Of a DNA stretch of 64,000 bases, positions 1-64,000 are shown piece by piece. The stretch is from a bacterium. Lineage in GTDB: Bacteria; SAR324; NAC60-12. Every line of letters begins with the position of its first letter. The first letter of the stretch is position 1. The translations under genes and the position numbers were made by a program. Below the pieces are notes generated by a model. The model did not search any database. It worked only from the letters and a program-made list of their open reading frames with translations, and was not told where the DNA came from. Location: positions 384,001 to 448,000 of the forward strand of contig CBDDTI010000747.1 of the NCBI GenBank assembly GCA_965233585.1. Reading direction: 5' to 3'.

Positions 1-2123
1 ACCCCAAATTACAAACGAATGTTTCTGATGACGAAGTAGAACATCTTGAAGCCATCTCTCCATTTTACACATTTCAATATGGTCCTTTTCAAATTGGAAC
101 TGTCAGACCTGAGACTAAATTTGGTGACAAATACGTGGTTGTCAACCCAGATGATGAACGTTACGCACACTTTGAACATGGACAGCAATTTGAATGTGAG
201 TGGATCAATGGGAAAGTGCAAGCAACCTTAATCAAAGATGACGCTGTGGATCCCCATTTTGGCACGGGCGCCATGACCATCACACCATCACATGACCTGA
301 ATGATTTTGAGATTGCACAGAGGCATCAACTGGATTATGAGCCCGTTATTGGTCTTGATGGCAAACTGCTGGGTATCGCTAATGAATTTGAGGGGCAAGA
401 CATAGAGGCGGCACGTCCCCAAATTGTCAAAAAACTAGAATCTAAAGGGCTGTTAGTCAAAGTGGACAAAGACTACAAACACTCCAAAGCATTTAACAAA
501 CGGGGGCTTGGCGTCATTGAACCCCAAGTGCGTGAACAATGGTTTGTCAATGTCAATACTCCCAAAATTCAGTGGAAGGGTCAAAAGCGGAGTTTCAAAG
601 AGATTTTGCTTGATGTCATTCATTCGGGAGACATTCAAATCACACCTTCTCATTTTCAAGCAACGTATTTTCGTTGGGTGGACAATTTAAAAGACTGGTG
701 TATTTCTCGTCAAATTTGGTGGGGGCATCGCATTCCCGTTTGGTATCATCGCCATTCTAACGAAATGGCTGTTGGTCAAGCTCCAAATGAAGACTTCTGG
801 CAACAAGACCCTGACACGTTAGACACGTGGTTTTCTTCTGCCCTTTGGACGTTCTCAACCCTTGTGAACCCAAAACTAGCACAAGACCAGACACTTTCCT
901 TTGAAGACATTTTAAAGCAAAGCACCGACCTGCAAAAATTTCACCCAACCAGTGTCATGGAAACAGGTTATGACATTTTGTTTTTTTGGGTGGCGAGAAT
1001 GATTTTAGTGACAACTTACATGCTGGGAGAAGTCCCCTTTTATGATGTTTATCTTCATGGGTTAGTGCGAACAAAAGACAATAAAAAAATGTCTAAATCT
1101 GACCCTGAGACATGTATGGATCCACTGGATTCCATTGAGCAGTGCGGAGCAGATGCCTTTCGTCTAGCCTTGATTGTTGGCACAGCACCGGGCATGGATT
1201 CTAAATTATTCCCTGAAAAAATAGAGTCTTGCAGACGCTTCACCAATAAAATCTGGAATGCGGGACGTTATGTTTTAATGACACTTGAAAACGTCAACAC
1301 CACACCACCAACACAAGTGAATGACCTCATTTCAAGATGGATTTTAAGCAGGCTAAATACTCTGATTGCTGATGTCAATTTGAATCTGGAAAAGTTTCGG
1401 CTGGCAGAAACCATTGAAATTTTGCGTAGCTTTTTATGGAATGAATTTTGTGATTGGTATCTTGAAATGTCTAAAAAGCCTGAACGTTCTGCTGAAGATG
1501 ACCATGTTTTAGCTTACGTTTACACATCATTGTTGAAGCTACTCCACCCTTACGTTCCTTTTGTCACAGAAACATTGTGGCAGTCTTTTGAACAAGACCA
1601 ACATTTGGTCAAGTCAGAATTTCCTCAAGTGCTACCACAATTTGACTTTGCCCACGATGAAGCCCAAATTTCACTCATCAAAGAAGTCATCTCACAAATC
1701 CGCATCTTACGGGACAAAGCAAAATTGGGGTTAAACCTGAAAATTCAGGCAAAGGTGGCATCAACAACAAAAAACAAATTGTTTTTTCAGTACGAAGAGA
1801 CCATCAAAAGACTGGCAAGATTAGAGTCTTTAGAAGTTTTGGAGCAAAAACCAGAAGGGGGACTCACTGCCTCTTTCCAAGATTGTCATGTGAGTATTGA
1901 AAGTCAAGTGGTTGACTGTGAAGAAGAGTTAAAAAGTTTAAAAAAGAAACTTCAAAAAGAACAAGCATTCATTCACAAAAGCGAGGTAAAACTTTCAAAT
2001 CAAGATTTTTTATCAAAAGCCCCACAAGCAATCGTTGAAGAACTCCAACAAAAAATCCAAGTAGCTCACGAAAAAGCTCAACAACTTCAAGACCAAATTG
2101 ACAAATTGCAAAGCCAGTCTTAA
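1..2123 (+). CDS. valS: Valyl-tRNA synthetase (5' end outside window)
   Basis: Frame is open from position 3 (PKLQTNVSDDEVEH...RPETKFGD). Contains GTGAMTITPSHD, DWCISRQIWWGHRIP, DTLDTWFSS and KMSKS, plus the C-terminal coiled-coil arm. Confidence 0.97.
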   Translation, partial: PKLQTNVSDDEVEHLEAISPFYTFQYGPFQIGTVRPETKFGDKYVVVNPDDERYAHFEHGQQFECEWINGKVQATLIKDDAVDPHFGTGAMTITPSHDLNDFEIAQRHQLDYEPVIGLDGKLLGIANEFEGQDIEAARPQIVKKLESKGLLVKVDKDYKHSKAFNKRGLGVIEPQVREQWFVNVNTPKIQWKGQKRSFKEILLDVIHSGDIQITPSHFQATYFRWVDNLKDWCISRQIWWGHRIPVWYHRHSNEMAVGQAPNEDFWQQDPDTLDTWFSSALWTFSTLVNPKLAQDQTLSFEDILKQSTDLQKFHPTSVMETGYDILFFWVARMILVTTYMLGEVPFYDVYLHGLVRTKDNKKMSKSDPETCMDPLDSIEQCGADAFRLALIVGTAPGMDSKLFPEKIESCRRFTNKIWNAGRYVLMTLENVNTTPPTQVNDLISRWILSRLNTLIADVNLNLEKFRLAETIEILRSFLWNEFCDWYLEMSKKPERSAEDDHVLAYVYTSLLKLLHPYVPFVTETLWQSFEQDQHLVKSEFPQVLPQFDFAHDEAQISLIKEVISQIRILRDKAKLGLNLKIQAKVASTTKNKLFFQYEETIKRLARLESLEVLEQKPEGGLTASFQDCHVSIESQVVDCEEELKSLKKKLQKEQAFIHKSEVKLSNQDFLSKAPQAIVEELQQKIQVAHEKAQQLQDQIDKLQSQS

Positions 2124-2164
2124 ATCCCAAAAAACAAAAGTAAAATTGCTCACTTAAGCTCCCC

Positions 2165-2700
2165 AATGACGATTTTCAAGATGAGCAATGCAGAAAAGAC
2201 ATGTCTGAAACCCAGTCACTTGAGTGCTTGACACGGAGTCTCTCTTAAACCAAGCACAGATTCCTACATGATTTGATTCCTGCCCCTGTTTTCACAAAGG
2301 TGACATTCTTTCGCTCCGAATGACTGTAGTAGTCATTCCGTGCTTGACACGGAATCTCAAAAAACAAGAGTCTTTTGGGAAAATAAAGAGAGATGCGGGT
2401 CAAGGTCAGCAATGACTGTTTGCAAGGTGAACCATGACAAAAAAAGTGTTCCAATTCCCCTCTCTTTTTTTCTGTCATTCCGCACTTGATGCGGAATCTA
2501 TCAGCAATTAGAGGATAGATTCCTGCTTTCGCTCCGAATGACAAAGAAAGAGGAAAGAATGACCAAAGGCAACTCAGCCAAATCCTCCCGTCACTTGAGT
2601 GCCTGACACGGAATCTCAAAAAAAGGAGTTGTTGGCAAAAAGACAAGGGAGATTGCAGGTCAAGGTGAGCAATGACTAAAACACGTCTGCAATGACAGGG
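2165..2700. repeat. Cluster of dRS3/REP-like palindromes (GTCATT..AATCT / AGATT..AATGAC families)
   Basis: Examples: gtcattccgtgcttgacacggaatct, gtcattccgcacttgatgcggaatct, gagattgcaggtcaaggtgagcaatgac. Confidence 0.9.
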
Positions 2701-3009
2701 GAATGAACAAAATAAAACGGGTGGTCATTGTCAAAACACTGCACCAAAAAAGTTGCACTAAAAATGACTTGAACTTTGAAGGACATTTCTCTGGGATTCT
2801 GTTCTGATGATTTTTTAAAAAGACGTTGAAAGGCAACAGGCACTCCTTGTCTCTGGCAAATTACATGAGCTTTGAGTCTGTAACACTCTGTGTTTTTGCT
2901 TGGAATGTAGCCTCTAAATTGTTGTTCCTGAAAGAGTTTGCAACGAGGGATTCTGATGTTGTGGCAAGCTGCAATACGGACTACTTCTTACTAGCAACTT
3001 GGGTTAGGA

Positions 3010-3852
3010 TTATTCTTTGACAGCACCAGCGGTTAACCCTGACATGATTTGTCGTTGTAAGACCACAAACAACAAAAGCACAGGCAACACCGACAAGATA
3101 GAAGCTGCCATGAGTTCATTCCATATCACTTGTTGTCTTCCAGCAAACTGGAACAAGCCTTGTGGGATTGGCATGATTTCAGTCCTATTATTGAAAGTCA
3201 CTGCAAAAATAAATTGGTTGGCATAAGCACTAATGAAGGTATATGCGGCAACAACTGCAATCCCCGGTGCGGCTAATGGCACAATCACTTTCCAGATGGT
3301 GTAAAACGGTGAAGCTCCGTCTATCCATGCCGCTTCTTCTAATTCTTTGGGAATCCTTTCTATGTAGGGTTTTAACAAAAAAACAGATGTGGGAATCAAA
3401 AATGCTGTCCCTGGGATAATCATTGCGGCATAAGTGTTGAGCAAGCCTAATGCTTTCAGCTGACGGTACAAGGGAATGAGCAAAACTGCACCTGAAAACA
3501 TGTTGACCAGAAGCATAGAAGCAAGGATTTGTCTGCTCCCTGCAAATTGCAATCTTGCAAAAGCATAGGCAGCTGGAATACACAAGAGCAACACCAACAC
3601 TGTCACAAAACCCCCAATGTACAAGCTGTTGAGCATGTAACGTCCTAGCATGGGAACAGTTGACCACATCTGAAGATAGGATTGAAAACTAAACCTTTCT
3701 GACCAGAATTGATAAGGTGATGAAAACAAGTGGTCTAGCGGACGCAACGAGACAAAAAACATCTCTACAAAAGGCAGCAAGACAAACGTTAGAAAAACAA
3801 AGGTGAAGAAGTAGATGATGATTTTGAGATAGAGCGGATAGCGACTAATCAT
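3010..3852 (-). CDS. Carbohydrate ABC transporter permease (MalG-type)
   Basis: EAA loop IPKELEEAAWIDGAS; C-terminus SGLTAGAVKE; 6 TM segments. Confidence 0.95.
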   Translation of the reverse strand: MISRYPLYLKIIIYFFTFVFLTFVLLPFVEMFFVSLRPLDHLFSSPYQFWSERFSFQSYLQMWSTVPMLGRYMLNSLYIGGFVTVLVLLLCIPAAYAFARLQFAGSRQILASMLLVNMFSGAVLLIPLYRQLKALGLLNTYAAMIIPGTAFLIPTSVFLLKPYIERIPKELEEAAWIDGASPFYTIWKVIVPLAAPGIAVVAAYTFISAYANQFIFAVTFNNRTEIMPIPQGLFQFAGRQQVIWNELMAASILSVLPVLLLFVVLQRQIMSGLTAGAVKE

Positions 3853-4742
3853 TTTTGGACTCCTGAATCACGATTTGCCAGATATTTGAGTAATTGGAAA
3901 TACAAGAAAATGAAAGAAGACAGAATCAAAACAATGACCACAGCACGTGCAGAGCCTTCTCCATATTTAAACCTCCGTAAACCGACTTTAAACATATCTA
4001 TAATCATGGTGGTTGTTGCCTTGCCGGGTCCGCCTTTGGTTAAAATCCAAATCGGTTCAAAAGAGTTAAACGTCCAAATGGCAGACAGAATAGACATGCT
4101 ACTTAAAACAGGAGCAATTTGAGGGATTGTAATCTCCCAGAACCGATGCCAGCGAGACGCCCCATCTACCCATGCGGCTTCGTACAAATCTTTTGGCACT
4201 CCCTGCATGGCAGCCAATAAAAACAAGGTGACCATTGGAGTCCCTATCCAAACATCAGTGACCATCACCGACCAAAAAGCAGATACACGATGCCCCAAAA
4301 ACTCATAAGGTCCATCTAAAATTCCTAAATTTTGCAACGTTCCACTAATCAATCCAAAATTTCCTTGATACAGCCAAGTCCAGCCTATGATGCCAATCGC
4401 AATCGGCACAACCCAAGGAGGCATGAGTAAAATACGAAAAAGCGTTGTACCACGAAGGGAAGCATTGAGAAGTAAAGCCCCCAAAGTGCCAATCACCATT
4501 TTTAGCCCAACCCCAAGGAACATCCACAGGAAAGTTAAACCAATCACTTGATGAAAATTTCTGGAAAAGATTTTGGTGTAATTTTGGAATCCGATGTACT
4601 CATAGGTTGGTCTGAGTGAGGCATTTGTGAAAGATAGACGTATTGTCTCTATGAGGGGAACAGCCACAATGAATAACAAAAATCCCACAGCGGGAAAAAT
4701 CAAAAGATACGCAAAAAAAGCCTTAAACTGCCTTCTGGTCAT
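3849..4742 (-). CDS. Carbohydrate ABC transporter permease (MalF-type)
   Basis: YIGFQNY motif; EAA loop DLYEAAWVDGASRWHRFWEIT; TKGGPG. Confidence 0.95.
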   Translation of the reverse strand: MTRRQFKAFFAYLLIFPAVGFLLFIVAVPLIETIRLSFTNASLRPTYEYIGFQNYTKIFSRNFHQVIGLTFLWMFLGVGLKMVIGTLGALLLNASLRGTTLFRILLMPPWVVPIAIGIIGWTWLYQGNFGLISGTLQNLGILDGPYEFLGHRVSAFWSVMVTDVWIGTPMVTLFLLAAMQGVPKDLYEAAWVDGASRWHRFWEITIPQIAPVLSSMSILSAIWTFNSFEPIWILTKGGPGKATTTMIIDMFKVGLRRFKYGEGSARAVVIVLILSSFIFLYFQLLKYLANRDSGVQK

Positions 4743-4782
4743 TGTCTTAGATGTATCTCTAAATTGATTAATGTCTTTACAA

Positions 4783-5931
4783 CTAAACTAAAGCATAGGA
4801 ATCCAGTTGATTCCAAGTGTTTTGTAAATCAATCATTGTTCCTGTCTTTCTGGATTCGTCTGCTTTTAAGGCAACTAGACCTGCAATCATGGCATCTACC
4901 ACAGAGACAGGTTGTTCGGCAGAGTCTCTCCAGAATGCCAGTAAATCTTTCACCATGAGTTCATCTGCTCCATAATGCCCGGAGCCATCTTTGCTATATT
5001 GCTGGTCAAACAATATCTTGCCACTGTGTGCATCATGGATTTTTAAGAAACCCCGCATAAAGTCGCCTTCTGCCATGCCACTGCTTCCAATCACAGCAAA
5101 ACGTCTGTATTCATCAGGAACATTAAGGTTGGTATGAAAGGATAAGTTTGCACCGTTTTCATATTCCATAAGCACAGTTTGATAGTCAATAATGTCCCCT
5201 TGAGAGTCAAAAACTTGGTTGCTTCCTTGCCAGCCACTTGGCTTGCGATGGAACACTTCTATTGAAGACCCAGCAGGGGGTTCATTGCCTTTGACAAAAG
5301 ATTTTCTTCCACCAAAACTTGCAATTTTCTTGGGTCTTGAATTGACAATCATGTTGTAAATGTCAAAATCATGGCAGCATTTCTCTATCAAAAATCCCCC
5401 TGAGTACTTCTCAAACCGTCGCCAATCTCTCATAAAAAAGGCGCCATGGTAGGGTGCAATGTGTTCTGTGGCTTCCATGCCTCCAATTTGTCCAAGTTTT
5501 GGTAGGAATTTTTTGAGGTCTCGCATGTGTTGGGAATATCTTAAAACTAAGCCAACGCTCATTTTTTGAGTCCCATGCTTTTGCAAAAGTTCTGCAAGTT
5601 GCCACGTTTGTTGTTCAGACACCACAATTGGCTTTTCTGAAAAAATTTGATAGCCTGCCTCAAGTCCTTTTTGGATATGTTCCAGATGCAAATGATTCGG
5701 AGAGCCAATCATCAAAATATCAAAATCTTCTTTGGCAATCATTTCATCAAGCGTGTCATATCCCTTTGGGGACGCCCCCGCTTTTTGAAGAGTCTCCAAT
5801 CCTGCAGGTTGCGGGTCAGCGTATGACACCATTTCAACATCTGAATCTGCTTGCATCAAGAGTCTGCCAAGATGCCCCAAACGGAATCCCAGACCTACCA
5901 TTCCAAAACGAATTTTCTTTTGATGTGTCAT
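4783..5931 (-). CDS. Gfo/Idh/MocA family oxidoreductase
   Basis: N-terminal Rossmann fold (GMVGLG), EKP motif and EKCCHDFD motif. Confidence 0.9.
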   Translation of the reverse strand: MTHQKKIRFGMVGLGFRLGHLGRLLMQADSDVEMVSYADPQPAGLETLQKAGASPKGYDTLDEMIAKEDFDILMIGSPNHLHLEHIQKGLEAGYQIFSEKPIVVSEQQTWQLAELLQKHGTQKMSVGLVLRYSQHMRDLKKFLPKLGQIGGMEATEHIAPYHGAFFMRDWRRFEKYSGGFLIEKCCHDFDIYNMIVNSRPKKIASFGGRKSFVKGNEPPAGSSIEVFHRKPSGWQGSNQVFDSQGDIIDYQTVLMEYENGANLSFHTNLNVPDEYRRFAVIGSSGMAEGDFMRGFLKIHDAHSGKILFDQQYSKDGSGHYGADELMVKDLLAFWRDSAEQPVSVVDAMIAGLVALKADESRKTGTMIDLQNTWNQLDSYALV

Positions 5932-5959
5932 GTGTGGTTTGTGATAGATTGAAAGTGTA

Positions 5960-6919
5960 TCATTGACAAAGAGTGTGCATGTAGAGTTCTAGTAATTTTT
6001 CATTGTCAACTTGAGTGCAAATTTTTTGACTAGGTTGGTCGCTCCATTCATCAATGGCATAGCGACGTTGGTCTTTTTTCAACATTGTGTGTCCAACAGC
6101 AACACCTTCTTTGACCACGCGTATTGGACCTTCTTGAATAGTGAAAAGTTCAGGGGCAATCAAGTAAGCAAGAGCAGAAAAGTCATGCACACAAAACCCT
6201 AAGGCATTTCGTTCTCTTTTGTAAAAATCGGAATAAAGACGGCTGATGTCATAAACGAATTGACCATATTCTTTTGAATTTTGACGCAAGACTTCCATGT
6301 AATCATCACTCATCACAGATTGATGAGTGACGTCTAAACCAACCATCGTCACTTGCCAGTTTGACGTGAGAACCATGTCAGCGGCATGAGGGTCGCAAAT
6401 GATGTTTGCCTCCGCAAAGGGTGTGACGTTTCCTGCATGTCCATTGTATCCAAAAGCACCTCCCATCAAGACCACTTCTTTGGCTAGTTTGATGATGCTT
6501 GGTTCTTTTTGAAGAGCCAAAGCCAGATTAGTCAGACTTGCCACACCAACGATTGTGATTTCCTGAGGGTGTGCTTTGAGTGTGTCAATGATGTAGTCAT
6601 GGGCAGGTCTTGGGTCAGGTTGACCATAATCTTTATCAGGAATGTCAATGTCACCTAAAGCATTTTGACCATGGATAAAGGTCGGAGGAGGATGAAGTTC
6701 ACGAACTAATGGCTGACCTGCACCTTTGGCAACATCGGCAGTCAGTCCAAATTTTTGCTTCACAAACAAGGCATTTCTCGTAACGTTTTCAATCGTGCCA
6801 TTGCCAAAAACAGTGGTCATGCCAAGCAAATCTATTTCTGGGCAGGCATGAGCAAAGAGGATTGCCATCGTGTCATCTACACCAGGGTCTGTGTCAAAAA
6901 TAATTTTATGCTTTGTCAT
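5960..6919 (-). CDS. Inosine/uridine-preferring nucleoside hydrolase
   Basis: DTDPGVDD, HGQNALG, GNVTPFAEANI, GLDVTH and VHD motifs. Confidence 0.95.
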   Translation of the reverse strand: MTKHKIIFDTDPGVDDTMAILFAHACPEIDLLGMTTVFGNGTIENVTRNALFVKQKFGLTADVAKGAGQPLVRELHPPPTFIHGQNALGDIDIPDKDYGQPDPRPAHDYIIDTLKAHPQEITIVGVASLTNLALALQKEPSIIKLAKEVVLMGGAFGYNGHAGNVTPFAEANIICDPHAADMVLTSNWQVTMVGLDVTHQSVMSDDYMEVLRQNSKEYGQFVYDISRLYSDFYKRERNALGFCVHDFSALAYLIAPELFTIQEGPIRVVKEGVAVGHTMLKKDQRRYAIDEWSDQPSQKICTQVDNEKLLELYMHTLCQ

Positions 6920-8166
6920 AAAATTTTCCTTACTTTGAGGATTGAATTTTTAGAGGGTTGAATTTTCATCTGTTCTAATAGCAAACAAACCATGACTAAA
7001 GTGCTGACTATCACAAAAAGAATGGCAACCATGACCATTGCTCTTGAGACTCCAAAGTTTTCTACTACTTTTGCAGAAAATGCTGGTGCTAGAGTCGTCC
7101 CAGTTGCCCCACAGGTCAGCAAAAAAGTGACTAAGACAGGAGGGGCGTTTTTAACTTGTTGAGATCCTAAAGAAACAGTCAATTTATAGGCGCAAACTGT
7201 GAAGAATCCAAACCCTAAAGTCACCATTAAAAATAAATCTGCACGGTCTGTCATGCTTAAAAAAGCAGTGGCAACAACTGCAATGGAAAGGACACCAATC
7301 AAGACGAATCTGGCAGGAACTTTGCTGACCAAGACAGCAATCACCATCAGTCCAAACACTGCAGGTCCCCAATAATTGCCCACAGCTGCCCCTGCCTCAT
7401 TTGCTGATAATCCAAAAGTCTCTTGTAAGTAACTCGGTGACCATGTGATAAACGTCGCTTGACCTGCAGTATAAAAACACAGAGCAAAGCCAATCAGTAA
7501 AACCCTGACGTTCAAGACGTTTTTGAACAGTTTGAACATTTGACTCGGCTTAACCGACTGTTCTTGTAATGCTTTTTCAGGGTAATTCAAAAATAAAGTA
7601 CTCACAGCAACCATGAGAGCAACAACTGCCACTGCACCATAAGAATAAACCCAAGAGATGTTTTTAAAAATAATCCAAGTAGCTAGTGTAGAGAATAGGA
7701 AACTTGAGGCACTAAACGCCGCATCTGCTGTGATGAATGCTGATGCTCGTTGAGCTTCAGTAAAAATTTTGGAAATCACAACTGCCCCACCAGAAAGCCC
7801 AATGCCTGCACAAAAACCTATTGCAAGTAAGTACAAAGAAATGACAGATTGCTCACGAATATCCAATAAAGTCAATGCAGACACGACTAATATGAAAAAC
7901 AAATAAGCAACACGCAACACTTGACGAATTGCAAATTTAGAATACACCAACATTGAAAGGGTCGTCCCCACCAAAACCCCACCTGTGAGATATGAGAACA
8001 TTGCCGCAGAGTCAGTCATGCTAATACCTAGATAACCAGCAACGGGTTGGATAATGATTCCTGTCTGCATGATTAAACCTGACATGATTGCATAAGTCAG
8101 GCAAGCCGCAGTCATCAAGCTGATTTTGTGAAATGTCATCGCTTTCAAAAGTTGTTTTTGAATCAC
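6916..8166 (-). CDS. MFS transporter, TsgA-like
   Basis: 12 hydrophobic segments; resembles the TsgA/FucP MFS subfamily. The true start may be at MTFHK (8139). Confidence 0.8.
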   Translation of the reverse strand: MIQKQLLKAMTFHKISLMTAACLTYAIMSGLIMQTGIIIQPVAGYLGISMTDSAAMFSYLTGGVLVGTTLSMLVYSKFAIRQVLRVAYLFFILVVSALTLLDIREQSVISLYLLAIGFCAGIGLSGGAVVISKIFTEAQRASAFITADAAFSASSFLFSTLATWIIFKNISWVYSYGAVAVVALMVAVSTLFLNYPEKALQEQSVKPSQMFKLFKNVLNVRVLLIGFALCFYTAGQATFITWSPSYLQETFGLSANEAGAAVGNYWGPAVFGLMVIAVLVSKVPARFVLIGVLSIAVVATAFLSMTDRADLFLMVTLGFGFFTVCAYKLTVSLGSQQVKNAPPVLVTFLLTCGATGTTLAPAFSAKVVENFGVSRAMVMVAILFVIVSTLVMVCLLLEQMKIQPSKNSILKVRKIL

Positions 8167-8389
8167 CTCAAAGTCTGCCAGTTAACCCCAACATAGTCAG
8201 TCTTCCAAGACAAAGATTGATTTTTCTAGTAAAAATTGAACACGCTATCATGCAACATTCACAATCAGTTGTCAAGTTTTTATCAAATCATCTTTCTTTA
8301 TAGCTAATCAGGTTCTCAGCACAATACGTTGCTCTCTTATCATTCCTAATTCTTTAGAACGAGTTCCTGTTTAGGCTGTAAAACTTTAA

Positions 8390-8870
8390 ACCTTGCCCTG
8401 CAACCTCACTTGTCTTTTTTCCAAACTTCCCGTCATTGCTCACCTTGCCCACAATTTCTTTTTGTTTTTTGAGATTCCGTGTCAATCAAGGAATGACTGA
8501 ATCGTCATTGCTGACCTTGAAAATTGTCATTGCGTGCTTGACCCGCAATCTCTCTTTTTTTCTTCAAACACAGGACAAACACTTGGGTTTGTCCCTACGT
8601 TGTGACCTGATGGCTTGCCTTTTCGTCATTCTGTGCTTGACCCGCAATCTCTCTTTTTTTCTTCAAACACAGGACAAACACTTGGGTTTGTCCCTACGCT
8701 GTCACCTGCTGACGTGTCTTGGTCATTGCGGGCTTGACCCGCAATCTTGTTTTGTTTTTGGGATTCCGCATCAAGCACGGAATGACTGCTACTGTCATTC
8801 CTGCGAAAGCAGGAATCCATGCTTGGTTTGGTGATAGATTCCGCATCAAGTGCGGAATGACCAAGAGAGA
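8390..8870. repeat. REP-like palindrome cluster, including a ~99-bp-period tandem duplication and GTAG-type REPs
   Basis: gtcattgcgggcttgacccgcaatct, gtcattcctgcgaaagcaggaatcc, and ggacaaacacttgggtttgtccctac twice. Confidence 0.9.
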
Positions 8871-8934
8871 TTTTGAGAAATCTTAAAAATTCCTTAAAAA
8901 ACCAAAAAATTCCCTCAAAATTCTGAGTCGTGGC

Positions 8935-8963
8935 TTGTATTTTTTTTTGTACTTGCATAGTAT
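8935..8963 (+). promoter_or_regulatory. Putative sigma70 promoter with a poly-T (T9) run in the spacer, upstream of the SBBP lipoprotein
   Basis: TTGTAT-17 nt-TAGTAT, with T9 at 8940-8948. Conserved upstream of the paralog, where the run is T8 and the spacer 16 nt. Confidence 0.55.
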
Positions 8964-9090
8964 GGGTTTGGTTTTTCTTCAACTCTTTCCCCTGAAAATT
9001 AGATGATGTTTTTTCAAACCAAGAGTTGTTCCCACGAAAGCACCCGTTGGGTATTTTCTTTTTGTTCAACCTCTACATGGAGTCCATCAA

Positions 9091-10710
9091 ATGTTTGCAT
9101 GTCATACAATCCAGATTTTCTCAAAAGCACTTGTTGCCTGCACCGATGCTTTTGCATCATTTCTTAAACCTTCTTCTTTGAAGAAATGTTCAATCCTGCT
9201 TGGTTTCAGTGTCCTTGTTGCCTGCACTGACAAACGTAGTCCATCAGATGAAAACACTGCCTCTGTCTCACCAAAGCCACCAAAACCATCAACTAGATTG
9301 TCAGTGTCAGCCAGAACATTCACTTTTACTGAAGAATCAGGCAAGAGTTACGAATGTTCCAAAGATGGAGGCACAACTCCTACTGATTGCAGCAGTCCTT
9401 TTAGTTTTGGAGACAATGCCATTGCCAAAGACAAGCTCTGCGTTCGTGTCAAAGCATCAGGTAATACGCCTGCTTCTGATTGGAGTTGCTACAACCAAGC
9501 CATTGCTGAACACTTGGCTAAACAATGGTCTCGTCTCCTTGGCACTGGTGGTATTGATATTGGATTTGGAGTGAGTGTGGATTCTAAAGGAGCAATCTAT
9601 GTGACAGGATACTCTTCAGGAGCTTTTGATGGAAAGACCAATCAAGGAAGTGCTGACTTGTTTTTAATCAAGTATGACAGTTCAGGCAACAAGCAGTGGT
9701 CTAAATTGCTTGGCAGTAGCAATTTTGATTTTGGCTGGGCAGTGAGTGTGGATTCAGCAGACAATGTCTATGTGTCAGGAATGCTTGCAGGAAATTTTGA
9801 TGGACAGACCAATCAAGGAGGTAGGGACATGTTTTTAATCAAGTATGATGCTTCAGGCAATAAGCAGTGGTCTAAGTTGGTTGGCACTAGCGGTACTGAT
9901 CAAGGATATGGGGTGAGTGTGGATTCAGCAGGCAATGTTTACGTCACTGGAGAGTCTGAGGGAAATTTTGATGGACATACCAATTCAGGAGGTAAGGACA
10001 TGTTTTTAGTGAAGTATAACACTTCAGGTGTCAAGCAGTGGTCTAAGTTGGTTGGCACTAGCAGTGATGATGAAGGATTTGGAGTGAGTGTAGATTCATC
10101 AGACAATGTCTATGTGACTGGAGAGTCTGAGGGAAATTTTGATGGACATACCAATTCAGGAGGTAAGGACATGTTTTTAATCAAGTATGACAGTTCAGGC
10201 AACAAGCAGTGGTCTAAATTGCTTGGCAGTCGGTTTCGTGATGAAGGATTAGGAATGAATGTGGATTCATCAGGCAATGTTTACGTGACAGGATTCTCTG
10301 CAGGAGCCTTTGATGGACACACCCATTCAGGAAATGAGGACATGTTTTTAATCAAGTATGATACTTCAGGCAACAAGCAGTGGTCTAAGTTGGTTGGCAC
10401 TAGCAGTGGTGATAGAGGAAAAGGAGTGAGTGTAGATTCAGCAGGCAGTGTTTACGTGACAGGATACTCTGCAGGAGCTTTTGATGGACACACCAATCAA
10501 GGAAGTACTGACATGTTTTTAATCAAGTATGACAGTTCAGGTGTCAAAAAGAGGTCAAAACTGCTTGGCACTAACGCTACTGATGAAGGATTAGGAGTGA
10601 GTGTGGATTCATCAGACAATGTCTATGTGACAGGATACTCTCAAGGAGCTTTTGATGGACACACCCGTTCAGGAGACAATGACATGCTTTTAATCAAGTT
10701 TGGGAAGTAG
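9091..10710 (+). CDS. Lipoprotein with 7 SBBP (seven-bladed beta-propeller) repeats
   Basis: Lipobox VLVAC; seven 56-aa repeats GVSVDSxGNVYVTG...DMFLIKYDSSGNKQWSKL; GGAG SD upstream. Confidence 0.9.
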   Translation: MFACHTIQIFSKALVACTDAFASFLKPSSLKKCSILLGFSVLVACTDKRSPSDENTASVSPKPPKPSTRLSVSARTFTFTEESGKSYECSKDGGTTPTDCSSPFSFGDNAIAKDKLCVRVKASGNTPASDWSCYNQAIAEHLAKQWSRLLGTGGIDIGFGVSVDSKGAIYVTGYSSGAFDGKTNQGSADLFLIKYDSSGNKQWSKLLGSSNFDFGWAVSVDSADNVYVSGMLAGNFDGQTNQGGRDMFLIKYDASGNKQWSKLVGTSGTDQGYGVSVDSAGNVYVTGESEGNFDGHTNSGGKDMFLVKYNTSGVKQWSKLVGTSSDDEGFGVSVDSSDNVYVTGESEGNFDGHTNSGGKDMFLIKYDSSGNKQWSKLLGSRFRDEGLGMNVDSSGNVYVTGFSAGAFDGHTHSGNEDMFLIKYDTSGNKQWSKLVGTSSGDRGKGVSVDSAGSVYVTGYSAGAFDGHTNQGSTDMFLIKYDSSGVKKRSKLLGTNATDEGLGVSVDSSDNVYVTGYSQGAFDGHTRSGDNDMLLIKFGK

Positions 10711-10718
10711 TTTTTTTG

Positions 10719-11109
10719 GTAGGGACAGACCAACGTGTCTGTCTTCTTATACAGAACTTTGAACTTAGTCATTCCTGCGAAAGCAGGAATCTATCTTTTT
10801 TTCTTCATTGCTCACCTTGAAAGCCGTCATTGCTGACCTTGACCCGCAATCTCTTCTTTTGTTTTTTTGAGATTCCGTATCAAGCACGGAATGACGAGAG
10901 GACGTTTGAGATTCTGCATCAAGTGCGGAATGACAAAGAATATCTTCATTTTTCCCTAATTTCCTCACTTCCTTCGTCATTGCGGGCTTGACCCGCAATC
11001 TCACTTTTTCTGATTCCCCTTCACTGAAGGGGTGCTTGAGCAAGCAAGCGGGGTAGTCCAAGAGGGAAATTGAAACACCCCGTCCCTTTTGGGACACCCC
11101 TCTTGTCAG
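10719..11109. repeat. REP-like palindrome cluster
   Basis: GTAG-REP gtagggacagaccaacgtgtctgtc, GTCATT/AATCT palindromes, and an acacccc..cccctct hairpin element. Confidence 0.85.
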
Positions 11110-11117
11110 GGCAGTGT

Positions 11118-11450
11118 TCACTTGGTGTTGGTATAATATTTTTCAAGTCTTTTATAGTCAAAGAAGAGTTTGAGAGTGTGATCCAGCATGTGAAAAGTTT
11201 TAGAATGTCGTTTAGATTTTCTCATAAAGCGAGCAAGGTTATCCCTAATAGAAGAGTTTGAAGATTCAATGAGGTGAGTCTTGTCCTTGCCTATTTCATG
11301 CTTCTCTGGAATTCGGAGTTGCGCAAATGCGACTTGATAGCAAGAGTTCGCATCTGTATAAATCGTTTCAATTCTAGCTCGTTGTGCTTTGACGAGTGCA
11401 TAGAGCTTCTTGGCAGCTGCTAATCCTTTGCCTATCACAAAGGCAATCAC
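11118..11450 (-). CDS. insB: IS1 InsB (DDE part, expressed by frameshift fusion with InsA)
   Basis: IYTD..CY, THLIESSNSSIRDNLARFMRKSKRHSK. Confidence 0.9.
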   Translation of the reverse strand: MIAFVIGKGLAAAKKLYALVKAQRARIETIYTDANSCYQVAFAQLRIPEKHEIGKDKTHLIESSNSSIRDNLARFMRKSKRHSKTFHMLDHTLKLFFDYKRLEKYYTNTK

Positions 11451-11485
11451 ACATTGTTCTCTACGAGAGTCTGCTGTCCAAACGA

Positions 11486-11833
11486 CTACTCTTTGACTTT
11501 TTTTTGAACAAAAGTATAGATTTCATCCATCTCTATGCTATCTACTTGTTCATTGAAACTTGCTGCTCCCTTTGGGAGTTGAGCCACTCTGGCTTTTTTG
11601 ATCCAGTTGAGAACAGAAGTTGGAGACACCTTGAGAAAACGAGCTATTTTTCTGATGCCTACGCTATTGACATACATCTCTAAGGCTTGACGCTTCGTCT
11701 CTAGTGGGATTCTCAACCCATTTGAACTGAATGACCTCCCACATGATTTGCAACCATACCTCTGCACTCCTTTGTAACAACCATTCTTGATATAATTCTG
11801 ACTTCCACAATGATGACAACTTCTCATATTCAT
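11486..11833 (-). CDS. insA: IS1 InsA (zinc ribbon + HTH); A8 slippery site at 11498-11505
   Basis: CHHCGS..KNG..QRYGCKSC, HTH IRKIARFLKVSPTSVLNWIKK, EMDE. Confidence 0.9.
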   Translation of the reverse strand: MNMRSCHHCGSQNYIKNGCYKGVQRYGCKSCGRSFSSNGLRIPLETKRQALEMYVNSVGIRKIARFLKVSPTSVLNWIKKARVAQLPKGAASFNEQVDSIEMDEIYTFVQKKVKE

Positions 11834-11882
11834 TCCTCAAATTCACTCTCACATGCAATAACAACACCAAGTGAACACTGCC

Positions 11883-12185
11883 TCTTGTCAGAGGGGAATT
11901 GGAACGCTTCATCCTCCGTCATTGCGGGCTTGACCCGCAATCTCACTCTTGCTTTTTGAGATTCCGCATCAAGTGCGGAATGACGGTTTGCTCTTTTCCC
12001 ATTCCCCCGTCATTGCTGACTTGACCCGCAATCTCCCTTTTTCATCGTCTTCACACTCTTTTTTGAGATTCCGCATTAAGTGCGGAATGACAAAGAGAGT
12101 TTGCTCACCTTGACCCGCAATCTCTCTTTTTTCATCGTCTTTACACTCTTTTTTGAGATTCCGTATCAAGCACGGAGGGACTGAG
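11883..12185. repeat. REP-like palindrome cluster
   Basis: Multiple copies of gtcattgcgggcttgacccgcaatct and gagattccgcatcaagtgcggaatgac. Confidence 0.9.
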
Positions 12186-12239
12186 ATGGCAGGTGTTGAA
12201 GATTTAACCCAACTTGAAGACCAGCAAGTCTAGGCTTTG

Positions 12240-13364
12240 CTAAGTTTTAGCAACACAAGATTTGCTAATGTTCAACAAAATTCCTACCATCAAACAAGAA
12301 ACGATGAAGGAACTCCCACCATAACTTAAAAATGGCAGAGGAATCCCCTTTGTTGGTATGAGACCCGTTACAACCAACAAATTAAATAACATTTGCAGGC
12401 TGAGAGAAATAGACAATCCCAGAGCTAAAAAACGGGCAAAGACATCTTCAGCATTGATAGCAATCCAAAAAGAACGAAAGACAAAGGAAACAATCAAGGC
12501 TAAGACGAAAGAGACCCCAAACCAGCCCCATTCTTCAGCAAAAATAGCAAAAATAAAATCGGTGTGAGCATCTGGTAAAAACAGCATTTTTTGACGACTT
12601 TCTGTAAACCCTTGACCTGTCCAACCTCCTGACCCGAATGCAATGAAAGATTGAATTACTTGAAAGCCTGCACCTAGAGGGTCTTGCCATGGATTCAGGA
12701 ATGCCAAAATTCTTCTCATACGATAGGATTCAGCAAAAATCATGATGCTGGAGGCAGCACCACATGCCAACAAGCTGACGACCATGTGAGACACCTTTGC
12801 CCCGCCTACAAAAATCATCAACAACGCAGTCATGGCAATCAACGCCGCTGTTCCAAAGTCAGGTTGCATAGCAACGAGCGAAAGGAATCCACCAATCACA
12901 ATCAAGTTGGGCATCACTCCGCGAACAAAATCTGTCACTTGTTCCCGCTTGCGGGTCAAATAAGCGGACATGTAAATCACAATCACCACTTTCAGTAATT
13001 CTGATGGCTGGAATCCTAGCCCCGCAAACCTCACCCAACGCCTTGCCCCTTTGATTTCGCTGCCGATGCCAGGTACTAGCGTCAATGCCAGAAAAATCAA
13101 CATGCCTGCCATGAGCAAAAAACGGTGTTGCCTCCACCTGATGTAAGGAACCTTAGCACTGAAGTATAAAACTGAAACACCTAATGTGACATGCAACAAA
13201 CGTTTTTTCAGAAAAAACATGCTATCTTGATAACGGATTTCTCCCAATGCTGCAGTAGCACTGAAAATCATCACAGTTCCAAGCAATGTCAGTAATACCA
13301 GTTGCCACAGAAGAACTGAATCGTATCTTTGATGAGGTGGTGTTTGATTTGTTGAGCGAAACAT
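12240..13364 (-). CDS. ftsW: SEDS peptidoglycan glycosyltransferase FtsW
   Basis: GARRW, FQPSELLK, QPDFGT, FLPDAHTDFIFA, GIPLPFLSYGGSS. Confidence 0.93.
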   Translation of the reverse strand: MFRSTNQTPPHQRYDSVLLWQLVLLTLLGTVMIFSATAALGEIRYQDSMFFLKKRLLHVTLGVSVLYFSAKVPYIRWRQHRFLLMAGMLIFLALTLVPGIGSEIKGARRWVRFAGLGFQPSELLKVVIVIYMSAYLTRKREQVTDFVRGVMPNLIVIGGFLSLVAMQPDFGTAALIAMTALLMIFVGGAKVSHMVVSLLACGAASSIMIFAESYRMRRILAFLNPWQDPLGAGFQVIQSFIAFGSGGWTGQGFTESRQKMLFLPDAHTDFIFAIFAEEWGWFGVSFVLALIVSFVFRSFWIAINAEDVFARFLALGLSISLSLQMLFNLLVVTGLIPTKGIPLPFLSYGGSSFIVSCLMVGILLNISKSCVAKT

Positions 13365-13433
13365 ATTACAATCTCCTGTTTGCTTGTGATTTTTTCAAGA
13401 CTTTTTTATTTAACTTTTATCACTGGGTAGCTG

Positions 13434-13838
13434 ATGGGACAAAAAGCAAAAATTTTGGTAGTAGATGACGACCGAGATATGACATTGATTTTGAAAGAAA
13501 TTTTGACAGATTTAGGATTAGATGTCACTGTTGCCAACAATGCTGAAGACGCGATTGAACATATTGAAACAGAAGAATTTTATGTAGTCATCACAGATAT
13601 TCACATGCCCGGCATGTCTGGCATTGACCTTCTGCGATTCTGCCGACAATTCAACAATTTAATTCAGGTCTTTATTATGACCGCACACAGCAACAAGCAA
13701 AGCATTGTTGAATGCTTAAAAGCAGGGGCAGTGGATTATTTTGAAAAACCCTTCCACACAGAAGATGTGATCTCATCAATTCAAGCCGCTCTTCATAAGA
13801 TGCACAAATGGGCAAAACTTGTCATCAATGCTTCGTAA
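13434..13838 (+). CDS. Single-domain response regulator (receiver)
   Basis: ILVVDDD, TDIHMPGMSGIDLL, MTAH, EKPF. Confidence 0.92.
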   Translation: MGQKAKILVVDDDRDMTLILKEILTDLGLDVTVANNAEDAIEHIETEEFYVVITDIHMPGMSGIDLLRFCRQFNNLIQVFIMTAHSNKQSIVECLKAGAVDYFEKPFHTEDVISSIQAALHKMHKWAKLVINAS

Positions 13839-13840
13839 AA

Positions 13841-14041
13841 TTGCACCACATTATCCTTTTACTGACGACCACGGTGAGTGCTTGTTCCAGTTCCACACAC
13901 GTTTGGAAAATTTCAGGTCAGCATTGTGTGTATGACCAGAATCCGCAGTTCAAAGTCACCAACCACGACGACCCTGAACTATGCGGACGCTTCGTTCCAA
14001 CCAGTCAGCACAAGCCTCAGAAACTTCGTGGTATGTTTTAG
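13841..14041 (+). CDS. Possible small lipoprotein
   Basis: A TTG start right after the regulator stop gives MHHIILLLTTTVSAC (lipobox-like). The ORF fills the gap to lolD. Confidence 0.4.
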   Translation: MHHIILLLTTTVSACSSSTHVWKISGQHCVYDQNPQFKVTNHDDPELCGRFVPTSQHKPQKLRGMF

Positions 14042-14043
14042 AG

Positions 14044-14736
14044 ATGCTACCACAAATTCAAGTCAATCGCTTGTGCAAATCGTTTGTCAATGGTCAAGGT
14101 GAGTCATTGCAAGTTTTAAATGATTTGGATTTTGAGGCAGAGACTTCTACCTTTCATTCTATCATTGGTGCTTCAGGTGCAGGGAAATCTACTTTAATCA
14201 ACCTGCTTGGAGGGCTAGATTTGCCAACTTCTGGAGAGGTTTTGGTTCAAGGGCAAAGTCTTTCTACTATGACACGCAAACAGATTGCAACATTTAGAAA
14301 TCAAAACATCGGCTTCGTCTTCCAGTTTCATCACTTATTGCAAGACTTCTCTGCTCTTGAAAATGTAGCAATGCCTTTGTTGATTCATGGTGCTTTGAGA
14401 AAAGAAGCATTTGAGAAAGCCTCTCGTGCATTGCAGCAGGTGGGTTTGTCTCACCGAAGCACGCACAGACCTGCACAGCTTTCAGGTGGGGAACAACAGC
14501 GCACAGCCATTGCACGTGCCATTGTCAATTCTCCTGCTATCTTACTTGCTGATGAACCGACAGGCAATTTAGACCAACACAATAGCAAACAAATCTTTGA
14601 CCTACTTTTGCAGTTGAACCAAGAGACGCAAATGACTCTCATTGTCATTACGCATAATTTAGAACTTGCCAAACAAGCACCTTTTCAATTAAAAATGTCT
14701 TCAGGAAAACTCTGTTTTGTTTCTAATCAAGCATGA
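14044..14736 (+). CDS. lolD: Lipoprotein-releasing ABC ATPase LolD
   Basis: [43 protein letters not shown]. Start taken at MLPQIQV. Confidence 0.88.
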
Positions 14737-17129
14737 AATTTCAACATTTATGTATCACATTCTTAGGCTTTTTGTTGCCATTAGGAGTTTGGGCGCAAGT
14801 CATTGAACAAATAGAGGTGGAAGGCACAAATCGTCTGGAACGTTCCCAAATTCTCTTCAGAATTGAAACAAGAGTTGGTGAACAATTTAACAAGCGCAAG
14901 ATCATTCGTGACGTCAAGACCGTTTATAAGATGAGAAAGTTCACCTTTGTCAGCATTCAATCTAGTCAGCAAGCGAATGGAAATTATATTCTGACCTTTG
15001 TTGTCAAAGAACGTCCGCGTATTGGAAAGATTACAATCACTGGACGCACCAAAGTTTTGGAAAGTGAAATCACTAAAATTCTGACTCTTAAAGAAGGCGA
15101 TATTTTCAACCAATCCAAAGTCTTGCAAGACCGCCTTGCGATTCGTAACATCTACTACAAGGCAGGCTATACTCGTGTCAAAATCACACACAGCACTCAA
15201 GAGATTGCACCCTCCAAATATGAGGTCGTTTTTCGTATTGAAGAATCTGCCAAAATTTACATCACGCGATTAGGATTTCATGGCAACAACGTCTTTCCAG
15301 ACTTAAGGCTTGAAAGAATGATGACCTCAGGAGAAATAGATTGTATTTCATGGGTCAATGAATCTGGAGTTTTCCAAGAAGACAGAATCAATCAAGACCT
15401 TGCTTTAATTACAAGACTTTACCTAGAAAATGGCTACATCAAAGTCAGGATTGCCAGACCTAAAATTGTGCTGACGACCAACCCTGATTATGGCTCACTT
15501 GAAATAGACCTCACTTTCACTGAAGGCAATCAATATTTTACAGGTCAAATAGAACTGACAGGAGATTTGCTTGATTCCAAAGAGGAGTTGACCAACCTTT
15601 TAGAGCTTAATAAAAGCGAGGTTTACAATCCTTTTTTACAAAATCGTGACAGGGCTGCACTCAATGATTTTTTTCAAGAAAGAGGTTATGCCTTTGTTCG
15701 TGTGATTCCTAAAACAACCATCCATGAAGATACACGCAAAGTGGACGTCACTTACCAAATCATCAAAGGTGAAAAGGCGTATCTTGGTCGGATTGATTTT
15801 GAAGGAAACACCGTGACGCATGATTACGTCATCAGACGCGAATTTGAATCCCGAGAACGTGATTTATACAATGGCAAAAAGCTCCAAAAAAGCCAACGAA
15901 ACCTTGAAAGGTTGGGATTCTTTGAACAAGGTTTGAGCATTGACAGGTTACCTGAAGAGGAGGAGGACAACATTCTCAATATGCTGTTAAGACTCAAAGA
16001 AGCCTCAACAGGTTCGTTTAACATTCAGGTCAGTTACAGTGAAGTTTCTAAGCTGGCAGGCAGTGTGACCATTTCCAAAGGAAACTTATTTGGTCGTGGT
16101 TATACCATTCGCTTCAGAATGAACTTTGCCCAACAAGGCTCACGTTCTGCAAGTTTGACCTTCATTGAACCAAGATTGCTACACAGCAGGATTTCTGCAG
16201 AAGTTTCGCTGGGATACAGCATTGTCAAATCAAACTTTGAAAGTAGATTTGACCGCAGAGAAATTTCTTTTGGACTGGCTTTTGGGATTCCTCTCATCTT
16301 TGAAGATTGGAGTTTGGGGGTTGGATATTCTGCCATCAACCGCCTGTTTAACGATTCAGAAAATCCAGACCTTGAAAAAAGAACTGCTTATGTTGAATTA
16401 AAGTATGACACCGTAGACCACCCTATTTTTCCTTCTAGCGGGATTCGTTCCAGTGGTAGTGTCTCGCAAACAGGGGATTATGTTTTAGGTGGGAATACTC
16501 GCTTGCGTGAATATGCGTACACTTATCGTCAATTTTGGAGTTTAAACAAAAGCCGCAGCGTGATTGTTATGGCACAGGCTAGGTTGGGATTTTTGGAAAA
16601 ACAAGGGGACTCTGCCATTCCTGAAGAAGACCGCTATCGTATTGGTGGGATTTCTACGGTGCATGGACATTTTAACGGGGATATTTCAGGACCTTCATCA
16701 GGCACAAATGTCCAAGATTCCATAGAAGAAAGAACAATTATTGGCGAACTTGGCACAAAAGAATCTGACACCGTTGACGAACGTCGTCTGGAGCTGACTC
16801 GTGAGGAATTAGAACAGTTGATTCCCGGTGGGATTTCTCAACGTATCTTTAATCTGGAACTGTTGTTTCCTCTTGGTGGTGATAGTTCGTCAAGGAATAT
16901 TAGAGGTGCGCTTTTTTATGATGCTGGAAACGTCAATGCAGAACCTGCCCAATACCGAATCTTGAAGGAAGAAGAACCAAAATTTTGGGATTTGAGGCAA
17001 AGCACAGGTATCGGTGTCAGATTGATTACACCGATGGGCGTTTTGCATTTTGACTATGGACGTAAGCTAGATGCCAGAAAACATGAAGCAGATGACAAGT
17101 TTGATTTTAATATTTCAGGCTTGTTCTAA
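14733..17129 (+). CDS. bamA: Outer membrane protein assembly factor BamA
   Basis: Signal peptide, five POTRA-like domains, beta-barrel ending FDFNISGLF. Confidence 0.93.
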   Translation: MKFQHLCITFLGFLLPLGVWAQVIEQIEVEGTNRLERSQILFRIETRVGEQFNKRKIIRDVKTVYKMRKFTFVSIQSSQQANGNYILTFVVKERPRIGKITITGRTKVLESEITKILTLKEGDIFNQSKVLQDRLAIRNIYYKAGYTRVKITHSTQEIAPSKYEVVFRIEESAKIYITRLGFHGNNVFPDLRLERMMTSGEIDCISWVNESGVFQEDRINQDLALITRLYLENGYIKVRIARPKIVLTTNPDYGSLEIDLTFTEGNQYFTGQIELTGDLLDSKEELTNLLELNKSEVYNPFLQNRDRAALNDFFQERGYAFVRVIPKTTIHEDTRKVDVTYQIIKGEKAYLGRIDFEGNTVTHDYVIRREFESRERDLYNGKKLQKSQRNLERLGFFEQGLSIDRLPEEEEDNILNMLLRLKEASTGSFNIQVSYSEVSKLAGSVTISKGNLFGRGYTIRFRMNFAQQGSRSASLTFIEPRLLHSRISAEVSLGYSIVKSNFESRFDRREISFGLAFGIPLIFEDWSLGVGYSAINRLFNDSENPDLEKRTAYVELKYDTVDHPIFPSSGIRSSGSVSQTGDYVLGGNTRLREYAYTYRQFWSLNKSRSVIVMAQARLGFLEKQGDSAIPEEDRYRIGGISTVHGHFNGDISGPSSGTNVQDSIEERTIIGELGTKESDTVDERRLELTREELEQLIPGGISQRIFNLELLFPLGGDSSSRNIRGALFYDAGNVNAEPAQYRILKEEEPKFWDLRQSTGIGVRLITPMGVLHFDYGRKLDARKHEADDKFDFNISGLF

Positions 17130-17287
17130 ATACTAATTCTCCAGTTTGTGAAAACACATCTTAAAAAGTAGGAATGAGGTTGGAAGCCAAACAAATTCAC
17201 TTGAGATGACAAATCAACAAAACATTTGATTCAAATGATTCAAAAGAGTCTTTGACTCTTGAAAATTGGCAAGCAGAGGCTATCACT

Positions 17288-17878
17288 ATGAACGTTCCCA
17301 ATATTAAGCAACTTTGCGACATGCAACTTTCTCTCATTCAAAAATGGTATGATGAGGAGAATTTTGTTGCAGAAGAAGATTTTTTGTCACAGGCACTGCA
17401 ACAGCATTGCTACAATTACAAACTTTGGAAGCAAGAAGATTTAGCCAGAGACCCTGATTCATCTGATGCTGTGATTGCAGACGTCAAAAGAAAGATAGAC
17501 CGACTCAATCAGCAACGCAATGACCAAATTGAAAAACTTGATGCGTTACTTCTTGCCAGCCTGCCACCTGTCCATCAAGACACTCCATTGCATAGTGAAA
17601 CTCCCGGAAATATGATTGACCGTCTGTCTATCAATGCCTTGAAAATTTATCACATGCAACTGCAAACGCAACGTCAAAGTGCAAGCGATGCACATCGCAC
17701 CCAATGCACCCAAAAACTCAATATCTTAAAACAACAACGACATGATTTGATTCAATGCCTCAACACATTGATTGGCGAACTGTTTAGTGGAAAAAAACAA
17801 ATCAAAGTGTACTACCAGATGAAGATGTACAATGACCCCTCTTTAAATCCTGTTCTCTATGGCAAGAGGGATTTATGA
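17288..17878 (+). CDS. DUF4254 family protein
   Basis: LWKQEDLAR, KRKIDRLNQQRNDQIE, SETPGNMIDRLSINALKIYHM, QMKMYNDPSLNP. Confidence 0.85.
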   Translation: MNVPNIKQLCDMQLSLIQKWYDEENFVAEEDFLSQALQQHCYNYKLWKQEDLARDPDSSDAVIADVKRKIDRLNQQRNDQIEKLDALLLASLPPVHQDTPLHSETPGNMIDRLSINALKIYHMQLQTQRQSASDAHRTQCTQKLNILKQQRHDLIQCLNTLIGELFSGKKQIKVYYQMKMYNDPSLNPVLYGKRDL

Positions 17879-17999
17879 GTCGTCATTTTGTGAGGCACTT
17901 CCAGCTCAACACGATTTAAGTTATGATATGGTCAGGATTTTGTTACAATTCTAAGTACTAGGAATTTTTTAACTCGTTCAAACAATTAGGAGTCATTCA

Positions 18000-18521
18000 A
18001 TGGCAGAAGAAGAAGGCGGAGGAAGTGCTGGCGGAGGAAAGCTCAAATTGATTATCATTATCGTTGCAGTTTTATTGCTTTTGTTGGGTGGTGCAGGTGC
18101 GGCATACTTTTTTCTGTTTTCCTCACCACCCACTCCTGAAGAAGAGGAACAGGCTTTGGCAGAAGCAGAAAAAGCACTTTCTCAAGAAGTTGAACCATTA
18201 GAGACGCCTATTTTTGTTCCCTTAGGCACCTATACTGTCAACTTGAAAGATGGAAGACGTTACTTGCGTGCCAAAATTCAACTAATGATGAGCGAATCAT
18301 CAGCAGCAGACTATTTGACGCTGAGGCTTGTTGAAATCAAAGACATCGTCAACAGTGAATTACAACTGCTATCGGTTGAGGCATTATCTACGCCAGAAGG
18401 CAAGGAAGAATTGAAAAACGAATTGACCAAAAAAATAACGGCTTTGTTCCCCAAAGAGCCAGATTGGGACGACCCCCACGTTTTACGCAAGGTTCTATTT
18501 GAAGAATTTTACATGCAGTAA
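18000..18521 (+). CDS. fliL: Flagellar basal body-associated protein FliL
   Basis: N-terminal TM GGAGAAYFF, YTVNL, GKEELK, C-terminus VLFEEFYMQ. Confidence 0.9.
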   Translation: MAEEEGGGSAGGGKLKLIIIIVAVLLLLLGGAGAAYFFLFSSPPTPEEEEQALAEAEKALSQEVEPLETPIFVPLGTYTVNLKDGRRYLRAKIQLMMSESSAADYLTLRLVEIKDIVNSELQLLSVEALSTPEGKEELKNELTKKITALFPKEPDWDDPHVLRKVLFEEFYMQ

Positions 18522-18523
18522 AA

Positions 18524-19015
18524 GTGGCTGAAGAAGTTCTTGAAAACTTTGGAGGGAAATCAGGAGGGAAGTTTAAAATCATTTTGATTTTGCTTCTCTT
18601 AATCATCGCAGGAGTTGTTGCCTTTTTCTTTTTAAATCAAGAAGAAGAAGAGCAAGAAGAGGTGTTTCAGAAGGTTGAAAAACAACCTGAAGTCACAGAA
18701 CCTTTTTATCTGGATTTAGGAGAGTTTGTGATTAATCTGTCTGACAGAAAATATTTTCTTAAAACGACTGTCTCTTTGGTTTTTCATGCAGAAATTTACA
18801 AAAATTGGCTCAACCTAAGGTTACCTATCGTCAGAGATACCATCATCAGCTATTTGGAACTCTTTAGTGCCAGACAACTTTCTGACGAAAACACACGGCA
18901 ACAAATTAGACGTTCTTTGACAAAACGCCTCAATTCTCTTTTCTCAAATCGTATGCTCCGAGAAGAATCTGAACCTGTCAAAAAGATTCTTTTTCAAGAA
19001 TTTTACACACAATAG
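18524..19015 (+). CDS. fliL: Second FliL paralog
   Basis: TM anchor, LGEFVINL, PIVRDTII, ILFQEFYTQ. Confidence 0.85.
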   Translation: MAEEVLENFGGKSGGKFKIILILLLLIIAGVVAFFFLNQEEEEQEEVFQKVEKQPEVTEPFYLDLGEFVINLSDRKYFLKTTVSLVFHAEIYKNWLNLRLPIVRDTIISYLELFSARQLSDENTRQQIRRSLTKRLNSLFSNRMLREESEPVKKILFQEFYTQ

Positions 19016-19024
19016 CAACACCTC

Positions 19025-19486
19025 ATGGCAGACGAAGGATTTGACGCACTGGATAGTTTAGACGATCTGGATTGGTCTGATATTGAAGATGAACTTGCTG
19101 CAAACAAGAGTCAAATTGTAGCAGATGCTGAACCTGTTGCAGAAAGCAATGACGCTCCTACTTTAGCACAAGATGCGATTGATCAAATTGTGCAAGCAGG
19201 TACCCAAGACAGCGACATCAAAGACCATCTTGACATTGACTGCCTGCTTGATGTGGAGCTTCAGATTGTTGTAGAGGTTGGAAGAACCAACATCATCATA
19301 GAACGTGTCTTGGAACTTGACAAAGAATCTGTTGTTGAACTTGAGACTTTGGTTGGGCAACCTTTAGATGTTCGTGTCAATAACCGTCTGGTTGCAAGGG
19401 GTGAGACTGTGGTCATCAACGACAAATTTGGAATTAGGATCACTGAAATCATTCCGCCAGAGCAACGAGTCAGTGTGTTAGGCTAA
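19025..19486 (+). CDS. fliN: Flagellar motor switch protein FliN
   Basis: SPOA domain LLDVELQIVVEVGRT...VARGETVVINDKFGIRITEII. Confidence 0.92.
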   Translation: MADEGFDALDSLDDLDWSDIEDELAANKSQIVADAEPVAESNDAPTLAQDAIDQIVQAGTQDSDIKDHLDIDCLLDVELQIVVEVGRTNIIIERVLELDKESVVELETLVGQPLDVRVNNRLVARGETVVINDKFGIRITEIIPPEQRVSVLG

Positions 19487-19488
19487 CG

Positions 19489-20574
19489 ATGAAACCATTC
19501 CTTTTCTTCTGGGTTTTCTTTCTTTATTACTCTGTCCATGCAAATTCTCTTGCAGACATCACCTTCCCAATTCAAGATCAATTTGACAAAATTCATCTTC
19601 AATTCCATCAAGCCATAGAATCTGAACCTGTCATCACAGTGAGTGAAGGAGCTATCAACATTTACCTTGCATCTAGTTCACAATCACCCAAGCCTAGCAA
19701 AACTTACAAACCGATCCAAGAACACCTTGTGCATTCTGCTGTTGTGATTCAAAACAAAAACTCAATCCGCATTGATATTGCTCTTAAATCGCTGTGGAAT
19801 GTCCAAGACCAAATTCAGCTAGAACGAGATGCCACCTCTCTTTTTTTAGCAATCAATAGAAATGCTTTGATTGAGTCATTACAATCCAAAAAAGGCAATT
19901 CTCAACTCCAAGAAGATGAAGTCAGGCAAAGGATTCAACAAGATTATTTATTGACGGTGCCTGCTTCTAGTAATAAGCCCTCAAATAACAATTTTTACAC
20001 AAATTCACTGACTAATTCTGAGGACTGGCTTCCCTTTTCTATCACTGTCTCTCTGACTTTACTGGCGTTTCTTTTGTTCCTTTACATCATTTTGTATCTG
20101 TATCAAAAGTTGTCTTCTGGCAAGATAGGTAGTTCAGGAAGTTTAAAAATACAAGTTGCGGCAACTTATCACCTTGGGGCAAAGCAAAAAGTGGTGATTT
20201 TACAAATAGAAGATCGTTTTTTTGCCTGTGGTGTCACTCTGCAAAGTATCAATTTTCTCACAGAAGTTGGAGGGGCTAAGGATCAGGCATTTCTCAACGA
20301 CCTTTCTTTGACCAATGGAATCCAGCTGGAAGCACGTTCTGAGTTTGAACAAGTTTTGAAAGCGGCTCAAGCACCTCATCAGGAGTCTCCTTCAAAAGAA
20401 CTTCCCAAACAAAATGTTCCCACAACAGAAGCACCACTGACAGAGGAAAGTTTAGTTGTGAAAGCACCCCAAAAAGAAGCAGCAACACCATTCAGCCATG
20501 ACCCTGCAATGAATCAATTTGCAAAGGTTTTGAATCAAAAAATCCAAAAACTCAAACCTCTTGGGTCAACATGA
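19489..20574 (+). CDS. fliO: Long FliO-type flagellar biogenesis protein
   Basis: Lies between fliN and fliP; TM followed by LGAKQKVVILQIEDRFFACGVT..INFL; long N-terminal periplasmic region. Confidence 0.7.
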   Translation: MKPFLFFWVFFLYYSVHANSLADITFPIQDQFDKIHLQFHQAIESEPVITVSEGAINIYLASSSQSPKPSKTYKPIQEHLVHSAVVIQNKNSIRIDIALKSLWNVQDQIQLERDATSLFLAINRNALIESLQSKKGNSQLQEDEVRQRIQQDYLLTVPASSNKPSNNNFYTNSLTNSEDWLPFSITVSLTLLAFLLFLYIILYLYQKLSSGKIGSSGSLKIQVAATYHLGAKQKVVILQIEDRFFACGVTLQSINFLTEVGGAKDQAFLNDLSLTNGIQLEARSEFEQVLKAAQAPHQESPSKELPKQNVPTTEAPLTEESLVVKAPQKEAATPFSHDPAMNQFAKVLNQKIQKLKPLGST

Positions 20575-21311
20575 TGCAAAAAGTTTTATTGCTTGTTGTT
20601 TTGACATCGTTCGCATCAGTGCTACATGCACAGATTCCGGGAATCAAGATTGGTGTTGACTCTGCCTCTAATCCAGAAGAAGTTGTCGGTTCGTTGCAGG
20701 TCATTTTTTTACTGACCATTCTCACCTTTGCCCCTGCTATTTTGGTGATGACCACTTCATTCACACGGTTTGTCATCGCTTTGTCTTTTTTAAGGCAAGC
20801 ATTAGGGACACAGGCAGTGCCTTCTAACCAAATCATTATCGGACTTTCTCTTTTTTTGACGTTATTTGTCATGCGTCCTGTCTGGGACGAAGTCAATAAT
20901 GTTGCTCTTGAACCTTATTTACAAGGAGACGTCTCGCAAGAAGTGTTTCTTGAAAGGGCATCGTTGCCATTGAAAAACTTCATGAGAAAATTCACCCGTG
21001 AAAAAGACCTTGCTTTGTTTTTGAGGATTTCTAACCAGCCGAATCCCCGCACCATCAACGACGTTCCGATTTGGGTGATGATTCCTGCCTTCATCATCAG
21101 TGAGCTGAAAACAGCCTTTCAAATCGGATTTTTGATTTACATGCCGTTTTTGGTGATTGACATGGTGGTGTCTTCTATCTTAATGGCAATGGGTATGATG
21201 ATGCTCCCACCTGTGATGATTTCTTTACCTTTCAAACTGATGTTGTTTGTCTTAGTGGACGGCTGGCATTTGATTGTTGGCTCACTTGTCAGAACTTTTG
21301 TAGATTTATGA
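20571..21311 (+). CDS. fliP: Flagellar export gate protein FliP
   Basis: TSFTRFVIALSFLRQALGTQ, IPAFIISELKTAFQIGF, PFKLMLFVLVDGW. Confidence 0.97.
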   Translation: MMQKVLLLVVLTSFASVLHAQIPGIKIGVDSASNPEEVVGSLQVIFLLTILTFAPAILVMTTSFTRFVIALSFLRQALGTQAVPSNQIIIGLSLFLTLFVMRPVWDEVNNVALEPYLQGDVSQEVFLERASLPLKNFMRKFTREKDLALFLRISNQPNPRTINDVPIWVMIPAFIISELKTAFQIGFLIYMPFLVIDMVVSSILMAMGMMMLPPVMISLPFKLMLFVLVDGWHLIVGSLVRTFVDL

Positions 21312-21366
21312 AGAAAAATTTAAATCAAGTGAAAGATTTTTTGTTTGCTAATCTAACCAAGTATTA

Positions 21367-21552
21367 ATGACAATTATGAAAAAATTAGCTTTTTTAGTGA
21401 TTGGATTGGTTGTTGCTGGCTTAATCATTAGAGGATTGATTTCTCTCATTTTCTGGGGAGGCGCTGCAGTTTTATGTTATTTCATTTATAAAACCTTATC
21501 GGGGGGCAAAAAAAAGTTGCAAGGTAAGGGGAAAGACCGAGAGAAGTTATAA
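21367..21552 (+). CDS. Small membrane protein
   Basis: Two hydrophobic segments and a basic tail; fills the gap between fliP and adk. Confidence 0.6.
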   Translation: MTIMKKLAFLVIGLVVAGLIIRGLISLIFWGGAAVLCYFIYKTLSGGKKKLQGKGKDREKL

Positions 21553-21562
21553 AACTGCGAAG

Positions 21563-22201
21563 TCATAAAACGGCTTTGATTCTTTCAAAGACCTCATCAA
21601 GTTCTCCTATGCCGTCAACTTGTACCAGTTTGTTTTGCTTTTGGTAGTAGTCAATTAACGGGCTGGTCTGTTCGTGATAAGTTTGAAGGCGTTGCCTAAC
21701 CACTTGCTCTTGGTCATCTTTTCTTTGAATCAGAGGTTCTCCTGTGAGGTCATCTTGATCTTCTACTTTGGGAGGGTTGAAGTCCACATGATAAATCCTT
21801 CCGCTGTCCTCATGGATTCTTCTACCTGTGATCCTTTTGACCACCACATCATCTTCAACTGCAAGGTAAATCACCAAATCAACAGCCTGATTTTGTTCAG
21901 CTAGCATTTGGTCAAGTCCTTCTGCCTGACCAATGGAGCGGGGGAAGCCATCTAGTAGGTATCCATTTTGACAATCACTTTGTGTCATTCTTTCTTGAAT
22001 CACATCAAGGACAAGCCTGTCTTCCACTAATTTTCCAGAATCCAGTATTGATTTGACCTGAAGACCCAATGCGGTACCTTGAGCCACAGCAGAACGGAAA
22101 ATGTCTCCTGTGGAAAGTTGTATGATGTTTAAATGTTGTGTCAATTTTTTTGACTGCGTCCCTTTTCCTGCTCCTGGAGCCCCCAGTAAAATGACCCTCA
22201 T
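21563..22201 (-). CDS. adk: Adenylate kinase
   Basis: GAPGAGKGTQ, LSTGDIFR, GYLLDGFPR, LID domain. Confidence 0.98.
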   Translation of the reverse strand: MRVILLGAPGAGKGTQSKKLTQHLNIIQLSTGDIFRSAVAQGTALGLQVKSILDSGKLVEDRLVLDVIQERMTQSDCQNGYLLDGFPRSIGQAEGLDQMLAEQNQAVDLVIYLAVEDDVVVKRITGRRIHEDSGRIYHVDFNPPKVEDQDDLTGEPLIQRKDDQEQVVRQRLQTYHEQTSPLIDYYQKQNKLVQVDGIGELDEVFERIKAVL

Positions 22202-22592
22202 GCTCTTTCTCCCATTTTGAATAATTTAAAAATTTGAATCACTAAAAAAACTATAACCATTTTACTTACTTTGGCATTTTTTTCACCTTTTATGTTTTGA
22301 GCAGGTTTTGACAAGGGGTGTTTGTTTTTTTGAGCATCTCACCTTCTCGTTTTTCACGTTGGACTTCTAGCTCTTTTTTCCCATTTGAAAAACTCGGCTT
22401 CACGCTGGGCTTTGCTTTTGATGTCACGATATTTCTTAAAAAGAGAATCATCTGCCTTCCTTTCCAAAATGATTTGTTTCCAGCCACAACTTCCACTCCT
22501 CAAAAAAGCCCGTCTTTTCAAAAACTAACCAGCTTGCTTCTTTGACCGATTGCTCAAGCCATCAAAAATAATCAAAAAAAACGATTTTGAAG

Positions 22593-22622
22593 TTGCATTT
22601 GTTTTTCAAGGTTTGCTAAAAT
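22593..22622 (+). promoter_or_regulatory. Conserved promoter of the poly-G lipoprotein family (TTGCAT...TGnTAAAAT extended -10)
   Basis: The same motif precedes all six paralogs (also 48588-48617, 50341-50370, 52880-52909, 54984-55013, 56768-56795), followed by an AGGAG SD. Confidence 0.65.
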
Positions 22623-22674
22623 CGTCACCTTGTTTTTGTTCGTTCTGATTAACCATTTATCAAAGGAGATTTTT

Positions 22675-23722
22675 ATGTTAGAACAAATCAAATCCATTCA
22701 ATCCCGATTGTCAGGGGGGGGCTTTTTATGACAAGATAATCGTTTTCCTGACACTTCTGATCTTGGCAGGTTGCACACCGCCTGCTGAAGAAGAGGAAGA
22801 GGAAAACACCCAGAACCAAGCCACCTGCGAGGTCTCCTCTGGCAATTCTTTGACAACAGGTCAAGAACTGGTTGCCAACCTCACCTGCACCGCATCAACC
22901 ATCTACCAAGGTAAAAAATTAAGCATCACTTACGATGAAAGTTTGACTTCCTTGAAGCTGGTCGTTGGAGAAAAAGAGACAGTCGGTCAAAGCGGAACAC
23001 TCACCCACACCTTACCCAAACAAGAAAAATTTCAAGCCAAGTTGAAGCTCACAGGAGTCACAGCAGGCAAGGGGCAACTCAAGTTCAACATCTTGAGAAA
23101 AGAATCAAACTGGGCTTTTACAGTAGTCAACAACGAACTTGACATTTCCAAATACACTTGGAAACAAGTCGCCTCTTCAGCAGGTTGGTCTGCTCGGGAT
23201 TCTCACACAAGCGTCGTGTTCAATCACAAAATCTGGGTCATAGGAGGTTCTGCTAGTCCTTTTGTCAAGAAAAACGATGTTTGGAGTTCTTCTGATGGTA
23301 AGAATTGGACAAAAGCTACAGATTCAGCAGGTTGGTCTGCTCGGGATTCTCACTCAAGCGTTGCATTCAATAACAAAATCTGGGTGCTAGGAGGAATTGC
23401 TGGTGGCAGGAAAAACGATGTTTGGAGTTCTTCTGATGGTAAGAATTGGATAAAAGCTACAGATTCAGCAGGTTGGTCTGCTCGTTCTGCTCACGCAAGC
23501 ATTGCGTTCAACAACAAAATCTGGGTCATAGGAGGTTCTGATGGTGGCAAGAAAAACGATGTTTGGAGTTCTTCTGATGGTAAGACTTGGACAAAAGAAA
23601 CTTCTGCAGCAGGTTGGTCTGCTCGTGCTGGACACACAAGCGTCCTGTCCAATCACAAAATCTGGGTCATAGGAGGTTCTGATGGTGGCAGGAAAAACGA
23701 TGTTTGGGAATTTGGTCCCTAA
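22675..23722 (+). pseudogene. Modular lipoprotein paralog 1 (4 Kelch-like repeats), frameshifted at a G8 tract (putative phase OFF)
   Basis: AGGAG then ATG 22675 MLEQIKSIQSRLS; G8 at 22714-22721 leads to TGA at 22729. The downstream frame (DKIIVFLTLLILAGC...) is intact to 23722. Confidence 0.85.
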
Positions 23723-23819
23723 ATTCCGCCTCACGTCAACTCATCTTCTCTAAAAAAACACCTCGCTTGAATGACCAAGCGGGGTGGTTTCTTCTTACGC
23801 AAAACCAAACCTTCCTTTT

Positions 23820-24290
23820 CGTCATAGCACATCTTGAAAATCGTCATTGCGGGCTTGTTTTTTGGTCATTGCGGGTTTAACCGACAATCTCTATACAACC
23901 GTCATTGCTCACCTTGACCCGCAATCTCATCTTGTTTTTTTTCAACAATTCCTTTTTTTGAGATTCTGTATCAAGCACTCAAGTGACGGGAGGGTTTGGC
24001 TGGGTTGTTTTTTCTCGTCATTGCGGGACCTGACCCGCAATCTCATCTTGTTTTTTTCAACAATTCCTTTTTTTGAGATTCTGTATCAAGCACTCAAGTG
24101 ACGGGAAGGGCTTTGAGATTCTGAATCTCCCTTTCAATTCCTCTTCAGTGAAGGTCAACAAACCAGCGCTTGTTGCTAGCGGCAAAGCCTGACGGGATAG
24201 TTTTGCACAAAAAAAGAATGAGATTGCGGGACAAAGTGTGGTTGTCTTGTTTTGTATAAGAAGACAGACACGTTGGTCTGTCCCTACCAA
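23820..24290. repeat. REP-like palindrome cluster with an internal ~117-bp-period duplication
   Basis: tgacccgcaatctcatcttg...gagattctgtatcaagcactcaagtgacggga occurs twice; GTAG-REP at 24263-24287. Confidence 0.85.
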
Positions 24291-24295
24291 AAACA

Positions 24296-25912
24296 CTACC
24301 TCCCAAACTTGATTAAAAGCATGTCATTGCCTCCTGAATGGGTCTTCCCACCAAAATTTCCTCCAGAAAATCCTGTCACGTAAACATTGCCTTTAGAATC
24401 CACACTCACTCCTAACCCTTGATCATCCTTGTCAGTGCCAAGCAGTTTTGACCTCTTCTTGACGCCTGAACTGTCATACTTGATTAAAAACATGTCAGCA
24501 CTTCCTTGATTGGTTTTTCCATCAAAAGCTCCTGAAGAGAATCCTGTCACATAGACATTGCCTGCAGAATCCACACCCACTCCGTATCCCAAATCATCAT
24601 CGCTAGTGCCAACCAATTTAGACCACTGCTTGACACCTGAACTATCATACTTGATTAAAAACATGTCATCGCCTCCTTGATTGGTCTTTCCATCAAAAGC
24701 CCCTTCAGAGAGTCCTGTCACGTAAACATTGCCTGAAGCATCCACGCTCACTCCATGTCCTCTATCATCACCGCTAGTTCCAACCAACTTAGACCACTGC
24801 TTGTTGCCTGAACTGTCATACTTGATTAAAAACATGTCCTCTTTTCCTGAATGGGTCTTTGCATCAAAAGCTCCTTTAGAATATCCTGTCACGTAAACAT
24901 TGCCTGCTGAATCTACACTCACTCCTAATCCTTCATCAAAACCGCTAGTTCCAAGCAGTTGAGACCACTGCTTGACACCTGAAGTGTTATACTTCACTAA
25001 AAACATATCCCTCTTTCCTGAATTGGTCTTCCCATCAAAATTTCCTTCAGAGAATCCCGTCACGTAAACATTGCCTGCTGAATCCACACTCATTCCCTCT
25101 CCTATATCATTATCGTCAGAGCCAAGCAATTTAGACCACACCTTGTTGCCTGAAGTATCATACTTGATTAAAAACACGTCAGCACCTCCTTGATTGGTCT
25201 TTCCATCAAAACTTCCATCAGAGAATCCTGTGACATAGACATTATCTGATGAATCCACACCCACTCCTAATCCTTTTGTGGAAAGGCCACTGGTAACCAA
25301 CTTAGACCACTGCTTGTTGCCGTCCTTGTCATACTTCACTAAAAACATGCCTTCAAATGCTGGATTGGTCTTTCCATCAAAATTGCCATCAGAAAATCCT
25401 GTCACGTAAACATTGCCTTTAGAATCCACACTCACTCCTAGTCCATCATCACGAGATCGACTGCCAAGCAGTTCAGACCATTGTTTAGCCAAGTGTTCAG
25501 CAATGGCTTGGTTGTGGCAAGCCCACTCAGAAGCAGGCGTATTGCCTGATGCTTTCACACGAACACAGAGCTTGTCTTTGGCAATCGCATCATCTCCAAG
25601 ACTAAAAGGGCTACTGCAATCAGTTGGAGTTGTGCCTCCATCTTTGGAACATTCGTAACTCTTGCCTGAAGTGGTGGTAAAAGTGAGTGTTCTGGCTGAC
25701 ACTGACAAGCTAGTTGGTGGCTTGGGTGGCTTGGTAGCTTCAGCAGTGTTTTCATCTGATGGACTACGTTTGTCAGTGCAGGCAACAAGCACACTGAGAC
25801 CAAGCAAGATTGAACATTTCTTCAAAGAAGAAGGTTTAAGAAATGATGCAAAAGCATCGGTGCAGGCAACAAGTGCTTTTGAGAAAATCTGGATTGTATG
25901 ACATGCAAACAT
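24296..25912 (-). CDS. Lipoprotein with 7 SBBP repeats (paralog of 9091-10710)
   Basis: Near-identical N-terminus and upstream region; lipobox VLVAC; seven SBBP repeats. Confidence 0.9.
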   Translation of the reverse strand: MFACHTIQIFSKALVACTDAFASFLKPSSLKKCSILLGLSVLVACTDKRSPSDENTAEATKPPKPPTSLSVSARTLTFTTTSGKSYECSKDGGTTPTDCSSPFSLGDDAIAKDKLCVRVKASGNTPASEWACHNQAIAEHLAKQWSELLGSRSRDDGLGVSVDSKGNVYVTGFSDGNFDGKTNPAFEGMFLVKYDKDGNKQWSKLVTSGLSTKGLGVGVDSSDNVYVTGFSDGSFDGKTNQGGADVFLIKYDTSGNKVWSKLLGSDDNDIGEGMSVDSAGNVYVTGFSEGNFDGKTNSGKRDMFLVKYNTSGVKQWSQLLGTSGFDEGLGVSVDSAGNVYVTGYSKGAFDAKTHSGKEDMFLIKYDSSGNKQWSKLVGTSGDDRGHGVSVDASGNVYVTGLSEGAFDGKTNQGGDDMFLIKYDSSGVKQWSKLVGTSDDDLGYGVGVDSAGNVYVTGFSSGAFDGKTNQGSADMFLIKYDSSGVKKRSKLLGTDKDDQGLGVSVDSKGNVYVTGFSGGNFGGKTHSGGNDMLLIKFGR

Positions 25913-26043
25913 TTGATGGACTCCATGTAGAGGTTAGACAAAAAGACAACACCCAACGGGTGCTTTCGTGGGAACAACTCTTGGCTTGGAAAAAAAACAT
26001 CATCTGATTTTTAAGGAAAAGAGTTGAATAAAAAACAAAGCCT

Positions 26044-26071
26044 ATACTATGCAAGTACAAAAAAAATACAA
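26044..26071 (-). promoter_or_regulatory. Putative sigma70 promoter with a T8 run in the spacer (16-bp spacing)
   Basis: Minus strand TTGTAT-16 nt-TAGTAT; A8 at 26059-26066 on the plus strand. Confidence 0.55.
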
Positions 26072-26164
26072 GCCACGACTCAGAATTTTAAGGGATTTTT
26101 TGGTTTTTAAGGAATTTTTAAGATTTTTCAAAAAAATTTGAAAAAAAAGGAGTCAGTGAAGAAA

Positions 26165-26580
26165 ATGAGATTCCGTGTCAAGCACGGAATGACAAAGAAC
26201 GTCTTTACCTTGAAAGCCGTCATTGCGGGCTTGACCCGCAATCTCTCTTTTGTTCTTCTTTTGTTTTTTCTCATTGTATTTGCATTCTTCTTTTGAGATT
26301 CCGCATCAAGTGCGGAATGACTGAGAGAGTTTGCAGGTGTAGCTTTTCGTCATGGCTCACTTTGACCTGCAATCTCTATACGACAGTCATTCCTGTGAAA
26401 GCAGGAATCCATGCTTGGTTTAGTGATAGATTCCGCATCAAGTGCGGAATGACGGAAGAGGGAGAAAAGCTGAAAAATGAGAAGTTTGTTAGTCTGATCT
26501 GCTTAGATAAACTCGAGATTGTTTGAACTGCTCAATGTTTTCTATAAGAGTTACCGCATCAAGCACTCAAATGACTGAGA
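26165..26580. repeat. REP-like palindrome cluster
   Basis: gagattccgtgtcaagcacggaatgac, gtcattgcgggcttgacccgcaatct, gtcattcctgtgaaagcaggaatcc. Confidence 0.88.
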
Positions 26581-26619
26581 GAGGGTGCAAAGCTAAAAAA
26601 TGAGAAAGTTTTTTTGAGC

Positions 26620-29600
26620 TTACTTGCTCAGATAAACTTGAGATTGTTTGAACTGCTCAATATTTTCTATCAAAGTTGCATGAGGAATGTCTTTGGAAGT
26701 TTGTAGTTCTTCGTCAAGAACATGAAAGCTGACGGTTCTGCGTTTTTCTTTGGGGAAAACTTGTTGGGCAAAGTCTATTAGGTCTTGTTTTGTGATTTGG
26801 TCAAGCACTTGGAGCAACTGACTGACATCACCAAAATCTTTTTCTTTGTTCACAATAGCAGCCCATCTCATCTCTTCTACATCTTCTATTGATGCAGGCA
26901 ATTCAAGCAAGGCATCTCGTATAGATTGTTTGGTTTGCCGAAATACTTCATCAGGTAGTGAATTGATTTTTGCTTCAATTTGTTGTACGAATGTCTCAAT
27001 TTCTTGGTGTAACCTCAAGGCAGGATAGTCTGCAGATTGTAGGACAAACACAAGATGCCAAAACTTTTGGTTAGGGGAGAGGTACATGCTGGCAGTATAT
27101 CCTAGCTGTTTTTGGGTACGTAATTCTGTATAAAACGATGCTTTTAGAAGTCTTGACAAGAGAGAACCTTTGATATGCACTTGAGGGTTGTCTTGCCCTA
27201 GCTGAATGATGTACTTGACTGCAGAATTTTTGACGTTTGAGGGATATTGGAAGACGTGAGTTTTTTGGGGGATTTGCAAAAAATGTCTTTGAAAAATCTG
27301 GTCTTCAGTGAGTGGTTGAATTTTTAGTTTTTTCAATGATTGTCTAATGGCTAGGCGAGTCATGCGGGGGTCAAGGTTTCCATAGGCAAAGCCTTCAATG
27401 AATGACTCTTTCAAAAGTAATTTTGCAAATTTTTGGACATCACGCAGACGAATTGTTGCTAACTCTTTTTGATACTCCTGCACGGGTTGGGCATCTTGCC
27501 TTGTTAGAAGGTTTTCAAAATAGCTTGCTTGAGCCAATGGAGAACGTTTCCATAAATTGCGATACCCCCGTGAGTAGTCTTTTTTGATTTCCTCAAATTG
27601 TTTTTGTGGGAGGTTCAGTTCATGGAGTTGCCCTGTGACAAAATCCAAAACTTTCCATAGCTTATCTGAATATCCATAGACTTGGAGGAAAAACCCTTGT
27701 TTGCTGGTATAAAAAGAGACACCTGCCCCTGCAATGTTTAGCTCTTGACGGAATCCACTTAATTTTTTGCGTAAGACAGAAGTATAAAGTTCTCCCAATA
27801 AATCAGAACGGACGTTTTGTGAAATTTGGGGGTTGTGAAACATGAGTCGCACGCTTGCCTTGGGAGTGTCAAAACTAGTGTCTTGTGCAAACCATAAGCG
27901 CATACTTTTTTTATTGACTAAGCGATAAGGTTCATTGAACGCATGTTCCATGATTTTCTCTTGGGGTGCTGATGGACCGAGCTTGAGTTTCGCTTGCAAC
28001 TCCTCCCAAGTTTCAAAACGTTGGTCTTGCATCTGCTTCAATTTTTCCAAAATTTCTGTATCCAAATCACTTTCAGCCAGACTCAGCAGGGAGGCATGAG
28101 AAAAATAAAAAGGTGTTTGCTTGGGAAACTTAAACAAAGAATCTGGAAGCCAATGATTCTTAGGTGGTAATCTGAGGGAGCGATTCTGTTTGACATTCTT
28201 CAGACTCTTCAGCCATTTTTGGTCATTGTTTGTGTAAGTGTATTCTGTTTGATAAAAAGGGGTGACAGAGTTTGTTTGAACGGAAGTGTCAGTGAGAACA
28301 ATTAATAAGTTTTCTGGTCTTAGCCAAAAAAGGAATCGGTCAATAATTTTTTCATCAAACTGAATATAGGAAGAGGGAGTCTCGTATAAAGCGCGGATTG
28401 GAATTTTGCGTTGCATGATGCCCACAGCACTTGTTGTGATAGAAGAGCCATCTTCTCTACCAGAATATTTGAACTCCAAATCTGACAACTTCAATAATTC
28501 TTCCAGTCTGTTTTTTGGGATTCCTGTGTAGCGAAGCATTTTAATATATTGAAAGGTTTCTTTGACAATTTGCTGATAGTCTTTCAGTCCTTTTTTGGTC
28601 AATTTGACGTTTAAGTTGAGTGTAGAATAGGCTTTTGATGAATGACTAAAGGTCCATAATTCAGAGATGAGGTTCTTTTTTTTCAATGTTTCAGCAAGTC
28701 CACCTTTGCCTTGATGTCCCAAAAAGAAATTGATGGCGTTCACTGGTACCGAACGATAGTAGCGATCAGATGGGGGAAGGTAGAAGCGCAGCAAAAGTTG
28801 TTGAGTCTCTTTTTGGGGTTTGATTTGTAAAAATTTGACGCCTTTTGTGGGTGGCAAGATTTTTTGGTTAATTTGAAGTGGTTGAGTCTGGCGTCTAGGA
28901 ATTTGCTGAAAATATTTAAGTGCCAGTTCTTGTAACTCATCAAGGCTTTCACGTCCAAGAATGGCTAGAGTCATCACATGGCTAGAATAATTTGAGTGAT
29001 AAAAATCAATGACTTCTTGACGAGAGATTTGTGCCAGTGTTTCTCTGTTGCCTGTGGTAAACCTTGAGGCAGGGTGTTTGGGGTTTAAAACGGAACGAAT
29101 GGCAGACTGACGTAAGCGGTAGTCGCTGGATAAGCCATTGGAAAACTCTGAATGAACAATTTTAGCTTCACTTTCTACAAATTTAGGGTCAAAGAGTGGG
29201 GCAATGAAAAACTGAGACCAGCGGTCAAGCACTGCTTCAAGATGTTCTGGGTCAACTTCAAAAAAATATCTTGTGGCTTCATTGTACGTGGTGGCATTAG
29301 TATAGCCCCCTGTCTGTTGAAGAAATTCTGTGAGTTCTCCAACCTTGGGGTATTTTTCTGTTCCTAAAAACAAGAGATGCTCTAAAAAATGAGCCATACC
29401 TTGCCGACCTTTTGGGTCATGGAAGCTCCCTACTGAGACTTGCAAAGCTGCTGATGCTTTTTCAACATCAGGGTCAGAAATCAGTAATGTTGTGATTCCA
29501 TTGGGAAGCAGGACGTTGCGATATTGACGACGTTCATCACGTTCGTCTGGAATATCTTGAGGGGGAGCTGCATGTAAAAAGGTTGTAGCGAAAAATAATA

Positions 29601-29625
29601 CAAATCCAACTAGTCGTTTCGTCAT
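26620..29625 (-). CDS. M16A insulinase/pitrilysin-family zinc metallopeptidase (secreted)
   Basis: Signal peptide; GMAHFLEHLLFLGTEKYP (HxxEH); ELRTQKQLGY. Confidence 0.93.
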   Translation of the reverse strand: MTKRLVGFVLFFATTFLHAAPPQDIPDERDERRQYRNVLLPNGITTLLISDPDVEKASAALQVSVGSFHDPKGRQGMAHFLEHLLFLGTEKYPKVGELTEFLQQTGGYTNATTYNEATRYFFEVDPEHLEAVLDRWSQFFIAPLFDPKFVESEAKIVHSEFSNGLSSDYRLRQSAIRSVLNPKHPASRFTTGNRETLAQISRQEVIDFYHSNYSSHVMTLAILGRESLDELQELALKYFQQIPRRQTQPLQINQKILPPTKGVKFLQIKPQKETQQLLLRFYLPPSDRYYRSVPVNAINFFLGHQGKGGLAETLKKKNLISELWTFSHSSKAYSTLNLNVKLTKKGLKDYQQIVKETFQYIKMLRYTGIPKNRLEELLKLSDLEFKYSGREDGSSITTSAVGIMQRKIPIRALYETPSSYIQFDEKIIDRFLFWLRPENLLIVLTDTSVQTNSVTPFYQTEYTYTNNDQKWLKSLKNVKQNRSLRLPPKNHWLPDSLFKFPKQTPFYFSHASLLSLAESDLDTEILEKLKQMQDQRFETWEELQAKLKLGPSAPQEKIMEHAFNEPYRLVNKKSMRLWFAQDTSFDTPKASVRLMFHNPQISQNVRSDLLGELYTSVLRKKLSGFRQELNIAGAGVSFYTSKQGFFLQVYGYSDKLWKVLDFVTGQLHELNLPQKQFEEIKKDYSRGYRNLWKRSPLAQASYFENLLTRQDAQPVQEYQKELATIRLRDVQKFAKLLLKESFIEGFAYGNLDPRMTRLAIRQSLKKLKIQPLTEDQIFQRHFLQIPQKTHVFQYPSNVKNSAVKYIIQLGQDNPQVHIKGSLLSRLLKASFYTELRTQKQLGYTASMYLSPNQKFWHLVFVLQSADYPALRLHQEIETFVQQIEAKINSLPDEVFRQTKQSIRDALLELPASIEDVEEMRWAAIVNKEKDFGDVSQLLQVLDQITKQDLIDFAQQVFPKEKRRTVSFHVLDEELQTSKDIPHATLIENIEQFKQSQVYLSK

Positions 29626-29907
29626 GGAGTTACAGAGTGAAAAGAATTGATACTAAAGGAGACACAAGAATCACAGCGACAATAGGTGCAATTAACATAA
29701 TCATCTTCCATTGAAAAAGGTTCAAAATTAAAAACTTCAATGAAAGATTATATTTAAGATTACATATACAAGCAACAATTAATCATAAAATAGGAATTTT
29801 TTATAAAACCTTACTTTAACTAAAAGTGAAACAGAATGCTTAACGCAGGGACAACTATTGCCAGAGAAACAAGAGTCGCAACTAACATAAAAAAACTCCA
29901 AAGATAA

Positions 29908-30978
29908 TTAACCATACAAGACACCTTGTTTTTCAAAGTGTCTCAAGGTTTCAAGGTTTCTTAAATCGCCGGGTTTGAGAATCACAGCATCTGTGGTGGT
30001 TTTCCCGTTGCTATGAACAACTGACCCATTGACGGCTAGACGATAAGGAGGGATAACAGGGACAAGAAATTGTTTTTCCCCCACTTGAATTGACAAAGGT
30101 TCTATGGCTGTGCCTGTTTCTTCATCAATCACTTTTTTGCCTGACGCCATCACAACACCACTAGCAATGACAGCACCTTCTTTGATGATTCCACAAACTT
30201 CACACATGGCACCAATTTTAACGTTGTCTTCTACAATAGAAGGCAGGCGACCAGCAGGCTCTAAAATTCCTTCAATTCCCGAACCTGCACCAAACTTGAC
30301 ATTTTTGCCAATTTGAGCGCAAGAAGCAATTCTTGAGGCTGAATCAATCATGCAGCCATCACCTGCAATGTATGCCCCAATGTTGACAAACGATTGGCTC
30401 ATCACCACTGTACCACTTCCAATATAAGCTCCCATTCTCGCAACAGCACCCGGTACAAACCTCACACCACTTGCACGATAATCCGCATCACTCCAAGCCT
30501 CTGTCTTCAAAGGGACTTTGTCCCACGAGTCAGCTGTGAGTTGACGATTTTCACTGCATGCAAAATAATTGAGAATGCCATCAATGACATAGGTTTGAGG
30601 AATCCATTGTGTCCCAACCTTTTCAGCAGCACGAACCAAGCCTTGATCCAGTAATTGGATAAAATGCTGAACCTGCGAGGCATCTGCTTTTCTTTCATTG
30701 ACTAACTCAATTAGTTTGGGAATAGGTGTTGCGACAAATTCCAGTTGAACCATTTCATGGGGTTTAACTAGAGTGGAAAAAGGGGAATTGGCTAAATCTG
30801 GATAGCTTCTAAGAAGGTCTTCAAACAAGGACTGACCTGCATTTACATTTTGATAAAGTGTTTGAACAATATTTTGGTGTTCTCCCAAATTTGGAAAGAC
30901 TGCCAAAGTTTGAGAATGTTCATCAAAAATCTTGGTAATGAGGACTTCATCAGCAGATTGTGCAATGTAGTTTTTCAT
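29908..30978 (-). CDS. dapD: Tetrahydrodipicolinate N-succinyltransferase-like protein with an N-terminal extension
   Basis: LDQGLVRAAEK, WDKVPLK, GVRFVPGAVARMGAYI, FVNIGAY, CAQIGKNV, GILEP. Start placed at MKNYIAQ. Confidence 0.8.
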   Translation of the reverse strand: MKNYIAQSADEVLITKIFDEHSQTLAVFPNLGEHQNIVQTLYQNVNAGQSLFEDLLRSYPDLANSPFSTLVKPHEMVQLEFVATPIPKLIELVNERKADASQVQHFIQLLDQGLVRAAEKVGTQWIPQTYVIDGILNYFACSENRQLTADSWDKVPLKTEAWSDADYRASGVRFVPGAVARMGAYIGSGTVVMSQSFVNIGAYIAGDGCMIDSASRIASCAQIGKNVKFGAGSGIEGILEPAGRLPSIVEDNVKIGAMCEVCGIIKEGAVIASGVVMASGKKVIDEETGTAIEPLSIQVGEKQFLVPVIPPYRLAVNGSVVHSNGKTTTDAVILKPGDLRNLETLRHFEKQGVLYG

Positions 30979-31185
30979 CGTGCTATTTGATGTTTGAAAA
31001 AAAGACCATTGAAACCAGCCCAATAATATAACATACAACTTGAATGATGTCACCCATTAAAAACACTAAAAATTAAAAATGTTTCATTTCTGGCTTGGGT
31101 AAACCATCACTCCATTTTGCATGACCCATTTTTCAGAAAACCCGACATGAGAAATGGCATTGCGACTTTTGTCTTTTGACAGATT

Positions 31186-31995
31186 TCACGTGCCATAAGA
31201 CAAGTTGAAATGGGCTTGTTTTTCTTCTACTTGCAGAAGTCTTTTTTGTGCTTGTTCAACAAATTCTGGTTGCATCTCAAAGGCGATAAAATTCCTTTCG
31301 CTTTTTTTACACACGACTGGGCATGTTCCCACGCCAGCAAAAGGATCAAGCACCAAATCTCCTTTTTGCGAACTGGCTAAAACCAATCTTTCAATCAATT
31401 TGAAAGGTTTTTGAATGGTATTGAGTGCATGTCTTGAAACAAGCTCTTTGGACTTATATGTGAGTTGCTTAATGTCTCCCCAAACATCACCGGGATTTTT
31501 TCCTTTTTGATGAAATTTGGTTTTGCCATATTGTCCATTTGTCACAGATGGGACTTTCTCACAACGCAAACGGTGTTCTAACTCCACAAGCTGTGAGACT
31601 CGGATGGCATCAAGGTTGTAGCAAGAGGGTCTATTACCCTTGGTCAAATAAGCAATGATTTCATAGTTATTGGTATAATTCAGACGACCTTGTGCCAAAC
31701 GGCTTGGTTGATACCAAACAATCTTAGATTTTAAATTGAGATAAGGACGATAGTCTATGAAGTCAAGGCAATCAGGCTTTCCAAATAAATAAAGTGAACC
31801 TCCATTTTTTAATTTAGAAGAAAAAATCTTAATAAGATTCAGGTTAAATTCTTGAATAGAAGGAATTTTATCCCAGCTGTTTTGAGTGACTCCATAAGGA
31901 CCATCACACACGATAAGGTCAACAGATTCGCTTTCAACTTGTTTTAAGAGTTCAAAAGCATCTCCACAATAAATGTGATTCTGTTTCAGAGGCAT
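31186..31995 (-). CDS. Orphan beta-class N4/N6 DNA methyltransferase
   Basis: Motif IV DGPY, QKPFKLIERLV, motif I VLDPFAGVGT; no restriction endonuclease adjacent. Confidence 0.88.
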   Translation of the reverse strand: MPLKQNHIYCGDAFELLKQVESESVDLIVCDGPYGVTQNSWDKIPSIQEFNLNLIKIFSSKLKNGGSLYLFGKPDCLDFIDYRPYLNLKSKIVWYQPSRLAQGRLNYTNNYEIIAYLTKGNRPSCYNLDAIRVSQLVELEHRLRCEKVPSVTNGQYGKTKFHQKGKNPGDVWGDIKQLTYKSKELVSRHALNTIQKPFKLIERLVLASSQKGDLVLDPFAGVGTCPVVCKKSERNFIAFEMQPEFVEQAQKRLLQVEEKQAHFNLSYGT

Positions 31996-32039
31996 CTGAT
32001 TTCAGCAAGTGTTGATTTTTCAGCAAATCTTAGGAGGGT

Positions 32040-33437
32040 TTAGTTGGAAAATGAGACAGGTTCTGTGTCTGCAAAATGCAGCAATGCTTTTTTACCCAAA
32101 GGCACGACATTAAAACCGATTTGATAAAGTTCTTGTGCATTGAGCAAGTTACGACCATCAAAAATAAAGGCTGGTTGATTCATGGACTGAAACATCTTTT
32201 TGTAGTCAAGGTGTTTAAATTCTCGCCAGTCTGTTGCAATGATAATGGCATGTGCTTCTTTTGCCGCTTGGTAGGGGTCAATGCTAAAAGTGACCGGAAT
32301 CGGAGCATCAGCAAGGTCTTTTTTTGCATTTTCTAAGGCTTTAGGGTCTGTAATCCTTAACTCTGCTTTTTCCTCTATAAGCTGATGACAAAGAGTAATC
32401 GCAGGAGAATCCCTTGTGTCTCCTGTGTTCGCTTTAAATGCAAATCCGAAAATGGCAATCTGTTTACCAACTAATGTGTTGAATTGATACCGCAGAATGC
32501 GTTTGAAAAAACGCAAAGTCTGGTAATCGTTCATGTGAACAACATGTGACCAATACTCTGCCACTTCAGGCAATCCATAATACTCACAAAGATAGGCAAG
32601 GTGCAGAATGTCTTTGCGGAAGCATGACCCTCCAAAACCTAAACTTGCATTGAGAAAACGTTCCCCTATCCGTTTGTCCATTCCAATCGCTTTGCTCACT
32701 TCAGAAATGTCTGCCCCTGTTTGCTCGCAAAGTGCAGAGAGACTATTGATGGAAGAGATGCGTTGAGCCAACATGGCATTTGCAAACAATTTGGAAAGCT
32801 CTGAACTCCAGACATTTGTTTGCAATATTTTTTCTCTAGGCACCCATTTGGAATAGATTGAGGTCAACACCTCACTTGCACGAATGCCTTTGTCAGTAGG
32901 AGCAGACCCTATCAAAACCCTGTCTGGGTTTTGTAAATCTTGGATTGCTGTGCCTTCTGCCAAGAACTCTGGATTAGAGATGACCTCAAAATGTGTTGCA
33001 GTGCTTCCTGATTTTAAAATGCGTCCCATTGCAGCGGCGGCGCGTACTGGTAAAGTGCTTTTTTCAATCACGATGACATTGGGCTTTCTTGCATATTTCA
33101 AGATGGAACGTGCGGTTTGTTCCCAATACTGCAAATCGGCACTACTTCCTGCACCTTCTCCAAATTGTTTGGTTGGGGTGTTGATTGCGATAAAAATGAT
33201 GTCTGCTTGTGGGATTTCTTCTGCAATGTTGCAGCTAAAAAAAAGATTTCTTCCTCTGACAGTTTCTACAACATCTTGTAAGCCGGGTTCGTAAATTGGC
33301 AAATTGTCAGAGTTCCACTGATCAATACGTTCTTGATTGACATCAACCACCATGACGGTGTCTTGAGGACAATGCAATGCCAATACTGCCATTGTAGGAC
33401 CTCCAACATAACCTGCACCAATACATAAAATGTTCAT
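32040..33437 (-). CDS. ugd: UDP-glucose 6-dehydrogenase
   Basis: IGAGYVGGPT, EKSTLPV, SNPEFLAEG, GFGGSCFRKD, FAFKANTGDTRDSP. Confidence 0.96.
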   Translation of the reverse strand: MNILCIGAGYVGGPTMAVLALHCPQDTVMVVDVNQERIDQWNSDNLPIYEPGLQDVVETVRGRNLFFSCNIAEEIPQADIIFIAINTPTKQFGEGAGSSADLQYWEQTARSILKYARKPNVIVIEKSTLPVRAAAAMGRILKSGSTATHFEVISNPEFLAEGTAIQDLQNPDRVLIGSAPTDKGIRASEVLTSIYSKWVPREKILQTNVWSSELSKLFANAMLAQRISSINSLSALCEQTGADISEVSKAIGMDKRIGERFLNASLGFGGSCFRKDILHLAYLCEYYGLPEVAEYWSHVVHMNDYQTLRFFKRILRYQFNTLVGKQIAIFGFAFKANTGDTRDSPAITLCHQLIEEKAELRITDPKALENAKKDLADAPIPVTFSIDPYQAAKEAHAIIIATDWREFKHLDYKKMFQSMNQPAFIFDGRNLLNAQELYQIGFNVVPLGKKALLHFADTEPVSFSN

Positions 33438-33464
33438 AAGAAATAAGAATAAAAATAGCTTGGG

Positions 33465-34175
33465 TCAGCTTGACGTCTGATGGTTTTGAATGAGTTTTTG
33501 AATTTGTTCAGAGGCTTGTTGAGCCAGTGTTTCAGATTCTGACTCAACAGAAAGTCTCACAAGCTGACCTCGTTCATCGCGGCTGGGATACGAACCAATT
33601 TTGACATCTGGAAAGGCTTGTGCGATTTGTTGAAGACCAAATGCAAGCTCACTTTCTTCAATATAAACGGAGTCTTCCCAGTACGCTATTGGTTGTGAGG
33701 CAAAAAAATGAGCAATCGCTTCAAAACGTTTCTTTAAAAACCCGGGAGACCCCGGCATGATAAAGACGTTGCAGACCTGAAGTTGTGGAAAGCTTGGGGC
33801 TTCTAACAAAGTGGCATGTTGCGGAACACGTGACATACGTCTGATGCCTTCATTCGCTTTGCCATACATTGTGCAAAGATCTTGATACACACGTTCTGAA
33901 TGTATGATTTGGTCATCAAAGGCTTCAGCAACTGCCTCTATGGTCACGTCATCATGGGTTGGACCTAAACCCCCAACTGTCATCACAAAATCAAATTTTT
34001 TTGCAAAGACTTTGACTGTGGCTACAATCTCTTTGATGTCATCGGGGAGGATAGTGACCAAAGAGGCAGGCGAGCCAAGTTGCCAAAGTCTTTCACACAA
34101 AAACCCTGTATTGATGTCTTTGATTCTTCCTGAAAGAAGCTCATCTCCAATTAAAATAATCCCAACAGAACTCAT
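33465..34175 (-). CDS. CinA N-terminal/molybdopterin-binding (MoCF_biosynth) domain protein
   Basis: IGDELLSGRIKDIN, GGLGPTHDDVT, MPGSP, IGSYP. Confidence 0.88.
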   Translation of the reverse strand: MSSVGIILIGDELLSGRIKDINTGFLCERLWQLGSPASLVTILPDDIKEIVATVKVFAKKFDFVMTVGGLGPTHDDVTIEAVAEAFDDQIIHSERVYQDLCTMYGKANEGIRRMSRVPQHATLLEAPSFPQLQVCNVFIMPGSPGFLKKRFEAIAHFFASQPIAYWEDSVYIEESELAFGLQQIAQAFPDVKIGSYPSRDERGQLVRLSVESESETLAQQASEQIQKLIQNHQTSS

Positions 34176-34246
34176 GGAAGCATGATCCTTATTAAACTTT
34201 CAAATGAGACAAGAATATAAGGATTGCACAGTATTGTCAATGCAAT

Positions 34247-34825
34247 CTACTTGGAGCGGGTCAGTGGGTCAAAAACCTTGATGGTGGTGCAGCGGTTTTG
34301 TAGTTTTTTGATGAGCTTTTGGTCTGAACTCACAATCAAGGCGTGTTTGGCATCTTTCCAAACTTTCAAATCTACATGTGAGTTTCCGATATAATCAAAC
34401 CCTTGTTTACCAAACTTTGCAACGAGCTGGGAACACTTATCATCTCCAATATTGTTTTTTGTATAAGTTCCCCATACTTCATGGAACAATCCCAAATAAT
34501 CAGCAACTTTGACGGCATGATGTTGCACTGATCCTGTTGCTAAAATGAGATAATCGCCGTTGTCCTTGCATTCTTTCAAATATTGCACAACAGCATCATG
34601 GTATGGCAAAGTGCTGGCATCTAGCCCCACACTTTGAGCTATTGCAAATTTGGCAAAGGGTCTGCCTTTTAAGAACCAGATTGCGACTAAAAATGAATAA
34701 AATATATTTTTTTTGATAATTTGAAGTAAACTTTGTAAGAATAAATCACCTTGAATGAGTGTTCCGTCAAGGTCAACAGCAAGAACTCGCTGTTTTTTCA
34801 ATGTGTCTTGTTCTGTTTCTCCCAT
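34247..34825 (-). CDS. HAD-superfamily hydrolase (stand-alone N-terminal domain of UbiA-HAD fusion type)
   Basis: VDLDGTLI, LILATG, FDYIGNSHVDLKVW. Confidence 0.8.
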   Translation of the reverse strand: MGETEQDTLKKQRVLAVDLDGTLIQGDLFLQSLLQIIKKNIFYSFLVAIWFLKGRPFAKFAIAQSVGLDASTLPYHDAVVQYLKECKDNGDYLILATGSVQHHAVKVADYLGLFHEVWGTYTKNNIGDDKCSQLVAKFGKQGFDYIGNSHVDLKVWKDAKHALIVSSDQKLIKKLQNRCTTIKVFDPLTRSK

Positions 34826-35388
34826 GCTAACAGCTTTTGTTTGTGATGAGAGCCGTAGCGATATTTACCAACATTCCCGTTGTTATACACTACACGATGA
34901 CAAGGCACGAAACCTCCTAATAGGTTTCGTCCTACTGCACCCCCCACGGCTCTTACAAAATTCTGAGGGTTTGATGGGTCAACCATTTGGGACAATTCAA
35001 GATAACTAACAGTTTCACCATAAGGAATTTGTAAAAGTGCTTGCCAAACTTTTTTATCAAATGACGAACCTTGAACCAAACCTTGCCATGAAAAGTCAGA
35101 TGTACCGAAAAATGACTCCACTGCTTGGTTGATCTTTTGAGTGTTTTTTTCATACTCGCTAATTTGCCATTGTTTGGTCAATTCCTCAAGATAGACTTGT
35201 TCTTGATACGAAGAATCTACAAATGCGACTTGACACAAAGCATCATGCCATAATGCAACAAAGCAAAGTCCAACAGGGCATGAGACAGTCGCGTACTCCA
35301 AAGGAAGCTGAAGATGATCTTCAAATTGTTGTTGAGAAACGTCCGATAGTTTCCCTTCCTTGATCCAGTACTGTGATTTGGTATTCAT
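34798..35388 (-). CDS. ogt: Methylated-DNA--protein-cysteine methyltransferase
   Basis: VWQALLQIPYGETVSY, RAVGGAVGRN, PCHRVV. Start taken at MNTKSQY. Confidence 0.92.
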   Translation of the reverse strand: MNTKSQYWIKEGKLSDVSQQQFEDHLQLPLEYATVSCPVGLCFVALWHDALCQVAFVDSSYQEQVYLEELTKQWQISEYEKNTQKINQAVESFFGTSDFSWQGLVQGSSFDKKVWQALLQIPYGETVSYLELSQMVDPSNPQNFVRAVGGAVGRNLLGGFVPCHRVVYNNGNVGKYRYGSHHKQKLLAWEKQNKTH

Positions 35389-35460
35389 TGTAAAAGGTAT
35401 AGATAAAAATGTAAGAAAATTGACAACGATAGAAACTATCGCTGTCAAGCCAGAGTCAAT

Positions 35461-36582
35461 TTAAGAGATTGGATGGGGAGCTTTGATTTGTTTCATCAAG
35501 TCATCATTCCATTCGCCCTCCACTTGGATATGAGAAGCAGCACCGAGCAAGAAAGCCTCAATCAGGTTATGAGACAAATAAGCGTAAAGTCCGGGCTGTT
35601 TAAACTGGTATGTAAAAGCAGCTGCAGAACCTGCAGCAATCACCCAAGATTCCAAATCGGTTGCAGGAACGTCATTAAAACTCCCACGTTCCCAAACATA
35701 ATCGCCATGCCCACCAATCAAATGTGGGTAAGACTGACGATTTGCTTGAGTGTGAACAAACAAGACAGTTTCACCAACCCTTGCTTTCATAGCGTTGTCT
35801 CCTGTCAACGCTCCCATTTTTCCACCAAATGGAATATGTGTAGGAATCAAGGTTTTCATCGCTTCTATATCATCAGCAGTGGAGCTGATAGAATCGGAAT
35901 AACGTTTGTAATTCCCGTTTTTGTCTTTGGGCAAGTAGTAGTCTTGTTCGCCAATATAGTAAGCACGGTCGTAGCGGATTGGTTTGCCTTGACCATCTTT
36001 CAAGCCATCTCTGGGCAAAATCATCACAGCGCCATTCATACCATGCGTCACATGCCAAGGCACCATCGCACCACCCGGAGCGCAGTGATAAACAAATGTC
36101 CCTGCTTTAATTGCCTTCCATCTTAAAATCACCTGCTCACCGGGGTTGACCAACGTGAGTTCACCGCCGCCTAAAGCACCTGTTGAGGCATGAAAGTCAA
36201 CATTGTGTGGCAACTTGTTTGTTGAAGGGTTGACCAAAGTCAGCTCAATGTAGTCACCTTCATGTGCAACAACTATTGGACCTGGAACTGACCCGTTGTA
36301 GGTGAAAGCCCAAATGAAGGCACCAGGAGCAACCTCTATCTCCTTTTCTTCTATCACAAACTCAATTTCTACGACCTTAGGTCTGCTGCTAGCTACCTGA
36401 CGATGTTCAGGCAAAAATGGAGGCTCTACCAGTTTTTGCTTCACACGTTGTAAGCCTTTCACACTTTCTGCTGATGCTTGTTGAAAGGCAGAAACGCCAA
36501 GTGCTGTTGCCGCTGCAGTAGCCGCGGTAGCTTTAATGAAACCACGACGATCCAAACCTTCTGGATTGACTTGTTCTGTCAT
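35461..36582 (-). CDS. nirK: Copper-containing nitrite reductase, Tat-exported
   Basis: Tat motif [44 protein letters not shown]. Confidence 0.96.
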
Positions 36583-37080
36583 TTTATTTCTCCAATAAAA
36601 AATATATTACAAAATTACCAAAAAATTGCATTTTATTTCGTTTTTTACAAAATGCAGTTTTCCAGTTAGATAAGACACAAATCTATCATACCTCAAAAAA
36701 GTTCTTGACACAAGATATTTTTTAATAAATCATATTTATATTACATTTGACGGGACAGACTTCAAGAAATGTAGGAGTTCAAAAAGAGTCATGCTAGTTC
36801 AGTAGTGCTGATAAAAGGCATTTGAATTGATGGCTTTAGAATGGTTTTGAAAAAATATCTTTGAATTTTTAAAGCTTAGAGTAGAAGTCAGGAATCCAAA
36901 TGTTTGCAGAATTTGAAGATAAATTGAGGGAGTAGTCAATATGATGACCACTTACAAAACTGTCAAAAAAATAATAAATTTTGAAAAACTATTGTTGTCT
37001 ATGCAGCAATACTTGTTTTAACTGAGTTGTGGATTATGACTACAACTTAATTTTTTTAATCTATACTGTATGGAGTTACT

Positions 37081-37719
37081 ATGAAAAAACAAATCAAAGC
37101 CGTTGCCAGAGGGTTGTCAATCACAATCGCATTGGGATTATTAAGTCCGTCTGTCCGGGCAGAAGAAAAACTTGACAAATTACCTCTTTCTGAAGTCCTT
37201 TCAGAACAAGATCAACATTCTGTCGCCTACCGTGTCAAAAAAGTCTATTTTGGGGTGAGAGAGGTCATTGTGGTTGGCAAAAGTAACTCTTTCAAAACGA
37301 GTTTGGAGAAGAAAGGAGACAAAGCAAGAGTGGTAGTATCAGTGCCTTGGACTTCGCTTGATTCACAATCTCGAAACAGAGATGAAACCGTTGCAGAATA
37401 CATGGGGTCAGAATATCCCCAAATTGTCTTCACCAGTGGTTGGACTCCTATTGAAGACATCAAGCAGGGGAGAACTTCTGACCGCTTGAAAATCAAAGGA
37501 ACTCTTGCGATTTCAGGAAGCTCTGAACCAGTGGAAGCCTCTGCTGTTGTCAAACAAGGAACAAACGACTTTGTTGTTGAAACAACTTTGTACACAACAT
37601 TCTCTGACATTAAAGTCAAAACTCCTAATGCTGGTGCGGCTTCAATCAAAGATGACCTGCATATGTACGGTCGCTTTCAAGTCAGTCAAGTTGAAGGGCT
37701 TGAAGCGATACTACAATAA
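37081..37719 (+). CDS. YceI-like secreted lipid/isoprenoid-binding protein, copy 1
   Basis: Signal peptide; SLDSQSRNRDE, YPQIVFTS and IKGTLAISG resemble YceI motifs. Confidence 0.7.
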   Translation: MKKQIKAVARGLSITIALGLLSPSVRAEEKLDKLPLSEVLSEQDQHSVAYRVKKVYFGVREVIVVGKSNSFKTSLEKKGDKARVVVSVPWTSLDSQSRNRDETVAEYMGSEYPQIVFTSGWTPIEDIKQGRTSDRLKIKGTLAISGSSEPVEASAVVKQGTNDFVVETTLYTTFSDIKVKTPNAGAASIKDDLHMYGRFQVSQVEGLEAILQ

Positions 37720-37780
37720 TTGAATACTACAATAATTGTAGTGTGTCTTTGCAGGAGCGATGTGATAGCTGAATGATGAT

Positions 37781-37849
37781 ATGTATCCATTAGAACGCAT
37801 CATAGGTTGGAATGTTGAACATACGTCTAACAAAAATAATAAATTTTGA
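37781..37849 (+). pseudogene. Duplicated 5' stub of the MarR-glutathione synthetase gene
   Basis: MYPLERIIGWNVEHTS matches MYPLKHLIGWNVEHTS at 38627, then stops after 22 codons. Confidence 0.85.
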
Positions 37850-37851
37850 CA

Positions 37852-37879
37852 AAGTATTGTTGTCTGTGCAACAATACTT
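37852..37879. promoter_or_regulatory. Perfect 11-bp inverted repeat, candidate MarR operator
   Basis: AAGTATTGTTG-N6-CAACAATACTT directly after a TTGACA; degenerate copy upstream of YceI copy 1. Confidence 0.5.
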
Positions 37880-37944
37880 GTTTTAACCGAGTTGTGGATT
37901 ATGACTACAACTTAATTTTTTAATCTATACTGTATGGAGTTACC

Positions 37945-38583
37945 ATGAAAAAACAAATCAAAGCCGTTGCCAAAGGATTGTCAATGACAATCGCATTGGG
38001 ATTATTAAGTCAGTCTGTCTGGGCAGAAGATGAACTTGACAAATTGCCTCTTTCTGAAGTCCTTTCAGAACAAGACCAACATTCTGTCGCCTACCGTGTC
38101 AAAAAAATCTTGTTTGGAGTGAAAAAGGTCATTGTGGTTGGCAAAAGTAATTCTTTTAAAACGAGCTTGGAGAAGAAAGGAGATCAAGCAAGGGTGGTGG
38201 TGTCAGTGCCTTGGACTTCATTTGACTCACAAGACCAAGACAGAGATGAAAGTGTTGCAGAACACATGGGGTCAGAATATCCCAAAATTGTTTTCACCAG
38301 TGATTGGACCCCTATTGAAGAAATTAAGCAGGCGAGAACTTCTGATTCCTTAAAAGTCAAGGGAAACCTTGCGGCTTCAGGAAGTTCTGAACCAGTGGAG
38401 GCTTCTGCCGTTGTGAAACAAGGAGCTAGCGATTTTGTTGTTGAAACAACTTTATACACAACATTCTCTCATATTAAAGTCAAAGCTCCTAGTGGTGGTG
38501 TGGCGTCAATTAAAGATGACCTCCACATCTACGGTCGTTTTCAGGTCAGCCAAGTTGAAGGGCTTGAGGCAATACTACAATAA
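37945..38583 (+). CDS. YceI-like secreted protein, copy 2
   Basis: Highly similar tandem paralog of 37081-37719, same length (212 aa). Confidence 0.7.
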   Translation: MKKQIKAVAKGLSMTIALGLLSQSVWAEDELDKLPLSEVLSEQDQHSVAYRVKKILFGVKKVIVVGKSNSFKTSLEKKGDQARVVVSVPWTSFDSQDQDRDESVAEHMGSEYPKIVFTSDWTPIEEIKQARTSDSLKVKGNLAASGSSEPVEASAVVKQGASDFVVETTLYTTFSHIKVKAPSGGVASIKDDLHIYGRFQVSQVEGLEAILQ

Positions 38584-38626
38584 TTGTAGTGTTTCTTTGC
38601 AGGAGTGATGCGATAGCTGAATCAAC

Positions 38627-40396
38627 ATGTATCCATTAAAACATCTCATCGGTTGGAATGTTGAACACACGTCTAAAATTTTACGTAGAGAACTACTGAC
38701 AGTTCTCAAACAATATGGCATCTCTCCTGAACAGTGGCAGGTCATGTTTCACCTTTGGTTTAGTGGAAGCTCACTACATCAAAAAGACCTTGCGTTGTTG
38801 ACATCACAAGGTAAATCTAGCATCTCACGTATCATCTTAAAGCTGGAACGTAAAGGTTGGATTCACAAAGAAACAGACCCAGATGACGTTCGTGCCACAG
38901 TCATTTATCCAACTGACCTGAGTCTTCAGTTTAAACATGTCATTTCTCACCAAGTCTCACAGCATTTTGAAAAAATCTTAAAAAATTGGTCTTCTGTTGA
39001 AAATCAATCTCTGATTTTGTTACTCAAGAAGTTGAGACAACTTTGCCTTGACCTTCCAGAACATCAAATTCTTGCTCCTGATTCAAAATTAAGCAGTGAA
39101 GAATTAGCTGATCGCATCAAAGAATCAGCATCGGCTCATGGGCTGTTTGTGAGACAGCAAGATGATGTTCCTATCATCGCTCCTCTTTCGCTTGACCCTT
39201 ATCCCATTACCAAAGAACATTTTGACCAAATTCAAGAAGCGACTTTGATTTATAATGAATTGATGATGAAAGTCTCTCATCAGTTTTCTTGGTTAGAGAC
39301 AGTTGCTTCAAACGTTGCAGAGGCTGATGATTTTACAAAAAATTTATTAGAGATTGCACGTGAGCAACAAAATCACAAACGATTGCTGATTGGACGCAAC
39401 GATTTTTTGTTTCCCCATAATGAGTCACCTAAACAGGTAGAATATAACACCATTTCTTCCAGCTTTTTGTCGTTGGCTCAAAAAGTCTTTGTCACACACC
39501 AAAATAGTGATTTTCAAAACTCACTTCATTCAAAACTAATTCCTAATGATTCTTTGCACGAAGCCTCTCAACTCATAAAAAACGTCTTATGTTCCTGTCC
39601 AAATTCCATTGCATTAATGGTGGTTCAGCCAAATGAGTTAAACGTATTTGACCAATTTGGCTTACTCCATGAGCTAAGAGTTCATCGTATTTTGATGAAA
39701 CGTGTGACTTTTGAAGATTTATTTCAACATGCAAAAGTCGTTGGAAAAGAATTGTATTACCAAGATTCCCTAGTTTCATTGGTGTATTGGCGTACAGGGT
39801 ACCGCCCTGAAGATTATGCTTCTTATCAAGCATGGGAGATGAGGATGCTGATGGAAAGGGCTGATACTTTTCATTGCCCCGATGCTACTCTTCAGCTAGC
39901 AGGCATGAAATCTGTACAACAAGAACTGACCAATCCTGAAGCTCTTCAGCTTTTCTTAAATTCTCAACAAATTCAAAAACTTAAAAAATGCTACGTTGCT
40001 TTACGAAAATGGGGCAAGGACATCGCACAACAAGTCTTGCAAAATCCTGATGGCTATGTGCTGAAGCCCCAAAGAGAGGGAGGGGGGAACAATTTTTTTG
40101 GGCAAGAGATTGTCAAAGCAGTCTCCTCTTTTTCTCAAAAAGAATTAGAGGCTCATATTGTCATGGAATACATTCCTGCACAAAGGCATGATGCAAGACT
40201 TTTGGTCAATGAAAGTTTAACTTGTGAAAAGTGTGTGACAGAAGTTGGAATTTATGGGGGTGCAGTCTGGCAAGATGGTAAGATTCAGAAGAACACAAAT
40301 TTAGGATACCTTGCACGAACCAAACTTGCTTCAGAAAACGAAGGAGGAGTTTGTGCAGGGTATGCCTGTTTAAATTCTCTTTATTCTTCTTTTTGA
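38627..40396 (+). CDS. MarR-family HTH fused to a eukaryotic-type glutathione synthetase
   Basis: MarR part: GISPEQWQVM, LHQKDLA, ISRIILKLERKGWI..DPDDVRA. GSS part: GRNDF, KQVEYNTISSSF, NVFDQ, YWRTGYRP, QLAGMKSVQQEL, VLKPQREGGGNN, GYLARTK..NEGGVCAGY. Confidence 0.9.
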   Translation: MYPLKHLIGWNVEHTSKILRRELLTVLKQYGISPEQWQVMFHLWFSGSSLHQKDLALLTSQGKSSISRIILKLERKGWIHKETDPDDVRATVIYPTDLSLQFKHVISHQVSQHFEKILKNWSSVENQSLILLLKKLRQLCLDLPEHQILAPDSKLSSEELADRIKESASAHGLFVRQQDDVPIIAPLSLDPYPITKEHFDQIQEATLIYNELMMKVSHQFSWLETVASNVAEADDFTKNLLEIAREQQNHKRLLIGRNDFLFPHNESPKQVEYNTISSSFLSLAQKVFVTHQNSDFQNSLHSKLIPNDSLHEASQLIKNVLCSCPNSIALMVVQPNELNVFDQFGLLHELRVHRILMKRVTFEDLFQHAKVVGKELYYQDSLVSLVYWRTGYRPEDYASYQAWEMRMLMERADTFHCPDATLQLAGMKSVQQELTNPEALQLFLNSQQIQKLKKCYVALRKWGKDIAQQVLQNPDGYVLKPQREGGGNNFFGQEIVKAVSSFSQKELEAHIVMEYIPAQRHDARLLVNESLTCEKCVTEVGIYGGAVWQDGKIQKNTNLGYLARTKLASENEGGVCAGYACLNSLYSSF

Positions 40397-40740
40397 TCCA
40401 TTTTTTCAATGACAATTTTAGAACCAGTTGTTTTGATTTTAATAGGATCATTAATATCCCAACCTAATTGAGTAAAAAATTGTTGTGGAATGACAATTTT
40501 TTTAGAGACCCCTCCACGACCTGATGCCTGAATGTAAGTTTCACGCTCTTTAGCCTTGGAACCTGACAGACGAGAACTAAAAACAGGAATGGACAGACCA
40601 AGCATTGATGATGCTTTGATAAGTCTTGAGTTAAACGTTGCTAAATTCATTTTTAAATGACTAGCCGTTGCGTTAAGAGTTAAACTTTTAGAAAGAGTTT
40701 TAACTTGTGCAAAAAATTGCTTTGCTTCTTCTACATTCAT
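40381..40740 (-). CDS. Small putative DNA-binding protein (HTH-like N-terminus + AbrB/MazE-like C-terminus)
   Basis: The C-terminal KIVIPQQFFTQLGWDINDPIKIKTTGSKIVIEK fits the AbrB swapped-hairpin pattern. Confidence 0.55.
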   Translation of the reverse strand: MNVEEAKQFFAQVKTLSKSLTLNATASHLKMNLATFNSRLIKASSMLGLSIPVFSSRLSGSKAKERETYIQASGRGGVSKKIVIPQQFFTQLGWDINDPIKIKTTGSKIVIEKMDQKEE

Positions 40741-42452
40741 AGCATTGATCCTTTTCTATGTGGGTTAAAATTAAAATGCAAAATTCTATCTTTCCATAAA
40801 AACAATGTCAATACCATACATATAAAAAATAAAAAATATCCCAAGCTGTTTTTAAATTCTCTATAAAATGAGAATCGTTTGCTTAGTTTGACTGTATGTG
40901 TGAAAGCCCCTTCTTGAAATAAACCTAAGACTCTCCCCTCTACTTTTCCTAATAAATTCACAAACTTGGTCTCCCCATTATTTGAGGCATATAGAAATGG
41001 GACACGTGTTTCAATGGCATTCCAGCGAATCATATTTTCTAACATATCAGAGGCGTTGGTTCTTCCAAACCATGCAAGGTTACTCAGATTCACTATGAAT
41101 TGAGTCCCGTTTTGAACCATCTGTCTTGGGATTTCAGGGTCAAACATATCAAAACAAATTGTTCCTGTCAGTTGAAGATTTTCTGAAATTTTAAAAACAG
41201 AATACTCTTGACCTGCTTCAAATTGACTCACTTGAGGAATCACTCTTTTCACAAAACGACCAAACCAAGGAGCAACATCGGCAAATGGAATGTATTCACC
41301 AAATGGGATTAAAAGAATTTTGTCATACTTTCCTATGACCTCTCCATCAGGATTGAGCAACAAGGACGAACTATAATACTTTCTTTCTCCTTCAATTAAA
41401 TCCCAACCTATTGTTGTCAGTAGCAAATAAACATTTGCATTTTGAACAAAAGACTTGACAATCTCCCGTGCCTTTTGGTTGTGAAAATAAGCAGATGAGA
41501 AGGTTGATTCAGGCCAGACGACAAGAGAAGGTACACTAGAGGAAGGTGACTTTTCTAACTCTTTGATAGAATCATCAATGAGTCCAGAAATATTATAGGC
41601 TCTTTTGGAAAATGTAAGGTCTGGGTTGGAGGCTAAGTTAGCAAGTGAAAAGTTAGGTTGTATCGTCACAACTTGTAAAGGTTGCCCCTGATTGAGTGTG
41701 GGTTTTAAATCAAATTCTCTCCAAAATCCATAAGAAAACGTCATCAAAAACATCAAAACGTAGATGCAAGTGAATTTTTTGAGCAAAGCAAATGGTTGTG
41801 TCAAATTGACTTGGGTAGAATTGCTTTGACACTCAAAAGAACGCCATAAACCTAAAAGTAAAAAATTTGAACCTATGACAAAGAATCCCAACCCTGTTGC
41901 CCCAATGAGGTCTGCCGCTTGCGATAAAAATGGAGTCTGCCTAAAGGTCATAGAACCAAAAGACCAGTGAAAAAATCTGGGGTATTGAGCATCAAAAAAT
42001 AATGCTAAAAAAATCCTAAATGGTAAATCTGCAACCAATGGTTGACGAATCAAAAAACAGGGGAGGACAAAGCAAACAAAAAGAATCCCGCCTAATTCCA
42101 AGCCGTATCCAAAACCATTGATTGCCAATGCAATCCAATAAGGGAGATGACCGAAGACCTCCAAACTATGTGCAATCCAAGGCGCACCAAGCACAGAAGC
42201 AACCGAAGCCGTCAACCAACAACAAAGCAAACTGGTTGCAACTTTTTTAAGGAAGGAATGCTGAAGAGCCTGTAAACGGTCTATCAGCACCAATAAGGGG
42301 AATAACCCAACAAGCCAAAGATATTGGTAGTACAGGTATTGAGTTGCAACTCCAAGCATCACTCCTGAAGTTGCAATGCACAGAAGCCAAGAGGCTGGGT
42401 TATTGAAGTGTTTGCCCATGACTTCTGAGGTCTCGGCAAGCTTGGACAACAC
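40737..42452 (-). CDS. lnt: Apolipoprotein N-acyltransferase
   Basis: VVWPES, YDKILLIPFGEYIP, ICFD, NLSNLAWFG, RWNAIE. Start codon uncertain. Confidence 0.92.
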   Translation of the reverse strand: MLSKLAETSEVMGKHFNNPASWLLCIATSGVMLGVATQYLYYQYLWLVGLFPLLVLIDRLQALQHSFLKKVATSLLCCWLTASVASVLGAPWIAHSLEVFGHLPYWIALAINGFGYGLELGGILFVCFVLPCFLIRQPLVADLPFRIFLALFFDAQYPRFFHWSFGSMTFRQTPFLSQAADLIGATGLGFFVIGSNFLLLGLWRSFECQSNSTQVNLTQPFALLKKFTCIYVLMFLMTFSYGFWREFDLKPTLNQGQPLQVVTIQPNFSLANLASNPDLTFSKRAYNISGLIDDSIKELEKSPSSSVPSLVVWPESTFSSAYFHNQKAREIVKSFVQNANVYLLLTTIGWDLIEGERKYYSSSLLLNPDGEVIGKYDKILLIPFGEYIPFADVAPWFGRFVKRVIPQVSQFEAGQEYSVFKISENLQLTGTICFDMFDPEIPRQMVQNGTQFIVNLSNLAWFGRTNASDMLENMIRWNAIETRVPFLYASNNGETKFVNLLGKVEGRVLGLFQEGAFTHTVKLSKRFSFYREFKNSLGYFLFFICMVLTLFLWKDRILHFNFNPHRKGSML

Positions 42453-43413
42453 GTTCTTTCATACTTGCCTCTGCTTTTTTGAGATAAGATCGCGGGTCAT
42501 AAGTCTTTTTATTGCCAACCTCATGATCCACTTTCAACACTCCGTCATAGTTTTTCATCACGTGATCTACAATCGGTCTTGTATAAGCATATTGCGTGTC
42601 TGTGTCTATGTTCATCTTGATGACACCGTAATCTAAGGTTGCATGAATATCAGAAAGATCCGACCCTGAACCCCCATGAAACACAAGGTACATGGTGTCA
42701 TTATACTTACTAAAAACCGCATCTTGACCATCTTTCAACACTTGGGGTCTTAACTTCACATTCCCGGGCTTATACACCCCATGCACATTGCCAAAAGTTG
42801 CTGCCAACATGAACTTTCCACGTTTGTTCAGCGACTCATAAACTGCCAACATCTCCTCTGTTGTTGTATAAAGTTGCTCATTGGCTACTCCAGAGTTATC
42901 GTGTCCGTCTTCTTCCCCGCCAACGACACCTGCTTCTACTTCAAGAATGATTTCACTTTTTGCACAACGTTCCAAAAGTTTTTCTGCAATTTCAAGGTTT
43001 TCTTTTAATGGCACAGTTGAGCCATCAAACATGTGTGAATTAAACAGATTTGGCAGTCCTTTCGCACGCCTTCTTTCTGTCTCTTCTACAAGTGGTTCAA
43101 GATATGTTGCAAGTTTCTCCTTCACACAATGGTCTGTATGCAACGCAATGTTAACATCAAAATCTTGTGCAATGAACCTTGTATATTCTGCAAGAGCGAT
43201 TGCACCTTTGACCATACTTTTGACTGAACCTGAAGCGAACTCTGCTCCACCCGTAGAAACCTGAATGATTCCATCGCTTTGACTTTCTGCTAACCCAGCC
43301 AAAACAGCATTGACTGTGGACATTGATGTGATATTAAATGCAGGGTATGCAAAATGGTTGTCTCTTGCATGTTCTAGCATCTGGCAATATTTGTCATAAT
43401 CAACAACTGGCAT
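42400..43413 (-). CDS. fbaA: Class II fructose-bisphosphate aldolase
   Basis: ALHTDHC, SHMFDGS, GGEEDG, FGNVHGVYKPG, VFHGGSGS, KMNIDTD. Confidence 0.97.
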   Translation of the reverse strand: MPVVDYDKYCQMLEHARDNHFAYPAFNITSMSTVNAVLAGLAESQSDGIIQVSTGGAEFASGSVKSMVKGAIALAEYTRFIAQDFDVNIALHTDHCVKEKLATYLEPLVEETERRRAKGLPNLFNSHMFDGSTVPLKENLEIAEKLLERCAKSEIILEVEAGVVGGEEDGHDNSGVANEQLYTTTEEMLAVYESLNKRGKFMLAATFGNVHGVYKPGNVKLRPQVLKDGQDAVFSKYNDTMYLVFHGGSGSDLSDIHATLDYGVIKMNIDTDTQYAYTRPIVDHVMKNYDGVLKVDHEVGNKKTYDPRSYLKKAEASMKERVVQACRDLRSHGQTLQ

Positions 43414-43609
43414 AATTTTCTCCTCTTATCTGACAATGATTAAAAGCCTAACAATCTAACATAAACCTTTGATAATCTCCAAATCCAAATTGCACATGGA
43501 CAGGTTTTGATTGACACCATCGTCAGTCAGTGTATGATTTTTTCTTCAAAAATAGGGACAAGTTGCCCAAAAATGAATCCTTGAAAAATCTCAAAACCCA
43601 AGTGAAAAG

Positions 43610-44347
43610 ATGCAAAAAATTGGTGTGATGACAGCCATGCCAGAGGAGATGAAGCATTTTTGCAGTCAACATCAGTTTGAGCAAAAGATTGGTCAAGTGG
43701 AATTTTGGAGGGGAAAAATCTCAAAAAAAGAGGTGGTATTTGCAAGCTGTGGACTTGGCAAAGTGAATGCGGCTCAAGTGGCATGCCTGTTGATTCATCA
43801 TTTTCAATGTCAAAGCCTTCTTTTTTCTGGAATAGCTGGCGGACTAGACCCGAGTCTTGAGAAAGGAGATGTTGTGATTGCAAAGTCTGTCATTTGCCAC
43901 GATTACGGACGCATTGAAAATTCAGAGTTAGTTGCTTACCAACCCGGTAGAATGCCCTTACACGGACAAAATCAAAATCATGGGTACTTCTTAAGTGAAT
44001 CTTTACAAGCAAAACTTGAATCCTCTTTTAAAGCCCCTGCCTTACAAAAAATTTCAGAAAAAATGCCACAAGTGGTTTTTGGGAAGATTTTGACAGGGGA
44101 TACTTTTTTAAACTGCAAAGCCACGCGAAAAAAACTTTTTGACAGGTACCATGCACAAGCGATTGAGATGGAAGGTGCTGCCATTGCTCAAGTCTGTCAA
44201 AATTTTAACGTCCCTTGGACTATTGTGAGGTCTCTTTCAGATTTGTCAGGAGAAGAAAGCGTGAGTCATTTTGCAAAGTTTTTGAAGACTGCAGCATACA
44301 ATGCCGCTTTGGTTTCACGTCAGCTGATAAAACAATCCTTGTCATAA
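43610..44347 (+). CDS. mtnN: 5'-methylthioadenosine/S-adenosylhomocysteine nucleosidase
   Basis: IGVMTAMPEE, GLGKVNAA, SGIAGGL, EMEGAAIAQ, RSLSD. Confidence 0.93.
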   Translation: MQKIGVMTAMPEEMKHFCSQHQFEQKIGQVEFWRGKISKKEVVFASCGLGKVNAAQVACLLIHHFQCQSLLFSGIAGGLDPSLEKGDVVIAKSVICHDYGRIENSELVAYQPGRMPLHGQNQNHGYFLSESLQAKLESSFKAPALQKISEKMPQVVFGKILTGDTFLNCKATRKKLFDRYHAQAIEMEGAAIAQVCQNFNVPWTIVRSLSDLSGEESVSHFAKFLKTAAYNAALVSRQLIKQSLS

Positions 44348-44414
44348 AGATAGGAAACCATTTAGAATATTTCTTTTTATAATTTTGCCCTAACCTGTTT
44401 AATTTGGATTTACC

Positions 44415-45740
44415 ATGAAAAAATTATCTCATCGTCTTTGGACGCTTGGCTTTGCGTCGCTCATCATTACCTCATGTAACCTGAACGAAGGTGGCTCTTC
44501 AGGAGATGAGGAACAAGAAACAGACCCCACCGCACCAGAAAACCCAGTCAATGACGTTGTCTTCACAGACACGGCAGAAGACAAAGCCCAACGAAAAGCA
44601 TTAAAAGACCTTTGGATTAAAATCATGGCAGACTATAATCCCACTTATCCATTCACTGAAAGAGCTGAACAAGATACGGGTGCTATTTTTGCCACCAAGC
44701 CTTCATTTAAATCACCTTATCAAGTTGCCGTGCATTCTGACCGCTTCAAAAATCATGCTTTGAATTGGTACAACTTCTATCGCACAGTTGGCAGATTGAC
44801 TAACGTAACCATTGATACCACTGCTCAAAAACAAGCAGAAGCCTGTGCCACTGGTTTAACAGCAATAAGAGCCTTTAAGCATGGCTTAAATGCAGCCGAA
44901 AAAGCGAAAATCACTGCCAGATTTTCTCAACAAGTGGCTGATGGTGCCAGTTCAGGGTCTGCCACCTCTAACCTTTGGCGACACGCCTCTGGGTCAAATT
45001 TTAAATTTCATGGCACCGTTGAGATGAATTTTACTGAAGGCAAGATGTTGGATGCAGGTGGGAAAGTCAGCATAAGTCCTAGCTCTATGGGGCATCGTTG
45101 GTGGGGTTTAAAGGCAGGCACTAAAACGTTTGGTGTTGGTTTTGTGGCGACTAATCAATCAGGTGATGCGGAGAATGGAAAATGGACACTTGCCTGCTAT
45201 AAGGTGACGGGTGGCGGTGTAAGTTCAGCAACCCTGCCAGCACGCGATTATTCTGCTTTTCCTAACGGCTACTTTCCTATTCAAGCGGATATGGAGAAAG
45301 TAGCCTCGGTAGGGAATAAAAACTTCTTAAAGCGGACTCGACAGCCCATCTCCCTCCATTCTTGGAAACGTAACTACTACACAGTCTGGACTTTGCAGAA
45401 CTTCAAAGGTTACACCATCACCAGAGGGAAAGAAGTGAAAGTGACCATTCGCAAAAATGCCAAAAATGGCAAGGTGCTAGATAGCATTACCACCACCTGG
45501 GCTGGTACCCCAACCTCTAGGGATGATGGGGCATTTTTGCGGGCACACAACAAAGGAGCCAGTGGTGCAGGTAATCATATGATTATTAAGCCAAAGCACG
45601 GTATCATTTCTGGTGCTTTTAAAGCGGTACAAGGCAACGGAGAAAAACGAGCCTTTCACATCACCATTGAAGGGGAAGCAATCAGTCCAAAAATTGAATA
45701 CCACATCGTTTATTACGATTTAGAACACTACCAAGAGTAG
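44415..45740 (+). CDS. Lipoprotein with a probable CAP/SCP-like domain
   Basis: Lipobox IITSC; ALNWYNFYR, AQKQAEAC and MGHRWWGL resemble CAP motifs. Confidence 0.6.
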   Translation: MKKLSHRLWTLGFASLIITSCNLNEGGSSGDEEQETDPTAPENPVNDVVFTDTAEDKAQRKALKDLWIKIMADYNPTYPFTERAEQDTGAIFATKPSFKSPYQVAVHSDRFKNHALNWYNFYRTVGRLTNVTIDTTAQKQAEACATGLTAIRAFKHGLNAAEKAKITARFSQQVADGASSGSATSNLWRHASGSNFKFHGTVEMNFTEGKMLDAGGKVSISPSSMGHRWWGLKAGTKTFGVGFVATNQSGDAENGKWTLACYKVTGGGVSSATLPARDYSAFPNGYFPIQADMEKVASVGNKNFLKRTRQPISLHSWKRNYYTVWTLQNFKGYTITRGKEVKVTIRKNAKNGKVLDSITTTWAGTPTSRDDGAFLRAHNKGASGAGNHMIIKPKHGIISGAFKAVQGNGEKRAFHITIEGEAISPKIEYHIVYYDLEHYQE

Positions 45741-45836
45741 AGTCCATCGCTAGCCAGACCCAAAGCCAAATCAAATTCATTCCAGACTGGGTTTGAAACC
45801 TTCAGCAATATTTTTTAAAAAATAAATGAGGCAAAA

Positions 45837-47375
45837 ATGATTCATTCAAAGGACTCTTCTGATTTTTTAGAAGTTTTACAAATACAAGACCAAAACTACG
45901 GTGTGGCAATAGGTGGCAAAGAGTGGCTCAAAAATACAAACGTCAATAATTTGTCATCTTTCAATCCGACTGACAACACTGTGATTGCCAAAGTGTATGA
46001 GGGCAACCGAGCTGATTATCATACTGTCATTGAACATGCTCATCAGGCGTTTGGCACTTGGAGAATGCTTCCTGCCCCAAAAAGAGGCGAAGTCGTGCGT
46101 GCCATTGGTGAAAAGCTGAGGCAGTATAAAAAAGAGTTAGGTGCATTGGTCAGTTTGGAAATGGGTAAGATTCTGCAAGAAGGTGAGGGAGAAGTCCAAG
46201 AGATGATAGACATTGCAGATTTTGCAGTGGGATTGTCAAGGCAACTTTACGGCAAGACAATGCACTCTGAAAGAGAACAGCACCGAATGTATGAGCAATA
46301 TCACCCTTTGGGAATTGTGGGTGTGATTTCTGCCTTTAACTTTCCCGTGGCAGTCTGGTCTTGGAATGCTTTGATTGCCGCAGTTTGTGGAAATGTAGTG
46401 GTCTGGAAGCCCTCCCTTAAAACTCCTTTGTGTGCTGTGGCTGTTCAACATATTTGCGACGAAGTGTTGAAAGATTTTGGACTTACTGGCATTTTTAATC
46501 TGGTCATTGGTTCAGACCAAGACGTTGGAGAGGCACTGACAGAAGACCACCGTGTGCCATTAATTTCTGCAACAGGTTCTACTAGAATGGGACAGCATGT
46601 TGCAACCAAAGTGGCAGCAAGATTGGGCAAGACTATTTTGGAGCTAGGTGGCAACAATGGCATCATCTTAGACAAAGATGCTGACTTCAGCCTTGCCATT
46701 CCAGCCATTGTCTTTGGAGCGGTTGGCACTGCTGGGCAACGATGCACCACCACCAGAAGACTCTTTGTGCATCATAGTCAGTATGAAGAAGTTTTGATGC
46801 AGCTAAAGAATGCCTATGCACAAATCGCAATAGGCAATCCTCTGGAGGGGGCTTTGTTGGGACCTTTGATTGATCAGGCAGCAGTGAACGATTATGAAAA
46901 CGCTATCGCATTAGCCAAGTCACAAGGTGGAGAAGTCGTTTACGGAGGTTCAGCCTTGCACCATCAGGCAGGGAATTTTGTTGAGCCAACTCTCATCAAA
47001 GCAAAATCTTCTTTTGATATTGTCAAAACTGAAACGTTTGCACCCATTTTATACGTGATGAGCTACGAGCATTTGGACGAAGCAATCCAAATGCACAATG
47101 ACGTCCCGCAAGGACTTTCTTCAGCAATCTTTACTAACAATCTCATCAGTGCAGAAACCTTTTTGTCTCATCAAGGCAGTGATTGTGGCATTGCAAACGT
47201 CAACATTGGCACATCAGGGGCAGAAATCGGGGGGGCTTTTGGTGGAGAAAAAGAGACAGGAGGAGGCAGAGAGGCAGGTTCTGATGCGTGGAAGGCTTAC
47301 ATGAGACGCCAAACAAACACCATCAACTGGGGTGCAAAACTTCCTTTAGCTCAAGGAATTAAATTTGAAATCTAA
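45837..47375 (+). CDS. ALDH7/antiquitin-type aldehyde dehydrogenase (piperideine-6-carboxylate dehydrogenase-like)
   Basis: [53 protein letters not shown]. Confidence 0.93.
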
Positions 47376-47398
47376 TTTCTTTGAGTAGGCAACCCAAG

Positions 47399-48361
47399 AT
47401 GCTGACAACCAAGCTGACAACTGCTTTCGGTCTCAAATATCCTGTCATTTCAGCACCAATGGCAGTTGCCTCAACTGCCAATTTGGCTTGTGCTGTATCA
47501 GATGCAGGGGGATTAGGTTGCATTGGTGGTGGCTTTGGTGATTTGGATTGGATACGAAGCCAATTTTCTCAATGCAATGTCAGTCATTTGGGCTGTGGTT
47601 TGATCACTTGGGCATTAGATGAAAAACCAGAAGTTTTAGATGTGGTGTTAGATGCCAACCCCAAAGCTGTCTTCTTGTCGTTTGGCAATCCTGACAAATA
47701 TACGCAAAAAGTCAAAGACCGAGGCATCACTCTCATTTGTCAAATCCAAACTCTCAAAGATGCCAAACATGCCCTAGATTGTGGTGCTGATGTTCTTGTG
47801 GCACAAGGAGCTGAAGCTGGGGGGCATGGGCAAGAACGTTCTACTTTCACTCTAGTCCCAGAAGTTGCTGACCTCATCATTAGAAGTGGTTCTAACTCAT
47901 TACTTTGTGCCGCAGGTGGTATTGCTGACGGTAGAGGTTTAGCCGCCACTTTGATGTTGGGTGCTGATGGCGTCGTCGTGGGGTCAAGATTTTGGGCATG
48001 TCAAGAAGCCGCAGTACATCAAAACATGCTGCATGCCGCAACCCAAGCCACAGGTGATGACACCATCAGAAGTTGTGTCATGGACATTGCCAGACAACTT
48101 GGCTGGCCCAGACGTTACACCGCAAGAGTTCTAAAAAATCAGTTCATCAAACGTTGGCACGGCAAAGAGGAGAGTTTAGCCCAAGTTTGGCAAGAAGAGT
48201 CCCCCAAATGGAAAGAGGCTTGGCAAGCTGGTGATGTAGAAAAAAGCAATACTTTTGTTGGCGAATCTGTGGGATTAATCAACAGCATTGAAACCGCTGA
48301 ATCTGTCATGCAAAACATGGTTACACAGGCAAGATCGTTACTCCAAAAAACGTGGGCATAA
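47399..48361 (+). CDS. Nitronate monooxygenase family flavoprotein
   Basis: PVISAPM, VAQGAEAGGH, AAGGIADGRG, GADGVVVGSRF. Confidence 0.92.
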   Translation: MLTTKLTTAFGLKYPVISAPMAVASTANLACAVSDAGGLGCIGGGFGDLDWIRSQFSQCNVSHLGCGLITWALDEKPEVLDVVLDANPKAVFLSFGNPDKYTQKVKDRGITLICQIQTLKDAKHALDCGADVLVAQGAEAGGHGQERSTFTLVPEVADLIIRSGSNSLLCAAGGIADGRGLAATLMLGADGVVVGSRFWACQEAAVHQNMLHAATQATGDDTIRSCVMDIARQLGWPRRYTARVLKNQFIKRWHGKEESLAQVWQEESPKWKEAWQAGDVEKSNTFVGESVGLINSIETAESVMQNMVTQARSLLQKTWA

Positions 48362-48678
48362 TCCACCAACGACTAAAACATCTTCCTCCTTCCTCAAACT
48401 TCTAAACACTCATCACTCAAACTACCCCAAGCCATTTATTTTGAGCAAATTCAATCCGCTTACGACCAAATGCCTCAAAAAATGGCATGAATCACACAAT
48501 GACATGTTGGCAATGAACTTAAAAGTCTTGTCCATTCTGATTCATTGATGATGAAAAGCCAATCACGAAAAAAAACAATTTTAAAAGTTGCATTTGTTTT
48601 CCAAGGTCTGCTAGAATCCTTAACTCTCTTTTATTTCTTTTTTTTCATTCTGATTTAACCATGATTTAGGAGTTTCTT

Positions 48679-49916
48679 ATGCTAGAACAAATCAAATCCA
48701 TTCAAAACTTGCTGTCAGGGGGGGGGCTTTTTATGACAAGATAATCGTTTTCTTGACACTTCTGGTCTTAGCAGGTTGCACACCTCCTGCTGAAGAAAAT
48801 AAGGAGGGAGAGACGAAGAAGGGTGAAGCTACGTGCGAGGTCAACTCAAACAGTTCTGTCTCAACAGGTCAAGAATTGGTTGCCAATTTCACTTGCACTA
48901 CCACATCAATTTATCAAGGCAAAAAATTAAACATCACTTACGATGAAAGTTTGACTTCCTTGAAGCTGGTCGTCTCAGGTGAAGAAACAACGGGGCAAAG
49001 TGGAAAACTCACCTACACCTTACCTAAACAAGAAGAATTTCAAGCCAAACTGAAGTTAACAGGAGTCACAACAGGCAAGGGACAACTCAAGTTTAAGATT
49101 TTGAGCAAAAAATCAAACTGGGATTTTACAGTGGTACAAGGGGGACCAAAAGCATTGACGTTGGGTGCAGCGGTTGCGTCAACTGCTTTTACCAAGATGC
49201 AAGACACATCAGGCAAAGCCTATGGACGTTCAGTGATGAGGTTAGACACTTCTCAAACTTTAGTTTCCAATGACGAGGAACATTGCGAAGATGCTCCTTT
49301 GAATGCCTTGCTTGTCTCATCAGATAGCTTTGTCAATTGTGAGAAAGTGCATGTTCAGAAAGGCAACAACACCAATCATGTCATCATTCCCAAACAAACT
49401 TGGGACTTGAACAAAACCTACAAAGTAGCAGTCAAGACAGCTGGCGGTGCTTCTGCATTCAATCGCTCTGGCAATCCTGTCTCCTTCACCACTAATAATG
49501 CCAACCACAACACAGCGGCTCACATCACAGGCTTTGATGTTGGGTCAAGACCTAAGGTGCTAAACAATCAATTCCACTTAGAAAAAGATGGAGAACTCTG
49601 GTATTACATCAGTAAAGGTGAGACAGTACCAAGATATGATGCCAGTGAATGTCGGACAATCAACTACAAGGCAACAGATAACAAACAATTCAAAAACCTT
49701 ACTGGCATCAATCAAGCTGATAGAGTGTTTGCTAGGACTATTTTAGATGGTAACACTAGCCACTATCTTGTTACTGGAACTAGTACTCGCACCAATGTCT
49801 ATCCACTCCGTGCATCAAGAGACGGTAATGCTGGTCAACAGAATCTTAGAGTAGGGGCTAGATTTGCTGATATTTACTATTACTTGTGTTTTGTGAAGAC
49901 TCCAGAACGTTCTTAA
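48679..49916 (+). pseudogene. Modular lipoprotein paralog 2 (variable C-terminus type), frameshifted at a G9 tract (putative phase OFF)
   Basis: ATG 48679 MLEQIKSIQNLLS; G9 at 48718-48726 leads to TAA at 48742. Downstream frame intact, with an LAGC lipobox. Confidence 0.85.
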
Positions 49917-49939
49917 ACGTTTTCGTTGCTTCTTCCTTT

Positions 49940-50250
49940 TTGTCACTGCGGGCTTGACCCGCAATCTCTTCTTTTCTCAATCTTCCCTTTTTCTTTTCTT
50001 TGTTGTGGGCTTGTTTTTTTGTCATTCCTGCGGAAGCAGGAATCTATCCTTTAACTGCTGATGGATTCCGTGTCAGGCAACGAATGACTGATGAAGTTTG
50101 CAGTCTTGCATTTGGTCATTCCTGCCTCTTTTTTGTCATTCCTGCGAAGGCTCCGAATCCAGTCATGTAGGAATCCATGCTTGGTTTGGTGATAGATTCC
50201 GTGTCAGGCTGACTAATTTGACGTCATTGCTCACCTTGTTCCGCAATCTT
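49940..50250. repeat. REP-like palindrome cluster
   Basis: GTCATT/AATCT palindromes; a ~115-bp block is nearly identical to 51955-52070. Confidence 0.85.
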
Positions 50251-50422
50251 AAACTTTCATTTTTTCAAAAGCTGACTTGCTTGTTTCTTTGACTTTTTGC
50301 TCAAACCACTAAAAATAATCAAAATTCATCATTTTAAAAGTTGCATTTGTTTTGAATAGTTTGCTAGAATCGTTATCTTGTTTTTGTTCTTTTTCTTTTC
50401 AACCATTATTTAGGAGATTTTT

Positions 50423-51652
50423 ATGTTAGAACAACTCAAGTCCGTTCAGACCCTTTTTGTCAGGGGGGGGGCTTTTTATGACAAATCAATCATTTTCTTG
50501 ACACTTCTGGTCTTGGCAAGTTGCACACCGCCCAATGAAGAAAATGAGGAGGACGCCACACAGAATCAAGCCACTTGCGAGGTCTCCTCTGGCAATTCTT
50601 TGGAAACAGGTCAAGAATTGGTCGCAAACCTCACATGTAACGTATCAGAGACCCATCAAGGCGAAAAATTAAACATCACTTACGATGCAAGTTTGACGTC
50701 TTTGAAGCTGATTGTTGGAGAAAAAGAAACAGTCGGGCAAAGCGGGAAACTCACCCACACCTTACCTAAACAAGAAAAATTTCAAGCCAAGCTAAAGCTC
50801 ACAGGAGTCACAGCAGGCAAAGGGCAAATCCAATTCAAAATCTTGAGTCAAGAATCAAACTGGGGTTTTACAGTAGTTAGTGGAGTGAAGCCATTTTTAA
50901 GCGGGGTTGTTACAGCGTCAGTTTTTACTAAGATGCAAGACACATCAGGCAAAGCTTATGGACGTTCAGTGATGCGATTAGATACTTCTGAAACCCTCCT
51001 TTCCAATGACGAGACAGTTTGCAAAGATGCCCCTTTGAATGCACTGCTTGTCTCATCAGATGACTTTGTCACTTGTGAGAAAGTGCATGTTCAGAAAGGC
51101 AACAACACCAATCATGTCATCATTCCCAAACAAACTTGGGGCTTAAACGAAACTTACAAAGTTGCAGTGAGAACAGCAAGTGGTGCTTCTGCCTTCAATC
51201 GTTCTGGCAATGCCGTTTCCTTCACTACCAACAATGCCAATCACAACACGGCAGCTCACATTACCAGATTTGATGTGGCTTCGTTCTCTAAAGTAGATGG
51301 AAATAGCTTCCACTTGGAAAAAGATGGAGAACTCTGGTATTTCATCAACAAAGGACTCACTGCGCCAAGGTATGATGCCAGTGAATGTCAGGCAATCAAC
51401 TACAAGGCGACAGATGACAAACAATTTAAACATCTTGCTGGCAGAAGCAGGACTGACAAAGTGTTTGTCAGAACTATTTTAGATCAAAGTATTAATTACA
51501 TTGTTTCTGGTTCTAGTACTGGAGTTAATGCCCATTCACTCCTTGCACGTTTAGACGGTTTCAATGTTGCCCCCAATCATTCTCCAGTGGGACAGTCAAA
51601 AACTGGGGGACTCTATTATCTTTGTTCTGTGAAGATTCCAGAACGTTCCTAA
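50423..51652 (+). CDS. Modular lipoprotein paralog 3, G9 tract in frame (ON)
   Basis: G9 at 50463-50471 read as R-G-G-A; lipobox LASC. Confidence 0.9.
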   Translation: MLEQLKSVQTLFVRGGAFYDKSIIFLTLLVLASCTPPNEENEEDATQNQATCEVSSGNSLETGQELVANLTCNVSETHQGEKLNITYDASLTSLKLIVGEKETVGQSGKLTHTLPKQEKFQAKLKLTGVTAGKGQIQFKILSQESNWGFTVVSGVKPFLSGVVTASVFTKMQDTSGKAYGRSVMRLDTSETLLSNDETVCKDAPLNALLVSSDDFVTCEKVHVQKGNNTNHVIIPKQTWGLNETYKVAVRTASGASAFNRSGNAVSFTTNNANHNTAAHITRFDVASFSKVDGNSFHLEKDGELWYFINKGLTAPRYDASECQAINYKATDDKQFKHLAGRSRTDKVFVRTILDQSINYIVSGSSTGVNAHSLLARLDGFNVAPNHSPVGQSKTGGLYYLCSVKIPERS

Positions 51653-51699
51653 ACGTTTTCGTTTCTTTTTTTCCTTCCTACCTTCTCATTTGTTTAAGT

Positions 51700-51722
51700 A
51701 AAGGGGGCGTCCGCTCCCTTTT
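51700..51722 (+). terminator. Intrinsic terminator-like hairpin shared by paralogs 3, 4 and 6
   Basis: AAAGGGGGCGTCCGCTCCCTTTT; similar hairpins at ~54246-54272 and ~58077-58101. Confidence 0.6.
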
Positions 51723-51744
51723 CGTGACCTGCTGGCTTGCCTTT

Positions 51745-52075
51745 CAGCCATTGCTGACCTTGCCACCCTCAATCTCTCTTTTGTTTTTGAGATTCCGTGT
51801 CAGGCACTCAAGTGACGGGAGGATTTTGCTCACTTTGAAAACTGTCATTGTGGGCTTGACCCGCAATCTCAAGAACGTTCTTAATCGCTTTCGTTGTTTT
51901 TCAGATTCCGTGTCAGGCACGGAATGACTAAGACAAGCACCAAATGACAACTATTGTCATTCCTGCGAAAGCTCCGAATCCAGTCATGTAGGAATCTGTG
52001 CTTGGTTTGGTGATAGATTCCGTGTCAGGTTGACTAATTTGACGTCATTGCTCACCTTGTTCCGCAATCTGACTC
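51745..52075. repeat. REP-like palindrome cluster
   Basis: Same palindrome families as elsewhere in the window. Confidence 0.85.
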
Positions 52076-52152
52076 TTGTTTAGAGATTGCTTTTAGAAAG
52101 ATTATCGTGCCATAATCTTTTCTTTTCGTTCAGGGTTTTCAGATTTCGGGCA

Positions 52153-52566
52153 ATGCAAGCACCACACGGATTTTACAAAAAGCTAGTTTCCAACGGCTTT
52201 ACAAGAGAACAAGCAGAAGGACTCACAGAAGCACATACCGAATTTTTTGAAGAAGTCTTGGAACGAGAGACCAAACTCATCAAAGTAGATTTTAAAAGTG
52301 AGCTTGCCACCAAGGAAGATGTCCAGAATGTCAAAGATGAACTGAAAGATGTCAGAGATGAACTGAAAGAAGACATTCAAAATGTCAGAGATGAACTGAA
52401 AGAAGACATTCAAAATGTCAGAGATGAGCTGAAAGAAGACATCTATTTTTTAAAAGGAGACCAGAAACTCCTTAAATGGATGGTTGCTTTTGGCATTTCT
52501 TTAAATCTAATCACACTTGGGGTGCTATTAGCCTTTTTGTTCTCTTTTCTCCCTCCTGCCAAATAA
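52153..52566 (+). CDS. DUF1640/CCDC90-like coiled-coil membrane-anchored protein
   Basis: LVSNGFTREQAEGL, LATKED, 11-aa EDIQNVRDELK repeats, LLKWMV followed by a TM segment. Confidence 0.8.
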   Translation: MQAPHGFYKKLVSNGFTREQAEGLTEAHTEFFEEVLERETKLIKVDFKSELATKEDVQNVKDELKDVRDELKEDIQNVRDELKEDIQNVRDELKEDIYFLKGDQKLLKWMVAFGISLNLITLGVLLAFLFSFLPPAK

Positions 52567-52599
52567 AACCCTGTCTTTTTTAGTAACGCTTGTTTTTTT

Positions 52600-52775
52600 G
52601 AAATTCCGTATCAAACACTCAAGTGACTGATGACGTTTGCAGATTTGTTTTTTGTCATTGCGGGACTTGACCCGCAATCTCAATCCTATTTTTGCGATTC
52701 CATGTCAAGCACGGAATGACGTGAGGAATTTGCTCATCTTGAGGACTGTCATTGCGGGCTTGACCCGCAATCTCA
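52600..52775. repeat. REP-like palindrome cluster
   Basis: gtcattgcgggcttgacccgcaatct and variants. Confidence 0.85.
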
Positions 52776-52961
52776 AACTTCCATCTTCAAAAAAAACTTA
52801 TTTTCAAAAGCTGACCTGCTTGTTTCTTTGACTTTTCGCTCAAACCATTAAAAATAATTAAAAAAGATGATTTTAAAAGTTGCATTTGTTTTGAATGGTC
52901 TGCTAGAATCGTAACCTTGTTTTTGTTCGTTCTCATTTAACATTTATCAAAGGAGTTTTTT

Positions 52962-54188
52962 ATGTTAGAACAAATCAAATCCATTCAAACCCTTTTTGTC
53001 AGGGGGGGGGCTTTTTATGACAAATCAATCGTTTTCTTGACAATGCTTGTCTTGGCAGGTTGTGTTCCGCCAGGGGAAGAGGAGAAAGAAGATGGACTTG
53101 CCAGCAACATCAAGTGCGAGGTGGACTCTACCGAATCCGTTACAACAGGTGAGGAACTGGTTGCCAACGTCACATGCAACACACCAGAACTTGCTCAAGG
53201 CAGAAAATTACAGGTCATTTACGATGAAAGTTTGACTTCTTTGAAGCTAGTCGTGGCAGAAGAAGAAACAATCGGGGAAGATGGAAAGTTGACTTACACT
53301 TTACCTAATCAAGAACAATTCCAAGCCAAACTGAAGTTAACAGGAGTTGCAGAAGGAGAAGGACAAGTCAAGTTCAAAATCTTGAGTCAAAAATCAAACT
53401 GGGCATTCACAGTGGTCAGAGGAGGACCAAGGGCATTGACTTTAGGTGCAGATGTCGCGGCATCTGTCTTTACCAAGATGCAAGATTCATCAGGCAAAGC
53501 CTATGGACGTTCCGTGATGAGATTAGACACTTCTGAAACCCTTGTTTCCAATGACGAAGTACATTGTGAGAATGCTCCTTTGAATGCACTGCTTGTCTCG
53601 TCAGATGACTTTGCAAATTGTGAGAAGGTCTATGTTCAAAAAGGCGCTAACACCAATTATGTCATCATTCCCAAGCAAACTTGGGCGTTAAACAAAACTT
53701 ACAAAGTGGCAATCAAAACGGCAAACGGAGGCTCTGCTTTCAATCGTTCTGGCAACCCTGTTTCCTTCTCCACGAACGATGCTAATCACAAAACCACTGC
53801 ACACGTCACCAGATTTGATGCTGGGGCAAGACCTAAAGTGCTAGACAATCAATTCCATTTGGAAAAAGATGGAGACCTTTGGTATTACATCAGCAAAGGC
53901 GACACATTGCCCCAATATAATCCCACTGAATGCCAAGAGATCAACTATCAAAATGCAGATGACGTCAAATTTACAAATCTTGCTAGCATTGATGATTCTG
54001 CCAAAGAATTGGCTAGATCTCTTAATCGCAGAACCAGAAGGTATATCGCTGATGCTGCTGGAAATAACCGAGTTAAGGTATTTGTTACCACCCTATCATC
54101 TAAGAAAACTTTTTTCCATACGGTAGGCAAACATCCTTTTCATATATTTATTTATTTTTGTTCTGTTCAGATTCCAGAACGTACCTAA
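52962..54188 (+). CDS. Modular lipoprotein paralog 4, G9 tract in frame (ON)
   Basis: G9 at 53002-53010; lipobox LAGC. Confidence 0.9.
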   Translation: MLEQIKSIQTLFVRGGAFYDKSIVFLTMLVLAGCVPPGEEEKEDGLASNIKCEVDSTESVTTGEELVANVTCNTPELAQGRKLQVIYDESLTSLKLVVAEEETIGEDGKLTYTLPNQEQFQAKLKLTGVAEGEGQVKFKILSQKSNWAFTVVRGGPRALTLGADVAASVFTKMQDSSGKAYGRSVMRLDTSETLVSNDEVHCENAPLNALLVSSDDFANCEKVYVQKGANTNYVIIPKQTWALNKTYKVAIKTANGGSAFNRSGNPVSFSTNDANHKTTAHVTRFDAGARPKVLDNQFHLEKDGDLWYYISKGDTLPQYNPTECQEINYQNADDVKFTNLASIDDSAKELARSLNRRTRRYIADAAGNNRVKVFVTTLSSKKTFFHTVGKHPFHIFIYFCSVQIPERT

Positions 54189-54199
54189 ACGTTTTCTTC

Positions 54200-54935
54200 T
54201 CGTCATTGCGGGCTTGACCTGCAATCTCAAACTTTCTCATTTTAAAAAAAGGGGGCGTCCTGCTCCCTTTTTCTTACCTTTGTTTTTCATTTTCGTCTTC
54301 TTAGCAAGCGGGGTAGTCAGAGAAATAGAACGGAGTCATTCGGAGCGAAAGCAGAAATCCATGCTTGGTTTGGTAATAGATTCCGTGTCAGGCACGGAAT
54401 GACTGGGAGAATTGAAACACCCCGACCTGCGGACTTTGCTTTCTCATTCCTCTCATTCCTTTGTTATTGCCCACCTTGTCTGCATCTCTACACAACCGTC
54501 ATTGCGGGCTTGACCCGCAATCTCCATACAACCGTCATTGCGGACTTGATCCGCAATCTCACTCTTGTTTTTTGAGATTCCGTGTCAGGCACGGAATGAC
54601 TGGGAGAATTGAAACACCCCGACCTGCGGACTTTGCTTTCTCATTCCTCTCATTCCTTTGTTATTGCCCACCTTGTCTGCATCTCTACACAACCGTCATT
54701 GCGGGCTTGACCCGCAATCTCTCCCCACTTTCTTTCTTCTTTTGTTTTCTCTCTGCTCTACTCTCACTCTTGTTTTTTTGAGATTCCTCACCAAGTGTAG
54801 CATGACTGCTACTGTCATTCGGAGCGAAAGCTCTGAATCCAGTCATGTAGGATTCTGTGCTTGGGTTTAAGATAGATTCCGTGTCAAGCACGGAATGACG
54901 GGAGGATTTTGCTCACCTTGACCCGCAATCTCAAA
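54200..54935. repeat. REP-like cluster with a ~147-bp exact direct duplication (54378-54524 / 54575-54721)
   Basis: agattccgtgtcaggcacggaatgactgggagaattgaaacacccc...gacccgcaatctc is repeated with a period of 197 bp. Confidence 0.9.
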
Positions 54936-55065
54936 ATTCCTCGCTATTTTAAGCAAGCGAATCAAAATTCATCATTTTAAAAGTTGATTTTGTTTTTGAA
55001 AATTTGCTAAAATCATCATCTTGTTTTTTGTTCATTCTCACTTAACCATTATTTAGGAGGTTTTT

Positions 55066-56406
55066 ATGTTAGGACAAATCAAATCAATTCAAAACTCTCT
55101 TGCTAGGAGAGGTTTTTTTTATGACGGAATAATTGTTTTCTTGACACTTCTTGCTTTAGCGGGTTGCACACCTCCTGCTGAAGAAAATGAAGAAGGAAAT
55201 GAAGCCTCCAATGACGTCAAGTGCAAGGTCACCTCTGGCAATTCTTTGGAAACAGGTCAAGAATTGGTTGCCAACCTCACCTGCACCGCATCAACAATTT
55301 ATCAAGGTAAAAAGTTAAACATCACTTACGATGAAAGTTTAGCTTCTTTGAAGCTGGTCGTTGGAGAAAAAGAAACAGTTGGACAAAGTGGAAAGTTGTC
55401 TTACATTTTACCTAGAAAAAAAGAATTTCAAGCCAAGCTGAAGTTGACAGGAGTGACAGCAGGCAAAGGTCAACTGCAATTCAAAATCTTGAGAAAAAAA
55501 TCAAACTGGGCTTTTACAGTGGTCAATGGCAACGGACTTGACATTAACAACGGAGCTGACGTTTCCAAATACACTTGGAAGCGGGTCGCTTCTTCAGCAG
55601 GGTGGTCTGCTCGTAATGTTCACACAAGCGTCGTGTTCAATAACAAAATCTGGGTACTAGGAGGAATTGATTTTGGCAGAAAAAACGATGTCTGGAGTTC
55701 TTCTGATGGCAAGAATTGGACAGAAGAAACTTCTTCAGCAGGTTGGTCTGCTAGGAATTCCCACACAAGCGTCGTGTTCAATAACAAAATCTGGGTGCTA
55801 GGAGGAATTGATTCTGGCTGGAAAAACGATGTCTGGAGTTCTTCTGATGGCAAGAATTGGACTCAAAGCACAGCTTCAGCAGGTTGGTCTGCTCGTGCTT
55901 TGCACACAAGCGTTGTGTTCAATAACAAAATCTGGGTGCTGGGAGGTTTTACTGGTGGCAATAAAAACGATGTCTGGAGTTCTTCTGACGGCATTAATTG
56001 GACAGAAGACACTTCTTCGGCAGGTTGGGATGCCCGTTATGATCACGCAAGCGTCGTGTTCAATAACAAAATCTGGGTGCTAGGAGGCTCTGGTAAAAAC
56101 GATGTCTGGAGTTCTTCTGACGGCATTAATTGGACTCAAAGTACAGCTTCAGCAGATTGGTCTACTCGTGATTCTCACACAAGTGTCGTGTTCAATAACA
56201 AAATCTGGGTGCTAGGGGGATTTGATGGCGTCAGGAAAAACGATGTCTGGAGTTCTTCTGACGGCAGTAATTGGACAGAAGATACTTCTTCAGCAGGTTG
56301 GGATGTTCGTGCTGGACATAAAAGCGTTGTGTTCAACAACAAAATCTGGGTGCTAGGAGGTAGAAGCACTGCGAAAAGAAACGATGTTTGGGCAGCTGGT
56401 CCCTAA
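55066..56406 (+). CDS. Modular lipoprotein paralog 5 (6 Kelch-like repeats); T8 tract in frame in place of poly-G
   Basis: aggagaggTTTTTTTTatgac (T8 at 55113-55120); lipobox LAGC; six WSARxxHTSVVFNNKIWVLGG..KNDVWSSSDG-type repeats. Confidence 0.9.
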   Translation: MLGQIKSIQNSLARRGFFYDGIIVFLTLLALAGCTPPAEENEEGNEASNDVKCKVTSGNSLETGQELVANLTCTASTIYQGKKLNITYDESLASLKLVVGEKETVGQSGKLSYILPRKKEFQAKLKLTGVTAGKGQLQFKILRKKSNWAFTVVNGNGLDINNGADVSKYTWKRVASSAGWSARNVHTSVVFNNKIWVLGGIDFGRKNDVWSSSDGKNWTEETSSAGWSARNSHTSVVFNNKIWVLGGIDSGWKNDVWSSSDGKNWTQSTASAGWSARALHTSVVFNNKIWVLGGFTGGNKNDVWSSSDGINWTEDTSSAGWDARYDHASVVFNNKIWVLGGSGKNDVWSSSDGINWTQSTASADWSTRDSHTSVVFNNKIWVLGGFDGVRKNDVWSSSDGSNWTEDTSSAGWDVRAGHKSVVFNNKIWVLGGRSTAKRNDVWAAGP

Positions 56407-56524
56407 ATTTCACTACCTGTCAATTCGTCTTCTCTTAAAACCACCTTGCTTGAATGATCAAGCGGGGGTGTTTCTTCTTACGCAAAACCAAACCTTCCTT
56501 TTCATCACTTGCTGTCTTGTTTTT

Positions 56525-56665
56525 TGGTCATTCGGAGCGAAAGCAGGAATCCAATCATGTAGGAATCTGTGCTTGGTTTAAGATAGATTCCGTGTCAAGC
56601 ACGGAATGACCAAACACAACCCAGCAAAATTCTCCCGTCATTGCGGGCTTGACCCGCAATCTCAA
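56525..56665. repeat. REP-like palindrome cluster
   Basis: gtcattcggagcgaaagcaggaatcc, agattccgtgtcaagcacggaatgac. Confidence 0.85.
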
Positions 56666-56850
56666 ACTTCCATCTTCCAAAAAACCGTTATTTCAAAAGG
56701 AACACTTGCTTGCTTCTTTGATTTTTTGCTCAAGTCATTAAAAATAATTAAAAAATGATTTTAAAAGTTGCATTTGTCTTTCAAGGTGCTAAAATCGTAA
56801 CCTTCTTTTTTGTTCGTTCTCATTTAACCAAATCATTTAGGAGTTTTTTT

Positions 56851-58033
56851 ATGTTAGAACAAATCAAATCCATTCAAAACCTCTTGTCAGGGGGGGGCTT
56901 TTTATGACAAAGTAATCCTTTTCTTGACACTTCTGGTCTTGGCAGGTTGCACACCGCCTGCTGAAGAAAACGAGGGGGAAGCCACCCAAAATCAAGCCAC
57001 TTGCGAGGTCACCTCTGGCAGTTCTTTGGCAACGGGTCAAGAATTGGTTGCAGACTTAACATGCGCTGTATCAAACATTTATCAAGGCAAACGGTTAAGC
57101 ATCGCTTACGATGAAAGTTTGACGTCTTTGAAGCTGGTTGTGTCAGGGGACAAAGCAGTCGGACAGATTGGAACGTTAAACTACAAATTACCTAGAAAAA
57201 AAGAGTTTCAAGCCAAGCTGAAGTTGACAGGAGTCGCAGCAGGCAAGGGACAACTCAAGTTCAAAATCTTGAGAAAAAAATCAAATTGGGATTTTACAGT
57301 AGTCGCTGCTGACAATGCTTTGACCAAGATGCAAGACTCATCAGGCAAAGCTTACGGACGTTCGGTGTTGAGATTAGATACTTCTCAAACATTAGTTTCT
57401 AATGATGAGACAGTTTGCAGAAATGCACCTTTGAATGCACTGCTTGTGTCGTCAGATAATTTCACAACTTGTGAAAAAGTGTATGTTCAAAAAGGCGACA
57501 ACACCAATCATGTCATTATTCCCAAACAGACTTGGGGCTTAAACAAAACTTACAAACTGGCAGTCAAAACGGCAAGCGGAGCTTTTGCACTCAATCGTTC
57601 TGGCAATCCTGTCTCCTTTAACACAAACAATGCCAATCACAACACTGTGGCTCACGTCACCAAGTTTGATGCTGGTTCAATACCTCAAGTGCTAAACAAT
57701 CACTTCCATTTGGAAAAAGACGGAGAACTCTGGTATTACATCAACAAAGGAACAAACGCACCAAGGTATGACGCCAGTGAATGTCGGTCTATCAACTACA
57801 AGGCAACAGATGATAAACAATTTAAAAACCTTAGTGGACTCAATCAAGCTGACAGAGAGCTAGCCAAAACTATTTTAAACCGCAATAGTTACTATATTGC
57901 TTCTGTTACTGGAGGTGGAAATACTCGTTTGTATAGACTCTCAACAACCATAGGCACTAACTCCAATGTGGGAGGTCCATTGGCTTCTAATCTTTACTAT
58001 CTTTGTTTTGTGAAGATTCCAGAACGTGCTTAA
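56851..58033 (+). pseudogene. Modular lipoprotein paralog 6, frameshifted at a G8 tract (putative phase OFF)
   Basis: ATG 56851 MLEQIKSIQNLLS; G8 at 56890-56897 leads to TGA at 56905. Downstream frame intact. Confidence 0.85.
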
Positions 58034-58104
58034 ACGTTTTCGTTTCTTTTTCCTTCCTACCTCTCATTTGTTTAAAAAAAGGGGGCGTTCTGCTCCCTTT
58101 TCGT

Positions 58105-58685
58105 CACCTGCGTCATTGCTCACCTTGACCCGCAATCTCTCTTTTTCTCATTCCTCACTTTCTTACCTGTGGGCTTGTTTTTTGGTCATTGCTCACCTTG
58201 ACCCGCAATCTCTCCTTTTCCCAAACAACTCTTGTTTTTGAGATTCCGTGTCAAGCACGGAATGACGGTTTGCTCTTTTTCCTATTCCCTCGTCATTGCT
58301 CACTTTAAAAAACCGCCATTGCGGGCTTGAGTGAGCAATCTCATTCTTCTTAAAACACAGGACAAACACTCGGGTTTGTCCCTACTTTGTCATTTCGTGC
58401 TTGACACGGAATCTCTCTTTTGTTTTTTGAGATTCCGCATCAAGTGTGGAATGACAGGAGGGGTTGTAGGCTTTGTTTTTCTCTCTACTTTGCCTTTTCC
58501 CAAACCCTCCTTATCCTGTGCTTTCTTGAGGAGTGGTAAAAAATGAGCGATGGCTTGACTTCGTCTAGATCATGGTTCACCTTGAAAGCCGTCATTGCTC
58601 ACCTTGACCCGCAATCTCCTCTTTTTCATTGTGTTTGCATTCTTCTTTTTGAGATTCTTTGTCAAGCACTCAAGTGAAGTGAGGA
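58105..58685. repeat. REP-like palindrome cluster
   Basis: Many gtcattgctcaccttgacccgcaatct and gagattccg..cggaatgac units; GTAG-REP at ~58360-58386. Confidence 0.9.
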
Positions 58686-58787
58686 GTTGGCTGGGTTGTT
58701 TTTTTTCTGCTTTGTTCTCCCTTTTTCTCAAAAATCTGCTAGGCTAGGTGTATTTAAACCTATAAATTTAGATTTTAGGAGAACAAG

Positions 58788-59513
58788 ATGAGTGAACAAT
58801 TTGATGAGATTTGGGCAATTTTAAAAGAAAACGCAAAAGGCATGCAGGAGTTGAAAGAACGACAAGAAGAAAATGCCAAGCGACAAGAAGAAAATAGCAG
58901 GCAGTTGGCAGAACTGACAAAGAAGCAAGAAAAAACAGACAAGCAGCAAGAAGAAAATAGCAAGCAGCAAGAAGAAAACAGCAAGCAGTTGGCAGAACTG
59001 ACTTTGCAACTTCAAGAACTCAAACCAGCAGTTGCCAGCATGGTGCGGGGCATTCAGAAGATGGAAAACTTCATCAGCAATACTTCGGAGATTTTAGAAA
59101 GTCGTCTGTGCCGTTCTGTGGAACAGGTTATAGAAAAAAATGGTTTCATTGAAATCGGTGGCATTCGCTACGACGAAGTGGAACAAAACCTCAAAGGGAA
59201 AAATGGTATCACGGCTCAATATGACCTTGTGCTGTTCAGCAAAACAAAGCATCTGCTTTTGATAGAAGTCAAACGTAAGCCACATGTTAAGGATTTCCAA
59301 CAAGTGCTTCGGCAAAAAGAGACCTTTCCTAAATTGTTTCCGGGGTATCAAGATTATGAGATCCATTGCGGGTTAGCAGGAGAAGTCTTTTATGACGAAC
59401 TCATCAGTGAGGCAGAAGAAGAAGGGATTTATCTTTTTCAAGAACAGGCAGGAGAATTACAGGTCATCTCGTCTGCGTCGTTGCAGTTAGAATTGGAGGC
59501 AATGGAACACTGA
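58788..59513 (+). CDS. Coiled-coil repeat protein with a C-terminal PD-(D/E)XK nuclease-like domain
   Basis: QEENSKQ heptad repeats; QYDLV....LLLIEVK motif. Confidence 0.75.
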   Translation: MSEQFDEIWAILKENAKGMQELKERQEENAKRQEENSRQLAELTKKQEKTDKQQEENSKQQEENSKQLAELTLQLQELKPAVASMVRGIQKMENFISNTSEILESRLCRSVEQVIEKNGFIEIGGIRYDEVEQNLKGKNGITAQYDLVLFSKTKHLLLIEVKRKPHVKDFQQVLRQKETFPKLFPGYQDYEIHCGLAGEVFYDELISEAEEEGIYLFQEQAGELQVISSASLQLELEAMEH

Positions 59514-59600
59514 ACACTGGTTTTCTTTTTGGTATTGTTAAACTATAAGTGATATGCGATATTAAGTTCATTTAATTGAATTGATAGTCATGGTGTAGCA

Positions 59601-60059
59601 ATGAAGTTGTGTCCTAGATGTGAAAGTGAGAAGACGGTTAAGAATGGTTTTTTATATGGTAAACCGAGGAGGCGTTGCAATGCCTGCAGCTATCAATATA
59701 CCAAGTCCTATCGTGGTCAAATCTCACCACAGATCAAAAGAAGAGCATTAGAGTTGTATTTGGAGGGTCTTGGTTTCAGGTCAATCGGTCGTTTGCTGAA
59801 TTGTTCTCATGTTTCAGTTTATAATTGGGTCTGTAGTTTTGGCGAACAGCTCAAGGCATTAAGAAAGGACACAGACATTGAAATTATGGAAATTGATGAA
59901 ATGCACACCTACATCCAGTCAAAAAAAACTACTGCTGGCTCTGGATTGCTGTTGATAGACGTGGGAAGCAATTTATCAATTGTGTGCTTGGAAACAGAGA
60001 CTCAAAAGCCTGTAGGCATTTATGGGACAAGGTCAAGGAAACAAAACCTCTTCAGGTGA
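59601..60059 (+). CDS. insA: IS1 InsA
   Basis: CPRCES..KNG..RRCNAC; LYLEGLGFRSIGRLLNCSHVSVYNWV; EIDEMHTYIQSKK. Confidence 0.9.
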   Translation: MKLCPRCESEKTVKNGFLYGKPRRRCNACSYQYTKSYRGQISPQIKRRALELYLEGLGFRSIGRLLNCSHVSVYNWVCSFGEQLKALRKDTDIEIMEIDEMHTYIQSKKTTAGSGLLLIDVGSNLSIVCLETETQKPVGIYGTRSRKQNLFR

Positions 60060-60283
60060 TGACTGATCACTGCAAGGCTTACAAACAAGTCATTCCCAAA
60101 GAAATTCATACATGTTCCAAGACAGAAACATACACGGTAGAAGGGTATAATTCTCTCTTGAGACATTTCTTGGCAAGAATGAGAAGGAAAACCAAATGTT
60201 ACAGCAAGTCTCTTAAAGCATTACAATATTCTGTTCTTTTGTTCATGGCAAAACGGAATAATCAACTATCACTTATTATTTAA
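59984..60283 (+). CDS. insB: IS1 InsB (frameshift fusion part)
   Basis: VMTD..AY, ETYTVEGYNSLLRHFLARMRRKTKCYSKS. Confidence 0.9.
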   Translation: MLGNRDSKACRHLWDKVKETKPLQVMTDHCKAYKQVIPKEIHTCSKTETYTVEGYNSLLRHFLARMRRKTKCYSKSLKALQYSVLLFMAKRNNQLSLII

Positions 60284-60290
60284 CAATGCC

Positions 60291-60456
60291 CAAAAATGAA
60301 CTCAAAGAAGACATCCACTATTTAAAAGGAGAACAGAAGCTCCTTAAATGGATGGTCAGCTTTGGCATTTCTTTAAATCTGGTCACACTCGGCGTCGTAC
60401 TAGCCTTTTTATTTACTTCTCTTCCTGCCCCAAAAAAACCAGCCCGCCTATCGTGA
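60291..60456 (+). pseudogene. 3' remnant of a DUF1640-like gene truncated by IS1
   Basis: NELKEDIHYLKGEQKLLKWMVSFGISLNLVTLGVVLAFLF.. matches the C-terminus of 52153-52566. Confidence 0.85.
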
Positions 60457-60673
60457 GCAAGCACCTCTCCAACTGAGGAAACAAGAAAGCAGAGAAAGTG
60501 AGAAAAAAGAGAGATGAAGGTTAGCAACGACTAATACATGCCTGCAATGACAAAAAGCAAGCCTGCAAAACCCTCCCGTCATTGCGGGCTTGACCCGCAA
60601 TCTCTTCTTTTTTTCAAAAAATGCTATAATCAGCGGTTTTTGAAGTTTGAAAGTTTCATTTTGGAGAAAAAAG

Positions 60674-61021
60674 ATGAGTGCAAGATTTGATGAGACTTGA
60701 GCAATTTTAAAAGAAAATGCCAAAGGCGTACAAAAGCTAACAAAGAAGCAAGAAGAATTTGCGTAACAACAGCAAGAATCTAATGCCAAGTGGAAAAAAG
60801 AAAGACCAGAACGCCATGCAGAATGGGAAAAAGAGATGAAGGAAGAAAGGCGATTGAGGAAAGAGACGTTCCCTGTCGTGTTTCCGCAATATCAGGATTT
60901 TCAAATTCATCTAGGACTTGCTTGTCAAAGCATTCCAGAGCATCTTATCTCTCATGCTAAAGCCAAAGGGGTTTACCTCTTGCAACCTGAAGCAGACCAG
61001 ATTAGAATCATTGAACTTTGA
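60674..61021 (+). pseudogene. Degraded paralog of the 58788-59513 PD-(D/E)XK protein
   Basis: MSARFDET*AILKENAKG..EEFA*... is in the same frame as RKETFPVVFPQYQDFQIHLGLA. Stops at 60698 and 60764; the catalytic middle is missing. Confidence 0.8.
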
Positions 61022-61101
61022 GCCTTGATTAGCAATGATACAATATTTGATGCAATTTTAGAGGGATAACTTTTTTTAAGCGAGTGAGAGGGGAATTTTT
61101 G

Positions 61102-61311
61102 ATGAAATATCTTTTGATTTTGTTGGCAGGCATCGTCACGTTTGGGGCAGGTTTGACATCGCTGGTATTGTTTGAGTTTGTGGATTCCAAGAATCATGTT
61201 GGTTTTTTGAATGAAGCCTTTATTTTAGTGCCAGTAGGGTATTTGTTGATGGGCATTGGTTTGATACTGGGCTTGGTGTATCGCACACATGTCAAAAAAC
61301 GTTCCCTTTAG
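61102..61311 (+). CDS. Small two-TM membrane protein
   Basis: GAGGGG SD; two hydrophobic segments. Confidence 0.55.
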   Translation: MKYLLILLAGIVTFGAGLTSLVLFEFVDSKNHVGFLNEAFILVPVGYLLMGIGLILGLVYRTHVKKRSL

Positions 61312-62020
61312 CAAGTGGCAGCCGATAGGGGTTTGCGATGCCGCAGGTTCTGGCAAGAGGAAGGCAAAAATTTTCACCCGTGCAGACTTTGACAAGATAG
61401 CAACCTTTGACCTGAATCGTCAAAATTGGCAGGGGCATTCTGGAATGCAAACCTTGATTTTGCGTTATGCCAGAGATGTTGCCAAAATGTCCACACTCAC
61501 ACGAGACATGAAAAACCCACGTGTCTGTCACGTCAAGTTGGTTGGAATGCAGATGCAACTCAAAGAAACGCCTTGGCTCAATCAAGCCTCGTACGATGGT
61601 CAAGTTCAGCTGTTTCAAGTAGAGTTCCTTGACCAGCCGAGCAAGCAGTCGGCTTGGTGGCTTTGGGTCTTGCTTTTACTTTTACTCATCGCCCTGTTGG
61701 CAGTCATCGCTTTGTTCGTGCAATCCTCTTTCAACACCTCTCCAAAAACAACGTTTTGCCACATGCAATCTGTCAACTATGAACAGCATCTTGACCAAGC
61801 ACACCAAGAACTTGACCAAGTTTTTTCAAAATCGCTTTTAGCCAATCGCTTTGGCAATTTTTTTGATGATTTTTCAACCTCCAACCAAACTAGTGAACAG
61901 AAACTTTTGGGACGTTACCGTCAGCTTTTAGAAAATCCTCAAATTTCAGCCCAACACGTTCCCAAATCCACAGCATGCCTCAAAGTCTTATGCCAACAGG
62001 ACAATAGGCTTTGCCTCTAA
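61289..62020 (+). CDS. Hypothetical single-TM protein
   Basis: 243-aa ORF with a central TM segment (WWLWVLLLLLLIALLAVIALF). Confidence 0.6.
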   Translation: MSKNVPFSKWQPIGVCDAAGSGKRKAKIFTRADFDKIATFDLNRQNWQGHSGMQTLILRYARDVAKMSTLTRDMKNPRVCHVKLVGMQMQLKETPWLNQASYDGQVQLFQVEFLDQPSKQSAWWLWVLLLLLLIALLAVIALFVQSSFNTSPKTTFCHMQSVNYEQHLDQAHQELDQVFSKSLLANRFGNFFDDFSTSNQTSEQKLLGRYRQLLENPQISAQHVPKSTACLKVLCQQDNRLCL

Positions 62021-62060
62021 GCCATTCATTCTTAGCTGATTCATTTTTATTCTAAACGAT

Positions 62061-62540
62061 ATGACAACAATCTCTCAAAAAGTGGACAACCTCATTGACA
62101 GCATGCAGTCCTGTATCATCACCTTGTCCAAAGCAGATGGTTCGCTTTGTTTGGGGTATCTGCCGTTCATCAGGCAGGGGCAGGATTTTTACGTCTTTGC
62201 TTCAAGTCTTTCAGAACATGGGGCAAGTTTAGCTGCAGGTTGTCAGGCAAGTCTCATGTTTATTGAAGACGAACAACAAGCCAAAAGCATTACCATCAGG
62301 CAACGTGCGATGTTTGACATAGACTACAAACCCATTCCCACAGACCCCAAAATTCTTGACCTGTTTCAATCCCAACGTGATGAAATTTACGCCATGTTGC
62401 AAAAGATGTCAGACTTCAGCCTGTACCTTCTGCATCTCAAGAATGGAAGGCTCGTACAAGGCTTTGGTGCGGCATTTGTGCAAAATGCTGATGGAATTTG
62501 GGAGCATCTGTCTGCGGATAAACTTAAAAAATCAAGTTAA
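62061..62540 (+). CDS. HugZ/HutZ-like pyridoxamine 5'-phosphate oxidase family protein
   Basis: YLPFI, FYVFASSLSEH, SLMFIEDE, DFSLY, GRLVQGFGAAF. Confidence 0.82.
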   Translation: MTTISQKVDNLIDSMQSCIITLSKADGSLCLGYLPFIRQGQDFYVFASSLSEHGASLAAGCQASLMFIEDEQQAKSITIRQRAMFDIDYKPIPTDPKILDLFQSQRDEIYAMLQKMSDFSLYLLHLKNGRLVQGFGAAFVQNADGIWEHLSADKLKKSS

Positions 62541-62685
62541 GTCTTTCTTTTAAAACAAAATTCAGATACACTGACTGGCTTTTTTAAAGTCAAAATGGCA
62601 TGCAAAGTTTTGCTTCAAAAAAAATTGATTTTGAAGCAAAACATGCCAAATTCCTTAAAACTTATTTTTCCTAATAGAGTTTTTT

Positions 62686-64000
62686 ATGTCCCAAAAAGAA
62701 GACACAAACAAAGATGACTCGCAAAAAGAACATTTCAAAAGACCTTACTCTAGTCTTGTCACCGATGGCATGGAGCGTGCTGCAAGCCGTGGAATGCTGT
62801 ATGCGGTGGGTTTTCAAAAAGACGATTTTCAAAAACCCCAAATTGGCGTCGCAGGGACCTGGGCAATGGTGACTCCTTGTAACATGCACATTGACCGCCT
62901 TGTGCAAGATGTGGTTTCTGGTGTCAACAATTCTGGAGGCAAACCGATTCCATTCAACACGATTAGTATTTCTGATGGAATTTCAATGGGAACAGAAGGC
63001 ATGAAGTATTCGCTGGTGTCTCGTGAAGTCATTGCTGATTCCATTGAGACAGTGGTGGCGTGTCAGGGCTATGACGGAGTCGTTGCGATTGGCGGTTGTG
63101 ATAAAAATATGCCGGGGTGTCTCATCGCACTGGCAAGGCTTAATCGTCCCTCTCTCTTTGTTTATGGAGGCACGATTTTACCCGGTGAACATCAAGGTAA
63201 GAAAATAGACATCGTGTCTATTTTTGAGGCAGTTGGCAAAAGGGCATCTAATGAAATAGGAGACCAAGAACTGGAAGCCATTGAATCCAAAGCCATTCCC
63301 GGTGCAGGTTCTTGTGGTGGCATGTACACAGCAAACACGATGGCTTCTGCTATTGAAGCCTTGGGAATGAGCCTACCCAATAGTTCTGCACAAGCGGCAG
63401 TGTCTCAAGACAAATCCCAAGACTGCAAGCAGGCAGGTCAAGCTGTGATGAACCTCATCAGACGTGGCATTCTCCCTTGTGACATTATGACCAAAGAAGC
63501 CTTTGAAAATGCCATCACCCTCGTCACAGCAGTTGGAGGTTCAACCAATGCTGTTTTACATCTGATTGCCATGGCTTCTGCTATCAAGATTGAACTCACC
63601 CTTGAGGATTTCAGCAGAATTGGTCAAAAAACGCCTGTCATTGCAGACCTGAAACCAAGTGGCAAGTATCTCATGTCTGAACTCATTGATATTGGAGGCA
63701 CAGCACCCTTGATGAAAATGCTTTTAGAAGAAGGATTTTTACATGGTGATTGCCTGACTGTGACAGGTCAAACGATGCGTCAAAATTTGGCAAACGTTGC
63801 TCCTTATCCAGAGGGGCAATGTATTGTCAGGGGCTTTAACAATCCAATTAAACCAGAGGGGCATCTGGTTATGTTGTATGGCAATTTGGCAAAAGAGGGT
63901 TCTGTTGCCAAAATTTCAGGTAAAGAAGGGCTTGTCTTTTCTGGCAGTGCAAGGGTGTTTGATTCAGAAGAAGAGGCACTCAAGCGGATTTTAGACGGGA
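62686..64000 (+). CDS. ilvD: Dihydroxy-acid dehydratase (runs off the window; absent from the ORF track)
   Basis: [67 protein letters not shown]. Confidence 0.97.

Follow-up and report, generated by a model that had tools for sequence, protein, structure and literature searches.

In the genome of an uncultured SAR324-type bacterium, a family of 20 genes for predicted lipoproteins shares a leader in which a short run of G lies between the start codon and the core of the signal peptide, a position where a change in length shifts the reading frame. Some copies are in frame (ON) and others are not (OFF), and slipped-strand translational phase variation is in our judgement the best reading of this pattern, and a fairly probable one. 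The mechanism is known; the lineage and the protein family are new for it. The family was noticed in a window of 64,000 nucleotides, the whole stretch of DNA that was analysed, where an earlier note had described six members in a probably uncharacterised lineage. The lineage is indeed uncultured and the six paralogs start where the note placed them, but the family is larger: a search of the contigs for further MLEQIKSIQ-type paralogs, a check proposed in the note, brought the total to 20 (18 canonical and 2 divergent members). The six window copies are arranged as follows.

22540..22674 (+): upstream block of copy 1, with a -35-like TTGCAT (22593-22598), an 18-nt spacer, a TG-preceded -10-like TAAAAT (22617-22622) and the Shine-Dalgarno (SD) sequence AGGAG (22664-22668), read from the sequence and the alignment
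22675..23722 (+): copy 1, OFF; the leader-ATG frame ends at TGA 22729, and the +1-frame body of 332 codons encodes an Ig-like N-domain and Kelch repeats
22714..22721 (+): run of copy 1, G8; leader of 49 nt (51 nt is in frame)
48544..48678 (+): upstream block of copy 2, conserved in the alignment
48679..49916 (+): copy 2, OFF, stop TAA 48742; body of 395 codons, N-domain and a C-domain of no known family
48718..48726 (+): run of copy 2, G9; leader of 50 nt
50288..50422 (+): upstream block of copy 3, conserved in the alignment
50423..51652 (+): copy 3, ON, 409 aa; residues ~44-156 are modelled as an Ig-like beta-sandwich
50463..50471 (+): run of copy 3, G9; leader of 51 nt, in frame
52827..52961 (+): upstream block of copy 4, conserved in the alignment
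52962..54188 (+): copy 4, ON, 408 aa
53002..53010 (+): run of copy 4, G9; leader of 51 nt, in frame
54931..55065 (+): upstream block of copy 5, conserved in the alignment and scored in the promoter scan
55066..56406 (+): copy 5, in frame, 446 aa, Kelch C-domain; AGGAGAGG followed by T8 (55113-55120) replaces the run, a 'locked' form
56716..56850 (+): upstream block of copy 6, conserved in the alignment
56851..58033 (+): copy 6, OFF, stop TGA 56905; body of 377 codons
56890..56897 (+): run of copy 6, G8; leader of 49 nt

The six ATG starts, the five G runs and the T8, the three in-frame copies (409, 408 and 446 codons) and the three early stops had all been reported in the note, and each was verified in the sequence. 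Its description of the OFF bodies as free of lesions also held: a different frame stays open in them over 332, 395 and 377 codons, and a run of G7 or G10 would bring each of the three copies back into frame. As it had pointed out, the list of open reading frames calls late TTG starts for them (22763, 48753 and 56924). The practical consequence extends to the genome, where gene callers misplace the starts of 8 family genes at a late TTG and the signal peptide is missed. Runs of at least seven G gave 14 overlapping matches against 1.84 expected, and 14 was reached in 0 of 100 shuffles. An additional G7, at 47229, lies within an aldehyde dehydrogenase gene, as ordinary coding sequence.

Every gene is built on one cassette, identical in anatomy in the 18 canonical copies and analogous in the 2 divergent ones. 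A promoter-like block is followed by the ribosome-binding site AGGAG, the ATG and a 17-codon MLEQIKSIQ-type leader that contains the run of G7-G9, and a hydrophobic stretch and a lipobox (LAGC) lie 3' of the run. The promoter-like block, SD and leader start named in the note are shared by the six window copies, in which an alignment of 135 upstream nt plus the first 125 nt of the gene has a mean column identity of 81%, and TTTTTATGAC is invariant 3' of the run. The upstream block probably holds a sigma-70-like promoter, to judge from its motifs; the promoter scan scored the conserved site only in the 55066 copy, as TTGATT-18-TAAAAT with TG. Reading by eye between the run and the hydrophobic core revealed zero in-frame ATG, GTG or TTG codons.

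Across the genome, 12 copies have an uninterrupted run (G7 in 1, G8 in 4 and G9 in 7), and 8 of these are out of frame and 4 in frame. The share is reversed where the run is interrupted, with 1 of 8 out of frame and 7 in frame (Fisher p=0.028). The divergent pair follows the same division, the copy with G9 being OFF and the copy with GGGGGGTGG ON. A leader of 51 nt means ON, and one of 49 or 50 nt means OFF, with a stop after 18-21 codons. The leader causes the frame break in all 9 out-of-frame copies (8 canonical and the divergent G9 copy), and all frameshifts are confined to a 20-nt segment of it; the bodies of about 1.2 kb are open, for 332-438 codons in 17 of the 18 canonical copies, one of which has a stop at the Cys codon. 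Six copies have an 8-nt pre-run segment with which ON would require G10 (or G7), and neither occurs in any of the six. On a tree with 18 tips, at least 6 changes of frame state are needed.

Lipoprotein lipoboxes have the form [LVI][ASTVI][GAS]C after a hydrophobic h-region and are recognized by Lgt and LspA. Such a motif, FYDK-IIVFLTLLVLAGC or ending in LASC, was read by eye in the mature frame of 17 of the 18 canonical copies, from which export and lipidation of the family proteins are predicted. In structure comparison the N-domain is Ig-like, with Z scores of 7.2-9.6 to pilin, macroglobulin, cohesin and invasin domains. The C-domain varies, being a Kelch propeller in some copies and in others a domain without a known family. 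Pfam Kelch repeats (PF01344, cut-off 20.1 bits) were matched by the 55066 copy (111.4 bits) and by the body of copy 1 called at 22763 (81.1 bits); the other four window copies gave no significant Pfam match, and the three proteins tried against NCBIfam matched no family above cut-off. Membership in the Opa family was considered and rejected, as none of the six window copies has an Opa-type beta-barrel match in Pfam and two match Kelch-type repeats only. The proteins may be exposed at the surface and act as antigens or adhesins, roles for which the Ig-like N-domain and the Kelch repeats are generic hints only.

The bodies evolve as coding sequence, with dN/dS of 0.3-0.65, pairs of OFF copies included. 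Two such OFF-OFF pairs gave 0.30 at a dS of 0.31 (C747:432679 and C746:321993) and 0.65 at a dS of 0.13 (406675 and 517914), and ON-ON pairs gave 0.38-0.56. With OFF-OFF values of 0.30-0.65, the OFF copies have therefore been under selection as proteins for most of their history; purifying selection on OFF bodies that bear no other lesions is thus supported. These values bear on what we regard as the strongest alternative, albeit an unlikely one, namely that genes are born and die without any adaptive switch: the G run would be a weak point, and OFF copies would be recently inactivated and decaying, with reversal too rare to matter. Three copies do carry further damage and look dead: C746:288736 has ATA in place of ATG and a body that ends after 217 codons, another has TGA at the lipobox Cys codon, and in a third the run has decayed to G5TG and is out of frame. 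All 8 OFF canonical leaders are moreover contractions (49 or 50 nt), with none longer than 51 nt; the runs are no longer than G9, and the genome retains mismatch repair. Also in line with decay, contigs from four sequencing runs (one study, two samples) show 0 indels over 48400-58399, at a depth of 2-7 and in short pieces in which bridging of the G runs is not discernible. Decay would, however, have to break the same 20 nt in 8 of the 12 pure-run copies while leaving 7 of the 8 out-of-frame canonical copies without a second lesion over 332-428 codons (the divergent OFF copy was read as open for about 110 codons only). Nor does it sit well with the dN/dS of the OFF-OFF pair at dS 0.31, or with a run kept pure in 12 copies despite its synonymous positions.

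Errors of consensus or assembly at G homopolymers would make all copies truly in frame, with G10 or G9 under-called. The OFF copies are always too short and never too long, as under-calling predicts, and the likeness of the paralogs in their 5' regions could hamper polishing. Non-family runs of G/C8-9 in five large bacterial contigs served as a control: at 15 of 17 the surrounding frame stays open for 150 nt or more in each direction, and the signature of a frame switch was found at 0 of them, compared with 8 of 12 pure family runs out of frame (8/12 vs 0/15, p=2e-4). Assembly error is therefore improbable. Frame switches are also few at A/T7 (19/2274) and A/T8 (22/597, mostly one IS1-like element), 6 of the 8 OFF copies differ by one base in a non-homopolymer segment as well, and C745:43705, also out of frame, has no runs but G5 and T6.

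Recoding, to which we assign a very low probability, would let OFF copies be expressed, either by RNA polymerase slipping on the G run or by ribosomes shifting frame there or on the C-UUU-UUA that follows. The stretch AGGGGGGGG-C-UUU-UUA-UGA-C is invariant downstream of the run in the family leaders, and the run resembles a Shine-Dalgarno sequence with UGA-C downstream, an arrangement that presumably resembles the prfB site. Ribosomal shifting was also raised by the authors for a poly-G gene of Mycoplasma agalactiae, in a passage of their report (PMC2824730). Against this, leaders of 49, 50 and 51 nt would need a +1 shift, a -1 shift and no shift in one and the same context, and efficient shifting would damage the in-frame copies. 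The idea that the conserved element is a structured RNA with the run as one arm, which could coexist with a switch, is the least probable: a pyrimidine arm might pair with the G run ahead of U5, as in an intrinsic terminator or attenuator, or the inverted repeat TTGTCA...TGACAA might flank the run. In the scanned stretch, a terminator scan picks out 3 of the 5 G-run copies at their leaders and the 55066 copy at its hairpin plus T8; three interrupted copies keep Watson-Crick pairing (read by eye), and 97.8% of cells in the inverted repeat are paired. Folding energies, however, are no better than those of shuffled sequences (z -3.3 to +1.1, 16 of 18 within +/-1.1), the covariation score is matched by 106 of 500 shuffles with only 1 pair changing on both sides, and the broken frames are left unexplained.

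Phase switching, the reading already put forward in the note, is upheld as regards the layout, the mixture of ON and OFF copies, the lesion-free and selected OFF bodies and the concentration of breaks in pure runs. Each gene would be a self-contained cassette of promoter, ribosome-binding site and ATG, run-bearing leader, lipoprotein signal peptide, Ig-like N-domain and variable C-domain. The ATG of the leader would be the only usable translation start, so that the length of the run would decide whether ribosomes arrive in frame at the signal peptide. Replication slippage on the run would add or remove single G's, and about 12 genes would each switch reversibly between ON and OFF, independently of one another, so that a population would contain mixed sets of lipoproteins; copies in which substitutions have broken the run would no longer switch, most of them staying ON. 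That the run is hypermutable and its changes reversible, and that switching brings a benefit, is presumed. Switching may be slow, given runs of only G7-G9 and intact MutS and MutL. Passages of a study on Neisseria place the cut-off at runs of at least nine G, which puts G8-G9 at or below it, and cite the G7 run of siaD as switching (PMC5953494).

Among 40 relative genomes compared, none of them of the same genus, 0 contain the family, and searches of metagenomes found no relative. Both outside relatives (P0011, P0019, P0020, P0022, P0029, P0030) and distant paralogs within the genome (P0016, P0023, P0024, P0025, P0026, P0031, P0032) have ordinary lipoprotein signal peptides, with neither leader nor run. 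Given these, the leader and run appear to be derived, a point that we count in favour of phase variation. Elsewhere in the genome, simple repeats of 8-24 copies occur in the 5' coding regions of 7 loci, with 7-nt units at 6 and an 8-nt unit at 1. We suggest, tentatively and at somewhat less than even confidence, that this SAR324-type bacterium, which is no classical pathogen, has a large switchable set: about 12 poly-G lipoprotein switches that share a single portable cassette of promoter, leader, run and lipobox, spread by gene conversion onto bodies that differ in their C-domains, together with at least 7 loci with 7- or 8-nt repeats. Its product would be combinatorial variation of the envelope, perhaps directed against phages, grazers or a eukaryotic partner. 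Literature searches found nothing linking SAR324 with phase variation, and the best 10 of 136 matches for contingency loci together with metagenome-assembled genomes were pathogen or methods papers only. A 20-gene family on one cassette, with a second class of repeats beside it, in an environmental bacterium suggests that stochastic envelope switching occurs in uncultured non-pathogen lineages too.

Host-bound pathogens are the textbook users of slippage switches, and the pentamer repeat of Neisseria opa sits in the region coding for the leader peptide. Passages of one source give up to 11-12 opa paralogs in gonococci and mention non-switching copies with short or broken repeats (PMC5953494). 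Like opa as described there, the present genes form a multi-copy envelope family in which each copy has its own repeat between start codon and mature protein and would be turned ON or OFF independently at translation. Unlike opa, the repeat is a homopolymer and not a pentamer, and the product a predicted lipoprotein and not a beta-barrel; there is no sequence relation, and the likeness is one of mechanism only. Neisseria is furthermore a host-restricted pathogen, and opa switching has been demonstrated, whereas here switching is predicted from sequence. Homopolymeric G/C runs in frame also act as ON/OFF slippage switches in Campylobacter jejuni and Helicobacter pylori, which to our knowledge lack mismatch repair genes, unlike the present genome. 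In Neisseria, genic poly-G/C loci (pilC, lgtA and pglA) have runs of G 9-21 and are turned ON and OFF by slipped-strand mispairing, according to passages of the same source (PMC5953494). With all of these loci the family has in common a G/C homopolymer within the coding frame, but its runs, at G7-G9, lie at the low end. A further likeness is found in M. agalactiae, where excerpts of one report describe 5' poly-G runs (G8-G10) that set the frame of the signal peptide and lipobox in a P48-like lipoprotein (MAGa1620) and in MAG3460/MAG1570; MAGa1620 has G10 between start and lipobox, and two strains differ in having G8 or G9 (PMC2824730). Those are single genes of a wall-less, host-bound organism, in contrast to the 20-member shared-cassette family of a SAR324-type bacterium, and the proteins are unrelated.

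Six paralogous lipoprotein genes start within the window, which corresponds to G000:C747:384001-448000, and the features that the earlier note had read from them were recovered throughout: the six starts, an AGGAG before every one, the lengths and positions of the runs, and three early stops. The copies are listed below, where ON denotes a leader ATG in frame with the body (the downstream coding part) and OFF one that is out of frame.

Lipoprotein gene copies in the window (start, run, frame state)
22675: G8 at 22714; OFF, stop TGA at 22729
48679: G9 at 48718; OFF, stop TAA at 48742
50423: G9 at 50463; ON
52962: G9 at 53002; ON
55066: AGGAGAGG and T8 at 55113, no G run; ON
56851: G8 at 56890; OFF, stop TGA at 56905

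The ON copies comprise 409, 408 and 446 codons. In the OFF copies a different frame stays open through the body, over 332, 395 and 377 codons, and, as had been claimed, G7 or G10 would restore the frame; the mechanical ORF list indeed assigns late TTG starts to these three genes. All six share a 5' part composed of a 135-nt upstream block and the first 125 nt of the gene, with a mean column identity of 81%. Matches to G runs of seven or more number 14 in the window against 1.84 expected, a count reached in 0 of 100 shuffles, and the only other G7, at 47229, lies within an aldehyde dehydrogenase gene as ordinary coding sequence.

The claim of a six-member family stood for its members and fell for its size, since an nhmmer search with a profile of the six 5' regions returned 20 assembly sites, of which 18 are canonical and 2 divergent. 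Twelve copies have a pure, uninterrupted run (G7 once, G8 four times, G9 seven times); 4 of them keep the frame and 8 have lost it. The run is broken by substitutions in the remaining eight (AGGAGAGGT, AGGAGAAGG, AGAAGAAAC, GGGCGTGGT, GGGGGGTGG twice, GGTGCGGGT and GGGGGTG): six keep the ATG in frame, a seventh is out of frame, and the eighth, although in frame, starts with ATA instead of ATG and has a body of 217 codons. Across the 20 copies, loss of frame is associated with a pure run (Fisher p=0.028).

Upstream of the genes, a conserved -35-like TTGCAT, separated by 18 nt from a TG-preceded TAAAAT or TAGAAT, can be read by eye; a consensus scan scores this site in the 55066 copy only, and the promoter is therefore a putative one. 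AGGAG precedes the ATG by 6-7 nt in the family. The leader then encodes MLEQIKSIQ, followed by a pyrimidine-rich segment of 8 or 9 nt, GTCA, the G run and the invariant CTTTTTATGAC, and continues in the body frame as FYDK-IIVFLTLLVLAGC-TPPAEE, which comprises the hydrophobic core and the lipobox. From the run to the hydrophobic core, the leader sequences contain no body-frame ATG, GTG or TTG. An ATG within the invariant TTTTTATGAC was considered as an alternative start and rejected, being out of the body frame and opening 3-7 codons only. Export would therefore require the leader ATG to be in frame. The leader measures 51 nt in every in-frame copy and 49 nt (n=5) or 50 nt (n=3) in OFF copies, and indels occur at two sites, the G run and the preceding 8- or 9-nt segment. 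Six copies have the 8-nt segment, combined with G8, G8, G8, G7T, G9 and G9; for these, the ON state would take G10 or G7, as against G9 for the other pure-run loci.

Frameshifts are confined to a 20-nt leader segment in all nine out-of-frame copies (8 canonical, 1 divergent), and bodies are open for 332-438 codons in 17 of the 18 canonical copies. Damage was found in C746:325691, with TGA at the lipobox Cys codon, and in the truncated C746:288736. The dN/dS ratio is 0.30 (dS 0.31) for the OFF-OFF pair C747:432679 and C746:321993 and 0.65 (dS 0.13) for the OFF-OFF pair 406675 and 517914; ON-ON pairs give 0.38-0.56. Lesions limited to the leader, open bodies and these ratios together imply that the OFF states would be recent compared with the divergence among copies, which speaks against old pseudogenes. 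Furthermore, a tree of N-domain DNA with 18 tips requires at least six changes of frame state. The pair C747:432679 and C746:321993 shows no difference across 450 nt of the N-domain despite its overall dS of 0.31, and the leaders differ (8-nt segment and G9 in the former, 9-nt segment and G8 in the latter), which points to gene conversion between these paralogs, with one end probably close to the run. We consider it moderately probable that the family runs constitute a translational slipped-strand switch, a known contingency mechanism.

Among the rival explanations, consensus or assembly error at the G runs accommodates the observation that OFF copies are all too short and never too long, but it is very improbable in view of the controls. 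Of 17 non-family G/C runs of 8-9 on the five large contigs, 15 are embedded in reading frames that stay open for 150 nt or more to each side, and none has a frame-switch signature; 8 of 12 pure family runs are out of frame, against 0 of 15 controls (p=2e-4). The signature is also rare at A/T7 (19/2274) and A/T8 (22/597), the A/T8 cases deriving mostly from copies of a single IS1-like element that contains an A8 site, and the pre-run indel lies outside any homopolymer in most copies. The 12-Mb assembly file is a bin in which five contigs (136 kb to 1.07 Mb) and 41 small ones have bacterial coding density; ORFs of at least 100 aa cover 84-94% of the five large contigs and a median of 29% of some 700 small contigs of low coding density (about 8 Mb; sample of 60). 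These small contigs hold 409 of the 414 G/C runs of at least 10 in the file, 10-31 bases long there, and look like non-bacterial DNA binned together with the bacterium, to which the marker-based contamination figure of 2.09% is blind; they were therefore kept out of the control set. The IS1-like element is represented in the window at 10765-11833 (- strand), with T8 at about 11498, its A8 site lying between two frames and its matches to InsA HTH and DDE_Tnp_IS1 being weak, slightly under the cut-offs. The same open-frame signature is repeated in at least 15 places across the large contigs, and the A8 site is probably that of a programmed transposase frameshift.

Recoding, in which slippage of RNA polymerase or the ribosome expresses the OFF copies, is harder still to credit, as +1, -1 and no shift would all be needed within one context. 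Least plausible of all is an RNA structure, hairpin or terminator, with the G run as one arm: a terminator scan flags the family leaders on account of possible pairing between the pyrimidine segment and the G run, followed by U5, and Watson-Crick pairing is kept in three interrupted copies, but folding energies resemble those of shuffles, the covariation score is matched by 106 of 500 shuffles with both sides changed in one pair only, and the idea is without support beyond base composition. The inverted repeat TTGTCA...TGACAA that flanks the run (97.8% of cells paired) is nearly invariant and therefore uninformative on structure.

Four sequencing runs, from two samples of one study and none of them RNA, cover the locus as Logan contigs. 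No indels are listed over 48400-58399 in these contigs, which are short pieces of word depth 2-7 that do not necessarily bridge the G runs and from which rare variants are dropped. The two samples differ by SNPs in 52.1-53.8 kb. The sole within-run difference, 53008 G>T together with 52978 A>G, was put down to cross-mapping, as both letters match the paralog C746:50591. Contigs of these runs also connect distant intergenic points among paralogs (window 49975-50200, 51813-51930, 54509-54773, 56523-56527 and 58107-58347), so repeated sequence is common to the spacers 3' of the genes. None of 40 related genomes yielded a member of the family, a protein query of a genome-contig collection gave no match, and 54 metagenome stretches matching the leader DNA pattern were all chance hits (nhmmer and inspection by eye).

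Residues 44-156, approximately, of the 409-aa copy are predicted to form an Ig-like beta-sandwich, a common fold, with VIA-align Z of 7.2-9.6 to pilin, macroglobulin, cohesin and invasin domains; the AlphaFold model is poor overall (pLDDT 50.9) and usable for the N-domain alone. Two window copies have a Kelch propeller as their C-domain; in the other four the C-domain spans about 250 aa, and no Pfam or NCBIfam family was found for it. An NCBIfam search of three proteins returned nothing above cut-off and an Atlas protein search gave scores of at most 0.77 and no lead. The copy at 22675-23722 has a body of 332 codons, against 428 in its sister at G000:C747:517914 (-), and its Kelch part is shorter with the C-terminal end retained, which suggests that it may have lost repeats in frame relative to the sister. 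Among 5.8 billion clustered proteins the only full-length outside relative is P0011 (46% identity), and a profile search of 1.84 billion representatives gave 20 proteins. Of the 17 newly listed (P0016-P0032), eight are 100% identical to this genome and P0018 is 99.5% identical (tblastn). Signal peptides of the ordinary lipoprotein type are found in the outside relatives P0011, P0019, P0020, P0022, P0029 and P0030 and in distant paralogs within the genome, and both groups lack the leader and the run, which makes the leader cassette a derived trait of a single subfamily.

The best matches of the window FliP are SAR324-cluster MAGs (76% and 69% identity, then 64%), with 73% to two MAGs labelled Deltaproteobacteria. 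Ordinary chromosomal genes neighbour the family in the window (fliO, fliP, adenylate kinase, M16 peptidase), and MutS and MutL are present as open frames. A second class of 5' repeats occurs at seven loci, with a 7-nt unit at six and an 8-nt unit at one, in 8-24 copies.

Second-class repeat loci in assembly G000
C295:101577-101695
C746:71141-71266
C745:167236-167298
C746:488283-488450
C747:156519-156574
C747:846356-846435
C295:240617-240721

Five loci carry (ATCCGCA/GATTGCG)n in 8-24 copies; the other units are (ATTTGCGG)10 and (TTCCGAC)15. Conserved flanks place the repeat a few codons past the ATG in 5 of the 7, and these loci are likely further frame switches. A C13 run at G000:C295:21866-21878 lies between inverted-repeat arms TTTGTCAT...ATGACAAA, the same words as those around the family G run, some 190 nt upstream of a lipobox-like VVGC within a 6750-nt open frame. 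A C14 run at G000:C729:57424-57437 sits at the junction of two long same-strand open frames (556 nt open upstream; 479 nt downstream, in a different frame) and could mark either another switch or a broken gene.

A literature search found no paper that deals with phase variation in SAR324. In the opa genes of Neisseria, the repeat sits in the leader-peptide region. These genes are closest to the family in architecture, with many paralogs and one repeat apiece; passages of PMC5953494 describe multiple paralogs, each with its own repeat. Closest in detail are the poly-G lipoprotein genes of M. agalactiae, for which passages of PMC2824730 report G10 in P48-like and a run that differs between strains (G8 or G9). 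What is new here is the lineage, the protein family, and one cassette common to bodies with different C-domains.

What the first reader, a model, noticed from the sequence alone, without database searches (positions are those of the whole stretch)
38627..40396. MarR regulator fused to a eukaryotic-type glutathione synthetase
Seen: one 589-aa ORF with no internal stop. Residues ~1-140 form a MarR winged-HTH. The rest carries motifs of the human/yeast/plant GSS family (QVEYNTISSSF, NVFDQ, YWRTGYRP, KPQREGGGNN, NEGGVCAGY) rather than those of E. coli GshB. Established: most bacteria use GshB or GshF, and MarR proteins commonly sense redox or electrophile stress. Inference: an autoregulated, trigger-enzyme-like protein coupling thiol synthesis to transcription, possibly of horizontally acquired origin. 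I do not recognise this fusion as described.
Basis: partly seen in the sequence, partly recalled or inferred. Interest (0 to 1): 0.8.

Follow-up and report, generated by a model that had tools for sequence, protein, structure and literature searches.

The report
MarR repressor fused to glutathione synthetase
An uncultured SAR324 bacterium has welded a complete DNA-binding repressor onto its only glutathione-making enzyme, a rare gene fusion whose two parent genes and likely DNA target site can still be recognised in related bacteria.

Summary
Window 38627-40396 (+) is one 589-aa ORF: a complete MarR winged-helix repressor (aa 1-142), a ~13-aa linker, and a complete "eukaryotic-type" glutathione synthetase (GSS, Pfam PF03917/PF03199). 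It is not an assembly error. Three per-run assemblies bridge the joint without a difference. A second fused protein (P0002, 74% identical) keeps both halves equally well (76% and 74%) while the linker has drifted (25%).

This GSS type is not a recent import: 40 of 41 sampled genomes of the window's order carry it, always unfused. The MarR half is orthologous to stand-alone MarR genes that sit beside yceI-like genes and share a 14-bp palindrome (GTTGT-N4-ACAAC) in their promoters. That palindrome survives in both promoters of the window's yceI-yceI-marR::gss cluster.

All substrate-binding residues checked are intact. No other glutathione synthetase was found in the genome, which does hold a glutamate-cysteine ligase, glutaredoxin domains and GST-like genes.

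Best reading: an active enzyme that also represses its own operon. Allosteric "trigger-enzyme" coupling is untested.

The fusion is very rare (two sequences found) and I found it in no paper. New variant of a known kind; moderate interest.

The parts
38627..40396 (+). marR::gss fusion ORF, 589 aa (P0001)
   Evidence: AF2 model mean pLDDT 91.1, pTM 0.76
38627..39052 (+). MarR winged-helix domain, aa 1-142. Six helices plus a beta wing. It aligns end to end with stand-alone orthologues.
   Evidence: Pfam; alignment A3 shows the stand-alone MarRs ending where P0001 reads ...LRQLCLD; secondary structure H8-30, H34-46, H52-59, H63-75, E79-84, E87-95, H103-117, H123-142
39053..39091 (+). Linker, aa ~143-155
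   Evidence: 25% identity plus a 2-aa indel between P0001 and P0002 over aa 146-157; pLDDT < 50 at aa 145-152
39092..40393 (+). Eukaryotic-type glutathione synthetase domain, aa ~156-589
   Evidence: PF03917 and PF03199; aligns to human 2HGS residues 12-472, E 1.5e-61; 60 columns invariant across 22 bacterial GSS, the two fused ones included
37945..38583 (+). yceI-like gene, copy 2 (212 aa, signal peptide). It ends 43 nt before the fusion ORF on the same strand.
   Evidence: PF04264 E 2.6e-8; 32% identity, E 1e-30, to the YceI-like gene upstream of the stand-alone MarR in G016
37081..37719 (+). yceI-like gene, copy 1 (212 aa)
   Evidence: PF04264 E 1.2e-8; tandem duplicate
37846..37876 (+). 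Promoter-like site of copy 2: TTGACA-18-AACAAT. The palindrome TATTGTTG-TCTGTG-CAACAATA (core GTTGTCTGTGCAAC, 37859-37872) lies between the hexamers. Candidate MarR operator 1.
   Evidence: ranks 2nd in the 12.0-Mb genome with a matrix built only from other genomes' sites
36981..37011 (+). Same promoter-like region and operator 1 in copy 1 (core GTTGTCTATGCAGC, 36994-37007)
   Evidence: rank 20
37890..37912 (+). Second palindrome AGTTGT-N11-ACAACT, between promoter and start codon of copy 2. The same sequence lies at 37025-37047 in copy 1.
   Evidence: 2 matches, 0.07 expected. Also scored as a terminator-like hairpin, but the RNA fold is not exceptional (z -1.4 and -2.1).
38574..38590 (+). 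Palindrome ACTACAAT-A-ATTGTAGT over the yceI stop codon, just before the fusion ORF (also at 37726-37742). Role unknown.
   Evidence: RNA fold z -0.53
37781..37830 (+). Remnant of the first 50 nt of marR left after yceI copy 1 by the 864-bp tandem duplication (88% identical to 38627-38676)
   Evidence: family D4; sequence read

Best explanation
The protein is bifunctional.

C-terminal part (aa ~156-589). This is the cell's glutathione synthetase, making glutathione from gamma-glutamylcysteine, glycine and ATP.

N-terminal part (aa 1-142). This is a MarR-type dimeric repressor. It binds GTTGT-N4-ACAAC-like palindromes in the promoter(s) in front of the yceI-like genes, and so represses the yceI-yceI-marR::gss gene cluster, its own gene included.

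Origin. The ancestor was a small yceI-marR module that still exists unfused in other SAR324 genomes. The lineage's ordinary GSS gene landed behind marR and the stop codon was lost. GSS output is thereby tied to whatever signal releases this repressor from DNA.

Shown here: the domain architecture; the integrity and equal conservation of both halves; orthology and synteny of the MarR half; conservation of the operator-like motif; absence of another GSS in the assembly.

Inferred: enzyme activity, DNA binding, co-transcription with yceI, the order of events, and any signal.
For: (1) Real fusion. Three per-run assemblies bridge the joint. P0002 has the same architecture.

(2) Both halves under similar constraint. 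P0001 against P0002: MarR 75.9%, GSS 74.3%, linker 25% with an in-frame 2-aa indel. AF2 gives mean pLDDT 91.1, with only aa 145-152 below 50.

(3) GSS intact. Read off the HMMER alignment to human 2HGS, human R125, S149, S151, F152, E214, N216, Q220, R267 and Y270 are identical in P0001 (R257, S277, S279, F280, E337, N339, Q343, R389, Y392). PMC6297838 (passages read) names these as the residues that hold gamma-glutamylcysteine. E144, N146, K305, K364, E368, the GGG loop, N373, E425, R450 and K452 are also identical; their ATP/Mg roles are recalled, not checked here.

(4) Only GSS found. In the own genome (12.0 Mb, 92.5% complete) PF03917 matches once, the fusion, and GshB PF02955 not at all. 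One GCS2-type ligase is present: best NCBIfam match TIGR01436, 231 bits, below its cut-off of 463. There are 4 GST_N_3 matches and 2 glutaredoxin matches; one 84-aa frame counts in both.

(5) MarR orthology and synteny. The best stand-alone relatives are in G016 (40% identity) and G040 (32%). Each lies directly downstream of a YceI-like gene on the same strand. Of 6 more MarR loci from metagenomes, 2 (L089, L090) had a YceI-like neighbour and L092 a cytochrome b561 neighbour.

(6) Operator footprint. GTTG-N6-CAAC sites lie at the MarR locus in 7 of 11 non-window loci examined (L010, L011, L013, L090, L091, L092, L093; L090 and L091 are near-identical contigs; none in L012, L014, L089, L094). 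In G040 and L092 one site lies between a TTGACA and a TATAT-like box and a second follows it; in G016 the site in that position departs by one base (ATTGTCTATGCAAC). In the window GTTGTNNNNRCAAC gives 5 strand matches at 3 places, all in this locus, against 0.40 expected. A matrix built from 11 sites of other genomes ranks the window's promoter sites 2nd and 20th among the 30 positions scoring 15 or more in the whole genome.

(7) DNA-reading elements are kept relative to the stand-alone orthologues: SPEQWQVM, SISRIILKLERKGW, DPDDVRATVIYPT.
Against: No experiment and no RNA data bear on this.

TIGR01986 scores just under its equivalog cut-off: 315.6 for P0001 and 325.8 for P0002, against 329.8 (unfused G016 enzyme: 390.7).

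The fused pair sits on a long stem: 1.43 changes per column, where the other branches drawn in its clade run from 0.06 to 1.27. It has 25 clade-specific substitutions at positions at least 90% conserved in 20 unfused bacterial GSS. The enzyme may therefore have changed properties.

The second operator-like palindrome in the window has N11 spacing, not N4.

Promoter-like hits are not enriched in the region (13 found, 10.4 expected).

The genome is 92.5% complete, so a second GSS could be unassembled.

No operator-like site was seen at gshA, so the coupling would be to the yceI module, not to the glutathione pathway as a whole.
Confidence: 0.6

Rival explanations
1. Allosteric trigger enzyme. 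As the best explanation, but the ligand state of the GSS domain (gamma-Glu-Cys, ATP, glycine or glutathione bound) directly changes DNA binding by the MarR domain, giving transcriptional feedback on thiol status, as biotinyl-AMP does in BirA. This is a stronger sub-case of the best explanation.
For: Covalent linkage through a short, ~13-aa linker. Many of the 25 fusion-specific substitutions turn conserved charged residues of the GSS into hydrophobic ones (K175V/I, H184I, R344F, E347L, K429S/C, R515Y), as a new contact surface might. A Cys at aa 140, at the end of the last MarR helix, is present in both fused proteins and absent from the stand-alone orthologues. The human enzyme is described as an allosteric, negatively cooperative homodimer (PMC6297838, abstract and passages).
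Against: No data show contact between the domains. The linker is poorly conserved and modelled as disordered. I could not test whether the substituted residues cluster, because no coordinates are returned. The operator motif sits at the yceI promoter, not at gshA.
Confidence: 0.2
2. Enzyme with a relic. The protein is simply the glutathione synthetase. The MarR part no longer binds DNA and serves at most as an extra dimerisation or solubility module.
For: The second palindrome has changed spacing (N11) in the window. The copy-1 operator has one arm mismatch, CAGC for CAAC. The single-residue changes T->S in SPEQWQVM and D->G in the 'DK' motif distinguish the fused proteins from all the close orthologues.
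Against: The MarR part is as conserved as the enzyme between the two fused proteins (75.9% against 74.3%), while the linker has decayed to 25%. Pfam MarR and MarR_2 score above their gathering thresholds. The helices and wing are modelled at pLDDT 86-98 from aa 11 to 130. The best copy of the operator motif in this locus ranks 2nd in the genome.
Confidence: 0.12
3. Regulator with a dead enzyme. The GSS part has become a ligand-sensing domain without useful catalysis, as proposed for BzdR's shikimate-kinase-like domain or seen in the nematode GS-like effectors. The protein would then be only a transcription factor.
For: Long stem branch. 25 clade-specific substitutions. TIGR01986 score under the cut-off. 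Precedents: BzdR (PMC3602430, abstract only); GS-like effectors that lost canonical activity (PMC5919673, passages).
Against: Every substrate, ATP and metal residue checked is identical to the human enzyme. All 60 columns invariant in 22 bacterial GSS are kept. No other GSS or GshB was found in the genome, although a glutamate-cysteine ligase, glutaredoxin-domain and GST-like genes are present.
Confidence: 0.06
4. Artefact. Two adjacent genes were read as one because of a sequencing or assembly error at the joint.
For: Metagenome-assembled genome of 747 contigs. Word depth is low (4.6-6.5) in the runs laid.
Against: Three separate run assemblies agree base for base across 38400-40500. P0002, from another contig, has the same open joint with a different linker sequence.
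Confidence: 0.02

Closest known systems
Eukaryotic-type glutathione synthetase (human GSS 2HGS, yeast Gsh2 1M0T, potato 5OES; Pfam PF03917 + PF03199)
   Same: aa 154-586 align over the whole human enzyme (residues 12-472, E 1.5e-61). The gamma-Glu-Cys, ATP and metal residues and the KPQREGGGNN loop are identical.
   Different: About 31-34% identity to eukaryotic enzymes. It belongs to a bacterial, SAR324-dominated clade, separated from eukaryotes by 100/100 support on the branch around the eukaryote-bearing side. The A-loop reads GGVCAG where human has GGVAAG. It carries an N-terminal MarR domain.
Stand-alone MarR of the yceI-marR module in other SAR324 genomes (G016 locus L010, G040 locus L011; metagenome loci L089-L093)
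   Same: 30-40% identity over the whole MarR length. Shared signatures: (T/S)PEQWQV(M/L), the SR...(L/M)ER.GW recognition helix, and a D-x-R wing, which is exact only in the closest orthologues. A YceI-like neighbour in 4 of them (L010, L011, L089, L090) and a GTTGT-N4-ACAAC palindrome in the promoter in most.
   Different: Those proteins end after helix 6 (148-151 aa for L010 and L011). In the window the reading frame runs on into a GSS.
Trigger enzymes and bifunctional regulator-enzymes: BirA (wHTH + biotin ligase), NadR, PutA, archaeal RbkR (wHTH + riboflavin kinase)
   Same: One polypeptide with an N-terminal DNA-binding domain and a complete metabolic enzyme. Likely autoregulation.
   Different: In those proteins a ligand of the enzyme domain controls DNA binding, and the regulon is the enzyme's own pathway. 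Neither is shown here: the predicted operator is at a yceI promoter, and no MarR-GSS pair is described. BirA, NadR and PutA are recalled; RbkR was seen as abstract only (PMC5397151).
GshF (bifunctional gamma-glutamylcysteine ligase / glutathione synthetase of Streptococcus, Listeria, Pasteurella)
   Same: A fusion protein that involves the glutathione synthetase step (PMC10295655, passages).
   Different: GshF joins two enzymes, and its synthetase half is D-Ala-D-Ala-ligase-like. Here the partner is a transcription factor and the synthetase is of the eukaryotic type. The ligase gene is separate, about 120 kb away on the same contig.

Membership tests
Eukaryotic-type glutathione synthetase (PF03917/PF03199, TIGR01986) | Pfam GSH_synth_ATP with inserted GSH_synthase domain, above the gathering score | tested here: met
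   259.8 bits (cut-off 25) and 85.5 bits (cut-off 20.9)
Eukaryotic-type glutathione synthetase (PF03917/PF03199, TIGR01986) | NCBIfam equivalog score for TIGR01986 | tested here: not met
   315.6 bits against a cut-off of 329.8. P0002 scores 325.8, unfused G016 390.7, Chrysiogenes 272.8. This is a near miss that is shared with an unfused bacterial member.
Eukaryotic-type glutathione synthetase (PF03917/PF03199, TIGR01986) | Residues that bind gamma-glutamylcysteine (human R125, S149, S151, F152, E214, N216, Q220, R267, Y270) | tested here: met
   All nine are identical in the alignment. Roles come from PMC6297838 (passages).
Eukaryotic-type glutathione synthetase (PF03917/PF03199, TIGR01986) | ATP/Mg2+ residues and the glycine-rich loop (human E144, N146, K305, K364, E368, G369-371, N373, E425, R450, K452) | tested here: met
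   All identical and invariant in 22 bacterial GSS. Their roles are recalled from the 2HGS literature, not read here.
Eukaryotic-type glutathione synthetase (PF03917/PF03199, TIGR01986) | Catalysis of gamma-Glu-Cys + Gly + ATP -> GSH; homodimer | not testable with these tools
   Needs an enzyme assay and sizing of the purified protein.
MarR family transcriptional regulator | Winged helix-turn-helix matching Pfam MarR / MarR_2 above the gathering score | tested here: met
   34.4 bits (cut-off 24.6) and 36.3 bits (cut-off 27). PDB MarR proteins 3nrv and 2a61 match at E about 1e-7.
MarR family transcriptional regulator | Full six-helix fold with beta wing, including the N- and C-terminal dimerisation helices | tested here: met
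   AF2 secondary structure, with 10-residue block means of pLDDT 86-98 over aa 11-130. End-to-end alignment with 148-151-aa stand-alone MarRs. Dimer formation itself was not tested.
MarR family transcriptional regulator | Binds a (pseudo)palindromic operator in or near its own promoter | tested here: inconclusive
   A conserved GTTGT-N4-ACAAC palindrome lies in the promoters of orthologous loci and of the window's yceI genes. Binding itself is not testable here.
Trigger enzymes (BirA/NadR/PutA type) | DNA-binding domain and active enzyme in one polypeptide | tested here: met
   Architecture shown. Activity of either half is inferred only.
Trigger enzymes (BirA/NadR/PutA type) | Substrate or product occupancy of the enzyme controls DNA binding | not testable with these tools
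   Needs gel shifts with and without ligands.
Trigger enzymes (BirA/NadR/PutA type) | The regulon is the enzyme's own pathway | tested here: inconclusive
   Among the 30 positions scoring 15 or more in the genome-wide matrix scan, two are in the fusion's own operon and none is at gshA (C747:543426-544271). The three other top hits examined (ranks 1, 3, 4) looked intragenic or non-promoter.
Prokaryotic GshB (PF02951/PF02955) | Match to the GshB ATP-grasp families | tested here: not met
   No GshB family among the 11 Pfam families listed for P0001 at E <= 0.1. PF02955 was not found anywhere in the own genome.
GshF | N-terminal GshA-like ligase domain | tested here: not met
   The N-terminus is MarR. 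PF04262 was not found in the genome.

The most novel reading that the evidence does not exclude
The fusion is a newly born trigger enzyme. Occupancy of the glutathione synthetase active site (gamma-Glu-Cys / ATP / GSH), or oxidation of the fusion-specific Cys140 next to the linker, moves the MarR dimer on or off the GTTGT-N4-ACAAC operators. The cell would then read its thiol status directly at a promoter that controls periplasmic YceI proteins and the synthetase itself. Both unfused parents and the operator are identifiable in sister genomes, so this would be a rare case where the birth of allosteric coupling between an enzyme and a repressor could be reconstructed step by step.
Probability: 0.2. 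Interest if true: 0.75.

Novelty: new variant of a known kind. Interest (0 to 1): 0.5.

Why it matters
Regulator-enzyme fusions such as BirA, NadR and PutA are textbook examples of metabolism talking directly to transcription. Their origins are ancient and cannot be traced.

Here the event is young enough that both parents survive unfused in related SAR324 genomes. These are a yceI-linked MarR with a recognisable operator, and the lineage's ordinary glutathione synthetase. One can therefore ask experimentally what a fresh fusion gains: mere co-expression, or new allostery.

It would also be the first transcription factor I know of that is physically joined to a glutathione biosynthesis enzyme.

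A by-product may interest a wider audience. The so-called eukaryotic glutathione synthetase is the standard enzyme of a whole bacterial order and forms its own deep bacterial clade. That bears on the open question of where eukaryotes got this enzyme.

Tried and rejected
- Complex prediction, GSS domain (aa 156-589) against MarR domain (aa 1-145): no answer, score 0.00 in both runs, controls not run. This is no evidence either way.
- Sequencing runs: no RNA holder listed, so nothing can be said about expression. All four runs are contigs of one study, and three are of one sample that may be the assembly's source.
- The search for related loci with P0001 alone in genome contigs: 39 pattern matches, none a relative.
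- JGI metagenome scan with the P0001/P0002 alignment: 6 loci, all stand-alone MarR, no further fusion.
- Rfam on the whole window: 0 matches.
- RNA folding of the leader hairpin and of the intercistronic palindrome: z -1.4, -2.1 and -0.5, not exceptional. I read them as DNA palindromes, not as attenuators.
- Promoter-like hits are not enriched (13 against 10.4 +/- 3.2). Terminator-like hits: 6 against 3.3 +/- 1.9.
- Long ORFs at the GSS locus of G026 (596 aa) and of L076 (575 aa) looked like possible fusions. Their N-terminal extensions are G+C-rich read-through with no MarR similarity.
- The idea that marR and gss were already neighbours in relatives is rejected. In G016, G040 and G020 the best MarR match and the GSS lie on different contigs; in G003 a weak MarR match is 55 kb from the GSS.
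- Regulon search: the other top matrix hits examined (ranks 1, 3 and 4) are intragenic or in featureless DNA.
- Literature: 'eukaryotic-type glutathione synthetase' + bacteria, 0 papers. 'MarR' + 'glutathione synthetase' + fusion matched mostly 'marrow'. 'MarR family' + 'glutathione synthetase' + domain gave 9 papers, none on a fusion by title or abstract. YceI + MarR gave 9 papers, none on such a module by title or abstract. SAR324 + 'glutathione synth' gave 3 papers, none about this by title or abstract. PF03917 gave 7 papers, 6 listed, none on bacteria by title.
Its upstream region, its operator and dN/dS could therefore not be examined.
Full report
1. THE OBSERVATION

Window 38627-40396 (+) is a single ATG-started ORF of 589 codons with no internal stop. 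The complementary strand in the same register is full of stops.

Pfam places MarR/MarR_2 at aa 30-90, above the gathering scores. It places the two domains of the "eukaryotic" glutathione synthetase at aa 157-586 (PF03917, E 4.5e-77) and aa 328-425 (PF03199, E 4.6e-24). NCBIfam's equivalog for the eukaryotic enzyme, TIGR01986, scores 315.6 bits, just under its cut-off of 329.8. No GshB-type family is among the 11 Pfam families listed at E <= 0.1.

2. IS THE JOINT REAL?

Logan contigs of three runs each cover 38400-40500 in one piece with no differing letter and no gap. These three runs come from one sample, which may be the source of the assembly, so they are not fully independent. A fourth run from a second sample covers only 39150-40500.

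Independent evidence is the protein P0002 (591 aa, from another contig). It has the same four Pfam domains and is 74% identical over the full length. Split by region, identity between the two proteins is:
- 75.9% in the MarR part (aa 1-145);
- 74.3% in the GSS part (aa 158-589);
- 25% in the linker (aa 146-157), which also holds an in-frame 2-residue indel.

That is the pattern of two folded, selected domains joined by a free linker. It is not the pattern of a read-through error.

An AlphaFold2 model built on a 35-row alignment has mean pLDDT 91.1 and pTM 0.76. The only stretch below 50 is aa 145-152.

3. HOW RARE IS THE FUSION?

- Word-indexed search of 5.8 billion cluster representatives, length range 323-1031 aa: 163 hits, of which 2 carry MarR, namely the query and P0002.
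- Exhaustive phmmer over 1.84 billion 50%-identity representatives: 2840 hits. Among the best 150 listed, only the query itself is matched before query residue 143. Weaker, unlisted hits were not inspected.
- Other genomes: none of the 40 relatives' GSS loci is fused, and none of the 69 GTDB genome loci matches query residues before 130. Two long ORFs that looked like candidates turned out to be G+C-rich read-through.
- A scan of JGI metagenomes with patterns specific to the fused pair returned six loci, all stand-alone MarR genes.

4. THE ORGANISM AND THE GSS HALF

The window lies on a 1.07-Mb contig of a 12.0-Mb, 747-contig assembly, 92.5% complete and 2.1% contaminated. Earlier notes of this scan called it a SAR324-clade bacterium. 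I checked this at taxon level only. GSS rows from five same-family relatives are identical to rows from records titled "SAR324 cluster bacterium" or "Deltaproteobacteria bacterium". Most of the 69 related loci carry SAR324 or Candidatus Lambdaproteobacteria titles.

PF03917 is found in 40 of 41 sampled genomes of the order (own genome included; the miss is 93% complete). It is found in 64 of 88 genomes of the phylum, and in none of 14 well-known control genomes. So the "eukaryotic" enzyme is this lineage's ordinary glutathione synthetase, not a recent import.

A careful maximum-likelihood tree was built from 38 rows chosen out of the 70 used in the quick tree (LG+C20+F+G4). It shows the following.
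- The fused pair (100/100) lies in an unresolved clade (88/91) that holds all the family-f1 rows, the marine SAR324 rows and Chrysiogenes.
- The nine eukaryotes lie across a 100/100 branch, together with four gammaproteobacterial rows and one Nannocystis row.
- The stem of the fused pair is long, 1.43 changes per column.

The tree is unrooted, and the long branch limits what can be said about exact placement.

5. IS THE ENZYME INTACT?

I read positions off the HMMER alignment to human 2HGS. The nine residues that PMC6297838 (passages read) reports as holding gamma-glutamylcysteine are R125, S149, S151, F152, E214, N216, Q220, R267 and Y270. All are identical in P0001 (R257, S277, S279, F280, E337, N339, Q343, R389, Y392).

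E144, N146, K305, K364, E368, GGG 369-371, N373, E425, R450 and K452 are also identical. I recall these as the ATP/Mg2+ set of the 2HGS structure but did not check that in a paper.

All 60 columns invariant across 22 bacterial GSS include the two fused proteins.

Differences:
- The first Ala of the human GGVAAG loop is Cys. Relatives have Cys or Ser there.
- There are 25 positions where both fused proteins depart from a residue kept in at least 18 of 20 unfused bacterial enzymes. Several are charged-to-hydrophobic changes.

In the own genome PF03917 matches only once. GshB (PF02955), E. coli-type GshA (PF04262) and eukaryotic GCL (PF03074) are not found; for PF03074 the control rang nowhere, so that blank is uninformative. 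A 444-aa GCS2-type ligase lies about 120 kb downstream on the same contig. Its best NCBIfam match is the plant-type glutamate-cysteine ligase, at 231 bits, below the cut-off of 463. There are also 4 GST_N_3 matches and 2 glutaredoxin matches, one 84-aa frame being counted in both.

The simplest reading is that the fusion protein is the cell's working glutathione synthetase.

6. THE MarR HALF AND WHERE IT CAME FROM

I searched aa 1-150 against the 41 genomes. It finds itself; a 148-aa stand-alone MarR in G016 (40% identity, E 1.7e-32); a 151-aa one in G040 (32%, E 2.7e-23); and weaker matches in 13 more genomes. The other 25 genomes had none at E <= 0.01.

In G016, G040 and G020 the MarR match and the GSS are on different contigs, so the two genes were not neighbours there.

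In G016 and G040 the MarR gene lies directly downstream of a YceI-like gene on the same strand, overlapping it by 4 nt in G016. The G016 YceI-like protein is 32% identical (E 1e-30) to the one in the window. In the window two tandem yceI-like genes (37081-37719 and 37945-38583) precede the fusion on the same strand, the second ending 43 nt before it. They are the only PF04264 matches in the genome.

Of six further MarR orthologues from metagenomes (36-40% identity):
- L089 has a YceI-like gene upstream and L090 one downstream;
- L092 is followed by a cytochrome b561 gene;
- the others had no recognisable partner.

Alignment A3 shows the stand-alone proteins ending exactly where P0001 reads ...LRQLCLD. 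The unfused GSS proteins begin about where P0001 reads SEELADRIKE. So two complete genes were joined, with about 13 residues in between.

7. A CONSERVED OPERATOR-LIKE MOTIF

The upstream regions read as follows.
- G040 yceI: TTGACA-at-AGTTGTCTGCGCAACT-aa-TATAT-gg-TTGTCCGGACAAC.
- G016: TTGACAggattaATTGTCTATGCAACcatat, plus AGTTGTCTAGACAACT and AGTTGTCTAAACAACT.
- L092: TTGACAttatGTTGTTTGTGCAACtatattataattGTTGTCTATGCAAC, plus a third site after the gene.
- Window, copy 2: TTGACAaagtattGTTGTCTGTGCAACaatact (37846-37876). Copy 1 is the same with one arm mismatch (36994-37007). Each is followed by AGTTGT-N11-ACAACT.

Counts:
- GTTG-N6-CAAC occurs at the MarR locus in 7 of the 11 non-window loci examined. 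L090 and L091 are near-identical contigs; L012, L014, L089 and L094 have none, and L089 is cut off upstream.
- In the window, GTTGTCTRTGCARC with at most one mismatch gives 2 matches against 0.11 expected.
- GTTGTNNNNRCAAC gives 5 strand matches at 3 places, all within this locus, against 0.40 expected. None of 100 shuffles reached 5.

A position matrix built only from 11 sites of other genomes was run over all 12.0 Mb. It ranks the copy-2 promoter site 2nd and the copy-1 site 20th among the 30 positions scoring 15 or more. The version that included the window's own sites ranked it 1st but is circular. The three other top hits I looked at are intragenic or in featureless DNA. No site lies at the ligase gene.

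This is a phylogenetic footprint of a binding site between and just after the promoter hexamers. That is the usual place for a MarR repressor, and the site has been kept in the genome where the repressor is fused. It does not prove binding.

8. MECHANISM, WITH SHOWN AND INFERRED STEPS SEPARATED

Shown:
- the architecture;
- integrity and parallel conservation of both halves;
- orthology and synteny of the MarR half with a yceI-marR module;
- the conserved palindrome;
- that this is the only GSS found in the assembly.

Inferred:
(a) the protein makes glutathione;
(b) as a dimer it represses the yceI promoter(s) and hence, by read-through of the 43-nt gap, its own synthesis. No terminator-like site was called between 38584 and 38626;
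(c) whatever ligand or oxidant releases this MarR raises YceI and GSS together;
(d) the fusion arose when the lineage's GSS gene moved behind marR and the stop codon was lost.

I put about 0.6 on (a) and (b) both being true.

A stronger version has the enzyme's ligand state gating DNA binding, a true trigger enzyme like BirA. It is attractive but rests only on hints: the short linker, the cluster of charged-to-hydrophobic substitutions, and a Cys (C140) in both fused proteins that is absent from the stand-alone orthologues. I give it about 0.2.

9. COMPARISON WITH WHAT IS KNOWN

As an enzyme it is a member of the PF03917 family by domain and residue criteria, with a near-miss on the NCBIfam equivalog score. 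As a regulator it is a MarR-family member.

As a system it works like the bifunctional regulator-enzymes BirA, NadR and PutA (recalled) and RbkR (abstract of PMC5397151). The defining feature of those proteins, ligand-controlled DNA binding that regulates the enzyme's own pathway, is untested here. In part it is not met, since the operator sits at yceI and not at gshA.

It is not GshF, which is an enzyme-enzyme fusion with a Ddl-like synthetase (PMC10295655 passages).

MarR domains fused to other enzymes, such as GNAT acetyltransferases, exist to my recollection. The kind is therefore known, and the combination is new as far as my searches reach.

10. VERDICT

A real, rare and tidy gene fusion whose ancestry can be read from sister genomes. 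It is probably a working enzyme that doubles as the repressor of its own small operon. New variant of a known kind. Interest is moderate at 0.5, and would be higher if allosteric coupling were shown.

Noticed in passing
window 36954-38676: An 864-bp tandem duplication: 36954-37830 and 37819-38676, with segments 88-94% identical. Each unit carries the promoter and palindromes, a yceI-like gene, the intercistronic palindrome and the first 50 nt of marR. Copy 1 is therefore followed by a dead marR stub (37781-37830), which I read by eye as a short 22-codon frame.
   Followed up: partly
loci L020-L088; genomes G001-G087: The 'eukaryotic' glutathione synthetase family PF03917 is the usual enzyme of SAR324: 64 of 88 phylum genomes and 40 of 41 in the order sample. 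It forms a bacterial clade distinct from eukaryotes. In the careful tree the eukaryotes share a 100/100 branch with four Gammaproteobacteria rows (Thiomargarita, Thiotrichales, Methylococcaceae and one unnamed). This may bear on the origin of the eukaryotic enzyme. The tree is unrooted.
   Followed up: partly
L074 (record titled uncultured Nannocystis sp.): Its GSS nests inside the eukaryotes, next to an oomycete row (90/63). This is either transfer from a eukaryote or a contaminant contig in the bin.
   Followed up: no
window 40346-40363 (aa 574-579 of P0001); alignment A3: The loop that reads GGVAAG in human GSS reads GGVCAG in the fusion and GGV(C/S)AG in most SAR324 relatives. In plants, changes in this loop switch the enzyme from glycine to beta-alanine (recalled). 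The third substrate may be worth checking.
   Followed up: no
window 37573-37586 and 38437-38450: A perfect GTTGTTGAAACAAC palindrome lies inside each yceI copy, about 190 nt upstream of the marR start (the marR stub in copy 1). It could be a third operator or a by-product of the codons (VVETT).
   Followed up: no
L092 4463-5068: In this metagenome locus the orthologous MarR is followed by another copy of the operator motif and a cytochrome b561 gene (PF01292). This recalls the E. coli yceJ-yceI pair (recalled) and hints that this MarR subfamily controls an envelope redox or quinone module.
   Followed up: partly
G056:C5:17176-18476: The GSS of this relative is split into two frames (profile positions 31-235 and 268-363). 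It may be a pseudogene or a sequencing error.
   Followed up: no
window 40381-40740 (-): A 119-aa ORF with a weak AbrB/MazE-like C-terminus (E 4.9e-4, below the Pfam cut-off) converges on the fusion gene and overlaps its last 16 nt. It overlaps by 4 nt the end of an apolipoprotein N-acyltransferase gene (40737-42452, -).
   Followed up: no
window 35461-36582 (-): A TAT-signal, two-domain multicopper protein (copper nitrite reductase-like) is divergently oriented from the yceI cluster across a 498-bp A+T-rich gap.
   Followed up: no
whole genome G000: At 12.0 Mb (2.1% contamination) this assembly is the largest among the 88 genomes of its phylum sampled, which run from 1.3 to 9.7 Mb.
   Followed up: no
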